DNA from: an uncultured Chloroflexia bacterium
GTDB lineage: Bacteria; Chloroflexota; Anaerolineae; Aggregatilineales; Aggregatilineaceae
Direction of reading: 5' to 3'
Assembly: GCA_963753545.1 (NCBI GenBank)
Contig: CAVWCQ010000008.1
Coordinates: 300,645-364,644, forward strand
DNA length: 64,000 nucleotides
Shown here: piece after piece, positions 1 to 64,000 of the stretch
How positions within the stretch are numbered: the first letter of the stretch is position 1
Layout: each line of letters starts with the position of its first letter
Program-made: the position numbers and the translations under genes
The notes under the pieces: generated by a model
Told to the model about the DNA's origin: nothing
Databases searched by the model: none
What the model saw: the letters and a program-made list of their open reading frames with translations, nothing else

Positions 1-74
1 TCGGCGGGCGTGGCGAGTCGGATATGGTAGGTTCGGTTCATGTAGGTTCCTCCTGGTGAAAGACAAAAAACAAT

Positions 75-120
75 TTTACCGCAAAGAGCGCGGAGAGCGC
101 AGAGGAAAGGCAAGAGAAAG
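75..120 (+). repeat. REP1 dispersed intergenic repeat copy (core TTTCACCGCGGAGAGCGCGGAG flanked by AAGCAAGAGAA-type arms)
   Basis: TTTTACCGCAAAGAGCGCGGAGAGCGCAGAGGAAAGGCAAGAGAAAG. Confidence 0.7.
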
Positions 121-227
121 TATGAAATAGCCCTTTCCAAGCTCCATAACGACAGGTTGCAGTATAGCCATCTTCGACTATCATCCACTCAGATCAATAA
201 GTTTATTCTCAGATTGGACCGTTATTT

Positions 228-740
228 ATGGATAGACACGCAACGAAAGTATTGCCAAAAATGTCATTGGATGAAGCTCGTTCGGTGATCTGGCCTTTTA
301 ACGAAGTGAAGGGGCAACCAATCGGCTCCCTGCTGGACAAAGGAGTGCTTTCCCTTCGCGATATGGGATTCGCCGTCCAGAGAGCTTATGATAAGCGGGT
401 GCGGGAAGCAGCCCGAACGATTTTGCTCAACGCTCTATCAGAAGCACAAGTTGCTCCTGAAAATGCCCCTGGGCCGCTCAATGTGGTATCTACAGAGCGT
501 CGGAGTTATGCCGAAAGACGCCAGCTTAAGCTAGCTCGATGGGAGGGCTGGTTACAGGAATTTTGGTCGCGCTCGCCTTCTATCTGCGTTTGGCGATGGC
601 TTTATGGGGTAACTCGTCCAGACAATTTGCGCGAACATTGGCGCTATAACCAGCAGCCGGGGGGTATTATTGCTCTAGTGATTGCCTGTGATTATATATC
701 TTGTGATTGGCTATGTGGTGATCCGAATAACTGGCAATAG
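228..740 (+). CDS. hypothetical protein (170 aa). It ends in tandem TAG TAG, 12 nt upstream of the NERD gene start. Local GC is lower than neighbours.
   Basis: ORF track. No recognisable motifs. Probably operonic with the downstream NERD gene. Confidence 0.4.
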   Translation: MDRHATKVLPKMSLDEARSVIWPFNEVKGQPIGSLLDKGVLSLRDMGFAVQRAYDKRVREAARTILLNALSEAQVAPENAPGPLNVVSTERRSYAERRQLKLARWEGWLQEFWSRSPSICVWRWLYGVTRPDNLREHWRYNQQPGGIIALVIACDYISCDWLCGDPNNWQ

Positions 741-752
741 TAGCTGATCTGC

Positions 753-1307
753 ATGGTGAAGCCCTATGATAAGCAGATGCGGCTCCTTCGCAAGGGGCAG
801 TTAGGCGAAGAGCGTGTTCTCAATGTGATGTACAGCGTTCTCGATGGGCGGTGGTGGTTGTTTCGCAACCTGGAACTGCCGGGGCGGCGCATAGGCGATC
901 TTGATTTGGTTCTTGTCGGGCCATGTGGCATGTGGAACTTTGAGGTCAAAGCCTACAGCGGCGAATACCGGAATGTAGGTGAGCGCTGGGAAAAGCGCAG
1001 CAATTCAAAATGGTATTCTGTCCGCAAAAGTCCAACCCGCCAAGCCAAGCGCAATGCGGCGGAGTTGGGACAACTCCTCTCAACCCATCAGATTAAACAA
1101 TGGATCACGCCTGTGATCATTTGGGCCAATCCAAAATCTACGGTTGTGCCTGACAATCCATCGGCCCCTGTTTGGACTCTCGATCAGCTCAGCGGATGCT
1201 TGAAAGACCTGAGCAGTGAACGGCCTATTCCAGAAGGGCAAGTTGAGAAGATAGTCGATGTTCTCAAGAAAATCTGCCAGGACGCTGACGCCGAGATCAG
1301 CGATTGA
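753..1307 (+). CDS. NERD (nuclease-related) domain protein. Putative PD-(D/E)xK-like nuclease.
   Basis: LGEERV...DLDLVLVGPCGMWNFEVK matches the NERD domain signature (D...ExK). Standalone size of 184 aa. Confidence 0.6.
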   Translation: MVKPYDKQMRLLRKGQLGEERVLNVMYSVLDGRWWLFRNLELPGRRIGDLDLVLVGPCGMWNFEVKAYSGEYRNVGERWEKRSNSKWYSVRKSPTRQAKRNAAELGQLLSTHQIKQWITPVIIWANPKSTVVPDNPSAPVWTLDQLSGCLKDLSSERPIPEGQVEKIVDVLKKICQDADAEISD

Positions 1308-1378
1308 AATTCTCACCTCCCAGGCGGAGATTTGCGGCGGCGTGGTAGGGATGGCTACGATCAGCGCAGGAAGTAACG

Positions 1379-2122
1379 ATGAAAGGACAGCCGACCATGC
1401 CGATCACCATTCGGGAACTGCACCGCTGGGACGTCGCACCGGACGAAGCGATCCGGCTGCAAAAAGAACTCGCCGGGCAGGTGATCACCGATCAGCCGCT
1501 CGATCTGGACGGAATCCGGCTGGTGGGCGGCGTCGATGTCAGCGTGAAGGACGATATCAGCCGGGCGGCGGTCGTCGTGCTGCGCTACCCGGAACTCGAT
1601 CTGGTCGAGGCGGCGCGCGCCGAACGCCCCACGACCTTCCCCTATATTCCCGGCCTGCTGTCTTTTCGAGAGGGCGCGGTGATCCTGGACGCCATGCGCC
1701 ACTTGCAGATTGTGCCCGATGTGTTCATGTTTGACGGGCAGGGGATCGCCCACCCGCGCCGGATCGGGATCGCCTCGCATGTCGGGCTGTTCATCGATAT
1801 GCCGACGATTGGCTGCGCGAAGTCACTGCTGACAGGCAAATTTGACATCCTGCCGCCGGAAAAAGGCGCATGGCAGCCGCTGATCCACCGGGGCGAGACG
1901 ATTGGAGTCGCGCTGCGCACGCGGACGAATGTCAGCCCGATCTACGTATCGGTGGGCCACCGGGCGACACTGGACACGGCCCGCGAGATCGTGCTGCGCT
2001 GTGCGACGCGCTACCGCCTGCCGGAGACGACGCGCACGGCGCACATCACGGCGGGCAGTCCGGGGGAGGATGATGAGCAGCACGGCGGCGAGGATGCAGG
2101 TGAGCAGTTGAGTTTGTTCTGA
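1379..2122 (+). CDS. nfi: endonuclease V (deoxyinosine 3' endonuclease)
   Basis: Motifs YIPGLLSFREG and DGQGIAHPRRIGIASHVGL...PTIGCAKS are typical of EndoV. Length ~240 aa. Confidence 0.85.
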   Translation: MKGQPTMPITIRELHRWDVAPDEAIRLQKELAGQVITDQPLDLDGIRLVGGVDVSVKDDISRAAVVVLRYPELDLVEAARAERPTTFPYIPGLLSFREGAVILDAMRHLQIVPDVFMFDGQGIAHPRRIGIASHVGLFIDMPTIGCAKSLLTGKFDILPPEKGAWQPLIHRGETIGVALRTRTNVSPIYVSVGHRATLDTAREIVLRCATRYRLPETTRTAHITAGSPGEDDEQHGGEDAGEQLSLF

Positions 2123-2137
2123 TAAGAGGGCAATAAC

Positions 2138-2407
2138 ATGAAAATTCAGGATATTGCGAGCTTGCAGGGCCTTGAAACTTACCTTCGGGAATTTACCTGT
2201 TGGGGAGATGATGAATTTGTTTACGATGAGGCCGGAGTTGTAAAGCTTTTCCTAGCCTTGCTAGACAATATGAAAACCCACTCTTTAGATGTAGAACTGG
2301 AAGATATTGGCTACCGCTTTTATGATCCTCAAAGAGAATTCATTATGAAGGTTGCCACATTTGCGAATCGAATTACTGACTCAGACATTGAAGCAGAAGA
2401 GGATTGA
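2138..2407 (+). CDS. small acidic hypothetical protein (89 aa). Lower GC than flanking genes.
   Basis: ORF track. AT-richer codon usage. No known motif. Confidence 0.35.
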   Translation: MKIQDIASLQGLETYLREFTCWGDDEFVYDEAGVVKLFLALLDNMKTHSLDVELEDIGYRFYDPQREFIMKVATFANRITDSDIEAEED

Positions 2408-2507
2408 TAACTCTTTGGCTCTACTTGGTCCCTTGCGTTTTTACCCGTCCTGAGCGCCAATAGAGCGCCATAAAAACAGACTTCACCACGAGAACGTAGA
2501 AAAATAT

Positions 2508-2547
2508 CTTGTTTTTCTTTGCGTTCTTTGCGCCCTTTGCGGTGAAC
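2508..2547 (-). repeat. REP1 copy (reverse orientation)
   Basis: TCTTGTTTTTCTTTGCGTTCTTTGCGCCCTTTGCGGTGAA. Confidence 0.7.
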
Positions 2548-2582
2548 CGTCTTTTCTGTCGCTGCCGACTCAGGGAAAAAAC

Positions 2583-3819
2583 TGTGTTCTATCGCCGCAT
2601 TCCGCACTATCCGACCCAACTCTGGCTGCTGTTCTGGGGTACGCTCACGGGCAGCATCGGTCAGAGTATGGTCTGGCCCTTCCTGACGATCACCATCCGC
2701 GAACGGACAGACGTGGCACTGACGACGGTCACGCTGCTGTTCACGCTGCAAAGCATCGCCGGATTCGGCGCGACCACCGTGATCGGCCCGCTGATGGATC
2801 GTTTTGGACGTCGTAAGCCGATGATCGCCGGGCTGATTTGCAGCGGACTCGTCCTGCTGGCGATGAGCCGCGCCACCGAACTCTGGCACTGGGCGATCCT
2901 GCTGCCCGCCTATGGCATGGTGAACACCGCGTTCCGCGTCGGATCGTATGCGATGGTCGCGGACCTCGTGCCGCTCGAACGGCGCGCCGGAGTCTATGCC
3001 CTGCTGCGGATGGGCGATAACTTTGGGATCGTGCTCGGCCCGGCCCTCGGCGGACTGCTGGTCAGCATCGGCTACACGCTCTCCTACGCGGCGGCAGCAT
3101 CGACGCAGTTTATCCTGGCGATCTTCGTCTTTCGCATCGTGCGCGAGACTCTGGCGCGGGACGGCACACACCAGACGGTCAAGGAACAGTCCGGCTACCG
3201 CTTCATGCTGCGCGATCAGAAATTTATGCGCATCTGGGGGCTGTACATCCTGTCGCAGATCGCCAGTTCGATGGTGTTTGTGCTGCTGGGCGTCTATGTC
3301 AAGGAAAATTATTCGATCTCCGAGGATCGCTTCGGTCTGATCATCGGCACAAACGCGGCGATGGTCGTGATCTTCCAGTACGGCTTCACGCGCAAATCGA
3401 CTCAGCACGCGGCACTGCCGGTCATGGCCGGGGGTGGGCTGCTCTATACGCTGGGGATGTTTGTGTTTGCGCTCAGCCGGAGTTTTCCGACGTTTCTGCT
3501 CGGCATGGTGATCTTCACCTGCGGCGAGATGCTGCTGATTCCCACGGCGACGGCATTGGTGGCGAACATGGCCCCGCCGGATATGCGCGCTCGCTATATG
3601 GGCGTCTTCAGCCTGTCGTTCCGCGTGGCGCAGGGGATCGGCCCGGTGATGGGCGGGGTGCTCAGTGATACGATTGCTCCGGCGGCGACGTGGTTCGGCG
3701 GCATGGTCTTCTGCGCGCTGTCGGCGGCGGGATTTTTAGTCCTGTATGGGCGGCGATCCCTATCCTCTGCTGATCATACCTCGATCCCACAGCCGCAAAG
3801 CGAAGGTGTCATAGAGTAG
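2583..3819 (+). CDS. MFS transporter
   Basis: ~12 predicted TM helices with an MFS-like repeat architecture. The track ORF start at 2509 lies inside a REP element, so a GTG start near 2583 is more plausible. Confidence 0.75.
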
Positions 3820-3853
3820 GGCGGGTTTGCTAACCCGCCCCTGATTACTGTCA

Positions 3854-3892
3854 TTTTCTTGTTTTTCTCCGCGCTCTTTGCGGTGAGATTTG
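3854..3892 (-). repeat. REP1 copy (reverse orientation), between convergent MFS and protease genes
   Basis: TTTTCTTGTTTTTCTCCGCGCTCTTTGCGGTGAGATT. Confidence 0.7.
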
Positions 3893-3895
3893 TTT

Positions 3896-4498
3896 TTACG
3901 CGTGCAGAGCGTCCTTCAGGAAACGCTTCGCCACATGAACGGGCACGGCGAATCCCAGATTCGGCCCGCTGATCATCGTGTTGATCCCGACCAGCCGCCC
4001 CGCCGTATCGACCAGCGGCCCGCCGGAATGTCCGGGGCGCATGCGCAGGCTTACCGCGATCCAATCGTGAGCGGTGGGGGCCAACCCAACCAGATTGGGA
4101 CCTGAGCCCACAACCACGCCGCCCGTCACCGCGCCTAACACACCCCAGGGATGTCCCACCGCCAGCACCCATTCGCCGGGGCGCAGCCGTTCGGATCGGC
4201 CCAGTTCAATTGTCGGCAGGGAATCGGCTTCGACCGACAGCGCCGCCAGATCGATGTTCCGATCCTGGGCCAGCACCGTCGCGGGCAGATGTCGCCCATC
4301 CGGCAGAGTCACGTGCGGGGCATGTCGGGCTGAACGCTCCGCGATGACATGGGCATTGGTCAGGATCAGCCCGTTGGCATGCCAGATCGTGCCCGCGCCG
4401 AAGCTGCCGTCACCGTTGCCGATCTGGACGAGCGCACAGCGCGCCCGTTCCACCACCCACGCCAGATCGCCATCCAGTTGCGTGCTGAGATCGGCCAT
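3896..4498 (-). CDS. trypsin-like serine protease (S1C family, protease domain only)
   Basis: TNAHV and GHSGGPLV catalytic motifs. Its start overlaps the stop of the upstream protease gene (TAATG). Confidence 0.7.
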   Translation of the reverse strand: MADLSTQLDGDLAWVVERARCALVQIGNGDGSFGAGTIWHANGLILTNAHVIAERSARHAPHVTLPDGRHLPATVLAQDRNIDLAALSVEADSLPTIELGRSERLRPGEWVLAVGHPWGVLGAVTGGVVVGSGPNLVGLAPTAHDWIAVSLRMRPGHSGGPLVDTAGRLVGINTMISGPNLGFAVPVHVAKRFLKDALHA

Positions 4499-5415
4499 TA
4501 TTCGCGCTCTCCCACCGTCACTTTCAGGTCTTTGATTTCGCCGCCGCGCACGACGCGCACGGGCAGCGCCTTGCCGATCCGATCCCCGGACAGTCCGCCC
4601 AGCAGATCGTCCATGTGGCGCACGGCCTGACCATCCAGCCCGATGATCACGTCGCCCATCATCAAGCCGCCGCGCTCCGCCGGACTATCCGATTCCACCG
4701 AGACGAGCATCAGGCCCGTTTCCTGTTCAACCTTCGCCGCCAGCGCATCGGGCAGGCGGACGGGCTGCGTCCCGATGCCCAGGTAACCGCGCCGGACGCG
4801 TCCATGAGCCGCCAGCGTTTCGATCACCCGCCGCAGGGTAGGCGTGGGCAGGGCGACACTCGCTTCGCGCAGCAGAGCCGATGTGTTCAGTCCCAGCACC
4901 GCGCCGGATGCGCCAACGAGCGGCCCGCCGGAAAAGCCGGGATACATCACGATATCGGTGTTCACGTAGCGATCCACTGCGCCGCCCGCCGGGGTGCGCC
5001 ATTCGGGGGCCAGGGCGCTGATCACGCCGAGAGTCGCCTGGACGGTTTCGCCGGGGCGTCCCAGCGCCAGCACCAACTGCCCGATCTTCAGCGAATCGGC
5101 TTCCGCCCAGGTGGGCACAGGCAGCCCGCTCAGATCGGCGCGCAGCAGGGCGATATCCGTGCTGGGATCGCGCCCGACCAGCGCCGCCGGGACGGTCTGC
5201 CCGGTGGACAGTCCCACGTGGATATTCTCGTCTCGCGTGACCACATGGTGCGCCGTGACGATCAGCCCGTCCGCGGACCAGACGATCCCGGTAGCGGGCA
5301 GACGCCGCCGCCCTTCAATGCGCACGACACTGGGGCCGATCCGCTCCACTGCCGCCGCCAGATCATTCGATAAGGATTGCAATACATCAGCCATTTTGGG
5401 ATTCTCCTCCACCAA
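4498..5415 (-). CDS. HtrA/DegP-family serine protease with C-terminal PDZ domain
   Basis: TAHHV, GFSGGPLV and a PDZ-like C-terminus (GDVIIGLDGQAV). Confidence 0.8.
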   Translation of the reverse strand: MVEENPKMADVLQSLSNDLAAAVERIGPSVVRIEGRRRLPATGIVWSADGLIVTAHHVVTRDENIHVGLSTGQTVPAALVGRDPSTDIALLRADLSGLPVPTWAEADSLKIGQLVLALGRPGETVQATLGVISALAPEWRTPAGGAVDRYVNTDIVMYPGFSGGPLVGASGAVLGLNTSALLREASVALPTPTLRRVIETLAAHGRVRRGYLGIGTQPVRLPDALAAKVEQETGLMLVSVESDSPAERGGLMMGDVIIGLDGQAVRHMDDLLGGLSGDRIGKALPVRVVRGGEIKDLKVTVGERE

Positions 5416-5498
5416 CAGTTTTATATTTTGATCATAGGGGAAGAGGGCGGAGGCTGGATCGCCTGTTTGGGGAGCGATATCCTGGAAGAATGGCTAGG

Positions 5499-5838
5499 TT
5501 AACTGTCTGCGAAAAATGACCGTTGCAGAAACTGCATCCCCGCCAATATCTGCTTGATGCGTTGTTCAGTCAGTGTCCCGATGTAGTCGCCCAACTGCGA
5601 TTTATTGACGGTGGATACCTTGGAGACTTCTACGACACTCTGTTTAGGTAAATTGCCTTCCCCGGCGTCGAGCAAAACGTTACCCGGCAGGCTTGCCCGT
5701 TTGAGATTAGTCGTCAGCGCGCAAACCACGACGGTTGTGATCCGGCTGTGATTGATCACGTTTTCCTGAATCACCACATGGGATGGGGAATCCCGTTTCT
5801 TCTACTGTGATCCAGTAGATATCACCTTGATTGATCAT
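5499..5838 (-). pseudogene. MazF/PemK-family endoribonuclease toxin interrupted by a +1 frameshift near 5778. No adjacent antitoxin ORF.
   Basis: N-terminal frame reads MINQGDIYWITVEETGFPIP. The downstream frame continues HVVIQEN...TTVVVCALTTNLKRASLPGNVLL...SVVEVSKVSTVNKSQLGDYIGTLTEQRIKQILAGMQFL, which fits PemK-like proteins when joined. Coordinates of the N-terminal part were derived by hand. Confidence 0.6.
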
Positions 5839-5856
5839 AGAACGCTGTCTCCCGTC

Positions 5857-6475
5857 TTAAAGCGATATCAGCCCCAGCCGCAGCCCGATCACGACGGCTT
5901 CGGTGCGGCTCTGGGCGTGCAGCTTGCTCAGGATGGCGTTGATGTGGAATTTCACGGTGTGATCGCTGATATCCAGGCGGCGGGCAATCGCCTTGTTCGT
6001 CAGCCCTTCCGCCAGCAGATGCAGTACCTCGGATTCGCGGTGCGTCAATTCCTCCACCGGGACGGCAGGAGAGGCCGAAGGCAGCGCGCTGGACAGGGCC
6101 GGGTCGAGCGTGATCAGCCCTTCGGCGGCGGCACGAATCGCGGCGACGAGTCGATCCGGGCCGCTGCTGCGCAGAAGCAATCCCCGCGCGCCCGCCGTCC
6201 AGAGTTCGCCCGCACTGTCCGCGTCGGGGAGCAGGGCCACGACCTTCGGCCCGCCCTCGCCCAGATCGCCCAGCCAGTCGGGGAGCCGCTTCGCCTTCCC
6301 AGCCGATATCCCACAGCAGCACATCGGGGCGATAGACATCCAGCGCCGCGCCGATATCGCCATCCCCGGCGATCTGCCCGACAACCGTGCAGCCGGTTCG
6401 GTTCGCCAGGATGGAGGCCAGTCCTGCCCGCGCCAGCGGATCATCCGCGATGATCAAAACTCGTGTCTCGTCCAT
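5857..6475 (-). CDS. NarL/FixJ-family response regulator (receiver + LuxR HTH) with an apparent frameshift near 6300
   Basis: Receiver N-terminus MDETRVLIIADDPLARAGL... is in one frame. The rest of the receiver plus the LuxR HTH (LTHRESEVLHLLAEGLTNKAIARRLDISDHTVKFHINAILSKL) is in the -1 frame. Confidence 0.7.
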
Positions 6476-6667
6476 GTGGGAGACTATACAGGGGAAGGGG
6501 TAAAGGGGGTAAAACGCCTATACGTTTCCTACAGAAACAGCATTTTGTATCCCAGATTGCGGAGAAGAGGGCCTCAGGAGTCCACTTCAGTGGACTTTTT
6601 TCCCTCAATAGCCCTGGATTTTAATCCACGGCGGCGGGACGACCAACACCGTTTTCTTCCATTCATT

Positions 6668-6728
6668 CTCTCTCTGCTTTTCTCCGCGCTCTTTGCGCTC
6701 TCCGCGGTGAAATTTTCTTGTTCTTTTG
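6668..6728 (-). repeat. REP1 copy (reverse orientation, extended)
   Basis: CTCTCTGCTTTTCTCCGCGCTCTTTGCGCTCTCCGCGGTGAAATTTTCTTGTTCTTTTGC. Confidence 0.7.
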
Positions 6729-6876
6729 CCGCTGCTGCTCTCAGCACCAGTAGCACATCCGCCGCGCCTGATCATCCAGCGTGACCATCGCATCATAATA
6801 TGCCTGCCGCAGATCGTCGGCGGACTGAAATGAAAAGGGGCGCACTGCTGCGCCCCCAACTATTCGACAAAGGTAG

Positions 6877-7662
6877 CTACTTGGTATGTCCATTACCGGT
6901 GCGTTCGCCCAGATAGTCCCCAACCGACTTCGCCAGCGTCACAAAGTCGGACGGCATCATGATGATGGTTGTCGTGTTGTGTTCCGCGCCGACTTCGGAG
7001 ATCATCTGCATGCGGCGCAGTTCCAATGCGGCGGGATTCTGTACGATCAGCTTGGAGGCTTCCGACAGTTTCACGGACGACTCAAGTTCAGCATCAGCCT
7101 TGATGATGCGGGCGCGGCGTTCACGCATCGCTTCGGCTTCGCGGGCCATCGCGCGCTGCATCGATTCGGGAATTTCCACGTCCTTCATCTCAACGGCCTG
7201 CACTTCAATGCCCCAGGCTTCCGTTGAGTTGTCCACGATCTTCTTCAGCATGTCGTTGATCTTATCCCGCTCGCGCAGCGCTTCGTCCAGATCGTGCTGG
7301 CCGATGATGTTGCGCAGCGTCGTGAGCGCGACCTGATAGACGGCGGAGCGGTAATCCGCGACGGCGATCACAGCCTTCTGCGGATTAACCACACGGAACC
7401 ACAGCACGGCGTTGACGCGGATCGTCACGCTGTCCTTGGTGATCGTTTCCTGCGGCTCGACACTGACGGTCGAGGTACGGATATCGATCTTGCGCATCCG
7501 CTCAAAGCCGAGAGGAACGATCCAGAACATGCCTGGGCCACTGATCCGGCGGAAGCGGCCCAGGAAGAAGACGACGGCCCGTTCATATTCCATGACCATG
7601 CGCAGGCCAGACAGCAGGAGAACGACGACAACAACAGCAATGACTAAAATGATTTCAGGCAC
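6877..7662 (-). CDS. SPFH/band-7 (stomatin-like) membrane protein
   Basis: N-terminal TM helix followed by an SPFH core (FRRISGPGMFWIVP...VDIRTSTVSVEPQE...). Confidence 0.8.
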   Translation of the reverse strand: MPEIILVIAVVVVVLLLSGLRMVMEYERAVVFFLGRFRRISGPGMFWIVPLGFERMRKIDIRTSTVSVEPQETITKDSVTIRVNAVLWFRVVNPQKAVIAVADYRSAVYQVALTTLRNIIGQHDLDEALRERDKINDMLKKIVDNSTEAWGIEVQAVEMKDVEIPESMQRAMAREAEAMRERRARIIKADAELESSVKLSEASKLIVQNPAALELRRMQMISEVGAEHNTTTIIMMPSDFVTLAKSVGDYLGERTGNGHTK

Positions 7663-7769
7663 GGCTGACCACCTTTCCAGTTAAAAAAGCACATTTCTTC
7701 AGTATAGTATACGCAGGAACCGGATACGGCTGTTCCGCCACCAACCTGACAACGGGCTGACATCGCCCC

Positions 7770-7806
7770 TCTCTCTTGTTTTTCTTTGCGTTCTTTGCGG
7801 TGAATA
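7770..7806 (-). repeat. REP1 copy (reverse orientation)
   Basis: CTCTTGTTTTTCTTTGCGTTCTTTGCGGTGAATAATT. Confidence 0.7.
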
Positions 7807-7811
7807 ATTTT

Positions 7812-8468
7812 TTATTCATCCCCAAACACGATCTGATCCGCCTGATCGGAGCCATGATCCGCCAGATAGCCGCGCACGAAGTCAGGATTAAGCGCTCCGT
7901 CGAGGGCGCTGCCCTGTCCGGCAAGCTGCGCCTGGATCGCGTTGTGCAGCAGTGTTCGCTCGGCTTGCAGCATGCCGCGCCGTTCCCGCCCGATCTGCCA
8001 GTTCTGCCAGACAGCGGCCAGCGTGGAGGCGGTGCTCGCCGCCGTTTGCATCAATTCCAGAATCTGCTGGGCGCGGGCGATCCGTTCCGATGTTTTGCTG
8101 CGGGCGGGCAGACTGGGTCTGAGGGGTACAGACGGCGGGATGATCATCGGCACGCGCACCGGATCGGCGGGCAAACTGCGTGCCGCTGCATACTGCCGCC
8201 AGCGTGCGTCCTGTTCATCGAGCAGCCCTAACTGGCGGAACGGATCAGGCGCATCGAGCAGCAATTCCAGGCGGGGCAGCACCATACCACGCACCATCGC
8301 CACCGCTTCACGCGGATCATCCGCATAGGCGGCATCGAGCGGCATGCTGCCCAATGGAGCGAAGCTGTAACGCAGCGTCTCGATGCGAATCCGCACCAGT
8401 ATGAGATCGGACAGACGCTCGACGTGGTGCAGGGTATAGAGGCGCATATAACGGCGGAACGACGTCAA
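7812..8468 (-). CDS. hypothetical protein
   Basis: ORF track only. Confidence 0.3.
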   Translation of the reverse strand: MTSFRRYMRLYTLHHVERLSDLILVRIRIETLRYSFAPLGSMPLDAAYADDPREAVAMVRGMVLPRLELLLDAPDPFRQLGLLDEQDARWRQYAAARSLPADPVRVPMIIPPSVPLRPSLPARSKTSERIARAQQILELMQTAASTASTLAAVWQNWQIGRERRGMLQAERTLLHNAIQAQLAGQGSALDGALNPDFVRGYLADHGSDQADQIVFGDE

Positions 8469-8622
8469 CGCATAAAATCCACTCGTGCCTCCCTAAAGTG
8501 CGAAATACGCATAAGGATGAGCGGTTGGAATGGTATTGGGGTGTGAAGGGGAACTCCCCTGGAAATAGTAAATAGGACTCATTCACGAGGGAAATCCTCA
8601 AGGTTTTCCAACGGCGGGAGAA

Positions 8623-9066
8623 TCAGGAAGGAACCTGAATGTTTTGCAGCACGCTGAGCACATAATGGAAGGCTTCCATCTGCTCTGCTGTGACCATGTC
8701 TTCGGTGAGGTAGTTGAGGCGATCCGCGACCTCCTGCACCTGGGGCTGAAGGACACGGCCTCCCTCGCTGAGAAAAATGCGCACGCTGCGGCGATCATTG
8801 GGGTCCATCTGGCGGCGCAGAAGCCCTTTTTCTTCCATCCGATCCAGCAGGGCGGTCATGGAGGATGGGTGGCGGCAGACGGCGAGGGCCAGTTCGGAGG
8901 CCGAGATGCCATCATCCGCGTACAGGGCACGCAGGGCGTACCACTCCAGCAGGCTCAGGCCCAGGGGAATGATCAGGCTTTCATAAACCTGTTCCAGGTG
9001 ACGATAAGCCTGTTCAATATTGGTTGCCATGCAACCGTCAAAGCGGAGAGCTATTGGATTGTTCAT
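8623..9066 (-). CDS. MarR-family transcriptional regulator
   Basis: Winged-HTH region LSLLEWYALRALYADDGISASELALAVCRHPSSMTALLDRMEEKGLLRRQMDPNDRRSVRIFLSEGG. An internal Met at 9066 is preferred over the track start at 9288. Confidence 0.7.
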   Translation of the reverse strand: MNNPIALRFDGCMATNIEQAYRHLEQVYESLIIPLGLSLLEWYALRALYADDGISASELALAVCRHPSSMTALLDRMEEKGLLRRQMDPNDRRSVRIFLSEGGRVLQPQVQEVADRLNYLTEDMVTAEQMEAFHYVLSVLQNIQVPS

Positions 9067-9207
9067 GTGGTTATTGTACTGCAAGAAAAGCTTTAGCGTC
9101 AAACTAGTTTTGGGGGCAAGTTCCGCAACACTGCTATATTCCACATATATATTATAAAAAACTGTTAATTGAGGGGAGGGAGCAAAGAAGTCCAGGAGCG
9201 TTGACTC

Positions 9208-10383
9208 ATGCGTTTTTTGATTCGGGTCGCTTTTGTCGTCTTTGGACTGCTGATTATCCTCTTCAGCAGCACGGTCTACCTGTGGCATCGTATTTATCCC
9301 GTAGCTCCCTCATCGTGGATTCTGTTCGAATCGGACCGTGACGGTAACAGCACCAATCTGTACCAGATGCGCACCGATGGCTCCGCGGTACGCACCATGA
9401 CCCAGCATCAGGGCATTGTCACCATGCCCACCTGGTCCCCCGACAGCAAACGAATCGCCTACCAACTGCGCCACCGCAACAGCTTTGAAGTGTACGTTAT
9501 CGATACGGATAACGGTTCCGAACGCACGATTGCGGATTTATCGGCGCGGCCCGCCCGCTCGCTGGAATGGTCTCCACGCGGCGATTGGATTGTCTTCAGC
9601 GCCTACCGGGGCGGCGTGTACCGCCTTTACCGCATGCGGCCCGATGGCAGCCAGATCGACTTTATTGCCAGCATTCCCCTGGTCAACGAACAATCCTATT
9701 TCTGGTCCCCCGATGGCGAATGGATCGCCCTGTTCTCGCCCGATAAGCAGGACTTGAAAGCCGATCTCTACCGGGTGCGCGTGGATGGCAGCGGCTTGCA
9801 GCATCTCACCGATGTCAATTCCAGCGCAGCGACTCTCTCAGTGGGGTGGTCGCCCGACAGCCAGTGGATATCCTTCACGGGCTATGCCGACAAAAAAGCG
9901 TCTTTCTACCGGATGCCAGCCAGCGGCGGCACGGTGCAGAACCTGACGCCGGAACCGCTCTCTCTGCAAGGATTATATCGCCCCGCATGGTCGCCGGATG
10001 GGCAGTGGATCGCTTTTCTGTCTTTCCGCGAATATATCTTCGATGTGCATATCATGCGGACCGACGGCAGCGATTTGCAGCGCGTGACCAGCCTTGCAGT
10101 CGGCAATGCCTTTGAGGATTTAACGTGGTCGCCCGACAGCAAGTGGCTGATCTTCCGTGCCTACCAGAACGGCAACAGCCATTCCAATATTCTGCGCATC
10201 CGTCCCGACGGTACAGGGCTGGAACATCTGACCAGCTCCTTTGCCTACGATGATGACCCCGTGACATCGCCGCCGATCCACGTGCGTTCGCGCCCCATGA
10301 GCGCGCTGCTGTTGGGTCTGTGCAGCGTCGTGGTCGGGATGGCTGTCCGGCCCCAGCACAACGATCACCGGGCGTCTGCCTGA
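9208..10383 (+). CDS. PD40/TolB-like beta-propeller repeat protein with N-terminal membrane anchor
   Basis: Repeated WSPDG/WSPDS blades. N-terminal hydrophobic helix. Confidence 0.7.
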   Translation: MRFLIRVAFVVFGLLIILFSSTVYLWHRIYPVAPSSWILFESDRDGNSTNLYQMRTDGSAVRTMTQHQGIVTMPTWSPDSKRIAYQLRHRNSFEVYVIDTDNGSERTIADLSARPARSLEWSPRGDWIVFSAYRGGVYRLYRMRPDGSQIDFIASIPLVNEQSYFWSPDGEWIALFSPDKQDLKADLYRVRVDGSGLQHLTDVNSSAATLSVGWSPDSQWISFTGYADKKASFYRMPASGGTVQNLTPEPLSLQGLYRPAWSPDGQWIAFLSFREYIFDVHIMRTDGSDLQRVTSLAVGNAFEDLTWSPDSKWLIFRAYQNGNSHSNILRIRPDGTGLEHLTSSFAYDDDPVTSPPIHVRSRPMSALLLGLCSVVVGMAVRPQHNDHRASA

Positions 10384-10552
10384 CAGCCGCGCCCCAACTC
10401 GCCAACCGCCGCTATACTCAGACTGGTCCACAGAATCGGTATCCTACCCCTCTCCAGCGCAGACTGGAGAGGGGAGTCTCAGCCGTTTTTGCTGAGACGG
10501 GGTGAGGTGTCGCCCGCGACCCACAACGTTTATTTCTTTCTCAGAGTGATTG

Positions 10553-10590
10553 CTTTTCTCTTGATTTCTTTGCGCTCTTTGCGTTCTTTG
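10553..10590 (-). repeat. REP1 copy (reverse orientation), abutting MITE-like element copy 1
   Basis: TTTTCTCTTGATTTCTTTGCGCTCTTTGCGTTCTTTG. Confidence 0.65.
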
Positions 10591-10762
10591 TAGATCATCG
10601 AAAGTCGTGCAATGAACAGTGTTTTCCCCTTCCCCCGCGGCTGCGAAGCAAGCAAGCTGTGGGGGAAGGGTGGCTGAACATGCTTTTCCGTTCAGCCGGG
10701 ATGAGGGCCTGCCCGCGATCCGCAACGCTCATTCATCTCACAAAATTGCATTACTTTCATTG
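10591..10762 (+). repeat. MITE-like structured repeat, copy 1 (~175 bp, imperfect CAATGAA termini)
   Basis: Near-identical to the reverse complement of 36573..36748. Internal hairpins CCCCTTCCCCC...GGGGGAAGGG and GGCTGAAC...GTTCAGCC. The track ORF N-terminus MGEGWLNMLFRSAGMRACPRS... is a translation artefact of this element. Confidence 0.7.
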
Positions 10763-10816
10763 TTTTACTTTTGCGGTGATATTTTGTGTTCTTGTTTTCC
10801 GAACCAGGAAGGCATT

Positions 10817-11741
10817 TATGTCCGTCTACGAGGTCGTAAACCTGACCAAGATATATCCAAAGGCGGCTGTTCCGGCGAACGACGGGATCAATCTGACGGT
10901 CGAAGAGGGCGAAATCTTCGGCCTGCTGGGGGATAACGGCGCAGGCAAAACGACGCTGGTACGGCAGTTGGCGAATCTGCTGGCCCCAACGAGCGGTACG
11001 ATCCGCCTGTTTGGACAGGAACTAACGGCTTCACCCCTCTATTCGCCGGGGCAAATCGGCTATATGCCCCAAAACGGTATGGCTCTCAACAACCTCACGG
11101 TGGGCGAAACGCTCTATTTTACGGCACATTTACGCGGATTGTCCCGGCAGGATGCCCGCGCCGAACGGGATCGCCTGCTCGATCTACTCGACCTGGGCAC
11201 CGTGCGGGATCGCATGGCTCCGCGCATCAGCGGCGGTCAGCGGCGGCTGGCTCTGCTGGCGGCGACGATGGCGGCCTCTCCGTCTGTGCTGCTGCTCGAC
11301 GAACCGACCAACGATCTCGATCCGCAGCACCGCCGCCTCGTCTGGGATGTGGTACGGCAGGCCAACCAGCAGCGCGGCATCACGATTATCCTGGTAACGC
11401 ACAACGTCATCGAAGCGGAACGGGCGATTGGGCGGGTCGGAATTATGCGCGCCGGGCGGCTGATCGCGCTGGGACGTCCGGGAGCACTCAAAGCCGAATT
11501 GAACAAGCAGCTTCGCCTGGAAATTGTGTTTCCGCCGGGCAGCCCGCCCACCTTGCCGGAGGGTGCCGCGCCACGCACCGTCGCGCCAGGGCGCTGGCAG
11601 CTTTTGATCAACCGGGCCGACGCGCCGCTGTACCTGAACGCGCTGAACGGGACCAGCACCGTTGAGGACTTTACCCTGAGCACCGCTACGCTGGAAGATT
11701 TGGTTCTCTCGCTGGCTGAACCGGGAGCCGAAACACGATGA
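10817..11741 (+). CDS. ABC transporter ATP-binding protein
   Basis: Walker A GDNGAGKTT, signature SGGQRR, Walker B LLLDEPTNDLD. The track ORF 5' extension covers a repeat element. Confidence 0.85.
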
Positions 11742-12497
11742 ACCGCCACCACCAACCGTTTGCCGTCCAACTATTGAACCTGACGCTGATCCAGCTTGCC
11801 AACTGGCGCTGGTCGTGGCGGGGAATGTTGATCACGGCAGTTGTCGCGCCCGTGCTGACTACTCTCGGCCTGAGCGCGTTTGTTGCCCACAGTGACACCG
11901 AGACGCTGGCTTACATCCTGTCCGGCAATCTCGTCATGTCGCTGTTGTTCGGCACGCTGAATAATGTGGCGGGGCATTTTTCCTATATGCGCATTGTCGG
12001 ACGTATGGATTTTTTCGCCACGCTGCCCATTTACCGCGTGACTCTGATCATCGCCACCGTGTTCGCTTTTCTGGTTCTGGCTCTGCCATCCACGATCGTT
12101 GAGTCTCATCCTCGGCGCTCTGATCCTGCACCTCGATCTGCACATCAGCCCGCTGATCCTGCTGGTGATTCCCCTGACCGGAATGGCCCTCAGCGCGGTC
12201 GGGGCGATTATCGGGCTGGTGATGCGCACGCCGGAAGAGGTCGGGGCGGTCAGCACGCTGCTCACTTTCCTGCTGGTCGGCTTCGGCCCGGTGCTCGTCC
12301 CGCCGGATCGCCTGCCGGGACCTGTCGAGCAGATCAGTCTGATTTCCCCGGCGACCTATGCCGCGTCTGCCCTGCGCCAGACGCTGCTCGGCATGCCGGA
12401 TCGGATTCCGCTGGGCATCGATCTGATCGTGTTGGCGGCGGTGCTGGCCGGATCGTTGTGGATCGCCGGGATGAAGATGGACTGGCGGCAGAGTTAG
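11738..12497 (+). CDS. ABC-2 type transporter permease with an apparent frameshift near 12100
   Basis: Hydrophobic N-terminal half in one frame and the C-terminal TM half (12099..12497) in another. Start overlaps the ATPase gene stop. Confidence 0.6.
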
Positions 12498-12816
12498 GTT
12501 CGAAGTCAGTTAGAGGGTCTTGTGCTCTTAGAACATCCGTGCTAAAATAGTATTGTGATCACTGTATCCTTTCTCTGCTTTTCTTTTGAGGGTCAGGGCG
12601 TAGGTTAAGAAATGGTTAGGGAGACCCCTCAAAAAATAGTATGCCGAGGATCGCCACGAGAAGAAATGGTCAAGAAGTGATCAACTAGCCAATTTCTTCG
12701 GCTGACTCGGTTCCGGGATTTCTATTAAGATGTTTATGAAAGGCCCGCAAATACAACAAAAATCGAGCCTAAATGATCAAAAAAACCGTCTAGTTGAATT
12801 TTGCAGCCCGTCTTTT

Positions 12817-13722
12817 TTACCCCAACGGCTGAATCAACTCGATCCGGTTGCCGAACGGGTCGCGGCATTCCAGGCGATCAAAGCCGGGAATCGGAATCGA
12901 CTCCAACATCGGCACGCTGTGTTGATCCAGCCATTTTCGCCACGCCGCCAGATCGGTGACCTGATAGGCGAAATGCGCTCGGGTCGCCGCGCGATTGATG
13001 CCATCCTCGACGCCAACATGTACCTGCTGATCGCCCACCGCCAGCCAGAATCCGCCGCGCCCGCCGAGAGAGTCCGGTTTGGGGATTTCCAGCAAGCCGA
13101 GCACCTCGCTGTAAAAACGGCGGGCTTCCGCTTCCGCGCCCACCGGGATCGTTACCATAACATGATTGAGCCGGGTGATCGAGCCGGGCAGTCCGGGGCG
13201 GGGCCGTTCCCAGCCGATCAACCCGTCCGGGCGCAGTCCCAGGCGGCGCATGCCCGCTTTTTCCAACACGCGGATCGAGGCGGCATTACTGGCTAAACAG
13301 TCAGCAGTCACCCGCCTCACGCTCGGCTGGGTGAAGGCCCAGGCAATCAGGCCGCGTGCTGCTTCAGTGGCGTAGCCTTTCCCCTCGTGTTCGGCGCGCA
13401 CCCCGTAGCCAATATCAACCGCGCCGCTGGTGTCAGGACGGCCCTTAAAGCCGATGTCGCCTACAATGCGCGGCTCCTCGCGGCGGACCATCGTCCAGAT
13501 ACCCCAGACCGCCGCCTCCGGATCTTTTTCCACGATCTGGCGGTAGAGCGGCAGATAGTCACGCAGATCGGGCGAGAGCCAGTCCTCCGGCACGTTCGCT
13601 CCCATCCGGGCCGCTGCCTGCCGCGTATCGCTTTGCAGCAGGCTCACCAGTTCGAGCGAGAGGGGAATCAGGACCAGCCGTTCGGTGATCACGCGGTTGG
13701 GGTCAGAGTGGATGAGTCCCAT
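12817..13722 (-). CDS. GNAT N-acetyltransferase fused to a glyoxalase/VOC-family domain
   Basis: N-terminal GNAT motifs (GDIGF...HEGKGYATEA). C-terminal VOC-like repeat (HVMVTIP...FYSEVLGL...HFAYQV). Confidence 0.55.
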   Translation of the reverse strand: MGLIHSDPNRVITERLVLIPLSLELVSLLQSDTRQAAARMGANVPEDWLSPDLRDYLPLYRQIVEKDPEAAVWGIWTMVRREEPRIVGDIGFKGRPDTSGAVDIGYGVRAEHEGKGYATEAARGLIAWAFTQPSVRRVTADCLASNAASIRVLEKAGMRRLGLRPDGLIGWERPRPGLPGSITRLNHVMVTIPVGAEAEARRFYSEVLGLLEIPKPDSLGGRGGFWLAVGDQQVHVGVEDGINRAATRAHFAYQVTDLAAWRKWLDQHSVPMLESIPIPGFDRLECRDPFGNRIELIQPLG

Positions 13723-13947
13723 ACACTGTGCCTTTCAGTTCAGAGTCAGGTTTCAGCGTAAAATTATCGCACACTTATGCACCACATCAACTGTGTTCGA
13801 TTTTATGGTGCCGCCCTGCGATATCGCCATTGGGCCGCTGCGGGGTCGTGCACAATCCCTGATGACCGGCGAGCAGAGGAATGTGATCGGACTTGAGCAT
13901 CACCCCGGTCCATAATGGTATACTAGAGGAGGGGGATTCTTTAGTGC

Positions 13948-15831
13948 TTGACTGGGAACATGTGTATGTCCACTGCGCGCAATGTATCTGAGCCGGCTGC
14001 TCAAATCCTGGACACCATCAGTGATGGTTTTTTTGCGCTGGATGACGATCTGGTGGTGACCTATTTCAATTCTGCCGCTGAGCTGATCTTAGGGCGAAAA
14101 CGCGATGAGGTGCTTGGCCGCCCTCTGTTTGATTCCTTCCCGGAGGCACGCGGGTCAATCTTCGAGGAAAAATATACCTGGGCGCTTCGTGAGCGCCAGT
14201 TTGTCACGTTTGATACCTATTTTGACGTGCCCCCCTATCGCAACTGGTACGAAGTGCGGGTTTACCCGCAGCGGCAGGGCATCGCCGTCTACTTTAAGAC
14301 CGACACCGACCGCAAACTGGCGGCAGAGGCCCTCCGTATGAGCGAGGCGCGCTTCCGGGCAGCGCAGGAACTCTCGCTGGATGCCTTCACCGTGCTGGAA
14401 AGTGTGCGCGATGAGCGAGGAACGATTGTGGACTTTTGCTGGGTCTACGTCAATCCGGCGGCAGGGCATATTCTGCGCCACCCGCCCGAAGAACTCGTCA
14501 ACCAGTGTCTGCTCGCGGTGCTGCCGGGAAGCAAAGAGTTGAGTGATCTCTTTGAGCGTTATGTGCGCGTCGTCGAGACAGGCGAACCTCACGATATTGA
14601 ACTGCATTACGATTCGGAAGGCATCGAGGGCTGGTTCCGCAATATGGCTGTCAAGCTGAATGATGGTCTCGCCGTTTCCTTCAGCGATATCACGGAGCGC
14701 AAGCGCACCGAAAAGCACCTGCGCCTGCTTGAGACGGTAGCCGCGTCCCTTTCGGCGGCTATCACTCCCACCCAGGCGACGGAGATCATTATCACGCAGG
14801 GATTCTCGGCAATCGGCGCGGCGGCGGGCAGCGTGTTCATCCTCCGTGATCCCTACATCTTTGAATTGGTGAAAAGCGTGGGCTATTCGCCTGAATTGGT
14901 TGAATCCTGGAAGCAGATTGACGTGCGCACGGCATCGGCCCCCTTAGCGACAGCGATTCGCAACAAGGCCCCCGTTTTTTTGGGATCGTGGGCGGATCGC
15001 CAGGGAGAGTATGCGCCGGATCAAACCCGCCCGGTGGATACCGTTCACCAGGCGTGGGCCGCGCTCCCGCTGATTGTCAATGAACGGGTGATCGGCGGCA
15101 TTGGCCTCAGTTATACGAAACCCCGTGCTTTTGATGACGAAGAACGCCGTTTTATGACGACGTTGGCTCATCACTGCGCTCAGGCCCTGGAGCGAACGCG
15201 CCTGACCGAACAGGCGAAAGAACTGGCGGCTACTGCCGAACGGCAGCGGCTGGCGCGCGATTTGCACGACGCGGTCAGCCAGGTGCTGTTCTCCTCGACG
15301 ACGATTGCCGAGGCACTTCCTCGCCAATGGGAGCGTGACCCGGAAACCACGTTTGATCTGCTGAAACAGGTGGTCGTGTTCAACCGGGCGGCGATGGCTG
15401 AAATGCGGACGTTGCTGTTTGAACTGCGCCCGGAATCGATCGAACATACCGACCTGGGAACGCTGCTCAATTATCTGGTGGATGCCTCGCGAGGCCGCAA
15501 GCTGATGGAAGCGACTCTGGTTGTGGAAGGGGAACCCTGCCGCCTGCCGCCCGACGTGCACATTGCTCTCTACCGGATTGCGCAGGAGAGCATCAATAAC
15601 ATCCTCAAGCACAGCCAGGCAGCCGCCTGTACGGTCCTCCTGTCGCAGGAGGCGGGCGGTATTGTGCTGTCTGTACGTGACAATGGGCAGGGTTTTGATG
15701 TCGGTAAGTTCTCCGGCGGGCTTGGCCTTAGCATCATGCAGGAACGGGCGGAGGCTATCGGCGCGAAGCTGACGATTGCCAGCCAACCGGGGGGCGGCAC
15801 ACTGGTCCAGGTCCAGTGGCGGCCCGCGTAG
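13948..15831 (+). CDS. PAS/GAF sensor histidine kinase (HisKA_3 / NarX-like)
   Basis: PAS regions, H-box RLARDLHDAVSQ and HATPase_c motifs (RDNGQGFD, GGLGLSIM). Confidence 0.8.
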   Translation: MTGNMCMSTARNVSEPAAQILDTISDGFFALDDDLVVTYFNSAAELILGRKRDEVLGRPLFDSFPEARGSIFEEKYTWALRERQFVTFDTYFDVPPYRNWYEVRVYPQRQGIAVYFKTDTDRKLAAEALRMSEARFRAAQELSLDAFTVLESVRDERGTIVDFCWVYVNPAAGHILRHPPEELVNQCLLAVLPGSKELSDLFERYVRVVETGEPHDIELHYDSEGIEGWFRNMAVKLNDGLAVSFSDITERKRTEKHLRLLETVAASLSAAITPTQATEIIITQGFSAIGAAAGSVFILRDPYIFELVKSVGYSPELVESWKQIDVRTASAPLATAIRNKAPVFLGSWADRQGEYAPDQTRPVDTVHQAWAALPLIVNERVIGGIGLSYTKPRAFDDEERRFMTTLAHHCAQALERTRLTEQAKELAATAERQRLARDLHDAVSQVLFSSTTIAEALPRQWERDPETTFDLLKQVVVFNRAAMAEMRTLLFELRPESIEHTDLGTLLNYLVDASRGRKLMEATLVVEGEPCRLPPDVHIALYRIAQESINNILKHSQAAACTVLLSQEAGGIVLSVRDNGQGFDVGKFSGGLGLSIMQERAEAIGAKLTIASQPGGGTLVQVQWRPA

Positions 15832-15832
15832 G

Positions 15833-16444
15833 CTAGTTTCCTGGTGGCGGGCCAACCACGCTAATGATGCCCGTTACCGGGTTCGCGTCCTGCGTCACCA
15901 CCCAGATAAAATAAACTCCTTTGCTCATATTGGAGAAGGACAGCATATTATTCTCGGCGGCGGTGGGCGTACACCACCACTGGGCATTCATTAAGTCCCA
16001 CAGCATCAGGCTGACTGGCTTGCCACGCTGTTTGGTTGGCACAAACTGAATATCGACTGCACCTGAATCTTCGACCCAGACCAGCCCCAGCGTAGCCTGC
16101 GGGGTTGTATAGCCGCCCAGGCAGCTCCCAGCGGCGTCGATGGCTGTATCCCCACCAGCAACTACATTACTTTCGTAAAAGCTGGGCGAATAGGTCGGAG
16201 CCGCCACATTGATCCCTAACAGCGGATTCACATCAATGCGCAGATCGGCGGCGGAGCCAGCCAACTCGCCGCGAACACTGGAGCCAGGCAGCCCTGACAA
16301 ACCGGGCGGCGCTGACTGTCCCGCCACAGTTGGCGTCGGAGATGGATTGCTCTGGGCGATAGACACAGCAGAAACCGATAAGAGGGCGGCGACAAGAACA
16401 CACAAACAAACAGCGCTCACGATAAGCCTGTTGTACCGCTGCAT
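15833..16444 (-). CDS. secreted hypothetical protein (signal peptide)
   Basis: MQRYNRLIVSAVCLCVLVAALLSVSAVSIAQS signal-like N-terminus. No known domain. Confidence 0.4.
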   Translation of the reverse strand: MQRYNRLIVSAVCLCVLVAALLSVSAVSIAQSNPSPTPTVAGQSAPPGLSGLPGSSVRGELAGSAADLRIDVNPLLGINVAAPTYSPSFYESNVVAGGDTAIDAAGSCLGGYTTPQATLGLVWVEDSGAVDIQFVPTKQRGKPVSLMLWDLMNAQWWCTPTAAENNMLSFSNMSKGVYFIWVVTQDANPVTGIISVVGPPPGN

Positions 16445-17760
16445 AGACGGACTCCTTACTATCCACGTACGGCGGACGTTCTTGAGATTGTGACTACTCC
16501 CCACGCCTAAAGGCGGGGGCTTCTATCGGACCGGGCCGAAGGCTCGTTAGTCCACGAGCCAGAATATTTAAAGCAGCGTTTAAATCGCGGTCTATTCTCA
16601 GGCCGCAGTGAGGACAGTCGTGGATTCGCACACTCAACGCTTTGGGAACAGTCGCGCCACAGCCGGAACACAGTTGCGTCGTGCCTCTGGGGTTGACACG
16701 CAGTACAACACGCCCGGCGCTCTCAGCCTTGTACGTGGAGAACTGCACGAATTGAGCCCAGGCCACATCGGCAATATTGCGGTTGATGACTCGCTTCCTG
16801 TCCGACTGCATATCCTGGATGTCCAGGTCTTCAAACACCATCACCTGATAGGCATCCACCAACTGGCGCGACGCCTGATGAGCAAAGTTCGTTCGTCTGT
16901 TCGCCGCACGGCGATAGGCATGATTGAGCGCGCGCAGGACGCGGCGTCGCGCCGGGCTGTCGGTGGCATACCGTTCTTTTTGGCGCTGCAAGCGGGCAAT
17001 ATCCGCCGCGTCCTGTTTCATCCAGCGCTGGCGCTTGATCTGACCCCCGTCCGACAGGGTGGCGAACGTCTTCAATCCGAGGTCAATGCCCACCACGTGA
17101 TCGACCAGCGGCAGCGGTTCGGCTGTCGACGGCACACGACAAGCAGGCAGACCAGTTGCCGACCGTATCGCGGCGGATGGTGACCGTTTTAATGGTTCCT
17201 TCAACCGGACGGTGCACTTTCACCCGCACCTGACCGATTTTGGACAGCAAGAGCCGTTCGCCGTCCAGCCGAACGCCGTTCCCATACTGGGGATAGGTGA
17301 CGCTGTCGTACCACCCGCGCCCCTTAAAACGGGGGTAGCCCGCCGTCTCCCCCGCTTTGACGCGGCGGAAGAAAGCTTGAAAAGCGAGGTCAACACGCTT
17401 GCATGCCTCTTGCAGACTTTGCGAAAAGGCGTGGTTGAGGAAGGGTTGTTCGGTTTTCCAACCCGGGATCAGGTTGATGGTATCAAAACAGCTAAGGGTT
17501 TCGTGGTTCATCTCCCAGGCCTCGCGGCGTACCTCCAGGGTCGTGTTGTACACCCAGCGACAGGCGTCCAACGCGCGCAGCAAAGCACTCCGCTGGGCCG
17601 CCGTGGGCAGCAGTCGATACTTGAAAGTCCGGGTAAGCATCAGCCCTCCCAACAGCACCCCCCACCGAAACTTGCGTCTTGCTGAGGTACGTCCAGGCGG
17701 TAGGGTGCGCTGGACGCAAGCAGACCCTTCCTATCCTACCTCATCTTTCTTTCCGATTAC
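16440..17760 (-). mobile_element. IS1341/ISC-type element carrying only tnpB
   Basis: tnpB without tnpA. Ends are approximate and no clear terminal hairpins were verified by eye. Confidence 0.45.
16494..17658 (-). CDS. tnpB: IS200/IS605-family TnpB (OrfB) RNA-guided nuclease with an apparent frameshift near 17150
   Basis: N-terminal OrfB_IS605 region (17083..17658). C-terminal RuvC-like plus zinc-finger region (CSGCG...CPHCG) in a different frame (16494..17204). Confidence 0.8.
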
Positions 17761-17940
17761 AAAAGGCACGCCTTCTATCCTCACCGCTAAAGCGGGAGGT
17801 TTTACGGCGCTTTCTCGATAAGATGCGGGCCTTTTTCATGGGACTTCTCCTTGCATCAGTGGGTTTCTAGATTTTTTTATTGCCAGGGGAGGCCCCCTGC
17901 ACAATATCTTTGGCGGAGGAGTTGTAGAGATGCTTCTGTA

Positions 17941-17990
17941 CAAGAGAAAAGCGAAAAACAGATTTCACCGCGGAGAAAAGCAAAAGCGAG
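17941..17990 (+). repeat. REP1 copy
   Basis: CAAGAGAAAAGCGAAAAACAGATTTCACCGCGGAGAAAAGCAAAAGCGAG. Confidence 0.7.
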
Positions 17991-18145
17991 CGATCCATCG
18001 GATCGTCATTCAGATCGGAGTTTACACCTTTCCGCAAGGGGAGAGTCAAGGGGCTTAGAGGTTACGAGTGACACTTGTAAGTAATTTGACATACCCTAAA
18101 ATAATGATTGTTATTCGCGCACATCTCACAACCGGGGGGACACCA

Positions 18146-18826
18146 ATGCTTGAAAATACTTCGCAGCCATCTGATTTAGGCCCTATTGCCGCATCTGCAC
18201 CCTATGTACCACCAGCACAAAGCCACAGTTGGAGTCAGGCCTGCATCAAAGCGCTGACACAGCCGAAGGTGAAAGCCTACGAGGAATTGGCAAACGATAC
18301 AACGCTCACGCCGCGCCGTGTCTTCAACTGGATATTTGCAAGCACCTTTGTATCCGTCGCGATTTATTTCATTATCCTGTACCAGGCAACGAAAGCCGAT
18401 CTCGGCCCAGGCGAGCGCATGAATTCTGGTGGGGCGTTTTACTGCGGCACGGTTTTGGGAATCGTCATTGTTGGTTTACTGTCAATTCCTGTGCTTGTCG
18501 CCGGGGCGAAGTTCCAGCAGTTTATTGCCAGGATGCTGGGCGGAACGGGCAATTATCGCCAGTTGGTTGTTACTCATGCCGCGCTTTCTGCTCCTCTCTT
18601 TCCTTTTTTCTTTTTGCCCGCGGCAGGTGTAGTCGTTTCAGAAGGAGACTATGCCTTTTTGTATATCATTACCCTGGCGGCGATGGTTTACGGAGTTGTC
18701 CTCAGCATTGTTGCCATGAAAGCAGTCAATAAGTTAGGCTGGGGGAAAGCCGTGATTCCGCCCGTCGTCTGGACGATCCTCACCATTTCGCTGTCCGTTG
18801 CGTACACGGTGGCCCGGTTTAGTTAA
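18146..18826 (+). CDS. Yip1-family-like membrane protein
   Basis: Cytoplasmic N-terminus followed by ~5 TM helices. Lower GC than surroundings. Start chosen at the internal Met MLENTSQ. Confidence 0.45.
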   Translation: MLENTSQPSDLGPIAASAPYVPPAQSHSWSQACIKALTQPKVKAYEELANDTTLTPRRVFNWIFASTFVSVAIYFIILYQATKADLGPGERMNSGGAFYCGTVLGIVIVGLLSIPVLVAGAKFQQFIARMLGGTGNYRQLVVTHAALSAPLFPFFFLPAAGVVVSEGDYAFLYIITLAAMVYGVVLSIVAMKAVNKLGWGKAVIPPVVWTILTISLSVAYTVARFS

Positions 18827-18904
18827 GCGATTTTTCGGCTCAAAACTCAGATGAAAAGAGGGCGGGACTGTTTACCCGCCCTCCTGATATTCCAGGGGCT
18901 ATCG

Positions 18905-19921
18905 CTAGCGCAGCAGGGCCAGCGCCACACCGAGCATCGAGGCGAGGATGCCGACCAGCCAGAAGCGCTGTACAACCTGCGTTTCGCTCCAGCCAGACAG
19001 TTCAAAATGATGGTGGATGGGGGCCATACGGAAAAAACGTCTGCCGTGCGTTATTTTGACATAGAGGATTTGGATGATCACGCTGATCACTTCGGCCATT
19101 GGGATGACGGCGATCACTGGCAGTAGGAGCCACTGCCCGGTCATGAGGGCGACCATCCCCAGCGCGCCGCCGAGCGCCAGCGATCCGACATCGCCCATGA
19201 ACAGTTGGGCAGGGTGGGCGTTGTACCATAAAAAGCCGAAACACGCGCCAACCATGATAAAGCAGAACTGGACGAGGAATGTTTGCCCTTGCAGGTGAGC
19301 GATCACGCCATAGGCGGCAAAGGCACTGGCCGTGATGATTCCTGACAGACCGTCCAGGCCATCGGTGAAGTTAACGGCATTACTCGCGGCAACAATGATA
19401 AACATCGCCACCGGAATCCAGACCCAGACAGGAAGCTTGATAAAGTCGGGATAGAGGGGGATATAAACGCCGTTGGCATTCTGCACACCGCCGCCGACAA
19501 AAGCCATCACGATGGCGACGGCAAGGGCCAGCAACCCCTGTGCCGAAAATTTGGTACGGGCACGGATGCCCTCGCCGCGTTCGCGCAGGCCGCGAATCCC
19601 CTCAATATCGTCAATCGCGCCCAACAGTCCAAAGCTGATCAGAACAAACAACGGCAGCAGGATGCTCGACCCGGTGAGGCTTTCCTGGACGAGCCGGGCG
19701 AGGTTAAGTCCCAGCGTGATCAAGACGACCGGGACCAGAATCAGGATGCCGCCCATCGTCGGAGTTCCGGCTTTGACCAGATGAGACTGCGGCCCGGCAG
19801 CGCAAATCTGCTTGCCGATGCGCAGCCGCCGCAAAATCTCGACGAATGGCCCTCCCCAGATGGCGGTCAGCAGAAACGTGATCGCCCCCAGGGTGAGCGC
19901 GAACGGGAGTTCTGGTGTCAT
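18905..19921 (-). CDS. mraY: phospho-N-acetylmuramoyl-pentapeptide transferase
   Basis: Polytopic membrane protein with MraY motifs (NAVNFTDGLDGL, HHHFE). Internal Met start chosen; the track start at 19957 would overlap the RR gene. Confidence 0.85.
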   Translation of the reverse strand: MTPELPFALTLGAITFLLTAIWGGPFVEILRRLRIGKQICAAGPQSHLVKAGTPTMGGILILVPVVLITLGLNLARLVQESLTGSSILLPLFVLISFGLLGAIDDIEGIRGLRERGEGIRARTKFSAQGLLALAVAIVMAFVGGGVQNANGVYIPLYPDFIKLPVWVWIPVAMFIIVAASNAVNFTDGLDGLSGIITASAFAAYGVIAHLQGQTFLVQFCFIMVGACFGFLWYNAHPAQLFMGDVGSLALGGALGMVALMTGQWLLLPVIAVIPMAEVISVIIQILYVKITHGRRFFRMAPIHHHFELSGWSETQVVQRFWLVGILASMLGVALALLR

Positions 19922-19928
19922 GGCAACG

Positions 19929-20390
19929 CTAGCGCCATTCCCAGACCGCATCGCCATTCAGGATGCGCCGGATCTGTTCGGGAAAGCGGTCAGGATCGAG
20001 AGGCTTGCCCAGGAATCCATCAAATCCAGCTTTTTGCGCACGCCCCATTTCGTCTTCACTGGCTTCGGCAGTGACGGCGACGACTCGTGTATCGCGCAGG
20101 CGGGGGTGGCTGCGGATTTTGCGGAGGGCCTGATAACCGTCCTCGTAGGGCAGGCGAATATCCATCAGGATCAGGTCGAGCCGGGGGAGCGTGTCGGCAA
20201 ACTGAACGACCTGCCAGCCACTGGTTTTCCATTCACAGTGGTTGACGCCCATGTGGGCCAGCAAACGGGCGATCAGGACAAAGTTCGGTACATTGTCTTC
20301 CACAACGAGGATATGAGCCTCATGAGGACTAGCTGCCCCACGCTCAGATGGGTTCTGAACGCTCATCGAAAGTTTCTCCCTCTTTTGCAA
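19929..20390 (-). CDS. single-domain CheY-like response regulator receiver
   Basis: ILVVEDN...LILMDIRLP...VVAVTAEA...AGFDGFLGKP. Confidence 0.75.
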   Translation of the reverse strand: MQKREKLSMSVQNPSERGAASPHEAHILVVEDNVPNFVLIARLLAHMGVNHCEWKTSGWQVVQFADTLPRLDLILMDIRLPYEDGYQALRKIRSHPRLRDTRVVAVTAEASEDEMGRAQKAGFDGFLGKPLDPDRFPEQIRRILNGDAVWEWR

Positions 20391-20455
20391 AAGCCTGGCT
20401 CGGGGCCGGAATGTGATGCTAATCCTAACCGCGATAACCTTAATCTGTCCAATTC

Positions 20456-22234
20456 CTAGTATTCTCGCCTAAACGGATCGCCACCCTGGGCGACCAGTTG
20501 GTAACGCACACTGTCTGGCGGAATTTCCATCAGCACAACCAGCCGTTCCACCAGTTCCTGAAAAACAGGGGCGGCAGTCTTGCTGCCCCAATACCCATCG
20601 GGATTGTCCAGCTTGACCAACACCGACACAACCGGATCATCAGCAGGCAAAAAGCCGACAAACGAGGCAACGGACTGATCCGCCGAATAACCACCAGGGA
20701 TAGGAACCTGGGCCGTGCCTGTCTTGCCTGCGACCGTATAGCCGGGAAAGTCATAATCGTCTACGCTTTTAGGCGAGGTAACAACCTGCACCAAAATATC
20801 ACGAGCCTGGTGCGCCGTCTTTTCGCTGATCGGGCGGCTGCTGGCGGAGATGGGTGTTTCGATGATCTTGCCGCCGTCGATGCGCGCCTTGACGATATGC
20901 GGCTGCATGATCAGCCCATCATTGGCGACGGCGTTTACGGCGGTCAGCATTTGCAGCGCCGTGACGGATACACCCTGGCCAAAGCTGGTGGTCAGATAGT
21001 TGGCCTCGGACCAGTCCGATTCGCCCGGTTCGTTGAGAATGCCTTCTTCTTCACCCTGCAAGTCTACGCCTGTGCGGGTTCCGATGCCAAACTCTTCCAG
21101 CTTTTGGTAGACATATTCATAATCCATCTGCATGTAGAGCGTCGATGTACCCGTGTTCAGGGAATCGATAAAGACGGTGGCGAAATCGGGATTCCCGCGG
21201 GAACCGTAGTCCCAGTTGCAGATGGTGACGCCGTATTTCTCAAAACAGCCGGGGTCGTAATAGGTCCAGGTGTTGGGATCAATGCCCAATTCGATGGCAA
21301 TGGCCATCGTCACCACCTTAAAGACGGAGCCGGGTTCGTAGATGGTCGAAATGGCCGGATTGCGGGCGCGCTTCATGTTATCATTTGACGCATCTTCGGG
21401 GTTAAAAAGCGGCTGTCCGGCAGAGGCGTTGGCAATCGCCAGAATTTCCCCGGTGCGCGGGTTCATGATCAAAATGGTGCCGCCGTCCGCGCCCTGTTCA
21501 ACAATGGCCTTATCCAGGACGTCCTGGGCCAGATATTGCAGGTCCCGATCAATGGTCAGAACGAGATCAACGCCGTCGCGCACGCTCGACGCATCCAGTT
21601 CACCTTCGTCAAGCAGGGGGATCAGGCTCTGCGTGATGCGCTTGCTCTGCCCGGCGAGGACAGGCTGGTAATACCCTTCGACGCCCCAATAGCCGCGCCC
21701 ATCACGGGTATCGGACGACCCGGCAAAAAAGCCGACGATCTGGGCCGTCAGCGCGCCCTGCGGGTAGATGCGGGCCGGCATCGGATCGATGACCACGCCG
21801 TCCATATGCAGATCGATGATCGCCTGCCCCGAATCAAAATCAACCAGGCTGGAGAGCAGCACATAGGGCGGATACGTGCCGTCATCGTTGGGGGCAAGCA
21901 TGTCGTACACTTCGTCTTCGGGCAGCTTGAGCAGGGGGGCGAGTTCGCGGGCCGCTTCCTGGCGATCATTGATTGATCCCGGACTGACGCCCACCCGGTA
22001 ATTATAGGTGTTAACGGCGAGCAGATTGCCGTTGCGATCATAAATCTGGCCGCGATTGGGCATGACCTCAACCGTGCGGCTGTAGCGGGCCTGTGCGTTA
22101 GTTTCCAGGTCCTCTTTCACGGTGGGATTCATATAGAACTGAAAAGACAGCAGGCGAATAATCAGGCCGCCGCTGACCACAATCAACAGGGCGCTCAGGA
22201 GCGTGATCCGTCTATGCAGTGTTTCCGTGTTCAT
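20456..22234 (-). CDS. ftsI: peptidoglycan D,D-transpeptidase (FtsI/PBP2-class penicillin-binding protein)
   Basis: N-terminal TM helix, dimerisation domain, transpeptidase motifs (STIYEPGSVFK, SFGQG-like, KTGTA). Confidence 0.85.
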   Translation of the reverse strand: MNTETLHRRITLLSALLIVVSGGLIIRLLSFQFYMNPTVKEDLETNAQARYSRTVEVMPNRGQIYDRNGNLLAVNTYNYRVGVSPGSINDRQEAARELAPLLKLPEDEVYDMLAPNDDGTYPPYVLLSSLVDFDSGQAIIDLHMDGVVIDPMPARIYPQGALTAQIVGFFAGSSDTRDGRGYWGVEGYYQPVLAGQSKRITQSLIPLLDEGELDASSVRDGVDLVLTIDRDLQYLAQDVLDKAIVEQGADGGTILIMNPRTGEILAIANASAGQPLFNPEDASNDNMKRARNPAISTIYEPGSVFKVVTMAIAIELGIDPNTWTYYDPGCFEKYGVTICNWDYGSRGNPDFATVFIDSLNTGTSTLYMQMDYEYVYQKLEEFGIGTRTGVDLQGEEEGILNEPGESDWSEANYLTTSFGQGVSVTALQMLTAVNAVANDGLIMQPHIVKARIDGGKIIETPISASSRPISEKTAHQARDILVQVVTSPKSVDDYDFPGYTVAGKTGTAQVPIPGGYSADQSVASFVGFLPADDPVVSVLVKLDNPDGYWGSKTAAPVFQELVERLVVLMEIPPDSVRYQLVAQGGDPFRREY

Positions 22235-22285
22235 CCGATTGCCCCCTCAGTTCCCATCTCGCCATTGATGGTACTGGTCGCGAAA

Positions 22286-22741
22286 TCAGTCCCATTGTTT
22301 TTTGAGCCACCCGGTCATCGTCTCGTCGTATACCGGCTCGGCCTCGATTGGTGTAGGCGACGGTGTTGGTGTCACCTGCGGGCGGTCATAGCGGTAGCCT
22401 TCAACTGGAATCCATTGAATTTCATCGGGCTGCGCCTCGCGGAAGCCCAGTTCGGCAGCGCGAGTCATAACCCGTGGCAGGCTTTCCAGTTCGGCAATAT
22501 CGGCGCGCAGCCGTTCATTATCCAATTCAAGTTGAGTCCGTTTATCGGTCAGTTTTTCCAGTTCGCGCCCGGTTGTGGTGGTGGTTGTCGTCTGGATCAA
22601 ATAAAGCGCGCCAATGGTGATGCCGACGATCACAACCAGAGTCAGCACGGCAACCAACTGTGTCTGGTTACGCCAGGGCTGCTGCTCCAGCGTATGTCTG
22701 ATCCAGGATGGCCGTTCGTCGCTCAATGGTAATGCTTCCAA
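22286..22741 (-). CDS. FtsL/septum-formation-initiator-like protein
   Basis: Single TM helix plus coiled coil (LELDNERLRADIAELES), located between rsmH and ftsI. Confidence 0.45.
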   Translation of the reverse strand: MEALPLSDERPSWIRHTLEQQPWRNQTQLVAVLTLVVIVGITIGALYLIQTTTTTTTGRELEKLTDKRTQLELDNERLRADIAELESLPRVMTRAAELGFREAQPDEIQWIPVEGYRYDRPQVTPTPSPTPIEAEPVYDETMTGWLKKQWD

Positions 22742-22798
22742 GTTTCGATAAGACTAACGGAATTATACACCAACAACGATCAACGCATGATCAAAAAG

Positions 22799-23749
22799 TT
22801 ATACGGGTTCTAATCGTTCGACAACGCGCAGTTTGGCGCTGCGGCTGCGCGGGTTGGTGGTTATCTCGTTTTCGGATGCTTCAACAGGTTTGCGTGTGAC
22901 CATTTCCACCCGTGCATGATGCCCGCAGGTACAGACGGGCTGGCGCGGCGGGCAGATGCAGTCTGTTGCTTCCAGTTTAAAGGTCGTCTTGACGATCCGA
23001 TCTTCCAGGCTGTGAAAACTGATCACGGCCAACCGGCCAGCGGGACGCAGCAGATCAATGGCGAGGGGCAGCACGCGCTCTACCGCGCCGAGTTCGTCAT
23101 TCACAGCGATACGCAGCGCCTGAAAGGTTCGTGTCGCCGGGTGAATCTTCTCGCGCGGGCCATGATGGGTGCTGGCAACCACTTCGGCAAGCTGGCGCGT
23201 CGTGGTCAGGGGCCGGGCCTTGATGATGGCGCGGGCAATGTGGCGGCTGTTGCGCTCCTCGCCGTAACGGAAGAGGATATTGGCCAGTTCGTCCGCATCG
23301 TAGGTGTTGACCATATCGGCGGCGGTAATCTCGGCGGAGGTCGGATCGAAGCGCATATCGAGCGGGCCGTCCTTCAGAAAGGCGAAGCCGCGCGCCGCGT
23401 CATCGACCTGCATGGACGAGATGCCCAGATCGAGCAGGATGCCGTCCACGCCCGATTCGCTGCCTACCCATTCGGGAACGATTTCATCCATTTCCGTATA
23501 ACTGGCGTGGCGCAGCACTGCCCGATCCCCGAATGGGGCCAGACGATCCTGGGCCAGGGCCAGCGCTGCCGGGTCGCGATCCAGGCCCAGCAGGCGGGAG
23601 TCCGGCGCAGCACTGAGGATCGCGGCGGCATGTCCCCCTGCGCCTACTGTGCCATCGACAAAACGCCCGGCGGGCAGTTCGGACACGCGCAGCAGATTCA
23701 ATACCGCGTCCAGCAGGACGGGAATGTGAGGCCGATCTGGATGATCCAA
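22799..23749 (-). CDS. rsmH: 16S rRNA (cytosine1402-N4)-methyltransferase
   Basis: SAM-binding GGHAAAIL motif. Conserved MraW architecture at the head of the dcw cluster. Confidence 0.9.
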   Translation of the reverse strand: MDHPDRPHIPVLLDAVLNLLRVSELPAGRFVDGTVGAGGHAAAILSAAPDSRLLGLDRDPAALALAQDRLAPFGDRAVLRHASYTEMDEIVPEWVGSESGVDGILLDLGISSMQVDDAARGFAFLKDGPLDMRFDPTSAEITAADMVNTYDADELANILFRYGEERNSRHIARAIIKARPLTTTRQLAEVVASTHHGPREKIHPATRTFQALRIAVNDELGAVERVLPLAIDLLRPAGRLAVISFHSLEDRIVKTTFKLEATDCICPPRQPVCTCGHHARVEMVTRKPVEASENEITTNPRSRSAKLRVVERLEPV

Positions 23750-23859
23750 CAGGTTCTCCCAACGCCACTTGTACTCGCGCTGAGTTTAGACGAGTTGATC
23801 GCTCGGCGCAAACGGCTATGAGCAAAAGATCGGGCTAATAATACAGAACCGGAACCAGA

Positions 23860-24341
23860 TCAACTTCTGTCTCTCGGCTGAATGGTGCTGTCTTCACCGC
23901 TGATCCAACCATAACCCACCGCTGCCGCATCAATATACCACCATGTTCCCGCGCTGTTCCGCCCATAAATCGCGGCAGATTGGCCTGTATAGAGCACCCC
24001 GGCTGGAGCGGTGTTTTTTCCCAGGGAGGGAAAGATCAGGGTATCGCGCTGAGCCGTGATCAGGCAGGGTGGGGGCACCGGTTCTATCTTGCCTTCTTCC
24101 AGCAGACTCTGGTAGAGGCCATCCAGATAGGCATGACCGCCGTAGATGTAACTTGTGTTGTCGGATGGGTCACATACTGCTGGGCGACAATCGCTTCGGC
24201 ATAGGCGGGATTCTCGGAGCAGACGTCGGCAGGGGAGACTGGCGGATCCGTTCCTCGGAGATGGAAGGCCGCCCCGAACAAAAAAGTGAGCATGGCACAG
24301 ATCGGCAGATTCAGGAGGATAAGTCTTCGCATGGCTCCATT
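23860..24341 (-). CDS. small secreted hypothetical protein with an apparent frameshift near 24190
   Basis: Signal peptide MRRLILLNLPICAMLTFLFGAAF in one frame. The C-terminal part (23860..24078) is in another frame. Confidence 0.3.
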
Positions 24342-24486
24342 TCCCTCAGATAGACGCATAAAAACAGTGTAGCGGGAACGAAAGTTATCCGCTGGGCGCT
24401 TGCCTGCCGCCTGCCTGATTTTGCTGCTGAGAATAAAGCACGGATGTGCTACAATTGGGGGCATCCGAGCAAAGAGAGAGCGATGT

Positions 24487-26383
24487 ATGAGCGACTATAT
24501 ACCCAGCGCACATATCCAGGACATCTTACAAAACCTTCCGGCGTCACCCGGCGTGTACCAGATGATCGATCCCAACGGCATGATCATCTACGTGGGCAAG
24601 GCGAAGAGCCTGCGCAACCGCGTGCGGAGCTACTTCCAGCCGAGCAACTATGACTCGAAAGTGCTGCGGCTGCGGGCCGAAGTGGCCGATATCCAGTTTT
24701 TGCTGACCGGGGATGAACTGAAGGCGCTGATCACCGAAGCGGAGTTGATTCGCGTCCACAAGCCGCGCTTCAACATTCTGCTGAAGGATGACAAACATTA
24801 CCCGTATATCCGCGTGCGGACGGGCGATCCGTTCCCAACGGTTGAAATGACGCGGCGTTTGGAACGCGGCGACGGTCACCGCTACTTTGGGCCGTTCACC
24901 TCGGCGGGGGGTGTGCGCGAGACGCTGGATGTGCTGCGCAAGGCGTTCCCCTATCTGACCTGTGATCGCGAGATCACCGGGAAGGATGCTCGCGCCTGCC
25001 TCTATTACGATATCAAACTGTGCGGCGCGCCGTGCATCGGGGCGCAAACGCGCGATGAATACTGGGCCGGGATTACCGGGCTGATGCGCGTGCTGGCGGG
25101 CCATGCCGACGAGGTGCTGGCGGATCTGCGTGGGGCGATGGAAGCCGCTTCGGAAAATCTGGACTTTGAGAAGGCGGCGCTGCTGCGGGATCGGATTCGC
25201 GTCGTGGCGCAGATTTCGGCCCGGCAGCGGTTGGTGCGCTGATTTTGAAGCGAACCAGGACGTGATCGCCTTCGCGCAGGAGGGCAGCGACGCCGTCGTG
25301 CAGATGTTCCTGATCCGCAATGGCAGACTGGTTGGCAGCGAATATTTCGCCCTGTCCGGCGCGGAAGACGAAACCGCCGACGAGATTATCGAACACTTCC
25401 TGACGCAGTTTTACCAGGAGGCCACCGACATCCCGCCGGAAGTGGTCGTGCCGAACGATCTGATCGAGACGAAGATCATCGAGCAGTGGCTGCGGGATCG
25501 GCGCGGCGGCAAAAAGGTCAAACTGGTCGTGCCCCAGCGCGGCAACAAGCGCGAACTGGTCCAGTTAGCGGCTCAGACTGCCTCGGAGAAACTGAATATT
25601 CTGCGGGCGCAGTGGGCCAGCGATACCGTCAAACAGGAAGCCGCGCTGAGCGAAATCCAGGAGGCGCTCAGTCTGCCGACGCCGCCCAACCGGATCGAGT
25701 GCTACGACATCAGCACGACGCAGGGCACGGCGATTGTCGCCAGCCGGGTTGTGTTTGTGCAGGGTGTGCCCAAAAAGGGCGAATACCGCCGCTTCAACAT
25801 CCAGACGGTGGCTCACGAAGGATCGGACGATTACCAGTCGATGCGGGAGGCGCTGACGCGGCGTTTCCGGCGCTATACGGATGCGGTCAACGCCGAACAG
25901 GCCCCACTGCCGCCCGGCAAAGAGGATCACGAGGAAACGTGGCGGGTGCTGCCTGATCTGCTCATTGTGGACGGCGGCAAGGGGCAGTTGGGCGTGGCGG
26001 TGGAAGTGCTGCAAAGTTTCGATCTGTTTGGGCGCGTACCTGTGTGCGGCCTCGCCAAACAGTTCGAGGAACTCTACCTGCCCAACGATCCCAAACCCGT
26101 TATTCTGCCGCGCCGCAGCGAGGGGTTGTTCCTGCTGCAACGGGTGCGGGACGAGGCGCACCGCTTCGCGATCACGGCCCATCGTGCCCGCCGCGCCAAA
26201 GCAGGACTTGCCAGCCAACTGGAACAGGTACCCGGCATCGGCCCGGCCCGGCGCAAAGCCCTGCTGAGGGCATTCAACAAGGATATCGAAGCGATTCGCG
26301 CCGCCAGCATCGACCAATTGATCACCGTGCCGGGTATCACGCGGGAGATCGCGGAGAATATCAAGGCGACATTGGGGGGCTAG
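24487..26383 (+). CDS. uvrC: excinuclease ABC subunit C with an apparent frameshift near 25238
   Basis: GIY-YIG N-terminus (GVYQMIDPNGMIIYVGKAKSLRNRV). UvrC C-terminal RNase H-like and HhH regions are in the second frame (25103..26383). Confidence 0.85.
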
Positions 26384-26654
26384 CGGCCCTCGTGGAGAAG
26401 GATTTTTCAAACAGAAGCGGGGCACCCAGTAGGTTGGGTGCCCCGCAGCCAATTGTTATTGCGCTAAACAGGTGATGGAACTGATGAGCCACTCCCCGTT
26501 CCCGCGTTCCAGTGTGAGAGTCGCCAGATCAACCGGGGTGTCACTGCCTGGGAATGTCCCCTGCATCACAACTTCTCCCGGATTTGCGCCGGGAAGAGTC
26601 GTCACCACTTCGGGTTGGTCCTGGGCACACAGCAGCAAATCGCCCAACTGGGTG

Positions 26655-27599
26655 TTATATGACTCTGTACCGCAAAGTATCCTTCAATTCGGGGGTCAGA
26701 TAGTGAATCCCGAAGAAGCCATGGTTGGTCAGCAGATTGTGATAAGTATCGTGCTCGAAGTCATAGCGGGTATAGACCAGATAGCGGTTATAGAAGTTCA
26801 GAACCTTTTCCGCGAGGGTTGTGTCGCAGCGGATATTTGCCATAACCCACAAATCGTTTTGCCGGGTCAGGTCAACGGATAGATCGCGCACCACACCGTT
26901 ACCGATAATGGCTTCAACCATCACCGCTGCTGTCTCACCGGTAGCCCACAGCGTATAGGTAAAGTAGCCGGATGGCAGTTCCGGGCCGCACAAAAACGGA
27001 TCCTGTGCGATCCCGGTCCCGGTTTGCAGGCTGTCCATGCGGGCGATCAGGTCGCTGGTCATGAGGTCAAAATCGTGATAAACGCCGTCCAGAAACGGAC
27101 TATCCGAGTAGCGTGTATAGCCCTCATAGAATGAGTTAACCACGCCTGCCGGGGTGATCAGGTCTTCGCAGCGCATGTCGCTGATCTTCCAGGAACCTTC
27201 CGACTGATCGAGCAGGAGAGTCATCTGGTACGGCTCTGGATTATCGCCATAATAACTATGCAAGAGGACGACCGCATCGGTATCGCTGGCGGATATTTCC
27301 TCGGCGCTGATCATCTCCGGGATGTTCTGGGCGCACAGGATTGGATCGTGGTGGAGCGTGGGATCATCCTGTAGTTCGTCAAGCTTCTGGATCATGGCGG
27401 CGGTCAGATAGGGACTGGTTGTGTAAAGCTGCTGCCCAAAGGGGTTTTTTCCGGCTTCCAAATCGAGTTCGCTGAGGTACCAGTCGTAGAACTGCTGGGT
27501 GACCACCTGCGGGCTGTCTGAGGCTTGAGCTGCCGCAACATGGCCGGGAACGAGGCAGAACGTGAGTATGAAGATCAATGATAGCATTTTTTGAGCCAT
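26655..27599 (-). CDS. secreted protein with three internal DUF3828-like repeats
   Basis: Signal peptide. Three repeated modules of the form FY(D/E)WY...(DP)xLCxQ(D/N/E)xP...W. Confidence 0.45.
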   Translation of the reverse strand: MAQKMLSLIFILTFCLVPGHVAAAQASDSPQVVTQQFYDWYLSELDLEAGKNPFGQQLYTTSPYLTAAMIQKLDELQDDPTLHHDPILCAQNIPEMISAEEISASDTDAVVLLHSYYGDNPEPYQMTLLLDQSEGSWKISDMRCEDLITPAGVVNSFYEGYTRYSDSPFLDGVYHDFDLMTSDLIARMDSLQTGTGIAQDPFLCGPELPSGYFTYTLWATGETAAVMVEAIIGNGVVRDLSVDLTRQNDLWVMANIRCDTTLAEKVLNFYNRYLVYTRYDFEHDTYHNLLTNHGFFGIHYLTPELKDTLRYRVI

Positions 27600-27716
27600 A
27601 GGTTTTCCCTCCTGATCAGTGATTGTAGCGTTTAAGGCAACTATGCCGAATCAAAATTCCTTTTTCGTATGTTTCTCTTATGGGAATAAACGGAGGATGT
27701 GAAATAATAGGGGATA

Positions 27717-29311
27717 TGAAACGCAAGCACCAAATGACCTCCGGCGAACGTGAGGAACCAAGCCTCAATCCATTCCGCCTGATGGTTGCCCTGTCGGCCA
27801 TCTTCTTTTTGTGTTTCCTGCTCTACGCGCTGCTTGAACCGTATCTGCCCGCTGATCTGACGCACGAAAACAAGCCCCGTGTCGAGATTGTGCCCTATGC
27901 GACACCAACAGATGCTGTTGCGATTGAGCCGATCATCCCGACGGAAGTGCCTGTTGTTATTCCAAGCGATGTGCCGCCCCTGCCTACCGAGACGCCAGTG
28001 CCTGTCCTGGTCATGAACGGGCGCATGATGATCACCCTGGAAACGGCTTCCTACGTGGCGGAGTTGGCCGATCTGCGCGGCATTAGCAACGAGATCAGCA
28101 GCGTGACCTTTAGTTCCGACGGGACGTATCTGGCATCGGGCAGCCGAGACGGAACGGTCCGGTTGTGGGACGTGGCAAGCCGAACGGAACTTCAAACGTT
28201 CCGCAGCAGCGGTGACTGGGTTGAGAGCGTTGCTTTCAGTTCGAGCGGTTTCCAACTGGCGGCTGCCGGGCAGGATAACATTGTGCGCAGTTGGAATCTG
28301 GTGACGAACCAGGAACTACCCGCGCTGCAAGGTCCACAAGGGGCTTTGCGGAGCATCAGCTTTAACCCGAGGGGCACGGTTCTGGCGGCGGCGAGTGATG
28401 ACGGCAATGTGTATTTGTGGGATGTGCAAAGCGGCGACCAGATAGCCTCTCTGCGCGGGCATACGGGCTTTGTGACGAGCATCGCCTACAGCGCGGATGG
28501 AACGCTGCTGGCGTCGGGCGGCGAGGATGATACGGTGCGGCTGTGGGACCCGGCATCCTATGCACTGCTGGCTACGCTGAATGGGCACAGCGCGGATGTA
28601 ACGAGCGTCGCCTTCAGCCCTGACGGGACACTGCTCGTTTCAAGCGATTCCAGCGGTGTGGCGATTGTCTGGGATGTAGCGGCGCGCAGCCAGCTTTCGA
28701 AGCTGGTCGGGGACTCCGAGCAGATCAGCGATGTCGCGTTTGGCGGACTAAGCCGTATGGTGGCGACCTCCGCCAAGGGGATCACTGACAACACCGTGCG
28801 GTTGTGGAACGCCGAGACGGGCGAGCTGGTGCGCGTGATCGAACTCGATGGCCCGGCGAATAGCATTGCCTTCAATCCCGATGGAACGCTGCTGGCTATT
28901 GGCGGCGGCAGTTATCTAACCCTGTGGAGCGTCAGTTCGCAGGCCCCGGCGGCAGCCGCCCCGGAGAGCTTAGGGCCAGAGAACTTCCCAACGGCTGGCC
29001 CGGAAGTGTCGGATGAAGTGCCGCAGACAGCCGATGGGCAGGGCGGATTTGACGCATCGAGTGGATTTACGGGATCCGTCAATCAAACGTGCACGCTGAC
29101 CAGCGAGTATCCCGACGTGAATGTTCGTACCGGGCCGGGCGAAGACTTTGATGTCGCGCGCGCGCTGGAGCTGGGTGATACCGTTCAGGCGAACGGCTGG
29201 ACACTCGTCACGACGGGCACATGGTGGCGACTTACCGATGGAAACTGGGTGTGGGCCGGAGTTGTGTCGGAGACGGACGGCTGCAACCAGATGCCCGCTG
29301 TCGAGCCGTAA
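27717..29311 (+). CDS. WD40-repeat protein with N-terminal TM anchor
   Basis: Multiple WD40 blades (VRLWD, VYLWD, VRSWN). Confidence 0.8.
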
Positions 29312-29597
29312 AATAATCTAATTGGCTCGAAAATGTAACAAAAGTGCCCATTTTGGCCCGTTCTGATCCATTACGGGCCATTTTTGATCATTTAGTGGTT
29401 TCCAATTAGCCGGAAATTCTTATAAGTTACTCACTTCCGGGCCATTTCTTCTCGTGGCGATCTGCGTACCCCCCTAAAAAACGGCACGGTGACTAACCGT
29501 TTCCTAACCTTGTTCTCGCCTGGAAAGAACAAATGCCGTTTCAGCCGGAGGCGCAAAAACCGCACAACGCGATTTTCCGAGGAGCTATCCTTGTTTA

Positions 29598-29678
29598 CAG
29601 GATAGCACAGATTTTCCCTAAAATACTCCCTTAAGGTTGAACCTTAAGTACGAATTTGGAGATGGACGTCTTTGAAAT
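29598..29678 (+). repeat. left copy of a ~85-bp inverted repeat (partner at 30630..30712)
   Basis: ACAGGATAGCACA...AATACTCCCTTAAGGTTGAACCTTAAGTAC...TTTGGAGATGGACGTCTTTGAAAT matches the reverse complement of 30630..30712 with few mismatches. Confidence 0.7.
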
Positions 29679-29697
29679 TACCTTCGCTGACCGTCCT

Positions 29698-29892
29698 CTA
29701 GTAGACCTTATATTCCGGATGCATGCCGTCGAACCGCTCGCGTCGAACATCGCCCAGTTCCTGGTCAAACCGCCGGAGATATTCGCCCAGAGGTTCCTTC
29801 TCAAGTTTTGCTTTTCGCATCGCGATCAGAAGCTCTTTAACCAGGATCTCCAACTCGTTTACATGTTTTTGGGAAACGGTTTCAAGGTTCAT
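29698..29892 (-). CDS. small hypothetical protein (64 aa). Coding strand is ambiguous, because a fully overlapping plus-strand ORF 29656..29895 starts inside the left inverted repeat.
   Basis: Charged helical peptide. Lies between the csp terminator and the left IR. Confidence 0.2.
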   Translation of the reverse strand: MNLETVSQKHVNELEILVKELLIAMRKAKLEKEPLGEYLRRFDQELGDVRRERFDGMHPEYKVY

Positions 29893-29935
29893 TGATCCCT
29901 ACCTTTTCTGGTTTACTCACAAGCACTCGTCGAAC

Positions 29936-29977
29936 TGCAAAAAAGAAAAATGCCCTGGATCAAATTGATGCAGGGCA
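29936..29977 (-). terminator. intrinsic terminator of csp
   Basis: Hairpin GCCCTGCATCAATTTGATCCAGGGC followed by a T-tract on the minus strand, ~35 nt after the csp stop. Confidence 0.65.
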
Positions 29978-30008
29978 TCGATGCTAGCTTGCGCTGCAGG
30001 CTGCGCGT

Positions 30009-30227
30009 TTAGTTGTTCGCGCGCATCACGTTGGTGGCCTGGGGACCTTTTTGGCCCTGAGTGACGATGAAAGTAACCCGCTCGCCCTCAGCCAGTTCAC
30101 GGTAGCCATCACCCTGGATTTCGCTGTGATGCACGAATACATCCGGGCCGCCTTCGCGTTCGATGAATCCAAAGCCCTTCTGGGCGTTAAACCACTTCAC
30201 AGTACCGCTCGTACGTTCTTCAGTCAT
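30009..30227 (-). CDS. csp: cold-shock protein (CspA family)
   Basis: [40 protein letters not shown]1/RNP2 motifs. 72 aa. Confidence 0.9.
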
Positions 30228-30629
30228 TTGGAAAATTCCTTTCCCACTAAAATTGGCTTGATGTCGTGGGAATGGAGTCACTTGGGGATAAAAAATACAG
30301 CGCGTTGATTGAGTTGCGCTGGAATTTGATACCACTTGTGCAAACAACCTTTTCCACCACAAACACTATTATACATCATATCTTCTAAACCGTCGAATTT
30401 ATGTGTTAGTGAAGCGTTTCTCACACGCCTCATATCTCAAGACTTTCATTCGTGTTTTAGTGTTGCTGACGGAAAATCAGGCACGACCACGCCGCAGATA
30501 GCCCCTATCCCCGACCCTTTCCCCGTGCATGCTGCGCGGCTTAGCTGCGCACGCATGCGTGGAGAAAGGGAGACGCGTTCCTCTCTCCACGCAGTGGGGA
30601 GAGGTTAGGAGAGGGGCCGCTTTTGATCA

Positions 30630-30712
30630 TTTTAAAGACGTCCATCTCCAAAATAGTACTTAAGGTTCAACTTTAAAGGAGTATTGTTCGTCGAACATTT
30701 GTGCTATACTGG
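30630..30712 (-). promoter_or_regulatory. right inverted-repeat copy. Probable csp promoter and 5' leader start.
   Basis: Lies ~400 nt upstream of csp on the minus strand. Cold-shock genes carry long 5' UTRs. Sequence identical in inverted orientation to 29598..29678. Confidence 0.45.
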
Positions 30713-31109
30713 TTGTAGGCTCGTGCTGTCCTTTCTGCCAGCGTCCCTCATGTAAGAACGCCGATCCGGTAGAGAAGCGGTTAGAAAACAGTTTGGGGAC
30801 ATGCCAAAAAATTATGATTTTGAAGATCGCTACGCGGAGAAGTGATCAACTAATTTTTTGCAAAAGTTAGAATTTGCAAAAAGGGGCTTTGTAGTACATA
30901 TACTTATAGGGAACCGCGCAAACTTCTGTTATTTCATCGTTTACCTGTTACGCTCCCAAGTTAGGGGGCCGACAGGTGAATGTCAGGTGGATTTCAGGCA
31001 AACGTCTTGAGTTTTTTCCAGAGCGAGCTACTATTGACTTCTAAAGACCCTGTGTTACAGGGTATAGTTGGCCGCTCAAAACAGAGGCCACAAAAAGGAG
31101 TGGGCTGCT

Positions 31110-32891
31110 ATGCCTATTGTTGGAGTAGTCGCATTAGGAGTTATCGTCGCGCTGCTGGTGCTGATCTTCATCGCGCCGCGCGTTCTGCTCGGCCTGGTGA
31201 TCATCAATGAGCGGCAGGTCGGCATTGTGATTAAGAAATTCTCACGGCACTCACTGCCCCCCGGACAACTGATCGCCCTGAACGGTGAAGCAGGCTACCA
31301 GGCTGATACGCTGGCCCCTGGCTGGCATCTGTGGAAATGGCCCTGGGTTTACCAGATCATTAAATCGTCGGTGGTGGTTGTGCCACAGGGTGAAATTGCG
31401 CTGCTGGTCGCGGCAAGCGGGTCAGCAATCCCACCGGAACGCATCCTGGCTCGCGTGGTTCCCTGCGATGACTACCAGGACGCGCGCCAGTTTTTGATCA
31501 AAGGCGGAGAAAAAGGTCGCCAGCTTGGCATCCTGACGGCGGGTACCTACCGCATCAACCTGGCGCTGTTCACGGTGATCACGGCGGCGACTGCTGAACA
31601 GCACGGCATGCAGCCGGAACAACTGCTCGTGCAGCGCGTCGCGCCGGATCGGGTCGGAATCGTGACGACGCTCGACGGCCAGCCCATCGAGACGGGCGAG
31701 ATCGCCGGGCCGGAGATTCCGCACCATGATAATTTCCAGAACGCGCAGAACTTCATCGCGGCGAGCGGGCGGCGCGGCTTGCAGGAACAGGTGCTGCTGT
31801 CTGGCTCGTGGAACCTCAACCCCTGGTTTGTCCAGGTGGAACAGGTCCCGATGACGGAAATCCCCATTGGTTATGTCGGCGTGGTGATCTCGTATGTCGG
31901 CAAGGCGCACGAAGATATCAGCGGCGCAGACTTCAAACACGGCGATCTGGTCAATCCCGGCCACAAGGGTGTGTGGGGCACGCCGCTGTTTCCCGGCAGG
32001 CACCCGCTGAACGTGCACGTGATGAAAACGGAACTGGTTCCCACGACCAACATCGTGTTGAACTGGTCGGGGCGCACTGAGGCGCATCAGTACGATCAGC
32101 AGTTATCTTCGGTCACGGTCCGGTCGCGGGACGGGTTCGCCTTTAACCTGGACGTGGCGCAGATCATCCACGTCGCCGCGCTGGACGCTCCTAAAGTGAT
32201 ATCGCGCGTTGGCTCGATGCAGAATCTGGTTGATCATGTTTTGCAGCCGATTGTGGGCAACTACTTCCGCAACGCGGCGCAGACGTATACCGTGCTTGAC
32301 TTTTTGAGCGCCCGCAGCGAGCGCCAGACGGAAGCAGCGCAGCACATCCGCACGGCGATTGGACTGTACGACGTGCAGGCGATTGATACGCTGATTGGCG
32401 ATATCTTCCCGCCAGACGCGCTGATGGCGACGCTGACCGACCGTAAGATCGCGGAGGAACAGCGCAAAACCTACGAGGTCCAGCAGGACGCGCAAACGCA
32501 GCGGCAGTTACTGGTCCGCGAGACAGCACTGGCGGATATCCAGCAGCAGGTGGTCAAGGCGGAACAGGGCGTGAGCATCGCCTCGCTGGAAGCCGACGCA
32601 CGGGTCAAGCAGGCGGGCGGCGAGTCCGAGGCGATCCGGGTGACAGGCTCGGCGCGGGCGGAAACGTATCGCCTGGGGGCGGAAGCGCTCGGTTCGCGGG
32701 ACTATACGGCGCTGCAACTGATGCAGTTGATCGGGGAAAATCAGGTCCGCATTACGCCCGATGTCGCAGTCAGCAGCGGCGCGGCGGGCGGTCTGGGGAT
32801 GATCGAAGCGCTGATCGGCGTCAATTTGCAGGAGCAGGTGGCAAACGGCAAGAAGACTCCCAAGAAGGCCGATGGGGCGGCGGAGAGCTAA
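31110..32891 (+). CDS. flotillin-like SPFH-domain protein
   Basis: N-terminal TM helix, SPFH domain, long C-terminal coiled-coil/Ala-Glu-rich region. Confidence 0.7.
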   Translation: MPIVGVVALGVIVALLVLIFIAPRVLLGLVIINERQVGIVIKKFSRHSLPPGQLIALNGEAGYQADTLAPGWHLWKWPWVYQIIKSSVVVVPQGEIALLVAASGSAIPPERILARVVPCDDYQDARQFLIKGGEKGRQLGILTAGTYRINLALFTVITAATAEQHGMQPEQLLVQRVAPDRVGIVTTLDGQPIETGEIAGPEIPHHDNFQNAQNFIAASGRRGLQEQVLLSGSWNLNPWFVQVEQVPMTEIPIGYVGVVISYVGKAHEDISGADFKHGDLVNPGHKGVWGTPLFPGRHPLNVHVMKTELVPTTNIVLNWSGRTEAHQYDQQLSSVTVRSRDGFAFNLDVAQIIHVAALDAPKVISRVGSMQNLVDHVLQPIVGNYFRNAAQTYTVLDFLSARSERQTEAAQHIRTAIGLYDVQAIDTLIGDIFPPDALMATLTDRKIAEEQRKTYEVQQDAQTQRQLLVRETALADIQQQVVKAEQGVSIASLEADARVKQAGGESEAIRVTGSARAETYRLGAEALGSRDYTALQLMQLIGENQVRITPDVAVSSGAAGGLGMIEALIGVNLQEQVANGKKTPKKADGAAES

Positions 32892-32957
32892 GACAGCTAA
32901 CCAAACACAAAAATAAGCCCGCTGAAGGAATGCCCTTCCAGCGGGCTTTTTCTTTCA

Positions 32958-33509
32958 CTATTCACTCCAGATGCCTGCAATCTTTTTTACAATGAAATAA
33001 CGGAATACTGGGCCAGCAATCCAGGCGGCAGGTATAAGTGCGATTAACGTGTGCCAGGGACTTCCTGGTAGGTCAGCTATGTGTCGAATCCGGTAGGGGA
33101 TAATGATTGGCAGGAATAGCAGGAGCAGGTAAATCAAGCTGGTAGCATTGTCACCTGCTGGTGTACTTACGGGCACTTCGCGCTGTGCCGCTGGGACATA
33201 CTGCTCCTCAGCATTGCTGCCAGCCCACCAGTAAGCTGATTTTGGTTTATCCGAACCCTCTAGCGCTTTTATCAGCCAGCCGCCCAGGTAGGTCACAATG
33301 ATCGAGAAACCTGCCCCCATTAACACGGCTGTCCAATCTGTTTCTTTAAAAAAGGGCCAGAAGGTCAGGATTGCCAGTCCGATCAGAAGAACAATTCCGA
33401 CTTTTTTTGAAGCAGCAGCGCCAGCCTTGTGATTTGTTAGGGCTATTATGAGGGTGACACCTACAAGACTGACGCCTATCCACGGTAGAGAGCTGATTTG
33501 CTCGTCCAT
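32958..33509 (-). CDS. hypothetical integral membrane protein
   Basis: Several hydrophobic helices. No known motif. Confidence 0.4.
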   Translation of the reverse strand: MDEQISSLPWIGVSLVGVTLIIALTNHKAGAAASKKVGIVLLIGLAILTFWPFFKETDWTAVLMGAGFSIIVTYLGGWLIKALEGSDKPKSAYWWAGSNAEEQYVPAAQREVPVSTPAGDNATSLIYLLLLFLPIIIPYRIRHIADLPGSPWHTLIALIPAAWIAGPVFRYFIVKKIAGIWSE

Positions 33510-33964
33510 GATATCCCCCTATGTGGCTTTGCTCAGACTTACGGATGAAGCATACCGAACATGGGGTGTTCTGCCAACTGGATCCGATCACAAACACAGC
33601 GAGGGGCGACTTCAAGCGATCTATGCCGCCTGAGTCGCCCCTCTTTATTTGAGCTGCGATATTGGCCTCCTTCCCTAGATGCTAGGGTATTGGGACCTCG
33701 TAATCACAGCTAATGGCACCCAGCACTGCCGCTGCTTACTCAGCAACTCATTTGCCTTCGCAGCACCGGATTCCGCTACCTGTTATAAAAGATGATAAAC
33801 CAGGGGCGTATTATTTGGCTAGTTAATAAAGGAGAGGTTGGCTATAGATTTCATCAACTTACTTAACTAAACATAAAAATTCCACCTCAAGGTCCCTGAT
33901 GTGCTGAACATAATCAACTGCGGTAAGCTTTAAGGAGACCAGGACACACATTCAGGAGGCGACG

Positions 33965-34960
33965 GTGAACGTTCGTTGGGGCGTTTTGGGCACAGGGCGA
34001 CATGCCGCGAATACGGTTATTCCGGCGATCCAGGCATCGGAACATGGCGAAGTCGTGGCGATAGCCAGCCGGAACGGGGCGCGGGCACAGGAGTTTGCTC
34101 GTGATCTGGGCATAACGACCAGCTACGACAGTTACGAGGCGCTGCTGGCGGATCCAAACGTGGATATCATTTACAATCCGCTGCCGAATCACCTGCACAA
34201 GGAATGGTCGATCAAAGCGGCGCAGGCAGGCAAGCATGTGCTGTGTGAAAAGCCCATCGCACTCAACGCGGCGGAAGCGGTTGAGATGGTGGCAACGTTC
34301 CGCGCTGCCGGGTTGAAACTGGCCGAGGCGTTCCAGTGGCGGCATCACCCGCAGGGGTTACGGATGCGCGAATTGATGCTGTCCGGGGCGATCGGTGAGC
34401 CGCGTTTGATCGACGCCGGATTTAGCTTTATGCTGGACCGGCCCGACGACGTGCGCTGGGTGCCGGAATATGGCGGCGGCGCGCTCTATGATGTCGGCTG
34501 CTACCCCATCTCGTTCGCGCGGTTCATCATGGGCATGGAGCCAGCCAGCGTTACGGCGCAGATTTACTGGAATGCGTCGGGCGTTGATGATCTGGTCGTG
34601 GCGACGCTGGAATTTCCGAACGGCGTGCTGGCGCATATCAACTGCTCGTTCATTCTGCCGCTGCGCCGCTACACCGAGGTGATCGGCTCGACGGGCGGGC
34701 TGTATGCCAACAAGACGTACAATCCGCGCGGGAAGGGTGAGACGATCCTGCGCACGGAGTTGGATCGGGATGTGGTCGAGACGATCCCGCTGCCGCAGGT
34801 CGATTTATATGTGCTGATGGCTGAGGATTTTAACAAGGCCGTGATGGAGAACAGTCCGACGGTCTACCCGGCAGAAGATGCCGTCGCCAATATGCAGGTG
34901 ATCGATGCGATTTTCCGCGCCGGGCGGGAAGGTCGGCGCGTGGACGTGGGGACAGTGTAA
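33965..34960 (+). CDS. Gfo/Idh/MocA-family NAD(P)-dependent oxidoreductase
   Basis: Rossmann N-terminus (VRWGVLGTGRHA), conserved EKP motif, C-terminal Gfo/Idh/MocA domain. Confidence 0.8.
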   Translation: MNVRWGVLGTGRHAANTVIPAIQASEHGEVVAIASRNGARAQEFARDLGITTSYDSYEALLADPNVDIIYNPLPNHLHKEWSIKAAQAGKHVLCEKPIALNAAEAVEMVATFRAAGLKLAEAFQWRHHPQGLRMRELMLSGAIGEPRLIDAGFSFMLDRPDDVRWVPEYGGGALYDVGCYPISFARFIMGMEPASVTAQIYWNASGVDDLVVATLEFPNGVLAHINCSFILPLRRYTEVIGSTGGLYANKTYNPRGKGETILRTELDRDVVETIPLPQVDLYVLMAEDFNKAVMENSPTVYPAEDAVANMQVIDAIFRAGREGRRVDVGTV

Positions 34961-34965
34961 GACCG

Positions 34966-35007
34966 GGCGCGACGGCTTAGCTTCGCACGCTTGCAGCGCC
35001 CGTACAA
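34966..35007 (+). repeat. REP2 hairpin-CTACAA-type element
   Basis: GCGCGACGGCTTAGCTTCGCACGCTTGCAGCGCCCGTACAAC. Confidence 0.55.
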
Positions 35008-35035
35008 CTTTTGTTGCCTACAAGAACGAGGACGC

Positions 35036-36450
35036 ATGACGGATACACAATCGACTTCCGATCCGCTGGATGGGCAGCATGTGGTCGTGCTGGGATTCGC
35101 ACGGCAGGGCAAGGCACTCGCCCGCTGGCTGCCTACCATTGGCGCGCAGGTGACGGTCTCGGATACACGAAGCACGGCGGCGCTGGCCTCAGAACTGGGC
35201 GAATTTGCCGGGCTTCCTGTCCAGTTCGCGCTGGGCGGGCACCCGCTGGAACTTTTGGACGGCTGCGATCTACTCTGTGTGAGCGGGGGCGTTCCGCTGA
35301 CGCTGCCGATCATCCAGGAGGCGTTCCAACGCGGGATTCCGGTGACCAATGACGCGCAGTTATTCCTGGAACGCTGTCCCGCGCCTGTACTGGGCATCAC
35401 CGGGAGCGCGGGCAAAACGACAACCACAACGCTAGTCGGGGCGATGTGCCGGGCATCCGGGCGGCGGACGTTTGTCGGTGGCAATATTGGCGATGTGCTG
35501 CTCGACATGCTGCCGCAGATCGGCGGGCAGGATATCGTCGTCATGGAACTGAGCAGCTTCCAGTTGGAACTGATGACGGTCAGCCCGGATGTATGCGCCG
35601 TGTTGAATGTGACGCCGAATCACCTGGATCGACATGGCACGATGGATGCCTACAGCGCGGCGAAGGCCCAGATTTATCTGCACCAGACGCCGAGCGACGT
35701 GGCGATCTTTGGCTATGATGATCCCGTTGCTGAGCGGATGAGTCATGAAGCGCCGGGCGAGTCGCCTATTTTTCGCTGCATTCCGCTGTGCCGTCGGGCG
35801 CATATCTCAAGGGGCAGGAACTCGTCGTGGTGGGCGATAGTTCGCCAGGGGCGGAGTGGCGGACGATCTGCCCCCGGGATGAAATCCGGCTGCGAGGCGA
35901 GCACAACGTGGCGAATGTGTTAGCCGCTTGCGCTGTCGCCGGGGCGGGGAGCATCTCACCGGAAGCGATGCGCCGCGCGATAGGTTCCTTTACGGGAGTC
36001 GAGCACCGCCAGGAACTGGTGGCAACGATCAACGGCGTGACATGGGTGAATGACAGCATCGCCACCGCGCCGGAGCGAGTCGTTGCTGCGCTACGCAGTT
36101 ACAGCGAACCGCAGGTGCTGCTGGTCGGCGGGCGCGACAAAAACCTGCCCTGGGAGGAGATGGCCGATCTGGCTGTGACCCGCTGCCGGGCGGTGATCGG
36201 GTTTGGCGAATATGGGGCCAGGGCTATCGAGCATATCGAACAGGCGAGGGAGCGGGCGGCGGGATCGATGGTGGAGCAGGTGCATGTGGTGGATACGCTG
36301 GACGAGGCCGTGCAGCAGGCTTCTGCAATCGCCCAGCCCGGCGACGTGGTGCTGCTCAGCCCAGGCGGAACGTCGTATGATGCGTACCAGGATTTCGCGG
36401 CGCGGGGGCAGCATTTCCGGGATCTGGTGCACGGGCTGGCAGCCGGGTAA
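35036..36450 (+). CDS. murD: UDP-N-acetylmuramoylalanine--D-glutamate ligase with an apparent frameshift near 35780
   Basis: N-terminal GKxVVVLGxxRQG, Mur ligase GITGSAGKTTTT. The C-terminal domain continues in the second frame (35788..36450). Confidence 0.8.
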
Positions 36451-36568
36451 AGAAAAGCAAGAGAAATAAAAGAAAAAGCAGATTTCACCGCGGAGAGCGC
36501 GGAGGGCGCGGAGAAAAGCAAGAGAAGTAAAAGAAAAAGCAGATTTCAGCGCGGAGAGCGCGGAAGTA
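36450..36568 (+). repeat. two tandem REP1 copies after murD
   Basis: AAAGCAAGAGAAATAAAAGAAAAAGCAGATTTCACCGCGGAGAGCGCGGAGGGCGCGGAG followed by AAAAGCAAGAGAAGTAAAAGAAAAAGCAGATTTCAGCGCGGAGAGCGCGGAAG. Confidence 0.75.
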
Positions 36569-36572
36569 GGAC

Positions 36573-36748
36573 AATGAAAGTAATGCAATTTTGTGAGATG
36601 AATGAGCGTTGCGGATCGCGGGCAGGCCCTCATCCCGGCTGAACGGAAAAGCATGTTCAGCCACCCTTCCCCCACAGCTTGGCTTGCTTCGCAAGCACGC
36701 GGGGGGAAGGGGAAAACACTGTTCATTGCACGACTTTCGATGATCTAC
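36573..36748 (-). repeat. MITE-like structured repeat, copy 2 (inverted relative to copy 1)
   Basis: Reverse complement of 10591..10762. Produces the same artefactual peptide (track ORF 36091..36726). Confidence 0.7.
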
Positions 36749-37048
36749 AGAGAAAGGCAAATATCACTGCGGAGAACCGTAGCTTTGCTTAAGAGGAGAG
36801 CAAAAATGCCGCTTTTTGGACATCCCAACGTGGACAAGTTAAAAGCCTATCATGACGGCTTATTATGAGCGCGACCTCGATGGTGTCACCACCTTAAAAT
36901 TGTTTTCGTAGCGAAGGCGGGGTCTGGCGAAGAACGGAACACAAGCGATACAATCTGCGGAGGCGTATGGCTGGCTGTACGCCAGGGGTTGGCACTCTTA
37001 ACTGCGGAACTGACGCGCGCCGCGACCAAGACTGGGAAAGGATCGGGT

Positions 37049-37243
37049 ATGTCATCGAAGTTGCCGGGGTCGCCCAGACCCTCGGAAACGGAAGCGCGCC
37101 GTGCCATCACCGCCATGCTGATTTTGACCGGGGTTCTCGCCATTACTGTCGCCATCATCCCGCTGAATGTCACCCTTAAATCGCTGATTCTGGTGGCGTG
37201 GATCGCAGTGATGATGGGCGTGCTGCGCCGCTACCGATTGTAA
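37049..37243 (+). CDS. small hypothetical membrane protein
   Basis: Two hydrophobic helices. Low support. Confidence 0.2.
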   Translation: MSSKLPGSPRPSETEARRAITAMLILTGVLAITVAIIPLNVTLKSLILVAWIAVMMGVLRRYRL

Positions 37244-37331
37244 GCTCCTGTCTGAACAAGTTCAGGGTGCATGGAGAAGGGAAGCGAGATGCAGTACAAT
37301 ACGAACGGGTAAAAGTGGAAAGTCAGGCACG

Positions 37332-38681
37332 ATGACCGACGCACCTCAATACATCGAAGACGATGCCGATTTTAACTATGCCGACGCGCTGAACGTGCCA
37401 GCCCGGTCTGCTGTGCCGCCGCTGGACGAGCGTCGAGTCGCGGAACGCCGCCGCCTGTATGCTGCCGGGTTCGATTTGTATCTCGCGCTGACGGTGGGTG
37501 TGCTGTGCGCCATTGGTCTGATGATGGTTTACAGTGCGTCGATGGATGTCAGTTATCAGGTCACGGGCGACAGCGCGACGTATTTCTTTATTCGCCAACT
37601 GCGTTCGATGGTTGTGGGAGTGATTGCGCTGATCGTCCTGGCGCGGGTGGACTATCACAACTGGCGGCGGTTGGCTGTACCCATGATGTTCGGCGTGATC
37701 CTGCTGCTGATTGCCGTGCTGCGGTTTGGCGAGACGCGCTTTGAAGCGCAACGCTCGCTTATTCGTGGATCGTTCCAGCCCGGCGAACTGGCAAAGTTCA
37801 CGGTCGTGATCTATATGGCGGCGTGGCTGGCCTCCAAACGCAACAGGCTGCGGCAGGTTACGTATGGTATTTTGCCGTTCAGTGTGCTGATTGGCACGGT
37901 AGCCTTTTTGATCGTGCTCCAGCCGGACCTGAGCACGGCGGCGAGTATTCTGGCGACGTCTCTGAGCATGTTCTTTATCGCCGGGGCCGACTGGTTCCAA
38001 CTGCTGTTGATTGGCGGGGTGATGGGTTTTGCCGGGTGGCAGCTCATGACCAAACTTGCCTACGCCCACAACCGGCTGGTCGCCTATACGGCGGCGGTCA
38101 ACGACCTGACGCGGGCCAGCGATCATGTCCAGCAGGCGATTGCGGCGTTTATCAACGGCGGCCTGTTTGGGGTGGGGTTGGGCGAAGGGCGGCAGAAATT
38201 TGGCAACAATATGCCATTCCCACACACGGACAGTATTTTTGCCGTGATCGGGGAAGAACTGGGATTGTTAGGTAGTTTTATGGTGATTTCCCTGTTCGTG
38301 ATCCTGATTTACCGGGGCTTCACCATTTCGCGCCGCGCGCCGGATGCTTTTGGGGCGCTGCTGGCAGCGGGCGTTACCTGCTGGCTGGCCTATGACGCGC
38401 TGCTGAACATCGCCGTGATGACGGCACTTGTCCCGCCGACGGGCGTGCCGCTGCCGTTTATCAGCTACGGCGGATCGGCCCTCGTGGCGGCGCTGTCCGG
38501 AGTTGGGTTGATGCTCAATGTGTCGCGGGCGATCAGCAGGAACGCAATGCCCAGGCGGAAACAGACGCCTGAATTTAATTCATCGACAGAACGGAGTCAT
38601 TCGAGTGCGGATAGTGATATCAGCCGGGGGAACCGGGGGCGGCGTGTACCCCGCGTTAGCCGTCGCCGGGGCGCTGCGTAA
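37332..38681 (+). CDS. ftsW: FtsW/RodA/SpoVE-family peptidoglycan glycosyltransferase
   Basis: ~10 TM helices with conserved SEDS-family motifs, located between murD and murG. Confidence 0.8.
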   Translation: MTDAPQYIEDDADFNYADALNVPARSAVPPLDERRVAERRRLYAAGFDLYLALTVGVLCAIGLMMVYSASMDVSYQVTGDSATYFFIRQLRSMVVGVIALIVLARVDYHNWRRLAVPMMFGVILLLIAVLRFGETRFEAQRSLIRGSFQPGELAKFTVVIYMAAWLASKRNRLRQVTYGILPFSVLIGTVAFLIVLQPDLSTAASILATSLSMFFIAGADWFQLLLIGGVMGFAGWQLMTKLAYAHNRLVAYTAAVNDLTRASDHVQQAIAAFINGGLFGVGLGEGRQKFGNNMPFPHTDSIFAVIGEELGLLGSFMVISLFVILIYRGFTISRRAPDAFGALLAAGVTCWLAYDALLNIAVMTALVPPTGVPLPFISYGGSALVAALSGVGLMLNVSRAISRNAMPRRKQTPEFNSSTERSHSSADSDISRGNRGRRVPRVSRRRGAA

Positions 38682-39720
38682 GCTGTACCCCACCCTTACC
38701 TTGTCATTTGTTGGCGCGCGCGGCGATATGGCGCGGGATCTAGTCCAGCGCGCTGATGTATCGTTCGATTCCTATCATGAAGTGCTGGCGGGACCGCTGC
38801 ATGGTGTGCCGCGTCTGCGCCAACTGATCAGTTCGTTCAAGATTCTGGCCGGGGTGATCCAGTCGCTGATCCTGGTGATCCGCTATCGCCCGGAAGTGTT
38901 ATTCCTGACGGGCGGCTGGGTCGGTTTTCCGATGGCGGTGGCCTGCTGGCTGACGCGGCGGCCCATCGTGATTTATGTGCCCGACATTGAGCCGGGGTTG
39001 ACGCTGCGCCTGTTGGGGCGCTATTTCGCACGGACTATCGCGGCGACGGTGGCGCAAACGAAAGACTTCTTCCCCGGCAAAACCGTCGTGGAAACTGGCT
39101 ACCCGCTGCGCGCCGAAATCCTGAGCGCGAACCGGGAGCAGGCGATCAAGGCGCTGAACCTGAATCCAGCGCGGCGCACGCTGCTCGTTTTTGGCGGCAG
39201 CAAAGGATCGCGCAGCATCAATACAACCATGAGCCAGATCGCGCCGCTGCTTCTGGCGGAGGATCTGCAAATCCTGCACATTTCCGGCAAGCTGGATTGG
39301 CCGCAGGTGCAGGCGCAGTACGAGACGTTGACAGAGGCGCAGAAACAGCGGTACCAGGTCTTTTCATTCCTGCCGGATATCGGGCAGGCGTTCGCTGCCG
39401 CCGATCTGGTGATCAGCCGGGCAGGGGCGGCGACGCTGGCGGAATATCCGCAGTTTGGACTGCCGTCGATCCTGGTGCCGTATCCCTGGACATGGCGCTA
39501 CCAGAAGGTGAATGCCGATTGGCTGGTCGAGCGCGGCGCGGCAGTGCGGTTGGATGATGACCGGTTGGGTGACGAGCTTCTGCCGACAATTCAGGCGCTG
39601 CTGAACGATCCGGGACGGTTGGAGCGGATGCGGGCAGCCGCCGAGTCGCTGCGGCGATCTGATGGCGCGGAAAATATCGCGCGGGTGCTGGCCGATGTGG
39701 CGGGACATCCGGGCGGGTAG
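38605..39720 (+). CDS. murG: undecaprenyldiphospho-muramoylpentapeptide beta-N-acetylglucosaminyltransferase
   Basis: RIVISAGGTGGGVYPALAV N-terminus. GT28 C-terminal domain (GGSKGSRSIN...RAGAATLAE). GTG start chosen, overlapping the ftsW 3' end. Confidence 0.85.
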   Translation: MRIVISAGGTGGGVYPALAVAGALRKLYPTLTLSFVGARGDMARDLVQRADVSFDSYHEVLAGPLHGVPRLRQLISSFKILAGVIQSLILVIRYRPEVLFLTGGWVGFPMAVACWLTRRPIVIYVPDIEPGLTLRLLGRYFARTIAATVAQTKDFFPGKTVVETGYPLRAEILSANREQAIKALNLNPARRTLLVFGGSKGSRSINTTMSQIAPLLLAEDLQILHISGKLDWPQVQAQYETLTEAQKQRYQVFSFLPDIGQAFAAADLVISRAGAATLAEYPQFGLPSILVPYPWTWRYQKVNADWLVERGAAVRLDDDRLGDELLPTIQALLNDPGRLERMRAAAESLRRSDGAENIARVLADVAGHPGG

Positions 39721-39785
39721 AGAAAGAAAAAATATTTCACCGCAAAGAGCGCGGCTTCGCTAGGAAAAGCAAGAGAAGAACAAGA
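39721..39785 (+). repeat. REP1 copy after murG
   Basis: AAATATTTCACCGCAAAGAGCGCGGCTTCGCTAGGAAAAGCAAGAGAAGAACAAG. Confidence 0.7.
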
Positions 39786-39786
39786 T

Positions 39787-39847
39787 AGGGCGGGTTAACA
39801 AATCCGCCCCTACAAAAATGGGCGCGGCAAGCAGCGCCCCTACAAGG
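39787..39847 (+). repeat. two tandem REP2 units (hairpin + CTACAA)
   Basis: GGGCGGGTTAACAAATCCGCCCCTACAAAAATGGGCGCGGCAAGCAGCGCCCCTACAAGG. Confidence 0.6.
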
Positions 39848-39996
39848 TAATTGGCGAGGGCGTAAAGGACAACATGCGGTGGGAGTAGTATTTTGGTTCA
39901 ACTGGCGCGTAATGGAACTTTGTAGATACTAATTTATGTAGGACACTGCGATTTTTGCCGGGGCCGCCGGATGTATCCAGTAGAGGGGCTAAACGT

Positions 39997-40527
39997 ATGG
40001 TGCAGCTCTCCACGGTTTTATGGACTTCCATCCTCTTATTTGCCTTTATCGGCTATATGCGTGGCTGGACGAAAGAAATCTTAGCGACGGCAGGCATTGT
40101 CCTGGCGCTGTTCACGATCAAGCAGTTTGAAACGCTCCTGATCGATCCCCTGACTAACGGCGAGCAGACCTCGAAATTTTACCTGGAAGCGACTATTCTG
40201 CTGACGCTGGCCTTCTTTGGCTATCAGACACCGCCAGAGCGATTCGTCCGCAGCAAAAAATCCGTGATACGCGAGGGCGTGCAGGAGGGCATCCTGGGCG
40301 CACTGGTCGGAGCGTTGAACGGCTACCTGCTGGTCGGTTCGCTGTGGTGGTACATGGATAACCTGGAATATCCACTCAGCCCGCATATTATTCCGGTTGC
40401 GCCTGGCTCAGCCAGCGCCAATATGGTCGATGTGCTGCCGCTCAGTTGGATGTTGGGCGGTGACGGCGGCATTCTGTCGCTGATCATCATCGTCCTGTTC
40501 ATTTTTATTATTGTCTCCTTCGTGTAG
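39997..40527 (+). CDS. CvpA-family membrane protein
   Basis: ~4 TM helices. CvpA-like topology and size. Confidence 0.55.
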   Translation: MVQLSTVLWTSILLFAFIGYMRGWTKEILATAGIVLALFTIKQFETLLIDPLTNGEQTSKFYLEATILLTLAFFGYQTPPERFVRSKKSVIREGVQEGILGALVGALNGYLLVGSLWWYMDNLEYPLSPHIIPVAPGSASANMVDVLPLSWMLGGDGGILSLIIIVLFIFIIVSFV

Positions 40528-40563
40528 CCCTGGCGATGTAGAGAGATTGAGGACCAGAATCCC

Positions 40564-41714
40564 GTGCGATTTTCACGGATTGTTTTGGAAAACTGGCGCA
40601 ACTTTGGACAGGTTGAGGTTGCGCTGCAAAACCGGGCCTTTTTACGTAGGGCCGAACGCATCCGGAAAGTCCAATTTTCTGGATGTCTTCCGTTTTCTGC
40701 GCGATCTGGTTGTGCCCGGCGGTGGTTTTGAGCAGGCAGTAACGAGTAGAGGTGGCTTTATACAACTGCTCAATATGGGGCAGCAGAGCCATATCCCTTA
40801 TCTTGATATTATGATTTAGGTTGAGTTATCTGAGAATGATGCTGTTTGGCGTTACCGTATTGCTTTTTCCGCAGATGTGGGCGCAACCAAACCTCTATGT
40901 AAAACAGGAACAAGTTTGGGTCGGCGACACCCTGGTTTTGGATCGGCCCAATGCACAGGATCGGAATGATCCTGATCTGCTCCGGCAAACCTATTTGGAA
41001 CAAACCGTTGTTAACCGCCCTTTCCGCGAGATTGTCGATTTTTTCGCCTCGATTAAGTATTTCCATTTTGTGCCACAGTTGGTGCGCGAGGCAGGCGGGC
41101 GCAAGCGCGAAGATGATCCCTATGGCAGTGATTTTATTGACCAACTCACGCGTATGAATCCTGAAGCGCGCCAGGAACGATTAGACCAGATTCAACAGGC
41201 GCTTAAAGGAGCGATCCCTTCTTTACTGGAATTGAAGTTGGAACGCATTCAGGATGTTTTTCACTTGAGGGGACGATTTCGTGTTCAGTCCGCAATGGCG
41301 AAAAGCGCGTGGCATAATGAAACTGATTTTTCGGATGGGACGCTGCGCTTGATCGGGCTGTTGTGGGCGCTGTTGGATGCACAGGGGCCACTGCTTTTGG
41401 AAGAGCCTGAATTGTCGCTTCATGAGGCGATTGTTCGCCATATTCCTATGTTGATCTGGTCCGCAATACGCGGCACGGATCGGCAGGTATTGTTAAGCAC
41501 ACACAGCAGCGATTTGTTGATGGACGAGGGAATAGCACCTGACGAAATCCTGGTATTTATCCCGGCTTCTACTTCCGAAAACAGCACGATCAAAGTGGGC
41601 ATTGATATTGGCGAGGTGCGCGATCTGCTGGGGGCAGGGCTGCCACCGGGTGAAGTTTTCATCGCTTACACTCAGCCGAAAGATATCAATTCACTCTCGC
41701 TTCGAGGAGAGTGA
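40564..41714 (+). pseudogene. OLD/AbiEii-like AAA ATPase (AAA_21-type ABC ATPase) carrying two frameshifts and an in-frame TAG
   Basis: Reconstructed N-terminus MRFSRIVLENWRNFGQVEVALQNRAFL-VGPNASGKSNFLD (Walker A). C-terminal part has Walker B/D-loop LLLEEPELSLHEAIV and LSTHSSDLL. Lesions: a frameshift at the T5 run near 40640, TAG at 40817-40819, and a frameshift near 40900. Lower GC than the flanking mur genes. Confidence 0.65.
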
Positions 41715-41717
41715 TGG

Positions 41718-42332
41718 TTGGACCAAGGGGAGAATTCGTTTCTCGTATATTTGGCTGTCGAGGGCGATGTTGATGAGGCAGTGGCCCGGCGCATCCTGGA
41801 ATATGTTGATCTGCCTCACTACTTGTTGGCATCACCACCGAACGGGAAGGCGAAACTTCTGGAAAATATGCCCAAGTACAATGAGGCGGCAAAATGGAAT
41901 TGCTGGTTTGTGCTGGTAGACCTGGATCAGAAGCCGGAATGCGCGCCTGATTTGATTCAAACGGTGCTGCCAAAGCCCAGCAAGGGGATGCGGTTTCGGG
42001 TCGCGGTTCATGCGATGGAAGCATGGCTGTTAGCCGATACCGATCATTTATCTGATTTCCTGCATGTGCCACAGACGAAGTTTCCAACTAACCCTGATGC
42101 GGAACTGAATCCGAAAGTTTCGCTGGTGAATCTGGCTCGGCACAGCACTCGCGAGGAGATTCGCAAGGATATGGTTCCTCGCGAGGGTAGCGGCGGCTCA
42201 GTGGGGCCGGGTTATACGGATCGTTTGAGAGAATTTGTAATCACTCGTTGGCGACCAGAAGCGGCGGTTGAACGTTCGGACAGCTTACGGCGCTGCATTG
42301 CAGCATTACAAACATTGAAAAACTGGAATTAG
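41718..42332 (+). CDS. small Toprim-like protein (resembles DUF4276-type partners of AAA_21 ATPases)
   Basis: FLVYLAVEGDVDEAV (conserved Glu in the EG..E motif) and FVLVDLDQ (DxD) resemble Toprim catalytic motifs. Start is 4 nt after the ATPase stop and the gene ends 4 nt before murC. Confidence 0.5.
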   Translation: MDQGENSFLVYLAVEGDVDEAVARRILEYVDLPHYLLASPPNGKAKLLENMPKYNEAAKWNCWFVLVDLDQKPECAPDLIQTVLPKPSKGMRFRVAVHAMEAWLLADTDHLSDFLHVPQTKFPTNPDAELNPKVSLVNLARHSTREEIRKDMVPREGSGGSVGPGYTDRLREFVITRWRPEAAVERSDSLRRCIAALQTLKNWN

Positions 42333-42335
42333 AAA

Positions 42336-43739
42336 ATGCTCCACCCTGGACAGCACATTCACATTGTGGGCGTGGGCGGCTTTGGCATGTCAGCTATCGC
42401 CCGCGTTCTGCTTCAGCAGGGCTACACCGTCAGCGGTTCGGATCTGCGTGAAAATGAATTCACCCGCGATCTGGCCGCAGCGGGCGCGGCTATCTACATC
42501 GGTCATGCGGCGGAAAATATCGCCGGGGCGGATGTGGTCGTGATTACCTCTGCCGCGACGGAGAGCAACCCCGAAGTGAGCGCGGCGCAACGGCAGGGAC
42601 TCCCTGTCTTGCGGCGGCGCGAGATGCTCAGCGAGGTGATGGCTGGGCAGATGGGGATCGCTATTGCCGGGACACATGGCAAAACCACCACAACCGCTTT
42701 GATGGTCCACACGTTGATCGAAGCGGGGCGCGACCCATCCTATATCGTCGGCGGCGTGATGCAAAATACGGGCACCAATGCCGGGGTGGGGCGGGGCGGC
42801 CTCTTCGTGATCGAGGCGGATGAATATGACCGGATGTTTCTCGGCCTGCGCCCACAGATTGCCGTGGTCACGAACATCGAACATGATCATCCCGACTGCT
42901 TCCCAACCACGCGCGACGTCGTACTGGTATTCGAGCAGTTTGCCGATCTGCTGCCTGCGGACGGAGTGCTGATCGCCTGCAACGATGATCCGGCGGCGGC
43001 AGGATTGGCCTGGAAGCGTCGCAGCGCCGGACTCCCTGTGCAGACCTACGGCACCCAACACACTGCTCCTCCGCCAACGTGGAGCGCGGAAAATCTGGTC
43101 TCTGACGACCAGGGCGGAATCAGCTTCACGGCGCGGCACGGCGATCAGGTGATGGGGCGGGTGCGGCTGAATTTATCCGGCAAACACAACGTACTCAACG
43201 CGCTGAGCGTGTTGGCGGTGGCGGACCTCTTAAAAATCCCGTTTGAGCCAGTCGCAGCGGCATTTAACTCATTTTTGGGAACGGGGCGGCGCAGCGAAGA
43301 AATGGGGCAGGCAGGCGGCGTGACGGTGATCAGCGATTACGCGCACCATCCCACGGCGATTCGGGTGACATTGGCGGCACAGCGGGATCGTCCCGGCATC
43401 CGGCATGTGTGGGCTGTCTGGCAGCCGCATACCTATGGGCGGATGCGCATCCTGGCGGATGAGTTTGCCCATGCTTTCGGAGCCGCCGATCATGTGCTGG
43501 TGACGGGTGTTTATTCGGTGCGGGAGCAGATCACACCGGGATTGGATGCACCGGGCATGGCTGATCTGATCCGGGTGATGGAAGCGGGAAAAGACGTGCG
43601 CTGTACCGGATCATTCGACGCGACGGTGAGCGCGCTGATCGAGGGTGTGCAGCCTGGCGATCTGGTGCTGATCCTCTCGGCAGGTGATGCACCGCAAATC
43701 GGCCAACGCCTGCTCGATTACCTAAGAATTTGTTCGTAA
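42336..43739 (+). CDS. murC: UDP-N-acetylmuramate--L-alanine ligase
   Basis: HIVGVGGFGMSAIA, GTHGKTTTT and Mur ligase middle and C-terminal domains. Confidence 0.9.
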   Translation: MLHPGQHIHIVGVGGFGMSAIARVLLQQGYTVSGSDLRENEFTRDLAAAGAAIYIGHAAENIAGADVVVITSAATESNPEVSAAQRQGLPVLRRREMLSEVMAGQMGIAIAGTHGKTTTTALMVHTLIEAGRDPSYIVGGVMQNTGTNAGVGRGGLFVIEADEYDRMFLGLRPQIAVVTNIEHDHPDCFPTTRDVVLVFEQFADLLPADGVLIACNDDPAAAGLAWKRRSAGLPVQTYGTQHTAPPPTWSAENLVSDDQGGISFTARHGDQVMGRVRLNLSGKHNVLNALSVLAVADLLKIPFEPVAAAFNSFLGTGRRSEEMGQAGGVTVISDYAHHPTAIRVTLAAQRDRPGIRHVWAVWQPHTYGRMRILADEFAHAFGAADHVLVTGVYSVREQITPGLDAPGMADLIRVMEAGKDVRCTGSFDATVSALIEGVQPGDLVLILSAGDAPQIGQRLLDYLRICS

Positions 43740-43745
43740 ATTATT

Positions 43746-43786
43746 GGGCGCAGGGCTTGCTTCGCAAGCTGGCAGCGCCCTTACAT
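43746..43786 (+). repeat. REP2 element
   Basis: GGGCGCAGGGCTTGCTTCGCAAGCTGGCAGCGCCCTTACA. Confidence 0.55.
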
Positions 43787-44723
43787 GGTACTGGTGCGGG
43801 AGCAGCCGATGAATGAACTTTATGCCCCGCTGGCGGATCGCTTTGGGGCGGCGCTGCGGCGGAACGATCCCCTGGCGCGTTATACGGTGGCGCGGTTGGG
43901 TGGTCCTGCCGATGCGCTGCTGATCGCCGGATCGATGCCTGACCTGACGCATGCCATCAAACTGGCCCATGAGTATCACATCCCCTGGATCATTCTGGGC
44001 GGCGGCGCGAATGTGCTGATCGCGGATAAAGGCTATCGCGGGCTGGTGATTGTCAACCATACGCGAGCGGTGCGTCTGAACGATGACGGGACGCTGGTCG
44101 CGGAGAGCGGCGCAAATCTGACCACCGTCGCCCGGCGCTGCATGAGTCAGGGCTGGGCTGGGCTGGAATGGGCCGTTAACGTGCCAGGGACGGTTGGCGG
44201 GGCGGTAATCAACAACGCGGGCGCGCACGGCGGCGAAATGTCGCAGTCGCTGCTGTCGGCGGAACTGCTCGAACTGGGCGAAAAGGCGGGGATCGCGCTG
44301 TGGCCCGTTGAAAAAATGGCATACGCTTACCGTTATTCGGCGCTGAAGGGACAGCATGGGCGCTATGTCGTGCTCTCGGCGCAGCTTCGGCTCGAACCGG
44401 GGCACGATCCGGCAGCCCTCAACGAAAAGGCCGACGGATACATCGCGCACCGCAAGCGCACGCAGCCGCCGGGAGCCAGCCTGGGCAGCATCTTCAAGAA
44501 TCCGCCGGGGGATTACGCGGGCCGACTGCTCGAGGCTGCCGGGCTGAAGGGGCAGTCGATTGGCGGCGTGCTGATCTCGCCCGTCCATGCCAATTTCTTC
44601 ATCAACACGGGGCACGGCACGGCGCATGACTATTTCGCGCTGATCCAGTTGGCGCGGGAGACGGTCGAGGAGAAATTCGGCGTCCGGCTGGAGTTGGAGA
44701 TCGAGACGCTGGGCGAGTGGTGA
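43785..44723 (+). CDS. murB: UDP-N-acetylenolpyruvoylglucosamine reductase
   Basis: FAD-binding PCMH domain ([17 protein letters not shown]). C-terminal MurB domain ([11 protein letters not shown]). Confidence 0.9.
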
Positions 44724-44812
44724 AAAGAAAAAGCAAAGAAATTTCACCGCGGAGAGCGCAGAGAACGCAGAGAAAAGCAAAAGAGAGTAAAGAGAAAAAA
44801 GAATTTCATCAA
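44723..44812 (+). repeat. REP1 copy (extended) after murB
   Basis: GAAAAGAAAAAGCAAAGAAATTTCACCGCGGAGAGCGCAGAGAACGCAGAGAAAAGCAAAAGAGAGTAAAGAGAAAAAAG. Confidence 0.7.
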
Positions 44813-44829
44813 GGACTTTTTTCAGCCCC

Positions 44830-46300
44830 TTCAGCTCGGCTTTATCCATATTCAGGCGACATAGCAAAGGGCCTCCACGAGATCATCAAGGACGGCGGCA
44901 GGAAATGCAAGAAGTCGGGTGTTGGTGAGGGAGTTCGAGAATTTAGCGTGCTGCCAGAGGTAACGGCGGACGAAGGCGATGACGTCGGAAAAGGTGGCCT
45001 CCGGCTTGGTGTACCAGACGGCGGAACGAGTGGGTAGGGGCTGGTCGCTGAGCAGATGGTGGGCCAGCAGGGTGACAAGCGAGAACAAACCCAGGATAGC
45101 GGGGGTGGTCCGGGCAATAGCGAGGGGATTCCATTGCCGTTGGGTCTCAAAGCCAAGATGGGCACGACATTCTTGAAAGGTGACTTCGACATTCCAGCGC
45201 AGCACGTACCAGGCGATAATCTGCTCGGCACTGACGGTCAGGTCGGTGCAGCAGAAAGCAGCGGCCTTGAACTTGCCAGCCGGATCGCGGACCAGCACCC
45301 AGCGGATGGGCAGCGGGTCTTTCTGGCTGGGGGTGTGCCAGAGCGCTGTCCCGCTGACCCACTCGACTTGCCGCGACTTGCCGCCATACCAGGCGATAGT
45401 CTGCTGGGTCCAGCTGGTGTGGGGGTATCCAGGTGGGCTTGCAAGGTCGGCTGCCGGGGGCCGAGGCGGGGCGTTTTCCCCCGTTTGCCTGGCGCTTTCG
45501 GCTGGGGCGGATCGAACAGGCGAATATTGAGATGCAAGCGCGAGACAAAGGTGACGGGGTGCCGATAGCGATTACAGCGCAGCCCCAGGCGGACGGCGAT
45601 CAGCCCGCCATCGGTGATCAAAACCAGCGAGCGCTCCGGCAGCCAGGCGCGGACCTGGCTGGTCATCTGCCGCACCCAGTCAATGCTGGTTTTGTGCCGC
45701 TGTCCCAGCGCCTGGTTCGTTTTCTCATGCGGGGCCAACGCCGTCAAAACGGGCAGCGCCCAGGGCCGTTTACTCCAGGGAACCGAGACCACGATCATCA
45801 AACTCACCCAGCGCAAGCCTTCACTGGCAATACTGTGCTTCTCACTCGACAACACCGCATCCCGGAAATGCCCTTTGGTAGCGAGCAGTTTGGCGCGCTG
45901 CCCTTCCAAGGTTTCATCTGCTGCCAGGATGACGGGTGCGCCTGCTGCCACAAACGCCGCCACCAGCAGCCCCAACAGGATACGGCTGACCCGCAGACTC
46001 GACCAGTGCGCTCGGTTCAACACGCGGTGATAGTTTTGATACTGTCGTTCCTGGCTCAACCCCATGATGCGCAGTATCGCCGTCACCGTCCGTTGTTTCG
46101 GTGCCAGAATCGCCCCCAGCACCAGCACCTGGACCCAGTGCCAGATCCGTTCGCTGAAAACTGGCGCAAAGTGTTGCAGCACGACCATAATCTCTGCGGG
46201 CATGGTAAGCATAGAACCTCCTTTGAACAGAAGTCCCAGCTTACCTTGCCCTTCTTTTTCGTCCACCATATGGAAAAAGTCGACTAAAGGGACTCTTTCC
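44830..46300 (-). mobile_element. IS701-family insertion sequence between murB and the WD40/ftsQ genes
   Basis: Transposase gene with short flanks. Terminal inverted repeats not confidently identified. Ends approximate. Confidence 0.45.
44852..46213 (-). CDS. IS701-family (IS4 superfamily) DDE transposase with an apparent frameshift near 45300-45550
   Basis: N-terminal MLTMPAEIMVVLQHFAPVFSERIWHW...AILAPKQRTVTAILRIMGL (IS701-like). C-terminal DDE region (IIAWYVLRWNVEVTFQECRAHLGFE) is in a second frame. Confidence 0.7.
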
Positions 46301-46351
46301 AGCGGGCTTATCGGTTTTTCTGCTAGACCCAGCGCTGGGATGCAAAAAACC

Positions 46352-46402
46352 GGGCGCGGCGGCTTAGCGGCTTCGCCGCACGCTAAGCAGCGCCCCTACA
46401 AA
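46352..46402 (+). repeat. REP2 element
   Basis: GGGCGCGGCGGCTTAGCGGCTTCGCCGCACGCTAAGCAGCGCCCCTACAAA. Confidence 0.55.
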
Positions 46403-46444
46403 TGAGAAGCCTCGTGACGGAATAAATAGCCAGGAGGAATCACG

Positions 46445-48352
46445 ATGAAACGCTGCATCGGATTGCTGATCGTAGGGATGATGCTGGCGGTAATCCCGGC
46501 CTATGCGCAGGGAGGCCAGCCGATCACGCGGGAGAACGCCGCCCAGCTTCGACTGCTGGATCAGATCGGGTTGGGGCGGGCCGAGGAAGCCTCCTGGTCG
46601 GCGGATGGATCGCAACTGGTGATTGCCGCCGAGCCTGCGGCTATGATCTATCAGGCCGCCGATTGGAGCGCTGATCCGGTGGTGTTCGATGGGCATAGCG
46701 AAGCGGTGGAAGATGCGGCGCTCAGCCCGGACGGATCGACGCTGGTTACCGTCAGCCGGGACCGCTCCGTGATTTTGTGGGACGCGCAGACAGGTGAACA
46801 GCGGCAAACCCTGGCGGGACATTATGACTGGGTGGTCTGTGTGGCCTACAGCCCGGACGGATCGCGGCTGGCGACGGGCAGCGTTGATGGAATCGCGTGG
46901 TTGTGGGACGCGCAGACAGGCGAGGCGATCCAGGAACTGCAAGGCCACGAATACGGCGAACAGGTCAACGATGTCGCGTTTAGCCCGGATGGATCGCTAT
47001 TGGCAACGGGCAGCCTGGACGGCCAGATTTTGCTGTGGGACGCGGCAACGGGTGATCCTGTGCAGTCCATTTACGGCTCCGGCGGGACGGTAACCGAGGT
47101 CGAATTTAACGCAGACGGATCGCAGGTGATCGGCGCAGGGTTCCAGTGGGTCGGCATCTGGGACGTGACAAGTGGCGAAGCAGTGGCGATGAAAAAAGGC
47201 GACGATATCGGGTTTGTGCTGGCGATGTCGATCAGCCCGGATGGAACGATAGCGACGGGCGGTGATACGGGCACGGTGCAAACGTGGGACGCGGCAGCGC
47301 TCGAAGCTAAGGACGTGTGGGGTGATTACGGCGCGGATATCAACGGCCTTGCGTTTAGCCCAGACGGGTCCCAACTGGCGGTGATCACCGCGACAGGCGC
47401 GGTAGAGATTCTGGATACCACAACAGGGGAGGCGGCGGCAGCCCTGGCTGGCTATTCGGCTTCGATCCTCAATTTTGCGTTCAGCCCAGATGAGAGCCGC
47501 ATCGCCGTCGTGGGTGGTTCGGGATTGTTCAAAGTGCTGGACGCGGCAACGGGTGAGGACATTTTGCCGCTGCTGGTCGATACGAAGAATGACTATCTTG
47601 AGGGAGTTGCCTACAGCCCGGATGGAACGATGATCGCGGCGCACAGCCCTAACAATATCGACTGGGTTGTAGACGCGGCAACGGGCGAATTGATCTACAC
47701 GTTCGAGGTAGAACTTCCGGTTGGCGGGACAGGCTATGAGGCTTTCAGTCCGGACAGCAGCATACTGGCGGTTGGCAGTTGGGACGAACAGGTCCATCTG
47801 TGGGATATGGAGACGGGTAAAGAGAACGACACTATTCTTTACGGCTCGGATATCGTGCGCGCTCTGGCCTACAGTCCGGATGGAACGCGGCTGGCTATTG
47901 GGACCGATACAGGAATTATCCTGTGGGGCATGGCGTCGAATCGAAACAACGAGACCTTAGAGGATGATACGCAGGTCAACAGCGCCGTTTTTAGCCCGGA
48001 CGGAACAGTGATCGCCTCGGGCCGGGAAGACGGTACGGTCCGGCTGTGGGACGTGGAGACAGGCGAGAGCCGGGCAGTATTGGAAGGGCACAGCGCGCCG
48101 TTGTTCAGCTATGCGATCACGGAAGGGCAGCCTGCTAACGTCTATGGGTTGGCGTTCAGCCCAGACGGGACGATTCTCGCGTCGGGCGGGGCGGACCAAA
48201 CCATCCGGCTGTGGGACGCGGCGACGGGCGAGAATTTGCTGGTCATCGATGGGCACGCCAACGAGGTGAAAGCTCTGCACTTCAGCGCGGACGGGACGAA
48301 GCTTTATTCGGCCAGTTGGGACGGCACGATCAAGGTTTGGGGAGTCGAATAA
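46445..48352 (+). CDS. secreted WD40-repeat protein (~14 blades)
   Basis: Signal peptide MKRCIGLLIVGMMLAVIPAYAQ. Many WD40 units (ILWD, LWDA, VRLWD, IKVW). Confidence 0.8.
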   Translation: MKRCIGLLIVGMMLAVIPAYAQGGQPITRENAAQLRLLDQIGLGRAEEASWSADGSQLVIAAEPAAMIYQAADWSADPVVFDGHSEAVEDAALSPDGSTLVTVSRDRSVILWDAQTGEQRQTLAGHYDWVVCVAYSPDGSRLATGSVDGIAWLWDAQTGEAIQELQGHEYGEQVNDVAFSPDGSLLATGSLDGQILLWDAATGDPVQSIYGSGGTVTEVEFNADGSQVIGAGFQWVGIWDVTSGEAVAMKKGDDIGFVLAMSISPDGTIATGGDTGTVQTWDAAALEAKDVWGDYGADINGLAFSPDGSQLAVITATGAVEILDTTTGEAAAALAGYSASILNFAFSPDESRIAVVGGSGLFKVLDAATGEDILPLLVDTKNDYLEGVAYSPDGTMIAAHSPNNIDWVVDAATGELIYTFEVELPVGGTGYEAFSPDSSILAVGSWDEQVHLWDMETGKENDTILYGSDIVRALAYSPDGTRLAIGTDTGIILWGMASNRNNETLEDDTQVNSAVFSPDGTVIASGREDGTVRLWDVETGESRAVLEGHSAPLFSYAITEGQPANVYGLAFSPDGTILASGGADQTIRLWDAATGENLLVIDGHANEVKALHFSADGTKLYSASWDGTIKVWGVE

Positions 48353-48500
48353 GCGCCGGACAGGACCGTTTGGTGAATAGACAATCAAACCATGTTGGAT
48401 TATAGTGGGATAAACCTGTGGGAAAATTGGCGGAGTGCCGTTACAATAAACGGTACGGGAGTTTTGCCGCCGGACTGCGGATCATAGTCGACATAATCGA

Positions 48501-49403
48501 ATGCTCACATCGCTAAAAAGCAGGCAGCGGCGATCTCGCCGTGAGCCAGTAGGCCGAGGCCATGTACGTCCTGCTGGTGAGGACAGTGAACCGCGCGTCG
48601 AACCCCCACCGCAGCGGATGGTGCCGCGTTCCCAGGTTCAGGAGGGACCGCTCAGCCTGAACCAGCGGCGGTCACAGCGGCGGGCCAAGCGCGTGAAACC
48701 GGGGCGTGATGTCCCGGCGGTGCGCAAAAAGGGTACGATCCTGCCGCGTTTTAGCTGGCGGGCTGTATCGGGCACGATTGTGCTGGGCCTGACGATGGTG
48801 CTTTACCTGTTCCTGACTTCCAGCGCATTTTATGTGCATTCGGTGGCTATCGGCGGGGAGAAGTATCTGACGCGGGAGGAAATCTTCCGCGAGAGCGATA
48901 TCGCACTCAAGCATATTTTTTGGATCGACGCGGGGGATGTCGAGGCGCGGCTCAAGCAGATTCCCAATATTGCCGATGCGCATGTGACCATCGGCTGGCC
49001 GCCGAACATGGTGCAGATCATTGTGACCGAGCGCGAACCGGCTTTGATCTGGGAGCAGAGCGCACGGGTATGGGTCGATGTCAACGGGATTGTGATGATG
49101 CAGCGCGAAGACCGTCCCGATCTGCTGCGGATTTTGGTCCCGGATGCCACAGAACCCCTGAGCGCCGGGGCACGCATTCCCCAGGCACTGGTGGATGGGG
49201 CGCTCTATCTGCGCAGCCGGTATCCGAATATCGACCATTTGTTGTATGATTCTGTGAAGGGCCTGGGCTATGATGACGGGCGCGGGTGGACCGTATGGTT
49301 TGGGAATGGCTCCGAGATGAGTGTCAAGCTGCTGGTCTATAACGCCATCGTCAGCAGCATCGAGGCACAAGGGCTGCACCCTGGCGAAGTGTTTGTCGAG
49401 TGA
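48501..49403 (+). CDS. ftsQ: cell division protein FtsQ/DivIB-like (POTRA)
   Basis: Basic N-terminus, single TM helix, POTRA-like domain. Position before ftsA-ftsZ. Confidence 0.6.
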   Translation: MLTSLKSRQRRSRREPVGRGHVRPAGEDSEPRVEPPPQRMVPRSQVQEGPLSLNQRRSQRRAKRVKPGRDVPAVRKKGTILPRFSWRAVSGTIVLGLTMVLYLFLTSSAFYVHSVAIGGEKYLTREEIFRESDIALKHIFWIDAGDVEARLKQIPNIADAHVTIGWPPNMVQIIVTEREPALIWEQSARVWVDVNGIVMMQREDRPDLLRILVPDATEPLSAGARIPQALVDGALYLRSRYPNIDHLLYDSVKGLGYDDGRGWTVWFGNGSEMSVKLLVYNAIVSSIEAQGLHPGEVFVE

Positions 49404-49454
49404 TCCTGACCGGCCATACTATACGCTTCTGTCATCGGAAACGAATTCTTAAAT

Positions 49455-50717
49455 ATGGGTGAACTGGTTGTAGGAATTGACATCGGTACGACAAAAGTCT
49501 GTACCATTGTGGGCGAAGTACGCGAGCGCGACGTCCATGTGTTGGGCGTGGGCATTGAGCCATCTCATGCCGCTATGAAAAAGGGCATGGTGATCGATGC
49601 CAACGCGCTCAGCGCCGCGATCTCGTCATCCGTGCATAAGGCGGAACGCAGCAGCGGCTACGAAATTGGGCGGGCTTTTGTCTCGATTGCCAGCAATCAC
49701 ATTGAGTCGATGAACAGCACCGGGGCAGTGGGCGTCTCGAACCAGCGCGGCGTCCGGCTGGAAGACCTGGAACGGGCGATGGATGCGGCGCGGGCCGTAT
49801 CACTGCCGCATGGGCGCGAAATTCTGCACGTTATCCCGCGCGCCTACAGCCTGGATGGGCAATCTGGCCTGCGCAGCCCGCTGGGGATGCTCGGCTTCCG
49901 GCTGGAAGTGGAAGCACATATTATCACGGCAGCGACGGCGAGCATTCAGAACCTGGAAAAATGTGTCGAGGCGGCAGGCGTTTATGTGGACCGCTTTATC
50001 CTCAATCCCCTGGCGGCGGGCGACGTGATTTTGACGGACACGGAGCGCGATTCCGGCGTGATGGTGGTCGATATGGGCGGCGGTACAACCGATGTGGCGA
50101 TGTTTATTGACGGCTCGGTCTGGCACACGGCTGTGATCGCCGTTGGCGGACAGCATATCACCAACGATATCGCGACGGTGCTGCATCTGCCCTTCGAACT
50201 GGCGGAAGCGGTCAAGCTGGAATATGGACACGCCGATCCGAAATCGGTCAGCGCGCTCGAAGCATTCCCCGTGCAGCCGTTTGGCGAAGAACTGCCGAGC
50301 AAAGTGCAGCGCAGCGATTTGGCCCAAATCATCAATGCGCGCGTGGCGGAGATGTTCGAACTGATCCTCAAGGAAGCCAAGCGCAGCGGCTACGATGGGC
50401 TGCTCAAAGCCGGAATCGTGCTGACAGGCGGCAGCAGCCAACTGCCCGGCATGCGCACGGTGGCGGCGGATGTGCTCAAAATGCCGGTGCGAATTGCCGC
50501 ACCGGAAAACATCACGGGCATGGTCGATACGCTGAAAAATCCTGCCTACAGTACCAGCGTAGGATTGCTTAAACTGGGCTTGATCATGGATCTTGAAGAT
50601 GACCGCCGAATCGCGCTGCGGCGGCATAATGGAGTTGAGACGCCGCGCGTCGATTTACGCAAGTGGGTGAAACGCACGCTGGGACGGCTGCTGCCGAGCG
50701 AAGAGGAAGATGTTTAG
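49455..50717 (+). CDS. ftsA: cell division protein FtsA
   Basis: Actin-like ATPase motifs (VVGIDIGTTKV, DMGGGTTD). Confidence 0.85.
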   Translation: MGELVVGIDIGTTKVCTIVGEVRERDVHVLGVGIEPSHAAMKKGMVIDANALSAAISSSVHKAERSSGYEIGRAFVSIASNHIESMNSTGAVGVSNQRGVRLEDLERAMDAARAVSLPHGREILHVIPRAYSLDGQSGLRSPLGMLGFRLEVEAHIITAATASIQNLEKCVEAAGVYVDRFILNPLAAGDVILTDTERDSGVMVVDMGGGTTDVAMFIDGSVWHTAVIAVGGQHITNDIATVLHLPFELAEAVKLEYGHADPKSVSALEAFPVQPFGEELPSKVQRSDLAQIINARVAEMFELILKEAKRSGYDGLLKAGIVLTGGSSQLPGMRTVAADVLKMPVRIAAPENITGMVDTLKNPAYSTSVGLLKLGLIMDLEDDRRIALRRHNGVETPRVDLRKWVKRTLGRLLPSEEEDV

Positions 50718-50991
50718 CCCCTCTCGGTTCAGCAAAAGCGGCTGAACTTGCGTATAGAGGGACTGGATGAGAGGGAACGCTAACGGCTATTGGCTAAAAT
50801 GCACGGTTTGTAACCAGCTAAAGTAAGAGAATTCAAACCGTTTTGGACAGAGGATAATTTTCGCTATTTCAGAAAGACTGTAGAATAAACATTAAAGCGG
50901 GGAGCTACTGGCGAGGTCGCCGGCATGTTTGCAGGCCAAGACAACAAACGGGAGGCGACCGAGTTGTGCATTATTCTAGGAGGGTAACTGG

Positions 50992-52243
50992 ATGAATGAG
51001 CCACTGCCTTTGGGCGAAAACTTTGCAAGTATTAAAGTGGTTGGGATCGGCGGCGGCGGCGGCAACGCGGTCAACCGGATGATCGAAGAAGGTTTGGGCG
51101 GCGTTGAATTTATTGCGATTAACACCGACGCACAAGCCCTCCTGCTCAGCAAGGCCAAGACGCGTGTTCGCGTTGGCGAAAAACTGACGCGCGGCCTCGG
51201 CGCAGGTGGAAACCCCGATGTAGGCCGTAAAGCTGCCGAAGAAAGCGCCGACGAACTGTATGAAGTGCTGCGCGGCGCGGATATGGTGTTTATTACCAGC
51301 GGCATGGGCGGCGGAACGGGCACAGGTGGTGCCCCGGTGATCGCGCAGGTCGCCAAAGAACTCGGCGCGCTGACCATTGGCGTGGTGACACGTCCGTTCA
51401 CGCTTTGAAGGATCGCGCCGCATCCAGGGCGCTGAAGCGGGCATCGAAGCGCTGAAAAGCCAGGTGGATACGCTGATCGTGATCCCCAATGACCGCCTGC
51501 TGCAAATCGTGGACAAGCGCGCCAGCCTCAACGATGCTTTCCGGCTGGCTGATGATGTGCTGCGGCAGGGTATCCAGGGCATTTCCGAACTGATCACCGT
51601 TCCTGGCCTGATCAACCTGGACTTTGCCGATGTCCGCACGATTATGTCGGAAGGTGGGGCGGCGCTGATGGCAGTCGGTCGTGCCAGCGGCGAAGATCGC
51701 GCCCGCAAGGCCGCCGAAGAAGCGATCAGCAGCAGCCTGCTCGATGTGACCATCGACGGCGCGCGCGGCATCCTGTTCAACGTGACGGGCGGCCCCAATA
51801 TGAGCCTGTTTGAAGTGAACGAGGCCGCCGCGATTATCAAGGAAACGGCGCACCCCGACGTGAACCTGATCTTTGGCGCGGTGATCGACGAGAATATGGC
51901 GGACGAAATCCGCATTACGGTGATCGCCACCGGATTCGAGCAGTCTCGCGTGGCGACACGCCGCCCGGTGAATGCTAACGAGCGCATCCGCCCGGCAGCA
52001 GCGAATACAGCGGCCCGCCCGGTCGCTCGCCCGGCACAACAGCCGCAGCAGCAACCCCAGCAGCCGCCTCAGCAGCCCCAGCAGAACCAGGATTTGCTGG
52101 ACGATGACCTGGAACTGCCCGGCGCGCCGCAGCAGTCACAGCCGCAGCAGCAACCTGTGGTGCGCAAGCCCGAAGAGGAATTCACCTCACGGGTGTACGA
52201 CACAAATGACCTGGATATTCCGGCGTTTTTGCGCCGCCGCTAG
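50992..52243 (+). CDS. ftsZ: cell division GTPase FtsZ with an apparent frameshift near 51400
   Basis: GGGGNAVN and [13 protein letters not shown] tubulin motifs in frame 1, ending VVTRPFTL*. The continuation (F)[32 protein letters not shown] and the rest run in frame 2 to the conserved C-terminal peptide [13 protein letters not shown]-rich linker. Confidence 0.9.
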
Positions 52244-52293
52244 GCTTTATTAGCCGGGGCATTGGTTTATCCAGATACCCGCTCTCCTGAACG

Positions 52294-52356
52294 CTGCCTT
52301 TCTGGTCCGGCTGTTTTGGCCTGCCTGCCTGACCGGAAAGGCAGTGTGTTTTTTAT
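52294..52356 (+). terminator. putative intrinsic terminator after ftsZ
   Basis: CTGCCTTTC...GAAAGGCAG stem with an inner GC-rich structure, followed by TGTGTTTTTT. Confidence 0.45.
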
Positions 52357-52606
52357 AACTCTCATGCTGGGGCAAGGGGATAAAGTTTTCTAACGGTAAT
52401 ATAACCGCCAAAAACACCTGAGTCCTGTAACCTGATTCTCTCTTATTTTGGCCCGAATACGGATCAGCCGGGCGAAAAACGAGGATGTGGGAGCGGAGCG
52501 TTTTAAGCTATCGGGATAATGTTTTCTAACCGTAAAAAAACCACCAAAAGTACCTGGGTACTATGTCATAGAATGTCTGTTCATGTTACTATAAAAGTCC
52601 ACTGTA

Positions 52607-52654
52607 CCCCCACATATGGGGGGTGGATGGCAGTGGAACCCCCATATATGGGGG
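52607..52654 (+). promoter_or_regulatory. pair of NrdR-box-like palindromes upstream of nrdR-nrdJ
   Basis: CCCCCACATATGGGGG (52607-52622) and CCCCCATATATGGGGG (52639-52654), centres 32 bp apart, ~80-125 nt upstream of nrdR. Confidence 0.55.
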
Positions 52655-52731
52655 TAGTCCTCAAGATTTACGTGTACAACGACAGTTTGTAACCCTATAT
52701 ACGGTCATTAAAAGAAAATCAGGGACGACCT

Positions 52732-53244
52732 ATGAAGTGTCCGTACTGCGACGCGGATAATGCATCGTCTGTCATCGACACGACACGCGATTTGCAGGAT
52801 GGCATCCGTCGCCGGCGGGAGTGCCAGGTTTGCGGGCGGCGTTTCAGCACCTATGAACGCGTGCTGCGGGCCACACCGCTGCTGATCAAAGGAAATGGGG
52901 ATCGGGAAGCGTTTGACCGGGAGAAACTGATCCGGGGGATTCGGATTTCCTGCGCGAAACGCCCTATCCCTGCCGCTGCTATCAATGATCTGGTGGACCA
53001 GATCGAAACGCACCTTCAGAACATGGGACGCGATGAAGTCTCCAGCCGGGTCGTAGGGGATATGGTGATCGAGGGGCTGAAAGCACTCGATCCGATTGCT
53101 TATATCCGCTATGCGATTGTTTACCTGGGGCTGGACAGTTTGACCAGTGTACGGGATATGCTGGACAGCTTGCTGGGCGAACGAAATGTGCCCGTGAACT
53201 TGCAGGATGGTGCAAGTTCGGAGCCTGACGCGCCGCCGTCCTAA
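52732..53244 (+). CDS. nrdR: transcriptional repressor NrdR
   Basis: Zinc ribbon MKCPYCD...CQVCGRRFSTYERV plus ATP-cone. Confidence 0.9.
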   Translation: MKCPYCDADNASSVIDTTRDLQDGIRRRRECQVCGRRFSTYERVLRATPLLIKGNGDREAFDREKLIRGIRISCAKRPIPAAAINDLVDQIETHLQNMGRDEVSSRVVGDMVIEGLKALDPIAYIRYAIVYLGLDSLTSVRDMLDSLLGERNVPVNLQDGASSEPDAPPS

Positions 53245-53351
53245 AGCACATCAAGCCAATTTGAACATTTCGTGGATGGTTCGACCTGTTCAGGCGCAGA
53301 ACCCAGTATTTGATTTTTGTTTTTCCGGGCTGCGCCACACCGATATCACGG

Positions 53352-56310
53352 CTGCACAAGGAGATGGAAATGGTGGATGTGAGGAAGAAGAAGAACAAAG
53401 ATGTTGATCCGCGTGCAAATGGCTTTCAGAAGTTGACGTTACCGTCCGACCTATCGCGCGATATCCCGCTGGGGGAGAACGCGCGAACGGTGCTGCGCAA
53501 ACGGTATCTGCGGCGCGGCGAAGACGGCCAACCCGTTGAAACTGAACAGGAAATGTTCTGGCGCGTTGCCTATCATGTCGCGAAGGCCGAGGAAGAATCG
53601 GGCGGCGATGTGGACGGGGCAGCGCGCTCTTTTTATCACCTGCTGACGGATTTACGATTCTTCCCGAACAGCCCGACTTTTACCGGGGCGGGTACTCCGC
53701 TGGGGCAGCTTGCCGCATGTTTTGTGCTCGCCATCGAAGACGATATGGGCCGGACAGGCACGGGCATCTTCGAGACGCTGCGCAATGCCGCGCTGATCCA
53801 GCAGACGGGCGGCGGCAACGGCTTTTCGTTCAGCCGTTTGCGTCCCAAAGGGGCGATTGTGCGCTCATCCAACGGCGAGGCAACCGGGCCGATTGGCTTC
53901 CTGCGCGTCTACGATCAGGCGTTTGGGGAGATCGCTCAGGGGGGAGTCAAGACGTGGGGCGAATATGGCTGTATTGCGGGTGGATCATCCCGATGTGCGC
54001 GAATTCATCACCTGCAAGACGGACGAGAACCAGATCACCAATTTCAACATCAGCGTGGGCATAACGGATAAGTTCATGTCCGCTTGTGAAAAAGACGAGG
54101 ATTTTGACCTGATTAACCCGCAGGATGGCAAGGTCTGGGAAACCGTTCGGGCGCGCGAATTGTTCGATCTGATCGTCAAGCATGCCCATCACAACGGCGA
54201 GCCGGGCGTGCTGTTCCTGGATGCCGCCAACCGCGATAATCCCGTGCCACATCTATACGAATTGGAGAGTACGAATCCTTGTGTGACTGGGGATACGCTT
54301 GTCGCGACTCCTGCTGGTTGGCGGCGAGTAGATGAGATTCAGGCCGGGGATGTGATCTGCACGGTTCTCGGCACTGGGCGCGTTGAAACGGTCGAGGTTC
54401 ACGATGCGATGCCCGTTTACGCGGTGCATTTCTCCGATGGCGGCATGGTAAAGGCGACAGCAGCCCATCAGTTTTATGTGTATGATCCCCTGTCTGATTC
54501 CTATGTGCCGCGCCGGGTTGACCGCCTTCGTTTGGGCGAAGCCGTGCATGTGTTCCAGCCTGTGATGGCGGGTATGGTGGAAGCAGAGCAGGTCGATCAG
54601 ACTGCAACAGTGGTTCAGATCGAAGAGGCCGGAGTTGATACGGTGTACGACCTCTATGAGCCGGAAAGCGATACCTGGATCACCGAAGGGTATGTCTCGC
54701 GGGGCTGCGGCGAGCAGTTCCTTGGCCCATATGAAAACTGCTGCCTGGGATCGATCAATCTGGCCCAGCATATCACGGCGGATGATCGCGTGGATTGGGA
54801 CAAACTGCGCGAAGCGGTCGAACTGTCTACGCGCTTCCTGGATGATGTCGTATCCGCGAACAAGTACGTGCCCGCCGTGCCGGAGCTAGAGAAAGCCGCT
54901 CACCGCGTTCGCCGCATTGGGCTGGGGATCATGGGGCTGGCGGATATGATGTATGCGCTCGGCGTGCGCTACGGCTCCGTCGAGGGGCAGGAATTTGCCA
55001 GCCAGATCATGGAATTTGTGCGCTTCCACGCCATGCGGACCAGCATCGAACTGGCGCAGGAGCGCGGCCCCTTCCTGGCAATTGAGGGCAGCATCTATGA
55101 TCCCGCCAATCTGAAGTGGCAGCCGCCGAAGTCGCTGGTTCCGTATAAACACGACTGGGGCCGTCCGGCACTGGATTGGTCGCTGATCGTGGCGGGGATC
55201 AAAGAGCACGGAATTCGCAATGGGGCGCAGTTAACTACCGCTCCAACCGGAACAATTTCTACGGTTGCGGGATGCGAGGGTTACGGCTGCGAACCTGTCT
55301 TCGCGCTGGCCTATATGCGCTATGTGAACGACAACGGCAAAAAGCTCACGCTGCAATATACCAGCCCGCAGTTCGAGAAGGCGCTGCGCGACGCCGGGCT
55401 GGATGATCCGACAATCAAGCGCATTGTCGAGCAGGTGAACCAGACAGGAACCTGCCAGCATATCAAGGAAGTGCCGGAGCATATCCGCCGCGTGTTTGTC
55501 GTCAGCGGGGATGTAAGCGCTGAGGAGCATGTTCGGATGCAGGCGGCACTGCAATCGTTCACTGACAATGCTATTAGTAAAACTGTGAATTTTCCCGTCG
55601 GGGCTTCTGAAAAGGATGTAGCGACGGCCTATATGCTCGGCTGGAAGCTCGGCTGCAAGGGGCTGACCGTCTATGTGACCGGGAGCCGCGAAAAGGTCGT
55701 GTTAGAGACGGCGGAAACGGCGAAAAAGAAGGAAGCGCCGCAGCCTGCCCCACAGCCCATCGCGCAGAGCAAGACACTCTTTAACGAGGAAAAGAAACCA
55801 CGTCCCCGCCATCTATCGGGCAAGACGTACCGCGTCCAGACGCCGCTCGGATCAACTTATGTGACCGTCAATGAGAACGGCGAAGGCGCGGGCCAGCCTT
55901 TCGAGGTCTTCCTGCACAACGCCAAAGCCGGATCGGAGACCGCGGCGGTATCGGAAGCGCTGGGGCGGCTGATCTCCTACCTGCTGCGCCTGACCTCAAC
56001 GGTCAGCCCGCGCAACCGCCTGACCGAGATCGTCCGGCAGTTAAGCGGCATCGGCGGCGGGCAGTCGGTTGGATTCGGCCCGGCGCGGGTGCGGAGTTTG
56101 CCGGATGGCGTGGCGCAGGTCTTGCAGGAATACCTGGACGAGAGCGAAGGACTGCTCGATGAGTCCGTTCCGGCGGCGGAACCTATATCGGAGAAACAGC
56201 TCACGCTGCCGTTGAAGCTGGGCGATCTGTGCCCGGAGTGCGGATCGGCTACGCTGGTCAATGAGGAAGGCTGCCGCAAGTGTTATAGCTGCGGGTTCAG
56301 CCAGTGCTAG
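53352..56310 (+). CDS. nrdJ: adenosylcobalamin-dependent ribonucleotide reductase (class II, NrdJ) containing a mini-intein. Apparent frameshift near 53950 at an extra A in GTCAAGACG.
   Basis: [40 protein letters not shown]...[19 protein letters not shown]-terminal Cys cluster. Removing one A restores [20 protein letters not shown]. Confidence 0.85.
54280..54705 (+). other. 142-aa mini-intein inserted in the NrdJ NPC-GEQ active-site motif. Non-canonical C-terminus.
   Basis: Block A CVTGDTLV, block B TAAHQF, block [23 protein letters not shown], then +1 Cys (CGEQ). The last two residues are RG rather than HN. Confidence 0.7.
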
Positions 56311-56423
56311 CCCCTCATCCCGTCTGAACTTCGTTCTGCCACCCTTCTCCCACGCAAGGCATGCTTGCGTCACTTCGTTGCGGCGCATGCACCGGGGAGA
56401 AGGGAGAATCGAACTCTTCTGTT

Positions 56424-56454
56424 GGGGCGCTATGTGCGCCCCATTGTTTTTCTT
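56424..56454 (+). terminator. intrinsic terminator downstream of nrdJ
   Basis: GGGGCGC-TATGT-GCGCCCC followed by ATTGTTTTTCTT. Confidence 0.6.
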
Positions 56455-56474
56455 CGTTAAAAGGTGAACAGCAT

Positions 56475-56849
56475 ATGAGCTACGGATATTTGATTGGCCC
56501 AATGGGGAATTCTGATTTGAAGGTCGATTTTGAGCACATTATTCGTAGCTTACAACAGACTTGGAGAGGCATTTCAGTGTGGGAAGTCTCAGTCGGTTCA
56601 TACCTTCTTAGGTGGAAAGCCGAAGTGAGAGGTTTCCGGGTTCTTGGCGGACTTCAATCGAATGCTCAGACAATCTCAATAGACCATACTGACACAACAG
56701 TAGATGCGGAATTTGCGTTATGGTATCGTAGGTTTGTTCCTCCAGAGCATAAACTGTTTTTGTATTCAGGACCGAGATGGGAAACGCCAATAGAGCTTTT
56801 TCCCGATACCTCTGTTGAGGAAGTGCTTGCCTGGATCGATCAAGGTTAA
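56475..56849 (+). CDS. hypothetical protein (124 aa). Markedly lower GC than neighbours.
   Basis: ORF with ATG at 56475 after an AG-rich stretch. No known motif. Confidence 0.35.
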   Translation: MSYGYLIGPMGNSDLKVDFEHIIRSLQQTWRGISVWEVSVGSYLLRWKAEVRGFRVLGGLQSNAQTISIDHTDTTVDAEFALWYRRFVPPEHKLFLYSGPRWETPIELFPDTSVEEVLAWIDQG

Positions 56850-57883
56850 ACACCCCTCTCCCTGCACTTTTCTGCATGGGAGAGGGGCAGGGGTGAAGGG
56901 CTACGCCTCCGCCAGCATCTCGCCCAGATCGGCGGAGTGGTGGACTGACGCTGCGGGGTGACGTTGCAGGCCGGGATATCCCAGCGGATCAGACGGATTT
57001 CGCCGCGATCAATTTCGATGCCCGTGATGCAGTCCGTGTGGACACAGCAGCCATCATTCAGATAGTTGGCGGCGCGGATTGTGGTGGCATCGATCTGCTG
57101 ATCCTGGCAAGCGCAGGATTCGAACATAGCGCGGTGGGTGTGCCCGGCGATCAGCAGCAGGCCGCTGGCGCGCGCCCATTCGTAGAGATTCTGGTCACGG
57201 CGGCGGCGGATCAGGTTATTCTCGGCGGCGCGCAGGCTGCTGACCTCAAACGTGTTTTGCAGAGGCCGCCACAGATGGCGGACGATGCGGCGGCTGATCC
57301 AGGAGAGGCGATCCGCGTTCATATCGCCCTGGTGCCCATGTACGATAAAGATACGATTGCCCAGTACGACGGCGGGATGCACCTGGATGTGTCCAAGCGC
57401 GGGCCACAGATGGCGGCGGACACGCTGTGGATCGGCCCAATCTTCATCGTGATTGCCGTAGATGCGCAGATAATGGTTGTGGCCCTCGCGGGCAAATTCG
57501 CGTTCCACAGCAAAAACGTCGCTTTCGTAAGCGTCGATAATGGCGGAATAGGGGGCTTTCCAGCCCTCTTCGATATCTCCGTTGAGCACCAGACGGTAAC
57601 CGCCGCCGCGATAGTAGTTCAGAGCGTGCAGATAGATATCGCGATTATGCAGAAAATCGTCGCTGCGGGGCTTGCCGTCACCCTTGTGGACATCGCTCAG
57701 AATGATGTAGCGGTCCTTGTGGAGCTGGAAGGTCGGGATGCGCAGCGCACTATGCCAGGCACCGGTCAAAGCTTCGAAGGTTCGCGCGCGCTCACTGGGG
57801 CGCAGACGTGGCTTGGGTAACTCTATCGCTGGCCGCGCCGGGGCCAGGTCAAACGGGATCCATTTCCGTTCGTTCGCTGTCAT
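56846..57883 (-). CDS. calcineurin-like metallophosphoesterase
   Basis: Motifs GDVHKGDG, GNHD, GHTH. Confidence 0.7.
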   Translation of the reverse strand: MTANERKWIPFDLAPARPAIELPKPRLRPSERARTFEALTGAWHSALRIPTFQLHKDRYIILSDVHKGDGKPRSDDFLHNRDIYLHALNYYRGGGYRLVLNGDIEEGWKAPYSAIIDAYESDVFAVEREFAREGHNHYLRIYGNHDEDWADPQRVRRHLWPALGHIQVHPAVVLGNRIFIVHGHQGDMNADRLSWISRRIVRHLWRPLQNTFEVSSLRAAENNLIRRRRDQNLYEWARASGLLLIAGHTHRAMFESCACQDQQIDATTIRAANYLNDGCCVHTDCITGIEIDRGEIRLIRWDIPACNVTPQRQSTTPPIWARCWRRRSPSPLPLSHAEKCRERGV

Positions 57884-58204
57884 ATTGTTTCCTGTAGCGG
57901 CTGGTAGCCAGCCGGTTGGTTGCTAGTATTCGAGTCAAGAAAGAACAAGTCTGTTCGCTTGATCTTCTTTGACTATAGGGCGAATTGATTAAAATTCAAC
58001 CCAATCTTCATTAAGAATATATTAAATCTCACGTTGTTTTTAGAAAAGGTGATTGATCTGGAATTTATCATGAGTTTCGTAACAATTCGCTTCGATAGAA
58101 TCTACCAGATGGAGACTCAGTTGCACAGCGTGACGCGGTTGCACAGCGGGCCAGGGAGTGTTAAAAAAGAGCAGCAATAATGGCGGCACGGGATGGAGCA
58201 TTTC

Positions 58205-58747
58205 ATGAAGCGCTGGTTGGTAGGAATGACAGCAGGCTGGTTGATTCTGACCGGATGCGGCAAGGAACAGCAGAAATCGACGCCGGTCAGCCCACAGCAG
58301 CAGGAGACGGCAACCAGTGTCGCGGCGACGGTGGAATTTGTCGGGCCGCGTAACAAGCCGCTGCCCCAGGTCGATCCGTTTGCCTTTGAAGCGCCGCTGA
58401 CAGCGGGTGAATTTCGACGCCAATCGGTGGAAGGGCACACCACTTCCATGCAGACGGGCGGGCAACTGGTGACCTATAAGAACGAAGCGGGCAGCGTCGT
58501 GCTGACCATATATTATCTCGATACGACCGACGAGGCCCTGGATACCGTGCGTTTTGCCCTCTCGTCAAGCTCCCTGACTAAAATGATTGATGAGCCCGTT
58601 TACAGCGTTCGATGGAGTTTCGGCGTCGCGCAGGATCGCTTCGGCGGATATCTGGCGGCATGGAGCCACGATAACTGGTGCTTTATGGCGCGCACTACGG
58701 ATAATCTGAGCGTCCTGCAAAGTTTTTTAAATGCTTTCCCCTACTGA
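58205..58747 (+). CDS. putative lipoprotein, hypothetical
   Basis: MKRWLVGMTAGWLILTGCGKEQ lipobox-like signal. Confidence 0.4.
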   Translation: MKRWLVGMTAGWLILTGCGKEQQKSTPVSPQQQETATSVAATVEFVGPRNKPLPQVDPFAFEAPLTAGEFRRQSVEGHTTSMQTGGQLVTYKNEAGSVVLTIYYLDTTDEALDTVRFALSSSSLTKMIDEPVYSVRWSFGVAQDRFGGYLAAWSHDNWCFMARTTDNLSVLQSFLNAFPY

Positions 58748-58758
58748 TCGAGTCGTGC

Positions 58759-59385
58759 ATGCGTGATAAATTCAAATTGAACAAGCGGCGCTGGTTTATT
58801 GGGGCCGTGCTGTCAGGTGTGGCCCTGGTCATGATCGGCACGTTCGTCCTGGTCGTTGTCATTGTATCCTACGGGCAAGAGGATCACGCTCGACACGCTG
58901 ATGTGATTATCGTCCTGGGCGGCGGGCACTCTGGCACGGCGCGGCGCGCGCACCATGCCGCTGTGCTTTATGCCGAGGGCTACGCGGATAAGGTGATCTG
59001 CTCCGGGGGCAGGCTGCGGCAGGATGCTGACGGCGAGGCGGAGTGGTGCGCCCACGTTTTGCGCAGACGCGGCGTGCCGGAGAGCGCGATCATCCTGGAG
59101 CCGAACAGCCGGAGTACCGAAGAAAACGCCATCGAGATTGCCCGCATCATGAGCGAAAACGGCTGGCACGACGCGGTGCTGGTCAGTGATGACTATCACC
59201 TGTGGCGGGCGCACTGGATGTTCGAGCGGCATGGGGTGACAGTGTTTCCCAGTCCGGCGCAGGTTACCGATCATTCGCTTGGCCTGCGCGAAGAGGCCGG
59301 GGCGGTTGCCCGCGAGCTTCTGGCGACAGGCTGGTTCGTGAGCAAGTCGCTGCTGGGACTGAAGGAAACACACACCCGTTTCTGA
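58759..59385 (+). CDS. DUF218 (YdcF/SanA/ElyC-like) membrane-anchored protein
   Basis: N-terminal TM helix. DVIIVLGGG...KVICSGG resembles the DUF218 core. Confidence 0.6.
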   Translation: MRDKFKLNKRRWFIGAVLSGVALVMIGTFVLVVVIVSYGQEDHARHADVIIVLGGGHSGTARRAHHAAVLYAEGYADKVICSGGRLRQDADGEAEWCAHVLRRRGVPESAIILEPNSRSTEENAIEIARIMSENGWHDAVLVSDDYHLWRAHWMFERHGVTVFPSPAQVTDHSLGLREEAGAVARELLATGWFVSKSLLGLKETHTRF

Positions 59386-59428
59386 AATTGCTGTACACTT
59401 AGGGCACGTTCGCGTTGGAGAAATTTTT

Positions 59429-59791
59429 ATGCCCAAAATACTTATTGTCGAAGATGATGCCGACCTGCAATACCTGTACAGCTCCATGCTGGCGCGGCAC
59501 GGATACGAGGTGGTGGTCGCCGTCAACGGCTCCAGCGCGATCCTCAACCTGACCAACAGCGACTTTGACCTGATCGTGCTTGATATCAATATGCCGGACC
59601 TGTCGGGTATGCAGGTCGTCCAGTTTATGCACCAGGATGCGCGCCTGAAACAGATCCCTGTTGTCGTCGCGTCGGCCAATGAGCGTTGGCGGCGGGAACT
59701 GTTCGAGTTGGGCATTCAACATTATTTGATCAAACCCGTTGCGCTTCAGGATTTGCTGGCGCTGGTCAACAAACTGGTGAAACGAAACTAG
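59429..59791 (+). CDS. single-domain response regulator receiver
   Basis: KILIVEDD...LIVLDINMPDLSG...VVVASA...IKP. Confidence 0.8.
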   Translation: MPKILIVEDDADLQYLYSSMLARHGYEVVVAVNGSSAILNLTNSDFDLIVLDINMPDLSGMQVVQFMHQDARLKQIPVVVASANERWRRELFELGIQHYLIKPVALQDLLALVNKLVKRN

Positions 59792-59889
59792 ACACCGCTG
59801 CTATTTTTGATATCCTCCACTGCCAGCAGCGGACATCGTACCTATAATCCACCATAGGGTTTTACAAAAACTTTCAAGGAGGATCATTC

Positions 59890-60960
59890 ATGAAAGGCTT
59901 GAAGATTCTGTTTATTGTCGCCATGCTGGTCGCCGCGCTTACGCTTCCGGCGGTTTTGGTGCAGGCTCAGGATGATGCCCAACAGGGGCAGATTTTGTTC
60001 TGGTCGGATCGGGATGGCGATTTTGACCTGTATACCATGAACGCGGACGGCAGCGGCGACGCGGTAAATCTGACGTTAAACGACGCCGGAGATGCCTGGG
60101 GAGTCTGGTCACCGGATGGCAGCAAAATCGCCTTTGAGTCGGATCGGGACGGGCACCGGAAAATCTACGTCATGAACGCGGATGGCAGCGATGCCCGCAG
60201 TTTTACGGAACCCGACGCGCGGGATACGGGGCCAGCCGCCTGGTCGCCGGAGGGGGATCAGATTGCCTTCATGTCGTTTCTCCGTGATGACGGCGTAGCC
60301 TATCTGGTCGTCGCGGCGGTGGATGGCAGCGATGTGCAAAAACTGACGCCAGGACTGCCGCCTACTTTTCTGGCAAACACCGTGCGCTGGTCAGGCGATG
60401 GGGCACTGATTGTTTTTGAGGGGCCGAGCGGTGAGGACACCATTCAAGATGTTTACAGCATCAAACCGGATGGCAGCGACTTCCAAAATCTGACGCAGAC
60501 CCCGGCAGCCGAGGTCTGGCCCGACATTTCGCCAGATGGCGCACAGATTGTTTTTGGCGCGGAGCAGGGCGCGGGCAGTGCCGATATGGATATCGTGGTG
60601 GTGAATGTCGACGGGAGCGACCCGGTTAACCTGACGAACACACCCGAGCGCGTTAAGTCGCGGCCCGTCTGGTCGCCGGACGGGAGCCAAATCGCCTTTA
60701 TGTCCAGTTCGCTGCAAGATACGGCGGACCGCGAAATCTACGTGATCAACGCCGACGGCAGCGATATGAGACTGCTCACCAGCGGCGGGAACCAGAAAGA
60801 CTTCCCGGCGTGGTCAGCGGACGGCGCGCAGATTGCCTATCAGGTGACGGACATGCAAGGCGTGCAGGATATCCAGGTCGTTAACGTGGACGGCAGCAAT
60901 GCCCAGCAACTGACGCAGGACGACGCGACGGATTATTTCCCGCAGTGGAAGCCTGAATAG
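59890..60960 (+). CDS. secreted PD40/TolB-like beta-propeller repeat protein
   Basis: Signal peptide. Repeated WSPDGS...IAF...DRDG blades. Confidence 0.7.
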   Translation: MKGLKILFIVAMLVAALTLPAVLVQAQDDAQQGQILFWSDRDGDFDLYTMNADGSGDAVNLTLNDAGDAWGVWSPDGSKIAFESDRDGHRKIYVMNADGSDARSFTEPDARDTGPAAWSPEGDQIAFMSFLRDDGVAYLVVAAVDGSDVQKLTPGLPPTFLANTVRWSGDGALIVFEGPSGEDTIQDVYSIKPDGSDFQNLTQTPAAEVWPDISPDGAQIVFGAEQGAGSADMDIVVVNVDGSDPVNLTNTPERVKSRPVWSPDGSQIAFMSSSLQDTADREIYVINADGSDMRLLTSGGNQKDFPAWSADGAQIAYQVTDMQGVQDIQVVNVDGSNAQQLTQDDATDYFPQWKPE

Positions 60961-60999
60961 CCGATCAATCAGCCCCCGGACAATAGCGGGGGCATCTCT

Positions 61000-61479
61000 A
61001 TGAGAGAGTGCACTGTGGCGAAATATATCTATGGCGAACGGATTGGAAAGTCTGCCCGGCTTCGTACCGGATGTTCGGCAGTGATCTTTGATGACGACCG
61101 GCGAGTATTATTAACCCGCCGCGCTGATAACGGGCGGTGGTGTCTGCCAAGCGGCGGCGTTGACCCTGGTGAAAGCGTGGCGGAAACCTGCATTCGCGAA
61201 GTGAAAGAAGAAACGGGTCTGGACGTACGCATCACCCGGTTGATCGGCGTGTATTCATCGCCTGACATGATTATTGAATACGAAGATGGCAACCGTTGGC
61301 AGCTTGTGGCTCTGTCTTTTGAAGCGGAAATCATTGGCGGGCAGTTGCAACTCAGCAACGAAACGACTGGCTATGGATTTTATAGTGTAGCTGATATGGC
61401 AGCGATAGATGTGATTGAACCTCACCGCGAACGCATCTCGGATGCGCTTCTTCATGAGGAGAAAACGTTTATTCGCTGA
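61000..61479 (+). CDS. NUDIX hydrolase
   Basis: Nudix box LPSGGVDPGESVAETCIREVKEETGL. Confidence 0.8.
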   Translation: MRECTVAKYIYGERIGKSARLRTGCSAVIFDDDRRVLLTRRADNGRWCLPSGGVDPGESVAETCIREVKEETGLDVRITRLIGVYSSPDMIIEYEDGNRWQLVALSFEAEIIGGQLQLSNETTGYGFYSVADMAAIDVIEPHRERISDALLHEEKTFIR

Positions 61480-61579
61480 TCCACTGTTTACGACGTGAAC
61501 CTCGTATAACAATCTGGAAAATCTCTCTCCTCATCCCACACTTTCCACGCTCGCCGTGCTTAAGCCTCGTGGAGTAGTC

Positions 61580-62992
61580 ATGAAACCCCGAACCCTTTTG
61601 CTTGGATGCGCGCCGCTGGTTGCGGCTGGCATTCTGATCTTCTATGCGCCGTCGAACAAACCGCTCAAGGCGCAGCAGTTCCAGGCGGCGCAATGCTGGT
61701 TCGATATCCCCTCAGCGATGGATGTCACCTGCGGAACGGTTAACGTGCCGGAGGATCGCTCAAAGCCCCTGACCGAAAACAACGCCGTTCAGATCGCCAT
61801 CGCCGTTTTTCATGCTACCATGCCGTTGCCCGATCCCGTATTTCTGCTGGCGGGTGGACCGGGCCAGGGGGCGATTGATTCGGTAGTGATAAATCCGGAT
61901 ATGCTGAGCTTCGTCATGGAGAATCGCGATCTGGTTGCCATCGATCAGCGGGGAACGGGTTATACCGTCCCATCACTGGACTGCCCCGAATATGATGCGC
62001 AGGAATGCCGCCAGCGGCTGGTTGGGCAGGGCATCGATCTCAACGCGTACAACAGCGCGAATAATGCCGCCGATATTGAGGATGTGCGCGCGGCATTGGG
62101 CTATAACCCGATCAATCTGCTGGGCGGCTCCTACGGGACGCGGCTCGGCCTGACCGTGCTGCGCGATCACCCGCAAGCGATTCGCAGCGCCGTGCTGGAT
62201 TCGGTGGTGCCGCCGCAGGTTCACGTTGACGCCGCGCTGGACAGCCTGCCGCGCGCCCTGGCGGTTCTGTATGCTGACTGTGCCGCCAATCCAGCCTGCC
62301 ATGAAGCTTATCCTGACCTGGAAAATACCCTTTATGCCCTGGTGGAGCAGTTGGATTCGATGCCAGTCTCGATCCAGGTGGATGAGGAAAGTGTCAGCCT
62401 GGACGGGCAGCGGTTTATCTCGCTGGTGGGGCAGGCGCTATATTATGTTGAGGCCTTTCCCGCGCTGCCCAAACTGATTTACGATACTTATAACGGCGAG
62501 ACAGAAACGCTGGAGACATATGTGAGGGGACTATGGGGGGCGGCGGACACAATCAACGAGGGTATGATGTGGTCCGTTCACTGCTCTGAAGAGGTCGAAC
62601 ACGAAACCGAGCAGGAATTCAGAGAAGCGGCGCTGAAGGTTCCCGCTGCTATTCGCGATCAGGTTGTGGAGGATAGGCTGCTGTCGATGGTGCAGATCTG
62701 CCAGGAATGGAATGTGTCGCCCGCTTCGGACCTTGAGGAGCAGCCTGTCAGCAGCGATGTACCGACGCTGCTGCTGGCCGGAAGCTATGATCCCGTCGCT
62801 CCGCCGGAATGGGCAGCGCTGGCGGGCAAGACCCTGAGCCACCATTATTTGTATGTGTTTCCTGGAACGGGACATATCGCCTTTCGCACCAGCCCGTGCG
62901 CCCAGTCGATTATCCTGCAATTCCTGGATAGCCCGGCGGCGGACCAAACTCGGCGTGTCTGGAAACAATGGGGCCGCCTGTTTTTCAGATAG
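61580..62992 (+). CDS. secreted alpha/beta hydrolase (S33 prolyl-aminopeptidase-like)
   Basis: Signal peptide. Nucleophile elbow GGSYGT. alpha/beta fold length. RBS GGAG before the ATG at 61580. Confidence 0.6.
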   Translation: MKPRTLLLGCAPLVAAGILIFYAPSNKPLKAQQFQAAQCWFDIPSAMDVTCGTVNVPEDRSKPLTENNAVQIAIAVFHATMPLPDPVFLLAGGPGQGAIDSVVINPDMLSFVMENRDLVAIDQRGTGYTVPSLDCPEYDAQECRQRLVGQGIDLNAYNSANNAADIEDVRAALGYNPINLLGGSYGTRLGLTVLRDHPQAIRSAVLDSVVPPQVHVDAALDSLPRALAVLYADCAANPACHEAYPDLENTLYALVEQLDSMPVSIQVDEESVSLDGQRFISLVGQALYYVEAFPALPKLIYDTYNGETETLETYVRGLWGAADTINEGMMWSVHCSEEVEHETEQEFREAALKVPAAIRDQVVEDRLLSMVQICQEWNVSPASDLEEQPVSSDVPTLLLAGSYDPVAPPEWAALAGKTLSHHYLYVFPGTGHIAFRTSPCAQSIILQFLDSPAADQTRRVWKQWGRLFFR

Positions 62993-63202
62993 AATGAGGG
63001 CATAAGCCGCCCAACAACCGTAGGGCAGGCGGTGTTTTAACGTTGCGCCTCAAATTTGGGAATGCCTACAATTAAAGTAGGCATTTCTTCTACTTCCCCA
63101 TCCCCCACTCAAGGGAGGTTTTTCGTTGGCTGAATATCCACCTATAATGACGATCAGCACTTATCGCCTGTACAGAATTCTTTGTTTACGGGAGGATTTG
63201 CT

Positions 63203-64000
63203 ATGACTAGAAGGATAGCATTGTGGAGCGCCGCCCTGGTGCTGGCGCTGACACTGGCCTGGATACTGGGTGGAGCGCTGGTCGTACAGGGCGCGCCGCA
63301 CCGCCAGCAGGATATCCTGCCGCCCGAAGTTTACGACACTTCGCCACTCCCCGGCGAAGAACTGGCCCTAAACGGCACCGTTACGTTTTATTTTAACCAG
63401 CCGATGGATCCACAGTCGGTAGAAGCCTCCTTTGGGGTGCAGCCGGGCGTTGCTTATGCCATCACCTGGGCTGATGAACTCGACGATGGTTTTCACGCCG
63501 CAGGCAGACTACCAGCGGGCGAGCGAATATACGTTCACCATTGGAACCGAGGCGATGTCAGCGGCGGGCGTGGCGATGGAAGAGCCATTCACCCTGAAGC
63601 TGCAAACCATCGGCTATCTCGATGTGTCGGAAGTGCTGCCCGCGCCGGACAGCGAAGCGGTAGATACAGACGCCGTGATCACGGTGATCTTCAACCGCCC
63701 GGTGGTGCCACTTTTGACCGTCGAGGAGATGGATACGCTGCCGCAACCGCTGGTCTTTGATCCTCCGGTTGAAGGGACAGGCGAATGGCTGAACACGTCC
63801 ATTTATGAGTTTAAGCCCACTGATGGGCTGCGCGGCGGCACGGAATACACGGTGACCGTTAAGGCAGGGCTGACGGATGTCACGGGCAGCGAACTGCCGG
63901 AAGATTATAAGTGGGCCTTCTCGACCCTTCAGCCCGACGTGCTGGAGATTTACCCCAGCGATACCAGCACAGGGGTGATGCTAGAAGATGACATTACCGT
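63203..64000 (+). CDS. secreted Ig-like-domain surface protein (partial, runs off the window). Apparent frameshift near 63490.
   Basis: Signal peptide MTRRIALWSAALVLALTLA. SbsA-Ig-like repeats (VTFYFNQPMDPQS, VITVIFNRPVVP) continue in a second frame to the window end. Confidence 0.45.

Follow-up and report, generated by a model that had tools for sequence, protein, structure and literature searches.

REP1 repeats of an uncultured Chloroflexia bacterium resemble the arms of small selfish gene cassettes

A 64-kb stretch of DNA from an uncultured Chloroflexia bacterium, analyzed here in its entirety and referred to as the window, harbors a short repeat, REP1, that recurs between its genes. This raises the question of what kind of element REP1 is, and of how its copies came to occupy their present positions. 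The first-pass annotation of the window had described an abundant dispersed intergenic family, and had proposed that it was REP/BIME-like and might act as a transcript terminator or 3'-end stabilizer.

Distribution and anatomy of REP1 in the window

We identified 13 copies of REP1 at 11 loci, spanning positions 65-44805 of the window (Table 1). The core reported by the first-pass annotation was found at six sites when up to three mismatches were allowed, against none in 100 shuffled sequences, and the unit-pair pattern CGCRRAGARCGCRRAG yielded 14 matches where 0.11 were expected. An nhmmer profile trained on ten copies regained the same ten together with the two halves of a copy interrupted at 10.5-10.8 kb, added two degenerate arms (2471-2496 and 36749-36777) and returned no convincing match in the 45-64 kb region. 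All copies are intergenic and occur in both orientations, and Pfam assignments support the flanking genes as real. Shuffles, pattern counts, profile searches and Pfam neighbors thus concur with the initial description of a dispersed intergenic family. The tandem duplication reported by the annotation was also recovered, as a pair at 36451-36566 with a period of 61 nt, and the repeat does generate a spurious MFFFAFFA-type reading frame, since ORF 2509..3819 begins TTG TTT TTC TTT GCG TTC TTT GCG.

The proposal that copies usually follow gene 3' ends holds for about six to seven of the 11 loci, with sense-orientation copies located after the HtrA-like gene, the gene at 7812-8468, SPFH, murD, murG and murB. 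It fails for three loci: the copies at 65-120 and 17940-17990 occupy divergent 5' regions, and the one at 10.5-10.8 kb lies antisense between two plus-strand genes. The copy assigned to the 3' end of the MFS transporter gene is present, but it is antisense to that gene and in sense with respect to the convergent protease gene.

REP1 comprises, in order, an A-rich leader, the head TTTCACC, one to three tandem 9-mers (CGC-RR-AG-NN) and a purine-rich tail, with leader and tail being genome-specific and common to the REP1 copies of the window. The conserved feature is the 9-nt periodicity, and there is no conserved hairpin: the palindrome noted earlier within the core (CCGCG-GAGAG-CGCGG) is found in the GG/AG variants only and has been lost in the AAAGAA variants. 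A two-armed arrangement, with an inverted partner, occurs at 2472-2547 only, and the remaining 10 of the 11 loci are single-armed. The possibility that the repeat is a coding remnant (frame F-T-A-E-x-A-E, in which the first R is synonymous) was rejected on account of copies in both orientations, of inverted pairs and of the location of REP1 outside ORFs. Across the whole window no Rfam family matched at its gathering score, and neither CRISPR nor tRNA sequences were found. Another small element, of which Table 1 lists two copies, uses REP1 copies as landing sites.

Table 1. Positions of REP1 copies, their fragments and inserted elements in the window.
Feature	Position	Strand	Sequence and context
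REP1, three units and tail	65..120	+	Arm 76-104 TTACCGCAAAGAGCGCGGAGAGCGCAGAG; between minus-strand gene starting at 41 and plus-strand gene at 228
Degenerate arm CTTCACCACGAGAACGTAG	2472..2496	+	Inverted partner of 2507..2547; sole hairpin-type copy in window
REP1 arm, three units GTTCACCGCAAAGGGCGCAAAGAACGCAAAG	2507..2547	-	Source of the MFFFAFFA ORF start
REP1, two units	3857..3897	-	Sense; 8 nt past stop of minus-strand HtrA-like gene 3896-4498; GC hairpin 3820-3841 next
REP1, three units	6672..6727	-	Sense, downstream of minus-strand SPFH gene 6877-7662
REP1, two AAAGAA-type units, without palindrome	7774..7816	-	8 nt past stop of minus-strand gene 7812-8468; just upstream of SPFH
REP1 distal half, two units and tail	10545..10588	-	Copy split by 179-nt insertion
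Non-REP1 structured element, ~180 nt	10589..10767	-	Inside arm, directly after CGCRRAAG unit; 97% identical to 36567-36749
REP1 leader, head and first unit ATATCACCGCAAAAG	10768..10800	-	Same split copy; antisense to flanking PD40 and ABC genes
REP1, single unit	17940..17990	+	Between broken IS605-type tnpB (minus) and Yip1 gene (plus)
REP1, three GG-type units	36451..36512	+	Leader directly after murD stop; first of 61-nt tandem pair
REP1, second tandem member	36513..36566	+	Arm cut after unit 2 by inserted element
Non-REP1 structured element, second copy	36567..36749	+	RNA fold -78.5 kcal/mol, z = -5.5, paired termini
Tail remnant and degenerate REP1 head ATATCACTGCGGAGAA	36750..36783	+	3' of inserted element
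REP1, second unit decayed	39716..39785	+	Sense; 14 nt past murG stop; GC hairpin next
REP1, three units	44722..44805	+	Sense; 18 nt past murB stop; adjoins IS (DDE_5) remnant

REP1-like arms in other genomes

Syntenic relatives (71-79% MurG identity) have no REP1 downstream of murD, murG or murB, and the copies are therefore lineage-specific insertions. The core TCACCGCRRAGARCGCRRAG was detected at no fewer than 114 genome loci distributed over numerous phyla of Bacteria and Archaea, including an instance located 15 nt past an archaeal replication-factor-C gene. The naive chance expectation for the 20-nt pattern in 596 Gb is ~35 matches, and a few of the matches (L035, L070, L046 and L108) clearly belong to in-frame coding sequence in high-GC actinobacteria. 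As a general explanation, chance is ruled out by several observations: a third unit, not demanded by the search pattern, is present in 45-54% of matches against ~0.02% by chance; a T precedes the head; inverted partner arms occur; and in viral contigs 33 stretches carry the core, compared with one for a reversed-sequence control.

Among 178 arms at loci chosen by the motif itself, 24% have a same-strand ORF stop at most 25 nt upstream of the head, compared to 6% in the opposite orientation and 6% at random positions, these frequencies being based on crude stop-to-stop ORF calls of at least 80-100 aa. Inverted arms are common in other genomes, where 33 copies are of the hairpin type and 84 are single-armed. 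A perfect hairpin, or RNA covariation, was rejected, given that hairpin arms agree at R and disagree at NN positions; counts of G·U and A·C in arm pairs (15 and 11, respectively) reveal no strand asymmetry.

Arrays of REP1-like design were found near GxxExxY genes (PD-(D/E)XK, PF13366), a family that is reported to occur in Archaea, Bacteria and viruses and to have been transferred among them multiple times (PMC3424549). Such arrays lie within ~200-250 nt of the gene in 57 of 68 metagenome loci, which derive from the 80 best of 550 or more protein matches, and 31 of the 68 present the simple form of arm, gene and inverted arm; chance would yield ~0.2 loci. The typical cassette has this form and is situated directly behind a host gene. 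L088 shows arm, GxxExxY gene and inverted arm, the same arrangement encloses HicB/HicA in L091, inverted arrays of short units flank S23p genes in L099 and L109, and one GxxExxY cassette, L159, displays a head and units of REP1 type (TGA-TTCACCGCAGAGTACGCGGAGAACGCAGAG-C-ATG...TAA-TTAT-CTCTGCGGACTCCGCGAACTCTGCGGTGA). Most arms (25 of 40) contain three units, and in 25 of 40 cassettes the start lies no more than 40 nt past the stop codon of an upstream gene in the same orientation. The arm of a cassette ends 1-20 nt before the ATG of the ORF. When the two arms of one cassette are compared, the variable heptamer positions agree in 83% of cases, against 51±3% for shuffled partners, and the spacers agree in 40%, against 39±8%.

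All-against-all clustering of the ORFs near arms returned the GxxExxY cluster as the only informative one. An autonomous transposon lying between arms was discarded as a candidate, given that the segments bounded by arm pairs with a spacing of 150-2600 nt contain ordinary genes (DUF362, PD40) or small cassettes, and never a transposase; no target-site duplication was seen at the arms. Literature searches with sequence strings and family names returned no description of this family of arms.

Origin of the gene-less copies

REP1 shares the design of these arms, with a T/A-rich head followed by tandem 8-10-nt units (two to four in the arm family, one to three in REP1), each consisting of the heptamer C-R-C-N-R-A-G and a free spacer, and, like cassette arms, it adopts the sense orientation after stop codons in the window, in other genomes and in the cassettes. 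Inverted partners enclosing a small ORF (PF13366, PF05635 or HicAB) were not found for the window copies, and tblastn searches for GxxExxY, S23p and HicAB genes gave no match in the 64-kb window. The first-pass annotation had considered membership in a larger mobile element with coding capacity to be incompatible with its reading. This is what is observed in other genomes, where arms bracket GxxExxY or HicAB genes, and it does not extend to the window, where the copies are gene-less.

Based on this resemblance, which provides the link in this genome, we consider it slightly more probable than not that REP1 copies represent arms, mostly single and without a gene, that belong to a widespread class of small selfish cassettes. 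A complete cassette would begin with the T/A-rich head and about three tandem 8-10-nt units, with spacers of 1-3 nt, continue with a small ORF encoding a GxxExxY PD-(D/E)XK nuclease, or sometimes HicAB or an S23p four-helix-bundle protein, and close with an inverted arm, the whole being seated immediately behind the stop codon of a host gene that has the same orientation. The window copies may descend from such cassettes, or be mobilized by them in trans, in a relationship akin to that of MITEs and transposons. The heptamers would constitute recognized boxes, either read by the cassette nuclease or contributing 7-bp helical segments to a long stem, a version that can be likened to the stem that RNase III processes in 23S rRNA intervening sequences. 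The sense orientation could persist if the purine-rich, Shine-Dalgarno-like strand were harmless or useful in host mRNA, and REP1 copies are most likely neutral passengers for the host. Simple decay of cassettes does not explain the preferential survival of left arms, and the genome-specific leader and tail, together with the 61-nt tandem duplication, suggest that REP1 may spread by a route of its own.

A more specific and decidedly more tentative proposal is that the 125-aa GxxExxY PD-(D/E)XK nucleases use the heptamer boxes, three per arm, for recognition or homing. Arms and nuclease together would then define a class of minimal mobile cassettes, hitherto undescribed, which would be spread over Bacteria, Archaea and viruses, exploit the first nucleotides after host stops for transcription and translational coupling, leave thousands of solo arms such as REP1 behind and include 23S rRNA intervening sequences as a special case.

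Sense orientation immediately after stops, both in the window and across genomes, is also what one would observe if REP1 were a host RNA element of 3' UTRs or intercistronic regions, functioning either as a terminator or stabilizer or as an unstructured purine-rich spacer with GGAG/GAGA ribosome standby or Shine-Dalgarno sites. The short distance between cassette arms and the downstream ATG points in the same direction, as do two window copies (7774-7816 and 6672-6727) that end about 20 nt before an ATG and a site on the antisense strand (39755-39739) where a small GC hairpin is followed by a T-rich run. We nonetheless regard a host RNA element as unlikely. Sense-strand REP1 RNAs fold weakly, with minimum free energies of -5 to -12 kcal/mol and z-scores of -0.4 to -1.6 in seven of eight copies (-4.0 in one short copy), and present neither a stable hairpin nor a U-tract 3' of REP1 on the purine-rich strand, which argues against the terminator or stabilizer role initially put forward. 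Terminator-like sites are not enriched in the 36-45.5 kb region (12 found, 9.2 expected) and none of them corresponds to sense-strand REP1; separate GC-rich hairpins that are more terminator-like than REP1 follow two of the copies (3820-3841 and about 39786-39810). Also against a host RNA element, the GGAG motif is lost in AAAG variants, relatives have the same operon junctions without REP1, and three window loci are not in the sense-after-stop position.

The REP/BIME identity advanced by the first-pass annotation fares worse. Under this explanation, REP1 would be a classical REP or REPIN, an imperfect palindrome of 20-40 bp with stem-loop potential, and a RAYT gene located elsewhere in the genome, typically with REPs on its flanks, would be responsible for copying and maintaining it. 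REPs are short, high-copy and intergenic, reside mostly in unidirectional or convergent gene gaps and lie downstream of coding regions (PMC3733652). REP1 is likewise extragenic, abundant (13 copies in 45 kb), mainly 3' of genes and mostly flanked by unidirectional or convergent genes, forms an inverted dimer at 2472-2547, and has other elements inserted into it. IS1397 and ISKpn1 are known to insert into REPs. The GTAG and CGTC tags counted among the defining features of REPs (PMC3733652), however, are absent from every REP1 copy in the window, there is no conserved stem-loop, the 5-bp palindrome has disappeared from AAAGAA-type copies and folding is weak. A tblastn search with E. coli RayT produced nothing at E < 1 in the window and about 150 related loci (~0.9 Mb), a weak negative in that distant RAYTs could be missed. 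Moreover, the core is common to both prokaryotic domains and to viruses, unlike species-specific classical REPs, and we consider this identity improbable. An array of binding sites (three boxes with 9-bp spacing) for a host chromosomal protein, for instance a nucleoid-associated or topology-related one, unconnected to cassettes, would fit the conserved heptamer boxes, the free spacers and a box number fixed at about three, but it is very improbable, since the carriers, which include bacteria, archaea and viruses, have no single DNA-binding host protein in common, close relatives lack the copies, and neither the strong gene-relative orientation nor the bracketing of small selfish genes would be expected.

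If REP1 copies are indeed solo arms of selfish cassettes, then the dcw (mur/fts) cluster has undergone no fewer than four such invasions with its gene order kept. The same origin would provide a single explanation for a very common class of intergenic "junk" in environmental genomes, comprising repeats as well as spurious ORFs, and would account for the FTAESAE- and LCVLCV-type peptides of Chloroflexota, Planctomycetota, Acidobacteriota, Methanoperedens and others, and would supply annotation pipelines with a simple pattern with which to mask arm regions. GxxExxY (PF13366) and S23p (PF05635), two large families of unknown function, would gain a testable genomic context, and a short DNA "arm code" would be common to Bacteria, Archaea and viruses.

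Comparison with known systems

Several known systems share part of this organization. Integron cassettes resemble arm-flanked cassettes in being promoterless and small, in often carrying toxin-antitoxin genes, in their imperfect inverted repeats and in their reliance on upstream host transcription. Integron attC sites were rejected as a candidate identity, as their R' and R'' boxes (RYYYAAC/GTTRRRY) are absent from REP1, which is dispersed singly after host genes and not collected in an integrase-associated array. MITEs are comparable in that gene-less copies retain only the termini of a coding element and are more numerous than the element itself, and differ from REP1 in that no transposase or target-site duplication was seen for the latter, most window copies of which keep a single end. 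REP, BIME and REPIN elements are, like REP1, 30-90 nt long, abundant, intergenic and 3'-biased, are found alone or in inverted dimers and provide targets for insertion, whereas REP1 has three tandem 9-mers and a cross-phylum core in place of a terminal tag or conserved palindrome, and no RAYT was found.

The intervening sequences of 23S rRNA that encode S23p (PF05635; Coxiella burnetii, Leptospira) reside inside rRNA helices and are excised by RNase III, while REP1 follows the stops of protein-coding genes, lacks an ORF and is mostly single-armed; the units also differ (CGCRRAG in REP1, GACAGAT in the intervening sequences). As in the cassettes, a short ORF lies between terminal inverted repeats that form a ~28-bp stem. 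In the Coxiella 23S rRNA, the RNase III-excised intervening sequence combines a 28-bp terminal inverted-repeat stem with an AG-rich region and three tandem heptamers before the S23p ORF (PMC4990558). An AG-rich stretch with about three tandem heptamers upstream of the ORF, their number varying between strains (PMC4990558), is a further shared feature.

Organization and placement of REP1 copies in the window

The dispersed intergenic repeat family proposed in the first-pass annotation, REP1, is real and well observed. Its 22-mer, searched with up to three mismatches, occurs at six sites in the window versus none in 100 shuffles, the unit-pair pattern CGCRRAGARCGCRRAG has 14 matches versus 0.11 expected, and Tandem Repeats Finder independently called 9-nt periods at the same places. 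An nhmmer profile of ten copies regained all of them, together with both halves of a split copy and two degenerate arms (an arm being a copy or its array of units), with no credible match in the 45-64 kb portion of the window. The total is 13 copies at 11 loci, from 65 to 44805, all intergenic between genes identified by Pfam. The tandem duplication was confirmed in the pair 3' of murD (61-nt period), and the ORF suspected of being spurious for its MFFFAFFA translation is a TTG-started frame running through the reverse strand of a REP1 copy.

Read on its purine-rich strand, a REP1 copy has four parts: an A-rich leader (e.g. AAAGAAAAAGCAGA), a head (TTTCAC), a tandem run of one to three CGC-RR-AG-NN 9-mers, and a purine-rich tail (GAGAAAAGCAAGAGAA...). 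RR is GG, AA or AG, and NN is always purine in the window's genome. The core palindrome described previously, CCGCG-GAGAG-CGCGG, requires RR = GG and NN = AG and is present only in copies with that combination, being absent from others such as 7774-7816 (CGCAAAGAACGCAAAG). The conserved feature of REP1 is thus the periodic pattern, not a hairpin.

Six to seven REP1 loci lie in sense orientation shortly 3' of a stop codon. The earlier description of copies following gene 3' ends holds for these, and not for the two copies in divergent 5' regions or for the split antisense copy. Among the neighbouring genes, murD (34991-36450) is read in two overlapping frames, owing to a frameshift or to faulty assembly. 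The copy following murB is directly followed by a DDE_5 transposase gene and a DDE fragment, which stand between murB on one side and the WD40 gene and ftsQ on the other, and a one-unit copy lies ~300 nt upstream of a broken IS605-type tnpB.

REP1 loci and other features of the window, with the distance from stop codon to REP1 head
Feature	Coordinates	Strand	Context	Stop-to-head distance
REP1 copy	65-120		divergent 5' region	
REP1 locus	2472-2547		inverted pair	
MFFFAFFA ORF	2509..3819		TTG start	
HtrA-like gene	3896-4498	minus	followed by REP1	8 nt
Gene	7812-8468	minus	followed by REP1	8 nt
REP1 copy (split)	10.5-10.8 kb		antisense, between two + genes	
~180-nt element	10589-10767	minus		
IS605-type tnpB	16494-17658	minus	two ORFs: OrfB_IS605 with Cas12f1-like TNB domain; HTH_OrfB part	
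REP1 copy	17940-17990		divergent 5' region	
SPFH gene (6877-7662, minus)			followed by REP1	about 150 nt
57-nt inverted repeats	29622-29678 / 30629-30685			
Cold-shock-domain gene	30009-30362	minus		
murD, frame 1	34991-35923		N-terminal and middle domains	
murD, frame 2	35788-36450		C-terminal domain; REP1 leader abuts stop codon	33 nt
~180-nt element	36567-36749	plus		
murG			followed by REP1	14 nt
HEC-01 insertion	40511-42332		between cvpA and murC	
murB			followed by REP1	18 nt
DDE_5 gene and DDE fragment	44852-46269	minus		
Diverged hairpin	~56330-56400		downstream of nrdJ	

Insertion of REP1 and distribution of its core

We compared the window with syntenic dcw regions of uncultured relatives (L116-L123; MurG identity 71-79%). 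These regions have preserved the order murD-(small genes)-ftsW-murG-cvpA-murC-murB, and REP1 is absent from them after murD, murG or murB. Judged from this comparison, the REP1 copies in the window appear to be insertions. One relative (L116) carries an arm of REP1 design, GCACCACAGAGGGCGCAGAGAGACACAGAG, elsewhere, 3' of a WD40 gene. A lower-GC (0.52) insertion in the window also splits cvpA from murC, which are adjacent in all syntenic relatives, and encodes a candidate defence pair, HEC-01A and HEC-01B (PADLOC E-values 6e-85 and 2e-60), the former an AAA_21 ATPase split into two ORFs.

A ~180-nt element is present in two copies, 97% identical, each inside a REP1 arm and immediately 3' of a CGCRRAAG unit. 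Its RNA fold is very stable (-78.5 kcal/mol, z = -5.5), its termini are paired, CCCTTCCCCC..GGGGGGAAGGGG forms a central palindrome, and no Rfam match was obtained; the element resembles a MITE-like element or a structured RNA that would target REP1 units. Downstream of nrdJ there is a diverged hairpin of this type. The same small hairpin (CCCCGATAC...GTATCGGGG), inserted after a CGCAAAG unit of an arm in two Chloroflexota MAGs (L013, L022), is a second case of arms as insertion targets. Separately, two 57-nt inverted repeats that are 91% complementary surround ~950 nt containing a cold-shock-domain gene.

Scanning one genome per GTDB species with the core pattern TCACCGCRRAGARCGCRRAG yielded at least 114 loci. 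Among the matches listed, bacterial carriers comprise Chloroflexota (many), Acidobacteriota, Planctomycetota, Verrucomicrobiota, Desulfobacterota, Nitrospirota, Gemmatimonadota, Myxococcota, Bacteroidota, Armatimonadota, Abditibacteriota, Poribacteria, Binatia, Aminicenantes and a CPR lineage, and archaeal carriers Methanoperedens (six MAGs), ANME-1, Methanomicrobiales, Methanocomedens and Thermoplasmatota. One carrier, Botrimarina colliarenosi Pla108 (L033), is cultivable. The REP1 core is not specific to the window's genome. The naive chance expectation is ~35 matches in 596 Gb, and a handful of matches are in-frame coding DNA of high-GC actinobacteria. Most matches, however, show features beyond those that the pattern demands: 55 of 121 listed matches have a correctly spaced third unit (chance ~1 in 4096), and 74 of 121 have a T before the head. 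An inverted partner arm is often found 5-110 nt downstream (33 hairpin-type versus 84 single-armed matches). In IMG/VR viral contigs, the pattern occurs in 33 stretches and its reversed form (GARRCGCRAGARRCGCCACT) in one.

The position of arms was assessed on 178 instances (genome loci and window) against same-strand ORFs of at least 100 aa. In 24% of arms a co-strand stop precedes the head by no more than 25 nt, versus 6% for mirror-image and 6% for random positions; for 50 nt the share is 36%, versus 11% and 10%, respectively, a large orientation asymmetry despite the crude ORF calls. At an archaeal locus (L043), 15 nt separate the replication-factor-C stop codon from the start of the arm, and the archaeal context is genuine.

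Cassettes bracketed by inverted arms

Clustering of the ORFs near arms revealed one informative family, the PDDEXK_3 or 'GxxExxY protein' family (PF13366, TIGR04256; Pfam, NCBIfam). At one locus (L088) the GxxExxY gene is enclosed precisely by an arm and its inverted counterpart, the whole cassette being placed between two host genes. A HicB/HicA pair is similarly bracketed at L091, and at L099 and L109 inverted arrays built of different short, purine-rich units lie on both sides of an S23p/four-helix-bundle gene (PF05635, TIGR02436). Adjoining the S23p cassette of L099, a Binatia MAG locus, are a CRISPR-like array (repeated translations LNPSLLKSRSPT) and a RAMP/Cas6-like ORF (~1100-5200).

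We then analyzed 80 metagenome GxxExxY loci (the best 80 of at least 550 protein matches), 68 of them with both flanks, defining an array as at least two heptamers C-R-C-N-R-A-G, 8-10 nt apart, within ~200-250 nt of the gene. Arrays were found at 57 of the 68 loci (chance expectation ~0.2 loci), and 31 of the 68 show the simple arm-gene-inverted arm form. Most arms have three units (25 of 40), and 25 of 40 cassettes have an arm beginning at most 40 nt after a co-oriented upstream ORF ends. A GxxExxY cassette with REP1-type arms (L159) reads ...TGA TTCACCGCAGAGTACGCGGAGAACGCAGAG C ATG ... TAA TTAT CTCTGCGGACTCCGCGAACTCTGCGGTGA.

Within a cassette, the paired arms agree at variable heptamer positions in 83% of cases, versus 51±3% for shuffled partners, whereas spacer agreement is at chance (40% versus 39±8%); the same holds for NN positions in hairpins without a gene. 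Since heptamers match between arms and spacers do not, the heptamers are constrained boxes, and the full arm-arm stem would form a series of 7-bp helices with small internal loops between them. Other short tandem arrays were also observed at positions equivalent to those of arms: (CGCTGAA)x5 after murB in L117 (14230-14260), and, in a Thermoflexales MAG, (CGCGGATGAA)x4-5 beside a GxxExxY gene (L004, 6270-6320). These suggest that the arm family includes 7- and 10-nt-period units.

Origin of REP1 and relation to known systems

Within the cassette arm family, the REP1 arm is one subtype, with CGC-RR-AG units, a 9-nt period and a TCAC head. The window holds no GxxExxY, S23p or HicAB gene, so its REP1 copies are gene-less, and all loci but one are single-armed. 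Membership of a larger mobile element with coding capacity, taken by the first-pass annotation to contradict its reading, is seen in other genomes, where arms bracket GxxExxY and HicAB genes, and not in the window. The best-supported interpretation is that the window copies are non-autonomous relics or derivatives of GxxExxY/S23p/HicAB-type cassettes, and at this locus they are probably neutral passengers. Their sense placement after stop codons would mirror a cassette lifestyle in which the host gene's transcript is used, the purine-rich arm lying just before the cassette's own start codon. The PD-(D/E)XK nuclease might home into pre-existing arms, but homing leaves the genome-specific leader and tail unexplained, as well as the excess of solo left arms.

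The suggested role as terminator or 3'-end stabiliser fails on structure. Sense-strand RNA folds of seven of eight copies are no better than shuffles (z -0.4 to -1.6; one short copy, z = -4.0), with MFEs of -5 to -12 kcal/mol, no U-tract follows the copies on the sense strand, and a terminator scan is not enriched (12 sites versus 9.2 expected). A separate GC-rich hairpin (GGGCGGGTT..AACCCGCCC) 3' of two copies looks like the real terminator candidate, rather than REP1. The classical REP/BIME assignment proved largely wrong, failing on the tag (neither GTAG nor CGTC is present; PMC3733652) and the palindrome, and weakly on the RAYT test, in which tblastn with E. coli RayT, a query that could miss distant RAYTs, gave no hit in the window or in ~0.9 Mb of motif-bearing loci.

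REP1 hence leads to a broader and apparently undescribed arm pattern: in a literature search of incomplete coverage, we found no description of the pattern, its post-stop placement or its link to GxxExxY, and the general phenomenon merits follow-up. PF13366 is listed as a family of unknown function whose members occur in Archaea, Bacteria and viruses and have been transferred among these multiple times (PMC3424549). The closest described system to the arm cassettes is the 23S rRNA intervening sequence. In Coxiella it comprises a 28-bp terminal inverted-repeat stem, an AG-rich stretch and three tandem heptamers preceding an S23p ORF; RNase III excises it, and it is considered a selfish element (PMC4990558).

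Follow-up and report, generated by a model that had tools for sequence, protein, structure and literature searches.

We find that between 5.5 and 64 kb of the window (the whole analysed stretch of 64,000 nucleotides) 13 genes are broken by 15 single-base indels and one nonsense codon, and that these lesions are very probably consensus errors in a long-read metagenome assembly. The case, made from sequence comparison, is strong and falls short of proof. The first-pass annotation had preferred long-read or MAG consensus indel error to real pseudogenes, and this choice is supported by the lone lesions in housekeeping genes, by the absence of four of five testable lesions from same-species assemblies and by error-rich sister assemblies. 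The finding is a data-quality warning, not biology.

Frame breaks in the window

Frame splits were detected by Pfam searches on stop-to-stop open reading frames, tblastn of orthologues from 35 related loci and three-frame views. Lesion coordinates are best estimates in window numbering. The broken genes are the following:

5499-5838, minus strand: mazF/PemK toxin gene; two 1-base deletions about 12 nt apart
5857-6475, minus strand: NarL/LuxR-type response regulator; extra G at 6286/6287
11738-12497, plus strand: ABC-2 permease; one extra base within 12098-12103
16494-17640, minus strand: tnpB (IS605 OrfB / Cas12f-like TNB); one extra base within 17120-17125
23860-24332, minus strand: small secreted protein; one base missing at about 24170
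24487-26383, plus strand: uvrC; extra C at about 25237, GTG[C]GCT
26456-27599, minus strand: DUF3828-repeat secreted protein; one extra base at about 26660-26675
35036-36450, plus strand: murD; one base missing at 35757/35758, CCGGG-CGAG
40564-41714, plus strand: AAA_21 ATPase, HEC-01A in PADLOC; three lesions, at 40645, 40817-40819 and 40894
44852-46212, minus strand: IS701-family (DDE_5) transposase; plus-strand C missing between 45426 and 45427
50992-52243, plus strand: ftsZ; extra C51403 or G51402, TTCACG[C]TTTGAAGG
53364-56310, plus strand: nrdJ (class II ribonucleotide reductase); extra base, A53945 or G53946
63203-64000, running past the window end, plus strand: Big_5 Ig-like surface protein; extra A at 63477/63478

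Thus 13 of about 50 genes (approximately 25%, judged by Pfam matches, tblastn and three-frame views) are hit. The indels comprise 10 insertions and 5 deletions. Over 5.5-64 kb a lesion occurs on average about every 3.7 kb, far more often than in a finished genome. All 12 genes that the first-pass annotation had named as split between frames are seen as such by Pfam on open reading frames, tblastn and three-frame views; its count of at least 12 is slightly too low, the DUF3828-repeat protein, absent from its list, being the thirteenth. One lesion per gene holds for most genes but not for mazF (two deletions) or the AAA ATPase (three lesions), and the density of about one per 5 kb given there is an underestimate according to our recount. 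The comparison with orthologues that had been suggested places frame switches at the breaks. Removal or addition of one base per site gives a full-length match to orthologues or to Pfam/PADLOC profiles, and orthologue alignments run on across the junctions. Specifically, profile matches become full-length again in repaired FtsZ, MurD, MazF, the regulator, the ABC-2 permease and HEC-01A.

Single lesions in housekeeping genes

The genes ftsZ, murD, nrdJ and uvrC carry exactly one lesion each and no other decay, with flanks that are 65-92% identical to orthologues at the protein level on both sides. In alignments with orthologues from the 35 related loci, similarity continues on either side of each break and the frame switches at one point. 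In ftsZ, positions 1-152 of the Tubulin domain are in one frame and positions 152-190 together with FtsZ_C in another. Every orthologue changes frame at 51404/51405 in tblastn, nucleotide alignments to loci L040 and L045 place the gap at the lesion, and the repaired protein matches Tubulin 1-190 of 190. Similarly, murD orthologues pass from frame 2 to frame 1 in tblastn, the orthologue P0016 reads APGRVAYFS at the site, and repaired MurD matches Mur_ligase_M over 1-200 of 200. The UvrC RNase H and HhH domains are found in the second frame of uvrC, where orthologues read ISARQRLVAD at the lesion.

In nrdJ, Ribonuc_red_lgC is divided between two frames (1-75 and 73-523), and the junction reads AQGG-S-RRGANM in 12 of 12 relatives. 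The lesion lies at the 3' edge of a G6 run (53939-53944). It had been described earlier as an extra A in GTCAAGACG, which is off by 3-5 bases, the true site being A53945/G53946. The same gene also holds a 141-aa mini-intein-like insert at 54283-54705.

Broken ftsZ and murD together with a broken nrdJ, the only ribonucleotide reductase gene seen in the window, are incompatible with growth. All three sit in the canonical division and cell-wall (dcw) cluster. It is likely that the living cell has intact ftsZ, murD, nrdJ and uvrC. We looked for a second same-species sequence covering the lesion sites of these four genes and found none; a short-read same-species contig (L036) is 99.3% identical and gap-free, ends 360 nt before the nrdJ site and spans no lesion.

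Other broken genes

Both deletions in mazF adjoin short runs, plus-strand CCC at 5792-5794 and GGG at 5780-5782. With both bases restored MazF reads ...EETGIPHPHVVIQ..., agreeing with the family motif GIPHPYVVIQ of P0227, and the PemK_toxin match grows from a fragment (24-105, 52 bits) to 2-105 of 109 at 72 bits. The GerE domain and the receiver N-terminus of the response regulator are in different frames. Its lesion shows as a single gap in the nucleotide alignment to L037, a relative with 86% identity that comes from a Logan assembly of public sequencing data, and the repaired protein contains Response_reg 1-111 and GerE. In the ABC-2 permease, residues 112-210 of ABC2_membrane are in the second frame, and repair extends the match to 15-210 of 211.

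In tnpB, Pfam matches place HTH_OrfB_IS605 in the upstream frame and OrfB_IS605 with the TNB domain in the downstream frame, and the three-frame view shows the split as well. That view also separates the signal peptide of the small secreted protein from the C-terminal part; for this protein no Pfam family was matched and the orthologue search was empty. The third repeat of the DUF3828 protein is in another frame and, once repaired, can be aligned through the junction with repeats 1 and 2 (E = 1e-8 and 7e-5). In the IS701-family transposase the lesion adjoins a G5 run, with DDE_5 13-241 in the upstream frame. Relative to its orthologues the Ig-like protein passes from frame 2 to frame 3 in tblastn.

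The HEC-01A ATPase differs from the other genes in having two frameshifts and a stop codon inside 250 nt. More specifically, there is an extra C at 40645, just past a T5 run (40639-40643), a TAG stop at 40817-40819 and an extra T at 40894. We confirm the lesion that had previously been assigned to the T5 run; the simplest choice for the extra base, though, is the C after TTTTTA. In tblastn, intact orthologues from L012 and L046 reveal three frames and the in-frame stop, and the repaired protein matches the profile over 1-380 of 382 (E = 7e-127). A related species has an intact 386-aa orthologue in the same place, between cvpA and murC.

Same-species and sister assemblies

Two same-species contigs cover some of the lesions: L041 (ENA ERZ25039513 contig_11872), 97.9% identical overall, and L044 (ENA ERZ25039545 contig_181551), 95-98% identical. 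Five lesions can be compared. L041 has CAG at 40817, lacks the T at 40894 and has the base that is missing from the IS701 gene at 45427, where it reads LDDPHTSW in frame; L044 lacks the extra A at 63477 and reads WADDSTM in frame. Only the lesion at 40645 is shared, with L041. Over the 12.9 kb compared with L041 and L044 the window has three private indels, about one per 4.3 kb, which agrees with the lesion density of the whole window.

Differences between the window and L041 are not evenly spread. In murC and murB 0.5-0.75% of sites differ, 13 of the 14 differences are at third codon positions, and there are no indels in 2.4 kb. All 13 indel differences fall in HEC-01A, an intergenic repeat or IS701. 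As these lie outside murC and murB, either the errors are distributed unevenly or some of them reflect real decay of dispensable genes.

The other assemblies are themselves rich in private single-base indels, and the sister assemblies of the same ENA accession series carry them much more densely than the window does. L044 has 21 private 1-base indels in 7 kb, and three insertions in its metallophosphatase gene put 176 nt out of frame, so that the GNHD motif is lost. In L042 and L043 almost every gene is fragmented, including murC, murB, ftsA, ftsZ and nrdJ, and the breaks fall at positions other than those in the window. Judging by neighbouring ENA analysis accessions, L042, L043 and L044 appear to share the source of the window assembly.

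The lesions are present in the deposited record, a single NCBI/ENA contig of 4,185,122 bp. The public protein collection includes truncated FtsZ (138 aa), ABC-2 permease (270 aa), UvrC (251 aa) and MurD (295 aa), and intact proteins of the window are also there, from that same contig.

Homopolymer context

Homopolymers are not the main site of the errors. Of the 15 indels, three are no more than 2 nt away from a run of at least 5 (T5, G5, G6), compared with about 0.5 expected, since the vicinity of such runs makes up only about 3% of window positions. These numbers suggest an enrichment near long runs, but most lesions are elsewhere: about five further indels adjoin runs of 3-4, and at least five are near no run (in the regulator, the ABC-2 permease, tnpB, uvrC and the Ig-like protein).

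Several observations count against consensus error. The lesions cluster, with two in 12 nt in mazF and three in 250 nt in HEC-01A. The 40645 lesion occurs in an independent assembly too, and the stop-codon lesion is a substitution, not an indel. Moreover, the position of most lesions outside long homopolymers and the excess of insertions over deletions are unlike the classic homopolymer deletions of Nanopore data.

Origin of the lesions

Read or consensus error would explain the breaks in the following way. The genome, that of an uncultured Anaerolineae bacterium close to the Aggregatilineales, was assembled from a metagenome, presumably with noisy long reads; the Flye-style contig names and the size of the single 4.19-Mb contig suggest a long-read platform. 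The consensus would then retain roughly one erroneous 1-base indel in every 4 kb, and wherever such an indel falls in a coding region the gene would appear in two frames and gene callers would output truncated proteins. A refinement of this explanation, which does not exclude it, is that the housekeeping lesions are errors and that HEC-01A, possibly with IS701, tnpB and mazF, is truly inactivated in the strain. We regard such a mixed origin as a serious possibility with somewhat less than an even chance. HEC-01A may be a real pseudogene and is the likely exception to error, as it has three lesions, one of which, the frameshift at 40645, is shared with another assembly and one of which is a stop codon. 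The related species keeps the intact orthologue at the same position, and in IS701 the window and L041 differ by substitutions that favour no codon position (8, 7 and 4), as expected without selection. However, 25 of the 35 substitutions that separate HEC-01A from its L041 counterpart in the 3' 800 nt are at third codon positions. This is not a signature of relaxed selection; it implies purifying selection during most of the divergence and argues against an old shared inactivation. The 40645 lesion is 1 nt from the T5 run, where the same systematic error is possible in two long-read consensuses; L041 is itself error-rich, and it does not have the IS701 lesion.

Real variation of other kinds fits less well. 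A mixture of co-occurring strains with real indels or inserts (intein, IS), in which polishing left spurious junction bases that are not raw read noise, seems unlikely. It would account for the position of the nrdJ lesion exactly at the AQGG|S junction, the site of a 450-aa intein in four relatives, but the G6 run that comes from the Gln-Gly-Gly codons explains this coincidence too, and an intein-containing same-species allele was not found. Same-species populations do occur in several samples and indel differences pile up in the variable HEC-01 locus and the IS, yet the lesions in ftsZ, uvrC, murD, the regulator, the ABC-2 permease and the Ig-like protein are in ordinary conserved coding sequence without a known structural variant. 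Genuine decay in a degenerating or recently host-restricted lineage, with the frameshifts in ftsZ, murD, nrdJ and uvrC real, is highly improbable. The high density of broken genes and the position of some lesions away from homopolymers agree with it. Against it stand not only the essential genes of the dcw cluster but also the single lesion per housekeeping gene with nothing further decayed, the nearly all synonymous-type substitutions in murC and murB, which imply strong selection, and the fact that four of the five testable lesions are absent from the other same-species contigs. Hardest of all to credit is that the frameshifts are real and bypassed by programmed +1 ribosomal frameshifting or transcriptional slippage, for which the chance is close to nil. 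Ten of the 15 indels would require a +1 correction, but the five deletions would call for another mechanism, there are no long A/T tracts for slippage, and same-species contigs are in frame at three of the four frameshift sites that they cover. The ftsZ lesion makes CTT TGA, the slippery core of the prfB +1 site; no Shine-Dalgarno-like stimulator is found upstream of it in GACACGTCCGTTCACG, and at this point no frameshift is seen in any of the 30-plus relatives. The other sites have no common motif, and beyond them the old frame stays open for as many as 40 codons.

Comparison with known systems

Consensus error in the assembly has a close parallel. Gene fragmentation by indels in long-read assemblies (Nanopore, PacBio CLR) is a well-described artefact, for which the IDEEL test serves as a measure and short-read polishing or proovframe as a remedy (PMC9262707; proovframe preprint 10.1101/2021.08.23.457338). 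As in that artefact, single-base consensus indels split genes, essential ones included, into adjacent ORFs, truncated proteins get into public databases, and assemblies from one project differ in lesion density, in keeping with an effect of coverage. The difference is that classic cases are homopolymer indels, while here 3 of 15 indels are at homopolymers of at least 5 and insertions dominate.

Bona fide pseudogenes of dispensable genes (defence, IS) are resembled by HEC-01A, whose lesions are several, of different kinds and in one case shared within the species, and by IS701 with its substitutions free of codon-position bias. Unlike such pseudogenes, HEC-01A has a strong third-position bias of substitutions, most lesions are private to one assembly, and the housekeeping genes carry lesions of the same kind.

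The ftsZ lesion recalls the prfB (RF2) site CUU UGA C in that it gives CTT TGA with the correct frame then at +1. It differs in having no upstream Shine-Dalgarno-like element and in being conserved in no relative: all relatives are in frame, with TTT or TTC followed by GAA or GAG. Moreover, Leu would replace the conserved Phe of PFxFEG in the product. A prfB-like programmed +1 frameshift in ftsZ was rejected on the absent stimulator and the in-frame relatives, and CTT TGA arises automatically when a base is inserted ahead of TTT GAA.

Frame-disrupting lesions in the window

Single-base lesions break 13 of the approximately 50 genes in the window. There are ten insertions, five deletions and one nonsense codon, which makes about one lesion per 3.7 kb. 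The first-pass annotation had named 12 genes as split between two frames and all 12 are indeed split, as the paired ORFs match successive stretches of one Pfam profile. Specifically, the two ORFs match Tubulin 1–152 and then 152–190 plus FtsZ_C in ftsZ, Ribonuc_red_lgC 1–75 and then 73–523 in nrdJ, Mur_ligase_M 1–135 and then Mur_ligase_C in murD, HTH_OrfB_IS605 and then OrfB_IS605 plus TNB in tnpB, and AAA_21 5–47 and then 178–304 in the ATPase gene HEC-01A. When the ORFs of 35 related loci were compared by tblastn, the frame changed at a single point in every orthologue. The lesions were located to a few bases using three-frame views together with nucleotide and protein alignments.

The 13th broken gene (26456–27599, −) was missing from the original list. 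Its product is secreted and contains three DUF3828-like repeats, the third of which is put out of frame by one extra base at about 26660–26675. HEC-01A is hit three times, by an extra C at 40645, a TAG stop codon at 40817 and an additional T at 40894. The first of these adjoins a T5 run, as the first-pass annotation had proposed for the ATPase. The mazF gene has two deletions 12 nt apart. This model is preferred because it alone restores the family motif GIPHP(Y/H)VVIQ; a single +1 insertion was abandoned, since the related protein P0227 carries GIPHPYVVIQ. Two-base repair of mazF extends its PemK match from 24–105 to 2–105.

The nrdJ lesion had been described as an extra A in GTCAAGACG, and this has to be corrected. 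All 12 relatives compared read AQGG-S-RRGANM, so the extra base is A53945 or G53946. The junction in the window is GCT CAG GGG GGA [G] TCA AGA CGT and the site is the 3′ edge of a G6 run.

Housekeeping genes and their repair

The window is an Anaerolineae-type chromosome segment (58% GC across 64 kb) whose division and cell-wall (dcw) cluster is split into two parts. Gene content was read from a Pfam search of all plausible stop-to-stop ORFs, which gave:

19–24 kb, minus strand: dcw part 1, mraW-ftsI-mraY
35–52 kb, plus strand: dcw part 2, murD-ftsW-murG...murC-murB...ftsQ-ftsA-ftsZ

Downstream of the second part are nrdR-nrdJ along with assorted regulators, WD40/PD40 proteins, transporters and mobile elements. 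In a scan of species-representative genomes the closest FtsA matches had 83% identity and came from MAGs labelled Anaerolineae, Aggregatilineaceae or Chloroflexota; as none exceeded 83%, the source species is absent from the genomes scanned. A tRNA scan and an Rfam scan of the whole 64-kb window found no tRNA gene and no Rfam match, and neither a cobalamin riboswitch nor any other Rfam match was found upstream of the B12-dependent nrdJ (52244–53363, +).

Each housekeeping gene carries exactly one lesion, and similarity to orthologues is high on both sides of it. FtsZ, for example, is 80–92% identical to orthologues within the order upstream of the lesion and 66–80% downstream (tblastn). One-base repair gives a continuous Tubulin match in ftsZ (1–190/190, 173 bits) and Mur_ligase_M 1–200/200 in murD. 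Beyond the housekeeping genes, repaired HEC-01A matches its profile over 1–380/382 (E = 7e-127), the repaired ABC-2 permease matches ABC2_membrane 15–210/211 and the repaired NarL/LuxR-type regulator matches Response_reg 1–111. Growth would not be expected of a cell in which ftsZ, murD and nrdJ of a canonical dcw cluster are all broken. Either the housekeeping lesions are artefacts or, if real, they arose extremely recently.

A suspected lesion at the junction of ftsW and murG (38605–38681, +), whose 3′ and 5′ ends, respectively, share about 75 nt in different frames, was dropped. The identical overlap recurs in the related Logan contig L038 and is therefore genuine.

Comparison with same-species and sister assemblies

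Cluster look-ups found two ENA contigs of the same species from other samples, L041 and L044. L041 (ERZ25039513 contig_11872, 5.8 kb) aligns to window positions 40517–46305 with 97.9% identity. In murC/murB 0.5–0.75% of sites differ, 13 of the 14 changes falling in third codon positions, so L041 comes from a very close strain. It has CAG at 40817 in place of TAG, lacks the extra T at 40894 and contains a base absent from the window at 45427, which restores the in-frame LDDPHTSW. The single window lesion that L041 shares is at 40645. It has lesions of its own, at sites that are unbroken in the window (40788, 41462, 45105, 45287, 45769, 45861, 46255 and 46284). Indel differences between the two are distributed unevenly, with none in 2.4 kb of murC/murB and 12 in HEC-01A plus IS701. 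L044 (ERZ25039545 contig_181551), 95–98% identical to the window at 56–64 kb, is without the extra A that the window has at 63477. It contains 21 private one-base indels in 7 kb; three of these, all insertions in a metallophosphatase gene, put 176 nt out of frame, with loss of the GNHD motif. Judged against these two contigs, four of the five testable window lesions are private to the window. The window has three private indels in the 12.9 kb compared, i.e. one per 4.3 kb, in agreement with the lesion density of the window as a whole.

In two further contigs of the same ENA accession series, L042 (ERZ25039545 contig_96740) and L043 (ERZ25039462 contig_28590), nearly all genes are fragmented by single-base indels, as they are in L044, and ftsZ and nrdJ of L042 and L043 are broken at positions that differ from those in the window. 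At about 80–84% identity L042 and L043 belong to other species, and were rejected as same-species references; they show assembly quality only. The analyses ERZ25039462, ERZ25039513 and ERZ25039545 look as if they belong to one project.

No second same-species sequence was found that spans the lesion sites of ftsZ, nrdJ, murD or uvrC. The same-species short-read contig L036 is 99.3% identical and gapless and stops 360 nt before the nrdJ site. The species is present in runs ERR10755943, ERR12037366 and ERR15459711, as judged from an identical NrdR and from L036. A scan of JGI metagenomes with a gap-tolerant ftsZ pattern had as its sole match a 73%-identical relative, in frame. Two protein searches with chimeric repaired 150-aa segments were dominated by FtsZ and UvrC matches, respectively, and gave no same-species protein, which is weak evidence because the window's own fragments were missed too.

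Sequence context of the lesions

Three indels lie within 2 nt of a run of at least five identical bases (T5 at 40639, G5 at 45421 and G6 at 53939). By our arithmetic this is about six times the chance expectation, with 233 such runs in 64 kb. The insertions in uvrC (GTG[C]GCT), HEC-01A (CC[T]CT) and the regulator (GCG[G]CT) have no run nearby, and that in ftsZ (ACG[C]TTT) merely adjoins a T3 run. Private errors of L044 resemble those of the window, being plain insertions away from runs. The error profile looks like low-coverage consensus noise rather than pure homopolymer-length miscounting. Checking each lesion for a homopolymer, as had been suggested, would identify only a minority of them and miss most. 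Detecting such errors needs orthologue comparison or frameshift-aware correction.

Inserts in nrdJ

Within the catalytic NPC|GEQ motif, nrdJ contains a 141-aa mini-intein-like (HINT) insert (54283–54705, +). It starts with CVTGDTLV and ends with ...YVSRG|C followed by GEQ, with Arg-Gly replacing His-Asn. The canonical C-terminal His-Asn of inteins is required for Asn cyclisation. Four relatives (L005, L010, L025 and L026) carry larger inteins at this insertion site, and these end with HN|C. The YVSRG|C-type ending recurs in L006 and, among proteins from other ENA and JGI samples, in P0274, P0277, P0278 and P0279; the last of these is a still shorter form of the insert. The insert looks genuine, and it could be a non-canonical intein or a domesticated one that does not splice.

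HEC-01 and IS701 in the dcw cluster

Two additional elements lie inside the second part of the dcw cluster:

40564–42332, plus strand: HEC-01, a two-gene candidate defence system (PADLOC) between cvpA and murC; HEC-01A at 40564–41714 and HEC-01B at 41715–42332
44852–46212, minus strand: IS701-family element between murB and the WD40/ftsQ genes

HEC-01B is intact (PADLOC match, E = 2e-60). In a related species (L046) HEC-01A occupies the same place and is intact, with a length of 386 aa. The window and L041 copies of HEC-01A diverge by 4.3% over the 3′ part, with 25 of 35 substitutions at third codon positions. Compared with 0.6% in the flanking murC/murB, this suggests recombination or allele exchange at the locus. 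The status of HEC-01A is ambiguous: multiple lesions, a nonsense codon and a frameshift common to both strains stand against substitutions that look as if the gene was under selection until recently. Genuine inactivation of HEC-01A is quite possible, although we lean slightly against it.

L041 carries the IS701 element at the same place (L041 4349–5708), so the insertion is older than the split of the strains. The L041 copy has six private indels, and substitutions between the two copies show no codon-position bias (8, 7 and 4). The element may be decaying, or the consensus may have been confused by repeat copies.

Other features of the window

The mazF/PemK toxin gene (5499–5859, −) begins 19 nt past the stop codon of the LuxR-type regulator. 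The gap is too small for an antitoxin ORF, so mazF may be an orphan toxin or have an unconventional antitoxin. Repeats were noted as follows:

10584–10775 and 36559–36754: element of about 190 nt in two inverted copies with 97–98% identity, upstream of an ABC ATPase gene and between murD and ftsW
87–128, 6675–6727, 36463–36607 and 44722–44805: short intergenic REP-like repeats with CCGCGGAGAGCGCGGAG
29622–29678 and 30629–30685: 57-nt inverted repeat pair enclosing 950 nt of poorly coding sequence, a possible MITE or IS remnant

Deposited products of the broken genes

In a public collection we found 18 of 20 intact window proteins, each from an NCBI and ENA contig of 4,185,122 bp. Truncated N-terminal products of ftsZ (138 aa), ABC-2 (270 aa), uvrC (251 aa) and murD (295 aa) are also public, so the frameshifts predate the cutting-out of the window. 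Truncated products of the window, L042, L043 and L044 have been deposited and some are cluster representatives, for example P0133 (FtsZ, 138 aa) and P0267. Such fragments can mislead genome completeness estimates, pangenome analyses and pseudogene counts. Calls of pseudogenes, truncated genes or missing domains in this genome are unreliable before polishing, and this includes the toxin and defence candidates; the caution voiced earlier over pseudogenes in the window was justified.

Origin of the lesions

The lesions as a class are very probably assembly errors, and the broken genes are not a biological feature. This was also the first-pass interpretation, and it is supported by the single-lesion pattern, by full-length repair and by the four of five testable lesions that are private to the window. 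The contig_N names and the single 4.19-Mb contig suggest to us a Flye-type long-read metagenome assembly. Nanopore consensus sequences are known to retain indels that cause frameshifts, and short-read polishing is needed for bins with less than about 40-fold coverage (PMC9262707); a dedicated tool, proovframe, corrects frameshift errors (10.1101/2021.08.23.457338). Genome-wide decay is contradicted by the data, since housekeeping genes carry single lesions, core genes show strong synonymous bias, and lesions are not shared within the species. Mixing of strains in the assembly could contribute to the errors. The extra base of nrdJ (53939–53947, +) is at the exact junction, AQGG|SRRGANM, which holds a 450-aa intein (C...HN|S) in four relatives (L001, L006, L010 and L015). 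However, the G6 run of the Gln-Gly-Gly codons accounts for the site equally well and is a simpler cause of the nrdJ error than the intein junction.

The same coincidence with a homing site might be taken to mean that imprecise intein loss, or cleavage by the endonuclease followed by repair, left a genuine scar in nrdJ. A stronger reading would be that ftsZ, murD, nrdJ and uvrC are truly frameshifted in the organism, which makes the full-length proteins by widespread +1 recoding. Even taken together, we consider these two explanations extremely improbable. Several observations contradict recoding: the sites share no common motif, insertions as well as deletions occur, relatives lack frameshifts at the lesion sites and same-species contigs are in frame at three of the four frameshift sites covered. 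As compared to the known recoding site of prfB, the ftsZ lesion does create CTT TGA, but the upstream stimulator is missing. A base inserted before TTT GAA automatically yields this sequence.

Follow-up and report, generated by a model that had tools for sequence, protein, structure and literature searches.

Two near-identical copies of a repeat with complementary ends

The two ~180-bp repeats described here, copies A and B, probably represent recent copies of a MITE/REPIN-like, non-autonomous mobile repeat, which targets the repeat REP1 and is mobilized in trans. An element of this kind is ordinary, and its host belongs to a poorly sampled lineage of Chloroflexi. Both copies are located in the 64-kb stretch of DNA that was analyzed as a whole, here called the window. 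Copy A is 179 nt long (TAGATC...TTTTACT) and occupies positions 10591..10769 of the + strand, with the boundaries defined by the in-silico excision that restores REP1, while copy B, its 183-nt-long reverse complement, occupies positions 36565..36747 of the − strand, 26 kb away and in the opposite orientation. The global alignment showed that 177 of the 179 alignable bases match. The differences are two substitutions in neighboring bases (TT/CC), close to the right end, and four 1-nt indels, all of them in the apex of hairpin 1. Because the conserved genes murD, uvrC, and that of an ABC permease are split by frameshifts within the window, the assembly of this region probably contains indel errors, and the four indels may be artefacts of this kind.

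The same relationship was seen in a repeat search, in which the complementarity of A and B appeared as a 53-nt block (98%) and a 123-nt block (97%), in nhmmer E-values of 1e-67 and 6e-65 for A and B, respectively, and in a 26-mer of the element, which is present exactly twice in the window versus zero times in 100 shuffles. Hence, the initial annotation of the two sequences as near-identical reverse complements is borne out, as are the locations it gave, although the right boundary lies ~7 nt further out. The homology between A and B disappears or falls steeply at either end, so that the boundaries of the element are sharp.

The ends of the element are complementary to each other. In the minimum-energy fold the left arm GTAGATCATCGAAAGTCGTGCAAT (10590..10613, + strand) pairs with the right arm ATTGCATTACTTTCATTGTTTTAC (10745..10768, + strand), which in copy A forms an imperfect 24-nt stem with 18 Watson–Crick and two G-T pairs. 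The energy of this terminal duplex is −19.4 kcal/mol, as compared to −9.6 ± 2.7 kcal/mol in shuffled sequences, and it was equalled by one of 500 shuffles, while the ungapped score of the stem was equalled by 64 of 5000. The short repeat CAATGAA, which had been proposed as the terminal inverted repeat, correctly pointed to inverted termini, but it understates their extent. Three hairpins are present inside the element. Hairpin 1 (10626..10671, + strand) has a pyrimidine arm, CCCCTTCCCCC, and a purine arm, GGGGGAAGGG, which enclose a variable apex with GCGAAGC. Hairpin 2, GGCTGAAC...GTTCAGCC (10672–10697), is followed by the conserved GGGATGAGGG, the two together spanning 10672..10707 of the + strand. 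The strong internal hairpins noticed at the outset, CCCCTTCCCCC/GGGGGAAGGG and GGCTGAAC/GTTCAGCC, are real. The + strand of copy A folds with an energy of −83.2 to −84.4 kcal/mol (z = −8.0 for −84.4 kcal/mol).

Both copies interrupt REP1 at the same phase

The comparison of the flanking sequences showed that copy A splits a REP1 unit into a 5′ half (10550..10590, + strand), in which the profile match (10565–10590) ends exactly at the insertion point, and a 3′ half, CGGTGATATTTTGTGTTCTTGTTTT (10774..10800, + strand). The direct repeat TTTG, located by in-silico excision, is present on the left (10587..10590, + strand) and on the right (10770..10773, + strand) of copy A. The excision of 183 nt, which are the 179-nt insert and one TTTG, yielded an intact REP1 with GCGTTCTTTG joined to CGGTGATATTTTG, increased the REP1 profile score from 12.5 to 23.6 bits, and extended the match from model positions 9–34 to 9–43. 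Five equivalent cuts (10586/10770 to 10590/10774) give the identical restored REP1. The fact that the removal of copy A with one TTTG leaves an intact REP1 implies a perfect 4-bp target duplication.

Copy B is followed on its 3′ side by a REP1 array (36452..36564, − strand), which begins directly after the murD stop codon and contains a complete unit together with a second one that B splits within its first 9-mer, while a REP1 fragment, TTCTCCGCAGTGATATTTGCCTTTCTCTG (36748..36781, − strand), is located on the 5′ side. When copy B was excised with TCTG/TCCG taken as the direct repeat, TTTGCCTTTCTCTG was joined to CGCTCTCCGCGCTGAAAT, which resembles a normal REP1 with two 9-mers (compare REP1 at 44742). 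The gain in the REP1 profile score was just 1.5 to 4 bits, and the two repeats match at only three of four positions, which weakens the case for a mobile element; the 4-bp duplication at copy B is putative. In both A and B the REP1 9-mer is cut at the identical phase, TTCTYYG^CG, the 9-mer concerned being the final one ahead of GGTGA in one copy and the first of the unit in the other. The flanks of the insertions are T-rich and periodic, and a 4-bp repeat alone is weak evidence.

The 11 REP1 profile matches in the window together cover ~0.5 kb, which by a rough estimate would be ~5%–6% of the intergenic DNA, and the probability of two independent chance landings in REP1 would then be well under 1%. 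Adjacency of both copies to REP1 had been noticed before; the copies do not merely abut the REP1 units, however, but interrupt them. The perfect TTTG repeat and the restored REP1 at copy A, together with the same REP1 phase at copy B, further support the interpretation as a MITE-like, non-autonomous mobile element, which had been proposed from the start and is also supported by the sharp boundaries, the 24-nt terminal inverted repeat, and the lack of protein matches among those searched.

In this interpretation, the element consists of a 24-nt imperfect terminal inverted repeat around a REP-like core, made of the pyrimidine/purine hairpin, the second hairpin, and GGGATGAGGG, and the modules found elsewhere in the window are decayed, older versions of this core. 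The ends of the element would be recognized by a transposase whose gene is located outside the window and which would act in trans. Copying by transposition would proceed by insertion into REP1, an abundant repeat, within its 9-nt units (CTCTYYGCG), with the cut made after TYYG and these 4 bp duplicated.

The core belongs to a family of diverged modules

Diverged relatives of the core were found at three other places in the window. Module C (56309..56410, − strand; nhmmer E = 2.3e-7) is located directly 3′ of the ribonucleotide reductase stop codon, antisense to this gene, and its hairpin 2 has two broken pairs. Module D (10446..10572, + strand; E = 2.4e-5, model positions 77–169), which is related to both the core and the tail, is placed directly upstream of copy A and extends into the 5′ half of the split REP1. 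Module E (30492..30592, − strand) is a weak relative with an E-value of only 0.61, which also passes a regex census; it contains hairpin 1 and GGGGATAGGGG without hairpin 2, and is located in a 1064-bp unit that has inverted repeats at its borders and carries a cold-shock gene. Simpler modules, formed by a CCCTCTCC hairpin and GGGGTGAGG, occur in unrelated metagenome contigs as well as in Aggregatilinea lenta; the widespread combination of a hairpin followed by GGGGTGAGG is seen in module D, in A. lenta (L134), and in L012, L044, L061, and L096. The comparison of copy A with module D showed that three pairs of hairpin 2 are changed on both sides and none is broken. Hence, structure conservation across copies, proposed earlier as a check, was found, and the core is a member of a family of repeats in which compensatory changes have preserved the hairpins.

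The relationship to module D also bears on a rather unlikely explanation, in which ectopic recombination or gene conversion between pre-existing, REP1-associated hairpin modules homogenized a ~180-bp tract with no dedicated transposase. An alignment of copy A and its flank with module D and the restored REP1 showed that the right arm corresponds to the tail linking D to REP1; core and tail together form an older unit, normally found ahead of REP1. Beyond the right end, the A/B homology persists at low, REP1-level identity (YYTACTTYYGCG), which is also expected from recombination of such modules, and the imperfect repeat at copy B and the fact that only two copies are known fit this explanation as well. 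On the other hand, the 35-nt left arm, which was not found outside A and B in the window or the fetched loci, shows 100% identity between the two copies and borders abruptly on parts of REP1 that are not homologous. A conversion tract would not be expected to split REP1 cleanly and leave a perfect 4-bp repeat, as is seen at copy A, and the different REP1 contexts of A and B also argue against it.

Folding and genomic context

The stable fold could also suggest that A and B are paralogous genes for a trans-acting structured small RNA of ~180 nt, with a closing stem and three hairpins, which we consider improbable. The structured ncRNA repeat raised in the initial annotation is likewise not supported. 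In copy A the G-U pairs favor the + strand (−83.2 versus −70.7 kcal/mol), the single-stranded motif GGGRTGAGG is conserved, and hairpin 2 shows compensatory changes across diverged relatives. However, DNA hairpins of REP-type repeats would be just as likely to show such changes, the strand asymmetry is almost lost in copy B (−77.1 versus −75.0 kcal/mol), and the closing stem and the left arm are missing from C, D, and E. No Rfam family was matched, even at E-values up to 10, no promoter-like or terminator-like site common to A and B was found, and homologues were absent from relatives and all collections searched.

The positions of the copies argue against a role as a cis-regulatory leader (of the riboswitch or attenuator type) for the ABC transporter and cell-division genes that follow. 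Copy A is in the sense orientation in the PD40–ABC spacer and its end is 48 nt from the start codon of the downstream ABC ATPase gene (10818), as that of a leader could be, but copy B is antisense to murD–ftsW transcription, with no gene downstream on its own strand, where it leads into REP1 and the murD end. Modules C and D are located after stop codons, in either orientation, and the copies have no constant orientation to genes. The orthologous ABC operons of five relatives are without the element, the locus of copy A being there a ~170-bp MarR–ABC spacer, and the lack of an Rfam match applies here as well. Hence, the insertion into operon leaders proposed earlier does not hold, and the leader explanation is highly improbable; we regard it as effectively refuted already by the orientation of copy B.

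Copy B had been placed between murD and ftsW, which is correct on the murD side, but on the other side a 20-codon GNAT-like remnant and a small membrane-protein gene intervene before ftsW. The remnant (36849..36911, + strand) consists of the last 20 codons and the stop codon, with 16 of 20 identical residues in tblastn (E = 2e-8). In the closest relative, L002 (92% FtsW identity), a GNAT-like gene, of which the last 99 codons are present at the contig edge, is at the position of copy B, so the locus of copy B is remodeled as compared to L002. No precise empty site was found in close relatives, the best of which have 73%–92% protein identity and different local gene content.

Either strand of the element, once transcribed, would fold strongly (about −70 to −84 kcal/mol). 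Because of this folding, the mobile repeat could, by analogy to REP/ERIC-type elements, block exonucleases or attenuate read-through in the PD40–ABC and murD–ftsW spacers, and any such cellular effect is probably a by-product.

Searches for further copies and comparison with known systems

No further full-length copies were found in JGI metagenomes, IMG/VR, PLSDB, INPHARED, or the fetched loci (840 kb), and the GTDB species representatives gave no full-length copy and one chance match. The known full-length copies are therefore the two in the window, whose source genome is not part of the collections searched. Six-frame peptides of the element had no match among 5.8 billion proteins. No transposase with matching ends was found in the window: the inverted repeats of its DDE_5 insertion sequence are unrelated to the ends of the element, and no TnpA is present beside its TnpB.

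Structured interiors are known for the bacterial MITEs Correia/NEMIS of Neisseria, ERIC/IRU of enterobacteria, and RUP of Streptococcus pneumoniae (in part, PMC3184786). Like these, the element is non-coding, intergenic, and within 100–200 bp, with terminal inverted repeats that fold the unit into a long imperfect hairpin and a short target duplication; co-transcription with neighbors in either orientation and mobilization in trans would be further likenesses. In contrast, it resembles none of them in sequence, its interior itself comes from a REP-like hairpin family, its target is another repeat, REP1, rather than TA or a similar simple site, and two copies are seen in the 64-kb window as compared to tens to hundreds in those families.

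REP/REPIN elements are mobilized by RAYT tyrosine transposases, according to earlier reports (PMC3116915, PMC2817692, PMC3733652), one of which describes GTAG-tagged REPs from Chloroflexi (PMC3733652). Classical GTAG-plus-palindrome hairpins are also present in this window. The element shares with REP/REPIN the intergenic, hairpin-forming nature with co-varying arms, the GTAG at its beginning (copy B ends with CTAC), and the arrangement of a head-to-head dimer, with two inverted arms around a spacer. Unlike in REP/REPIN, its 24-nt arms are A/T-rich and not palindromic themselves, its spacer (~130 nt) is far longer and structured, it has a target duplication, which is not expected for HUH/Y1 enzymes, and no RAYT gene was found in the window.

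TIR repeats, as described in PMC3733652, flank RAYT-like TIRYT genes, share the motif GGGGWSAS, and occur singly, as dimers, or in clusters. The module composed of a hairpin and GGGGTGAGG fits this motif, the resemblance being limited to the 8-nt degenerate motif as given there. A, B, and C carry GGGATGAGG, which does not fit its first four Gs, and, unlike for the TIR repeats described there, no tyrosine transposase was found beside any module.

Insertion sequences that target REP sequences include IS1397 and the IS110/IS1111 group. ISPpu9 of Pseudomonas putida also targets REP sequences (PMC8450116). The element resembles these three in having a fixed insertion position within a short, abundant extragenic repeat, and it differs from them in having no coding capacity, as they are autonomous with their own transposase or recombinase. 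In keeping with a mobile element, mobile DNA and repeats are abundant in this genome, and include TnpB, the DDE_5 insertion sequence, GTAG-headed REP hairpins, and REP1.

Two copies of the element and their fold

The hairpin-rich element of about 180 bp, which the initial annotation had placed twice in the window in opposite orientations, was found at both sites. With boundaries refined by in-silico excision, copy A covers positions 10591-10769 on the plus strand (179 nt), and copy B positions 36565-36747 on the minus strand (183 nt). When aligned, the copies match at 177 positions and differ by a pair of adjacent substitutions (TT/CC), located 4-5 nt before the right end, and by four single-base indels, each of them within the apex of the first hairpin. 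A 26-mer of the element occurred exactly twice in the window and not at all in 100 shuffles, and nhmmer detected the two copies with E values of 1e-67 and 6e-65. The four indels may not be real, because the window assembly probably contains indel errors, as judged from several frameshifted conserved genes. The murD (34991-36450), uvrC (24460-26383) and ABC permease (11738-12550) genes are each broken up into ORFs that overlap and lie in different frames, and tnpB is likewise split by a frameshift; indel errors from long-read assembly are the most likely cause. Any single-base difference in the window should therefore be treated with caution.

The plus strand of copy A was predicted to fold into a closing stem and three hairpins (-84.4 kcal/mol, z = -8.0), which include as hairpins 1 and 2 the strong internal hairpins noticed initially. 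Hairpin 1 is formed by CCCCTTCCCCC paired to GGGGGAAGGG and has a variable apex, while hairpin 2 is formed by GGCTGAAC and GTTCAGCC, followed by GGGATGAGGG. Between the left end and the hairpins there are 35 nt, and between the hairpins and the right end 30 nt. As closing stem, the two ends form an imperfect terminal inverted repeat of 24 nt, in which nucleotides 10590-10613 pair with 10745-10768 through 18 Watson-Crick and 2 G-T pairs. Hence, terminal repeats do exist, but they are much longer than the short CAATGAA motif first proposed. The free energy of the terminal duplex was -19.4 kcal/mol, as compared to -9.6 +/- 2.7 kcal/mol for shuffled arms, with 1 of 500 shuffles being as good. The opposite strand of copy A folded with -70.7 kcal/mol, and for copy B the values were -75.0 versus -77.1 kcal/mol; since the opposite strand of copy B folds nearly as well, the strand bias in folding is not robust.

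Interruption of REP1 by both copies

Copies A and B interrupt REP1, a separate short extragenic repeat. REP1 is a roughly 61-nt unit, which consists of TTGCTTTTCTC, then one to three 9-mers CTCTYYGCG, and then GTGAAAT with a T-rich tail. Copies of it lie at 64-125, 2507-2559, 3851-3899, 6674-6727, 7774-7818, 17949-17978, 36467-36564, 39720-39774 and 44729-44781. With a profile made from nine copies of the window, REP1 was detected at 11 places in the window, and it was not detected in 128 kb of sequence from the closest relatives.

The 5' half of one REP1 stops exactly at the start of copy A. Excision of this copy (183 nt) joins GCGTTCTTTG to CGGTGATATTTTG, which raises the REP1 score from 12.5 to 23.6 bits. 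The same product results from any of five cut positions, and copy A is accordingly flanked by a 4-nt direct repeat TTTG (10587-10590 and 10770-10773). Excision of copy B with TCTG/TCCG joins TTTGCCTTTCTCTG to CGCTCTCCGCGCTGAAAT, which reads as a normal two-9-mer REP1, with only a slight gain in score, from 22.6 to 24.1-26.7 bits. The putative target-site duplication, suggested earlier as a check, is thus perfect at copy A, where REP1 is restored, but matches at three of four positions at copy B, the flanks of which are low-complexity T-rich 9-mers. The excision products place both insertions at the same phase of the 9-mer, TTCTYYG^CG. Because REP1 covers only about 0.5 kb of the window, two independent chance landings in it are unlikely, and we would roughly estimate their chance as well under 1%.

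In our preferred reading, which we consider fairly probable, the element is MITE- or REPIN-like and non-autonomous. It would have been copied recently, would insert into REP1 9-mers with a 4-bp duplication, and would be mobilised in trans by an enzyme encoded elsewhere. The earlier proposal of a MITE-like mobile element holds in that the element is small (179 and 183 nt, under the MITE limit of about 300 bp), non-coding (ORFs across it had no homologue among 5.8 billion proteins) and bounded by terminal inverted repeats, but it lacks a matching autonomous insertion sequence in the window. The low copy number, and the fact that the right arm is homologous to the D-REP1 tail (module D is a diverged relative of the element core), would fit a different history, in which two pre-existing REP1-associated modules were homogenised by recombination or gene conversion. 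We regard this as rather unlikely, as the left arm is unique and has a sharp end, and the REP1 unit is split cleanly.

REP1 itself is not private to the source genome. With its core GCGCTCTYYGCGGTGAAAT as the query of an exact scan, more than 120 contigs from JGI metagenomes were among the matches listed, and these came from many habitats. In the fetched loci L008-L127 the REP1 homology continues 5' in the form of CTCTGCGNN units of 9 nt, frequently accompanied by an inverted partner, so that a long palindrome results. Rfam contained no match for REP1, and the family has no name that we know of. Classical GTAG-headed GC-rich REP hairpins (e.g., GTAGGGCGGGTTTGCTAACCCGCCC) were also observed at 3816-3840 (plus strand), ~39790-39850 (minus strand) and ~46385-46405. 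REP1 often lies about 20 nt 3' of such hairpins, which suggests composite units of a hairpin and REP1.

Further copies and diverged relatives

Two full copies of the element are present in the 64-kb window. Additional copies were searched for using exact 20-mers (GTDB species representatives and JGI metagenomes), a 26-mer (IMG/VR) and blastn (PLSDB and INPHARED). The JGI and IMG/VR scans gave no matches, the element was not found in PLSDB plasmids or INPHARED phages, and the single match in the GTDB representatives, from a planctomycete, was attributed to chance after alignment. Concatenated six-frame peptides of the element, used to catch copies miscalled as genes, had no match among 5.8 billion proteins. 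The fetched loci amount to 840 kb, of which 128 kb come from the closest relatives; nhmmer and blastn-short searches of these loci with the whole element and with each arm detected no copy outside the window. Literature searches with the motif strings returned 16S rRNA or unrelated matches only.

Diverged relatives of the core were present in the window. Module C (56410-56309, minus strand; nhmmer E = 2.3e-7) is a partial relative, module D (nhmmer match 10466-10558, plus strand; E = 2.4e-5) lies immediately upstream of copy A, and module E (about 30573-30514, minus strand; E = 0.61) is a weak match. Modules C and D have in common a pyrimidine/purine hairpin, a second hairpin and GGGRTGAGG, while module E has the first hairpin and GGGGATAGGGG without the second hairpin. 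The comparison of copy A with module D showed that three of the eight pairs of hairpin 2 are altered on both sides (G-C to T-A, G-C to C-G and A-T to G-C) and none is broken, while two pairs are broken in module C. In this comparison of three distinct sequences, conservation of structure, which the initial annotation had proposed to analyze across copies, may be partial: hairpin 2 shows compensatory changes between A and D, and neither C nor D has retained the closing stem or hairpin 3. The tail GCCCGCGAYCCRCAACG...ATTGC is common to D and A, and the left arm of copies A and B occurs nowhere else in the window or in the fetched loci.

A simpler module, CCCCTCTCC-loop-GGAGAGGGG-N3-GGGGTGAGG, adjoins the orthologous MarR gene in Aggregatilinea lenta (L134, ~9269, minus strand). 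The short module, a CCCTCTCC hairpin followed by GGGGTGAGG(G), was also seen in unrelated metagenome contigs (L012 ~1694, L044 ~4973, L061 ~5512, L096 ~10203 and L017 ~1013), in one of which (L096) it again has two hairpins. Its four G-tracts match the G-quadruplex consensus, and folding prefers the hairpin. A switch between quadruplex and hairpin, based on four G-tracts, stays purely speculative, as quadruplex-enabled folding always chose the hairpin. Modules C, D and E, together with the simpler modules in A. lenta and the metagenome contigs, indicate that the element core belongs to an older and wider family of hairpin repeats. The 180-bp unit with its arms appears to be young and so far private to the source organism.

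Candidate mobilising enzymes and known element classes

The Pfam scan of 47 window ORFs detected a TnpB gene at 15833-17204 on the minus strand (OrfB_IS605 and a Cas12f1-like TNB domain), which is split by a frameshift and has no TnpA beside it. This TnpB was rejected as a partner of the element, because it is without TnpA and has no repeat in common with A or B. Its stop codon abuts that of a convergent histidine kinase gene. An IS701-like insertion sequence of about 1.47 kb (~44823-46296) encodes a DDE_5 transposase (45241-46269, minus strand) and has inverted repeats of about 28 bp; it was rejected as a parent, since these repeats show no relationship to the terminal repeats of A and B. It is located in the cell-division cluster after murB, directly beside a REP1 copy. 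No autonomous insertion sequence with the terminal repeats of the element was found in the window, no Y1_Tnp (RAYT-type) domain was found among the 47 ORFs by Pfam, and a phmmer search of 6075 six-frame ORFs with an approximate IS200 TnpA query, which is a weak test, gave no match. As the window contains no matching transposase, the mobilising enzyme, if any, must be encoded elsewhere.

The element was compared with known classes. Copies A and B start with GTAG, the tag that marks one end of REPs, but the adjoining 24-nt arm is A/T-rich and not self-complementary, unlike the 20-40-nt GC-rich palindrome of REPs; true hairpins of GTAG plus palindrome are present elsewhere in the window, at 3816 and at about 39790-39850. 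RAYT-associated REPs and REPINs are further characterised by tens to hundreds of copies and by a cognate RAYT (Y1 HUH transposase) gene which the repeats flank, as compared to the two full copies in these 64 kb. The IS200/IS605-derived PATEs have subterminal hairpins, no terminal inverted repeats and no target duplication, and insert 3' of a fixed tetra- or pentanucleotide. The terminal inverted repeats of the element and the 4-bp direct repeat at copy A differ from this pattern, while its fixed left flank TYTG is compatible with a PATE but not diagnostic. A study of RAYT genes and REPs (PMC3733652) describes GTAG-tagged REPs in Chloroflexi, as well as RAYT-like TIRYT genes flanked by inverted repeats with the common motif GGGGWSAS. 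The sequence GGGGTGAG of the short modules fits GGGGWSAS, while A, B and C carry GGGATGAG instead. The likeness concerns the motif only, and we take it as a lead.

These resemblances could be extended to a reading in which one or more hairpins with single-stranded GGGRTGAGG form the recognition module of a cross-phylum HUH/tyrosine ssDNA transposase system related to the TIRYT GGGGWSAS motif, and copies A and B are REPIN-like composites moved specifically into the 9-nt units of REP1. We consider this quite improbable. If it were true, it would point to a two-layer repeat ecology in Chloroflexi, with one repeat family parasitising another, which is not known to have been described before.

Gene context

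As judged from searches with FtsW and the ABC ATPase, the window belongs to the Aggregatilineaceae, a family of the Anaerolineae. With FtsW, the best match, on a 3-kb Logan contig (L002), is 92% identical, and the next ones, in metagenome-assembled genomes, are about 75-80% identical. Reads of the 92% relative are available as SRR26038633 and SRR26038631. The best relative of the ABC ATPase is 80% identical, and that of A. lenta 73%; a look-up of the exact ATPase protein gave no record. The element was absent at both loci from all relatives fetched, which share 73-92% protein identity, differ in local gene content and provide no precise empty site.

Copy A has the sense orientation, with 48 nt between its end and the start codon of the ATPase. 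In five relatives the MarR and ABC ATPase genes are divergent, and in most of these, including A. lenta, they are direct neighbours with a spacer of about 170-180 bp, while in one relative a NUDIX gene separates MarR from the ABC operon. The corresponding interval of the window holds a PD40 beta-propeller gene, module D, REP1 and copy A. This PD40/WD40 gene, between MarR and the ABC transporter operon, spans 9208-10383, and a PD40 paralogue is located at 59890-60960.

Copy B is antisense to the murD-ftsW direction. On the L002 contig, a conserved 64-aa membrane-protein gene and ftsW are preceded by a GNAT-like gene, of which the final 99 codons are present at the contig edge. Of this GNAT-like acetyltransferase gene, the window retains just the final 20 codons (36849-36911), 16 of which are identical to L002 (E = 2e-8), and upstream of this remnant come roughly 95 bp, copy B and a pair of REP1 units. 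Because only the GNAT remnant is kept, preceded by copy B and REP1, the murD-ftsW spacer has clearly been remodelled, and the remnant marks a deletion. The synteny across copy B (murD-ftsW and mraW-uvrC-WD40-GFO-murD) is the same in relatives; on this ground we rejected the ideas that A and B are the terminal repeats of a 26-kb composite or the endpoints of an inversion.

The initial annotation had also considered an RNA repeat inserted in operon leaders. Orientation relative to the neighbouring genes differs among A, B, C and D, and each of the modules C and D follows a stop codon, one of them in antisense and the other in sense orientation. Scans for sigma-70 promoters and intrinsic terminators at both copies detected no site common to A and B. 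Rfam 15 gave no match at gathering score across the whole window, and in the copy A region only noise at E up to 10. The varied orientations, the position of C and D after stops, and the lack of a shared promoter or terminator and of an Rfam match argue against a leader or riboswitch, and the proposed insertion in operon leaders does not agree with the antisense placement of copy B. A cis-regulatory leader fits the data poorly and is extremely unlikely. The stable fold could also be that of a structured RNA, but an RNA gene is very unlikely, as it finds no support in the promoter and terminator scans, Rfam or gene context, and the orientation is not constant.

With the two insertions, very stable hairpins come to lie in the spacer between the PD40 and ABC genes and, within the cell-division cluster, in that between murD and ftsW, and at both places they could change mRNA stability or read-through. 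By analogy to REP and ERIC elements, effects on host transcripts such as exonuclease block or attenuation may be expected. Such elements also give rise to spurious ORFs, e.g., the extended 360-aa ABC ATPase call starting at 10659, and break short-read assemblies; the L002 contig ends in a T-rich stretch matching the REP1 3' flank of copy A.

Significance and other repeats in the window

The element is known in kind and new as a member, in an under-sampled lineage, and would not surprise specialists; it has no bearing on any long-standing open question. If the reading as a non-autonomous mobile element is right, it provides a clean example of a miniature mobile element with another extragenic repeat, REP1, as its landing site, in a lineage, the Aggregatilineaceae (Anaerolineae), in which mobile DNA is almost unstudied. 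The more interesting by-products are the targeting of one repeat family by another, and the spread across habitats of the REP1 core and of the module of hairpin plus GGGGTGAGG.

Other repeats were also observed in the window. A unit of 1064 bp (29622-30685), enclosed by inverted repeats of 57 bp with 91% complementarity, contains a gene for a cold-shock protein (PF00313; 30012-30362 on the minus strand) together with a degenerate copy of the hairpin module. This unit resembles a small mobile cassette with cargo. A further short repeat family, GATCGCCACGAGAAGAAATGG...GAAGTGATCAACT, is intergenic and occurs at 12649-12686, 29425-29462 and ~30830-30850, with two of the three sites flanking the cold-shock cassette.

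Follow-up and report, generated by a model that had tools for sequence, protein, structure and literature searches.

The cold-shock gene csp of this uncultured bacterium is bracketed by an inverted repeat. Comparisons within the window (the whole 64-kb stretch of DNA analysed) indicate that each arm is the csp-proximal head of one copy of a ~270-330-nt non-coding intergenic repeat, and that the two copies face in opposite directions. The most probable account, to which we give a probability of about 60%, is that two old and diverged MITE-like copies stand inverted around csp and a second gene, orf64, and that their heads are alike through sequence exchange or a recent local copy. The repeat appears to represent a new, lineage-restricted, MITE-like and putatively mobile family in a repeat-rich bacterium. 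The result is mainly a correction: the inverted repeat at csp, for which a duplicated cold-inducible promoter had been among the proposals, seems to be a pair of copies of a dispersed intergenic repeat not described before. Moreover, the arms offer a clean example of old inverted copies that have diverged around a short core of high similarity, and are thereby a candidate for gene conversion. The features of the locus are collected in Table 1.

Table 1. Features of the csp locus and of the third repeat copy, in window coordinates
Feature	Position	Strand	Basis and remarks
Family member C3	12498-~12790	+	Convergent intergenic region after ABC-2 permease gene; lacks the 57-nt head common to L and R
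CGTGCTAAAAT, C3 version of outward -10-like motif	12538-12548	+	Reading of sequence
TTTTGATCATTT at distal edge of C3	12771-12782	-	Exact match search of window
Family member L	~29372-29697	- (head to tail)	nhmmer family profile 29679-29372; begins just after orf64 stop
TTTTGATCATTT at distal edge of L	29382-29393	+	Within 19-nt GGGCCATTTTTGATCATTT, 89% identical to 30614-30632
Left arm	29598-29678	.	Copy L: its head plus outer 24 nt; repeat search, BLASTN
TGTGCTATCCT, L version of outward -10-like motif	29609-29599	-	Reading of sequence
orf64, conserved 64-aa two-helix protein, no assigned function	29698-29892	-	Homologues, coding signature, AlphaFold
Intrinsic terminator after csp	29938-29978	-	9-bp GC-rich stem, then TTTTTCTTTTTT; -17.3 kcal/mol
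csp, 72 aa, CSD domain	30009-30227	-	PF00313, E=1.6e-29
csp leader	30228-~30361	-	Roughly 135 nt, after promoter
Likely csp promoter TCGACG-17-TATAAT	30368-30396	-	Promoter scan 10/12; conserved in orthologue loci
GC-rich, strongly self-complementary element	30495-30625	.	~130 nt, adjoins right arm; dG -76 kcal/mol, z=-5.5 on both strands
Family member R	~30614-30887	+ (head to tail)	nhmmer profile 30628-30887; points away from csp, towards Band7/SPFH gene
TTTTGATCATTT at proximal edge of R	30621-30632	+	Orientation relative to element opposite to L and C3
Right arm	30629-30711	.	Head of repeat copy R; repeat search, BLASTN
TGTGCTATACT, outward extended -10-like motif in R	30700-30710	+	Reading of sequence; within block common to the three copies

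A repeat search of the window returned two arms of 57 nt (29622-29678 and 30629-30685) that are 91% complementary and spaced 950 nt apart. With sensitive BLASTN the match extends to 29598-29678 versus 30711-30629, where 70 of 83 positions are identical with one 2-nt gap (E=5e-20). The inverted repeat that the first-pass annotation had placed at 29598-29678 and 30630-30712 is therefore confirmed. Its description as having few mismatches was generous, since, besides the 2-nt gap, the arms differ by 11 substitutions; these differences cluster in the outermost 26 nt, and the longest perfect identity between the arms is 19 nt. Owing to this divergence of 16%, which consists mostly of substitutions, a fold-back assembly artefact is unlikely. 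The core 19-mers of the arms occur at just these two sites in the 64-kb window, for a chance expectation of ~0, and no further copy of the arm was detected in the window with up to three mismatches allowed. The segment is also lower in GC than its surroundings, as had been remarked, with values of 0.40-0.53 over 29300-31100 against 0.60-0.65 in the flanking genes.

The arms continue outwards into a dispersed family, which has at least one further member in this genome. The whole-window repeat search pairs 12649-12686, within the third copy (C3), with 29425-29462 in the left outer flank (38 nt at 87%). When the intergenic region 12498-12816 was used as a single-sequence nhmmer query, it matched the left outer flank at 29528-29325 (E=6.7e-9) as well as the right arm and its outer flank at 30679-30851 (E=2.9e-7). 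Direct similarity between the outer flanks of the left (L) and right (R) copies was not significant in local alignment (12/500 shuffles) and was marginal as a colinear global score (2/500 shuffles); their relationship is thus established only through C3. Identity varies strongly along the copies. In the head, defined as the inner 57 nt, it reaches 91% for L-R, with ~40% for L-C3 and ~42% for R-C3. The outer part of the arm is 72%, 56%, and 68% identical for the same three pairs, and the body is 50-56% identical in all of them. Blocks common to the family are GAACATnnGTGCTAwAmT, GTCCTTTCT, GGTTAGnAAAnGGTTAG, GATCGCCACGAGAAGAAATGG, and AAGTGATCAACT. The distal end of L additionally holds the terminator of a convergent WD40 gene.

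The family members are non-coding, as no ORF is common to L, R, and C3. Their bodies show no excess RNA stability (z -0.1, +0.6, and -1.25), and the consensus fold of the three sequences is weak at -7.6 kcal/mol. Rfam 15 gave no match in the window at gathering threshold, and at E<=10 nothing overlaps the conserved core of the arms; sub-threshold matches at chance level (E 0.31 and 1.1) lie on the GC-rich element and clip the first bases of the right arm. A structured RNA, such as an sRNA family, was considered for the repeat body and rejected, with no support from Rfam, single-strand folds or the consensus fold.

The edges of the copies bear on their descent. Across the 64 kb there are exactly three occurrences of the 12-mer TTTTGATCATTT against 0.32 expected, all of them at the edge of a family member, and its placement in opposite relative orientation resembles a terminal inverted repeat. 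From this 12-19-nt edge motif and its inverted orientation, the family is probably MITE-like in descent, and it would derive from a MITE-like mobile or duplicative element. The presence within 64 kb of three scattered copies, each short (<600 bp) and non-coding, is in keeping with such an origin. Each copy has one good terminal motif, and the repeat search shows no consistent terminal inverted repeat. At the inferred edges, which are uncertain, no matching short direct repeats were read as a target-site duplication, and no transposase was present among the ten neighbouring proteins scanned. A partner transposase of a MITE-like family would have ends beginning GGGCCnnTTTTGATCATTT. Among the three alternatives of the first-pass annotation, a MITE-like cassette comes nearest to the evidence, given that the arms are part of a dispersed family represented again at 12.5 kb. 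At least two further families of dispersed repeats are present in the window, and the genome is thus repeat-rich.

Dispersed intergenic repeats of this kind are familiar from other bacteria, including Correia/NEMIS in Neisseria, ERIC/IRU in enterobacteria, and RUP in pneumococcus. They often lie right after a stop codon, and their hairpins and promoter-like motifs may read into neighbouring genes. The csp-flanking family resembles Correia, ERIC, and RUP in its size of ~300 nt, its multi-copy, non-coding, and intergenic nature, its inverted edge motifs, and its hairpins and promoter-like motifs. However, it differs from them in its imperfect terminal repeats with one good end per copy, in the absence of a detected target-site duplication and of a partner transposase among the ten neighbours, and in copies that are only ~50% identical. 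The arrangement also recalls MITE- or IS-flanked composites, since two inverted copies bracket a cargo of csp and orf64 that is lower in GC than the surroundings and whose pairing is not syntenic with csp orthologues. Unlike in such composites, there is no sign that csp-orf64 has moved, the outer ends show no duplication, and they are poorly conserved. No relevant literature on MITE-flanked csp genes was found.

Two close strains, L001 (99% identical) and L002 (~97%), have a left arm arranged as in the window; in L002, 35 extra nt are inserted between this arm and the orf64 stop. The left arm of L002 has two states that are otherwise seen in the right arm of the window. Just 2 substitutions separate L002 from the window over 29598-30008, and orf64 is free of them even at synonymous sites. 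By contrast, the 87 nt immediately beyond the arm contain 10 substitutions, and 38 nt at the 3' end of csp contain 3. The arm itself differs by 1 substitution against 10 in the adjacent body. As the conserved tract covers the synonymous sites of orf64, it points to a recombination tract rather than to selection on the arm. The right side of the locus varies between strains. L001 is unalignable right of ~30470 (53 nt compared), those 53 nt are without a match elsewhere in the window, and the right arm is read from the assembly of the window alone.

In the favoured account of two diverged MITE-like copies, the 57-nt heads would have been kept or made alike through exchange between the inverted copies at their spacing of 1 kb, by gene conversion or by template switching, or alternatively would stem from a recent local copy. 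Concerted evolution of closely spaced inverted repeats is a near parallel, as it likewise leaves a short, near-identical core in diverged copies at a distance of 1 kb, and the two right-arm states in the left arm of L002 fit it. The difference is that no event of conversion was seen directly here, and two copies and three strains cannot separate conversion from selection. Purifying selection on the heads would explain the jump from 91% to ~50% identity equally well. A paired function of the heads is considered less likely than sequence exchange or a recent local copy.

In public collections, the arm 19-mer yielded 3 chance matches only among GTDB genomes, and the arm 18-mer yielded 32 matches in JGI metagenomes, none of them extending past the 18-mer. 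The arm gave nothing in viral contigs and no match in plasmids and phages. Likewise, the repeat family was not found in the loci of relatives, GTDB genomes, JGI metagenomes, viral contigs, plasmids or phages, a set of collections that does not include the source genome.

Each copy might instead be an outward-facing module, in which a weak terminator hairpin is followed by an extended -10 promoter. In L, the module would end the orf64 transcript and start an RNA of ~115 nt stopping at 29500-29476, and in R it would drive the Band7/SPFH gene. This proposal draws on the best-conserved block in all three copies, GAACATnnGTGCTAwAmT, which reads TRTGnTAnnnT, and on the terminator scan, which lists the left hairpin (8 pairs, 3 of them GC) with its GGAGTATTTT tail and also, at 29500-29486 (minus strand), another terminator. 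However, the promoter scan calls none of the outward -10-like sites of L, R, and C3, the downstream terminator has no conserved counterpart in R or C3, and the bodies lack a structural signal and evolve fast between strains. Moreover, the hairpin is weak in L and lost in R. The left-arm palindrome CTTAAGGTTGAACCTTAAG (29630-29648) is perfect over 19 nt and extends to 37 nt at 78%, whereas that of the right arm (30659-30677) is degraded by two uncompensated changes, and the RNA hairpin energy falls from -8.5 kcal/mol to -2.6/0 kcal/mol. By comparison, the csp and WD40 terminators reach -15 to -17 kcal/mol. An outward module is therefore unlikely. The failure of R to maintain the head hairpin also speaks against a hairpin or symmetric operator being under selection. 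Additionally, readings of the palindrome as integron attC, dif/Xer, hix/gix, CIRCE/HAIR or a LexA box were considered and dropped, as its sequence and spacing seem not to match them.

It is quite unlikely that the heads work as a pair, whether by 37-nt palindromes that bind a looping or insulating dimer, or by extended 5'-3' pairing within one transcript, with processing or stabilisation of the resulting RNA duplex (e.g. by RNase III). The high identity of the heads (91%) against ~50% in the bodies, the 37-nt palindrome with its perfect 19-nt centre in the left arm, and the low substitution count of the arm relative to the adjacent body in L002 could all be read in this way, and the inter-arm duplex predicted for an RNA containing both arms would reach -90 to -98 kcal/mol. 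Nevertheless, the right-arm palindrome has decayed, the promoter scan of the csp strand gives nothing upstream of the right arm, and the intrinsic terminator between csp and orf64 makes a single transcript with both arms doubtful. Furthermore, the inclusion of orf64 synonymous sites in the conserved L002 tract speaks for recombination and not selection, and no regulator gene was seen among the neighbours. The wider notion that selection holds the heads alike, with the copies acting jointly on the cold-shock unit as composite-cassette ends or as paired sites, has a correspondingly small chance of being right. As composite-cassette ends, the copies would mobilise csp and orf64 between genomes as a MITE-flanked unit; as paired sites, the heads would bind protein or pair as RNA, and would insulate or process the csp-orf64 transcripts. 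If the heads did act as a pair, in cassette mobilisation or in insulation of the cold-shock unit, the finding would matter more.

The first-pass annotation had proposed that both arms are copies of a cold-inducible csp promoter and leader, with the right arm at their start and the left arm firing rightwards to give an antisense RNA convergent with csp and a small ORF. This is highly improbable, because the promoter and leader of csp are located elsewhere, and they are conserved also at loci where the arm is absent. TCGACG-17-TATAAT is the sole good sigma-70 match on the csp strand in the promoter scan. The csp loci of related bacteria (orthologues L016-L022, protein >=90% identical) can be aligned to the window between 30408 and 30012, and their multiple alignment shows a conserved promoter (TTCGAC/TTGGAC-17-TGTATAAT), a conserved leader start (TTGTnGTGGAAAAGGTTGTTnGCA), and a conserved hairpin over the SD region. 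The arm is absent next to the csp orthologues L016-L023, and in the window the right arm lies ~230 nt upstream of the csp -35, beyond the GC-rich hairpin element. Given this distance and the position of the promoter and leader, the arms are not the promoter or leader of csp. The csp gene resembles the cspA-type leader/thermoregulator (RF01766) in its ~135-nt leader, conserved 5' block, and SD-region hairpin; the arms, however, lie outside this leader, and the Rfam match (29947-30323) is weak at 24.5 bits, below the gathering score of 78. Between the arms, the minus strand carries two independent units, namely csp with its own promoter, leader, and terminator, and then orf64.

The proposed left promoter fares no better. 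The letters of TTTACA-19-TAAAAT are present next to and inside the left arm, at 29594-29599 and 29619-29624, but the reading as a promoter is not supported. The 19-nt spacer is outside the 16-18 nt range, and the promoter scan therefore omits the pair; the "-35" is not covered by the repeat and differs from strain to strain, with TTTACA in the window, TGTATA in L001, and TATACA in L002. ORFs starting MEMDVF are open in both arms, as had been observed and as a duplicated leader might suggest, yet this common peptide start follows trivially from the shared arm nucleotides. The small ORF at 29656-29895 on the plus strand exists, but its ATG is abutted by GGAG without spacing, which makes a poor ribosome-binding site. 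It is the antisense of orf64, a real gene with a clear coding signature, and the antisense frame contains 1-6 stops in 4 of the 7 homologue loci examined (L007, L011, L076, and L077).

The orf64 gene lies on the minus strand, downstream of csp and the csp terminator. Its 12 homologues (53-63% identity) are all exactly 64 aa long and share the invariant motifs MNLET, RKAKL, and RRERFD, and a profile search retrieved 93 cluster representatives. Pairwise differences at codon positions 1, 2, and 3 are 0.25, 0.21, and 0.55. The AlphaFold model is a helical hairpin (pLDDT 87.6). There was no match in Pfam and NCBIfam, and the model found only non-significant uL29-like shapes in the PDB (E>1), from which no functional assignment follows. 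The conserved two-helix family is of modest value as a by-product of the analysis. The arm is absent next to the orf64 homologues L003-L012 and L076-L078, and no analogous inverted-repeat architecture exists in the orf64-homologue and csp-orthologue loci.

An inverton, in which the arms serve as recombination sites for flipping the 950-bp csp-orf64 piece, is barely credible even though inverted repeats flank a promoter-containing segment, because the promoter and the genes are all inside the segment and a flip would not switch expression, no recombinase is present among the ten neighbouring proteins scanned, the left junction is oriented in L001 and L002 as it is in the window, and perfect arm identity stops at 19 nt. 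As for the gene pair itself, csp with orf64 is not syntenic with the csp orthologues, and an orf64-type gene adjoins csp in two unrelated genomes. The neighbourhood of the locus is core chromosome, with uvrC, PBP2, murD, and ftsW.

The small gene downstream of the cold-shock gene csp belongs to a family of its own, for which no model was found in Pfam or NCBIfam. Its members carry the motifs MNLET...RKAKL...RRERFD, and a profile search gathered 93 cluster representatives, nearly all of them exactly 64 aa in length. The family gene adjoins csp in the window and likewise, with the opposite gene order, at the locus L011; in six other contexts, csp is not adjacent to it. A second csp gene, the paralogue P0022, is recorded elsewhere on the same 4.18-Mb contig, outside the window; it shares 89% identity with the window csp.

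Features located in the window and, for one family member, at the locus L011
Feature	Position	Strand or arrangement	Description
64-aa gene (orf64)	29698-29892	(-)	conserved two-helix protein
orf64 family member	L011:905-1099		
GC-rich element	30495-30625		~130 nt, strongly self-complementary; between csp promoter region and right arm
Second dispersed repeat	10584-10775; 36559-36754	inverted pair	~190 nt
Third repeat family	73-109; 2530-2566; 6675-6739; 36463-36607 (tandem); 39716-39770; 44722-44805	both orientations	
uvrC	24400-26383		apparently split gene
murD	34991-36450		apparently split gene
ABC-2 permease	11738-12550		apparently split gene

The strain represented by the locus L001 is 99% identical to the window, yet its positions 1-53 diverge completely from ~30470-30525, immediately upstream of where the csp promoter lies; on the side of the right arm, this points to a rearrangement or an insertion at the strain level. 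In a second close strain, a 35-nt insertion/deletion (L002:352-386) separates the stop codon of orf64 from the left arm (window 29697/29698); a 6-nt direct repeat, AGGACG, marks its borders, and it looks like a slippage-type event.

The GC-rich element beside the right arm folds with a dG of -76 kcal/mol (z -5.5), and hairpins at 36661-36727, 10608-10671, and 56339-56418 are weakly similar to it. Additionally, two further families of dispersed repeats occur in the window. The copies of the second repeat, 26 kb apart and 97-98% identical, contain the hairpin CCCCTTCCCCC...GGGGGAAGGG and gave no Rfam match at the gathering threshold. Members of the third family share the core ATTTCACCGCGGAGAGCGCGGAG...; at least six copies lie in intergenic DNA.

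Three genes, uvrC, murD, and the ABC-2 permease gene, each apparently comprise two overlapping ORFs in differing frames. Such splits suggest that the assembly contains erroneous indels (or that these are pseudogenes). Where the aligned repeats differ by a single-base indel, as at 29614, the difference should not be over-read.
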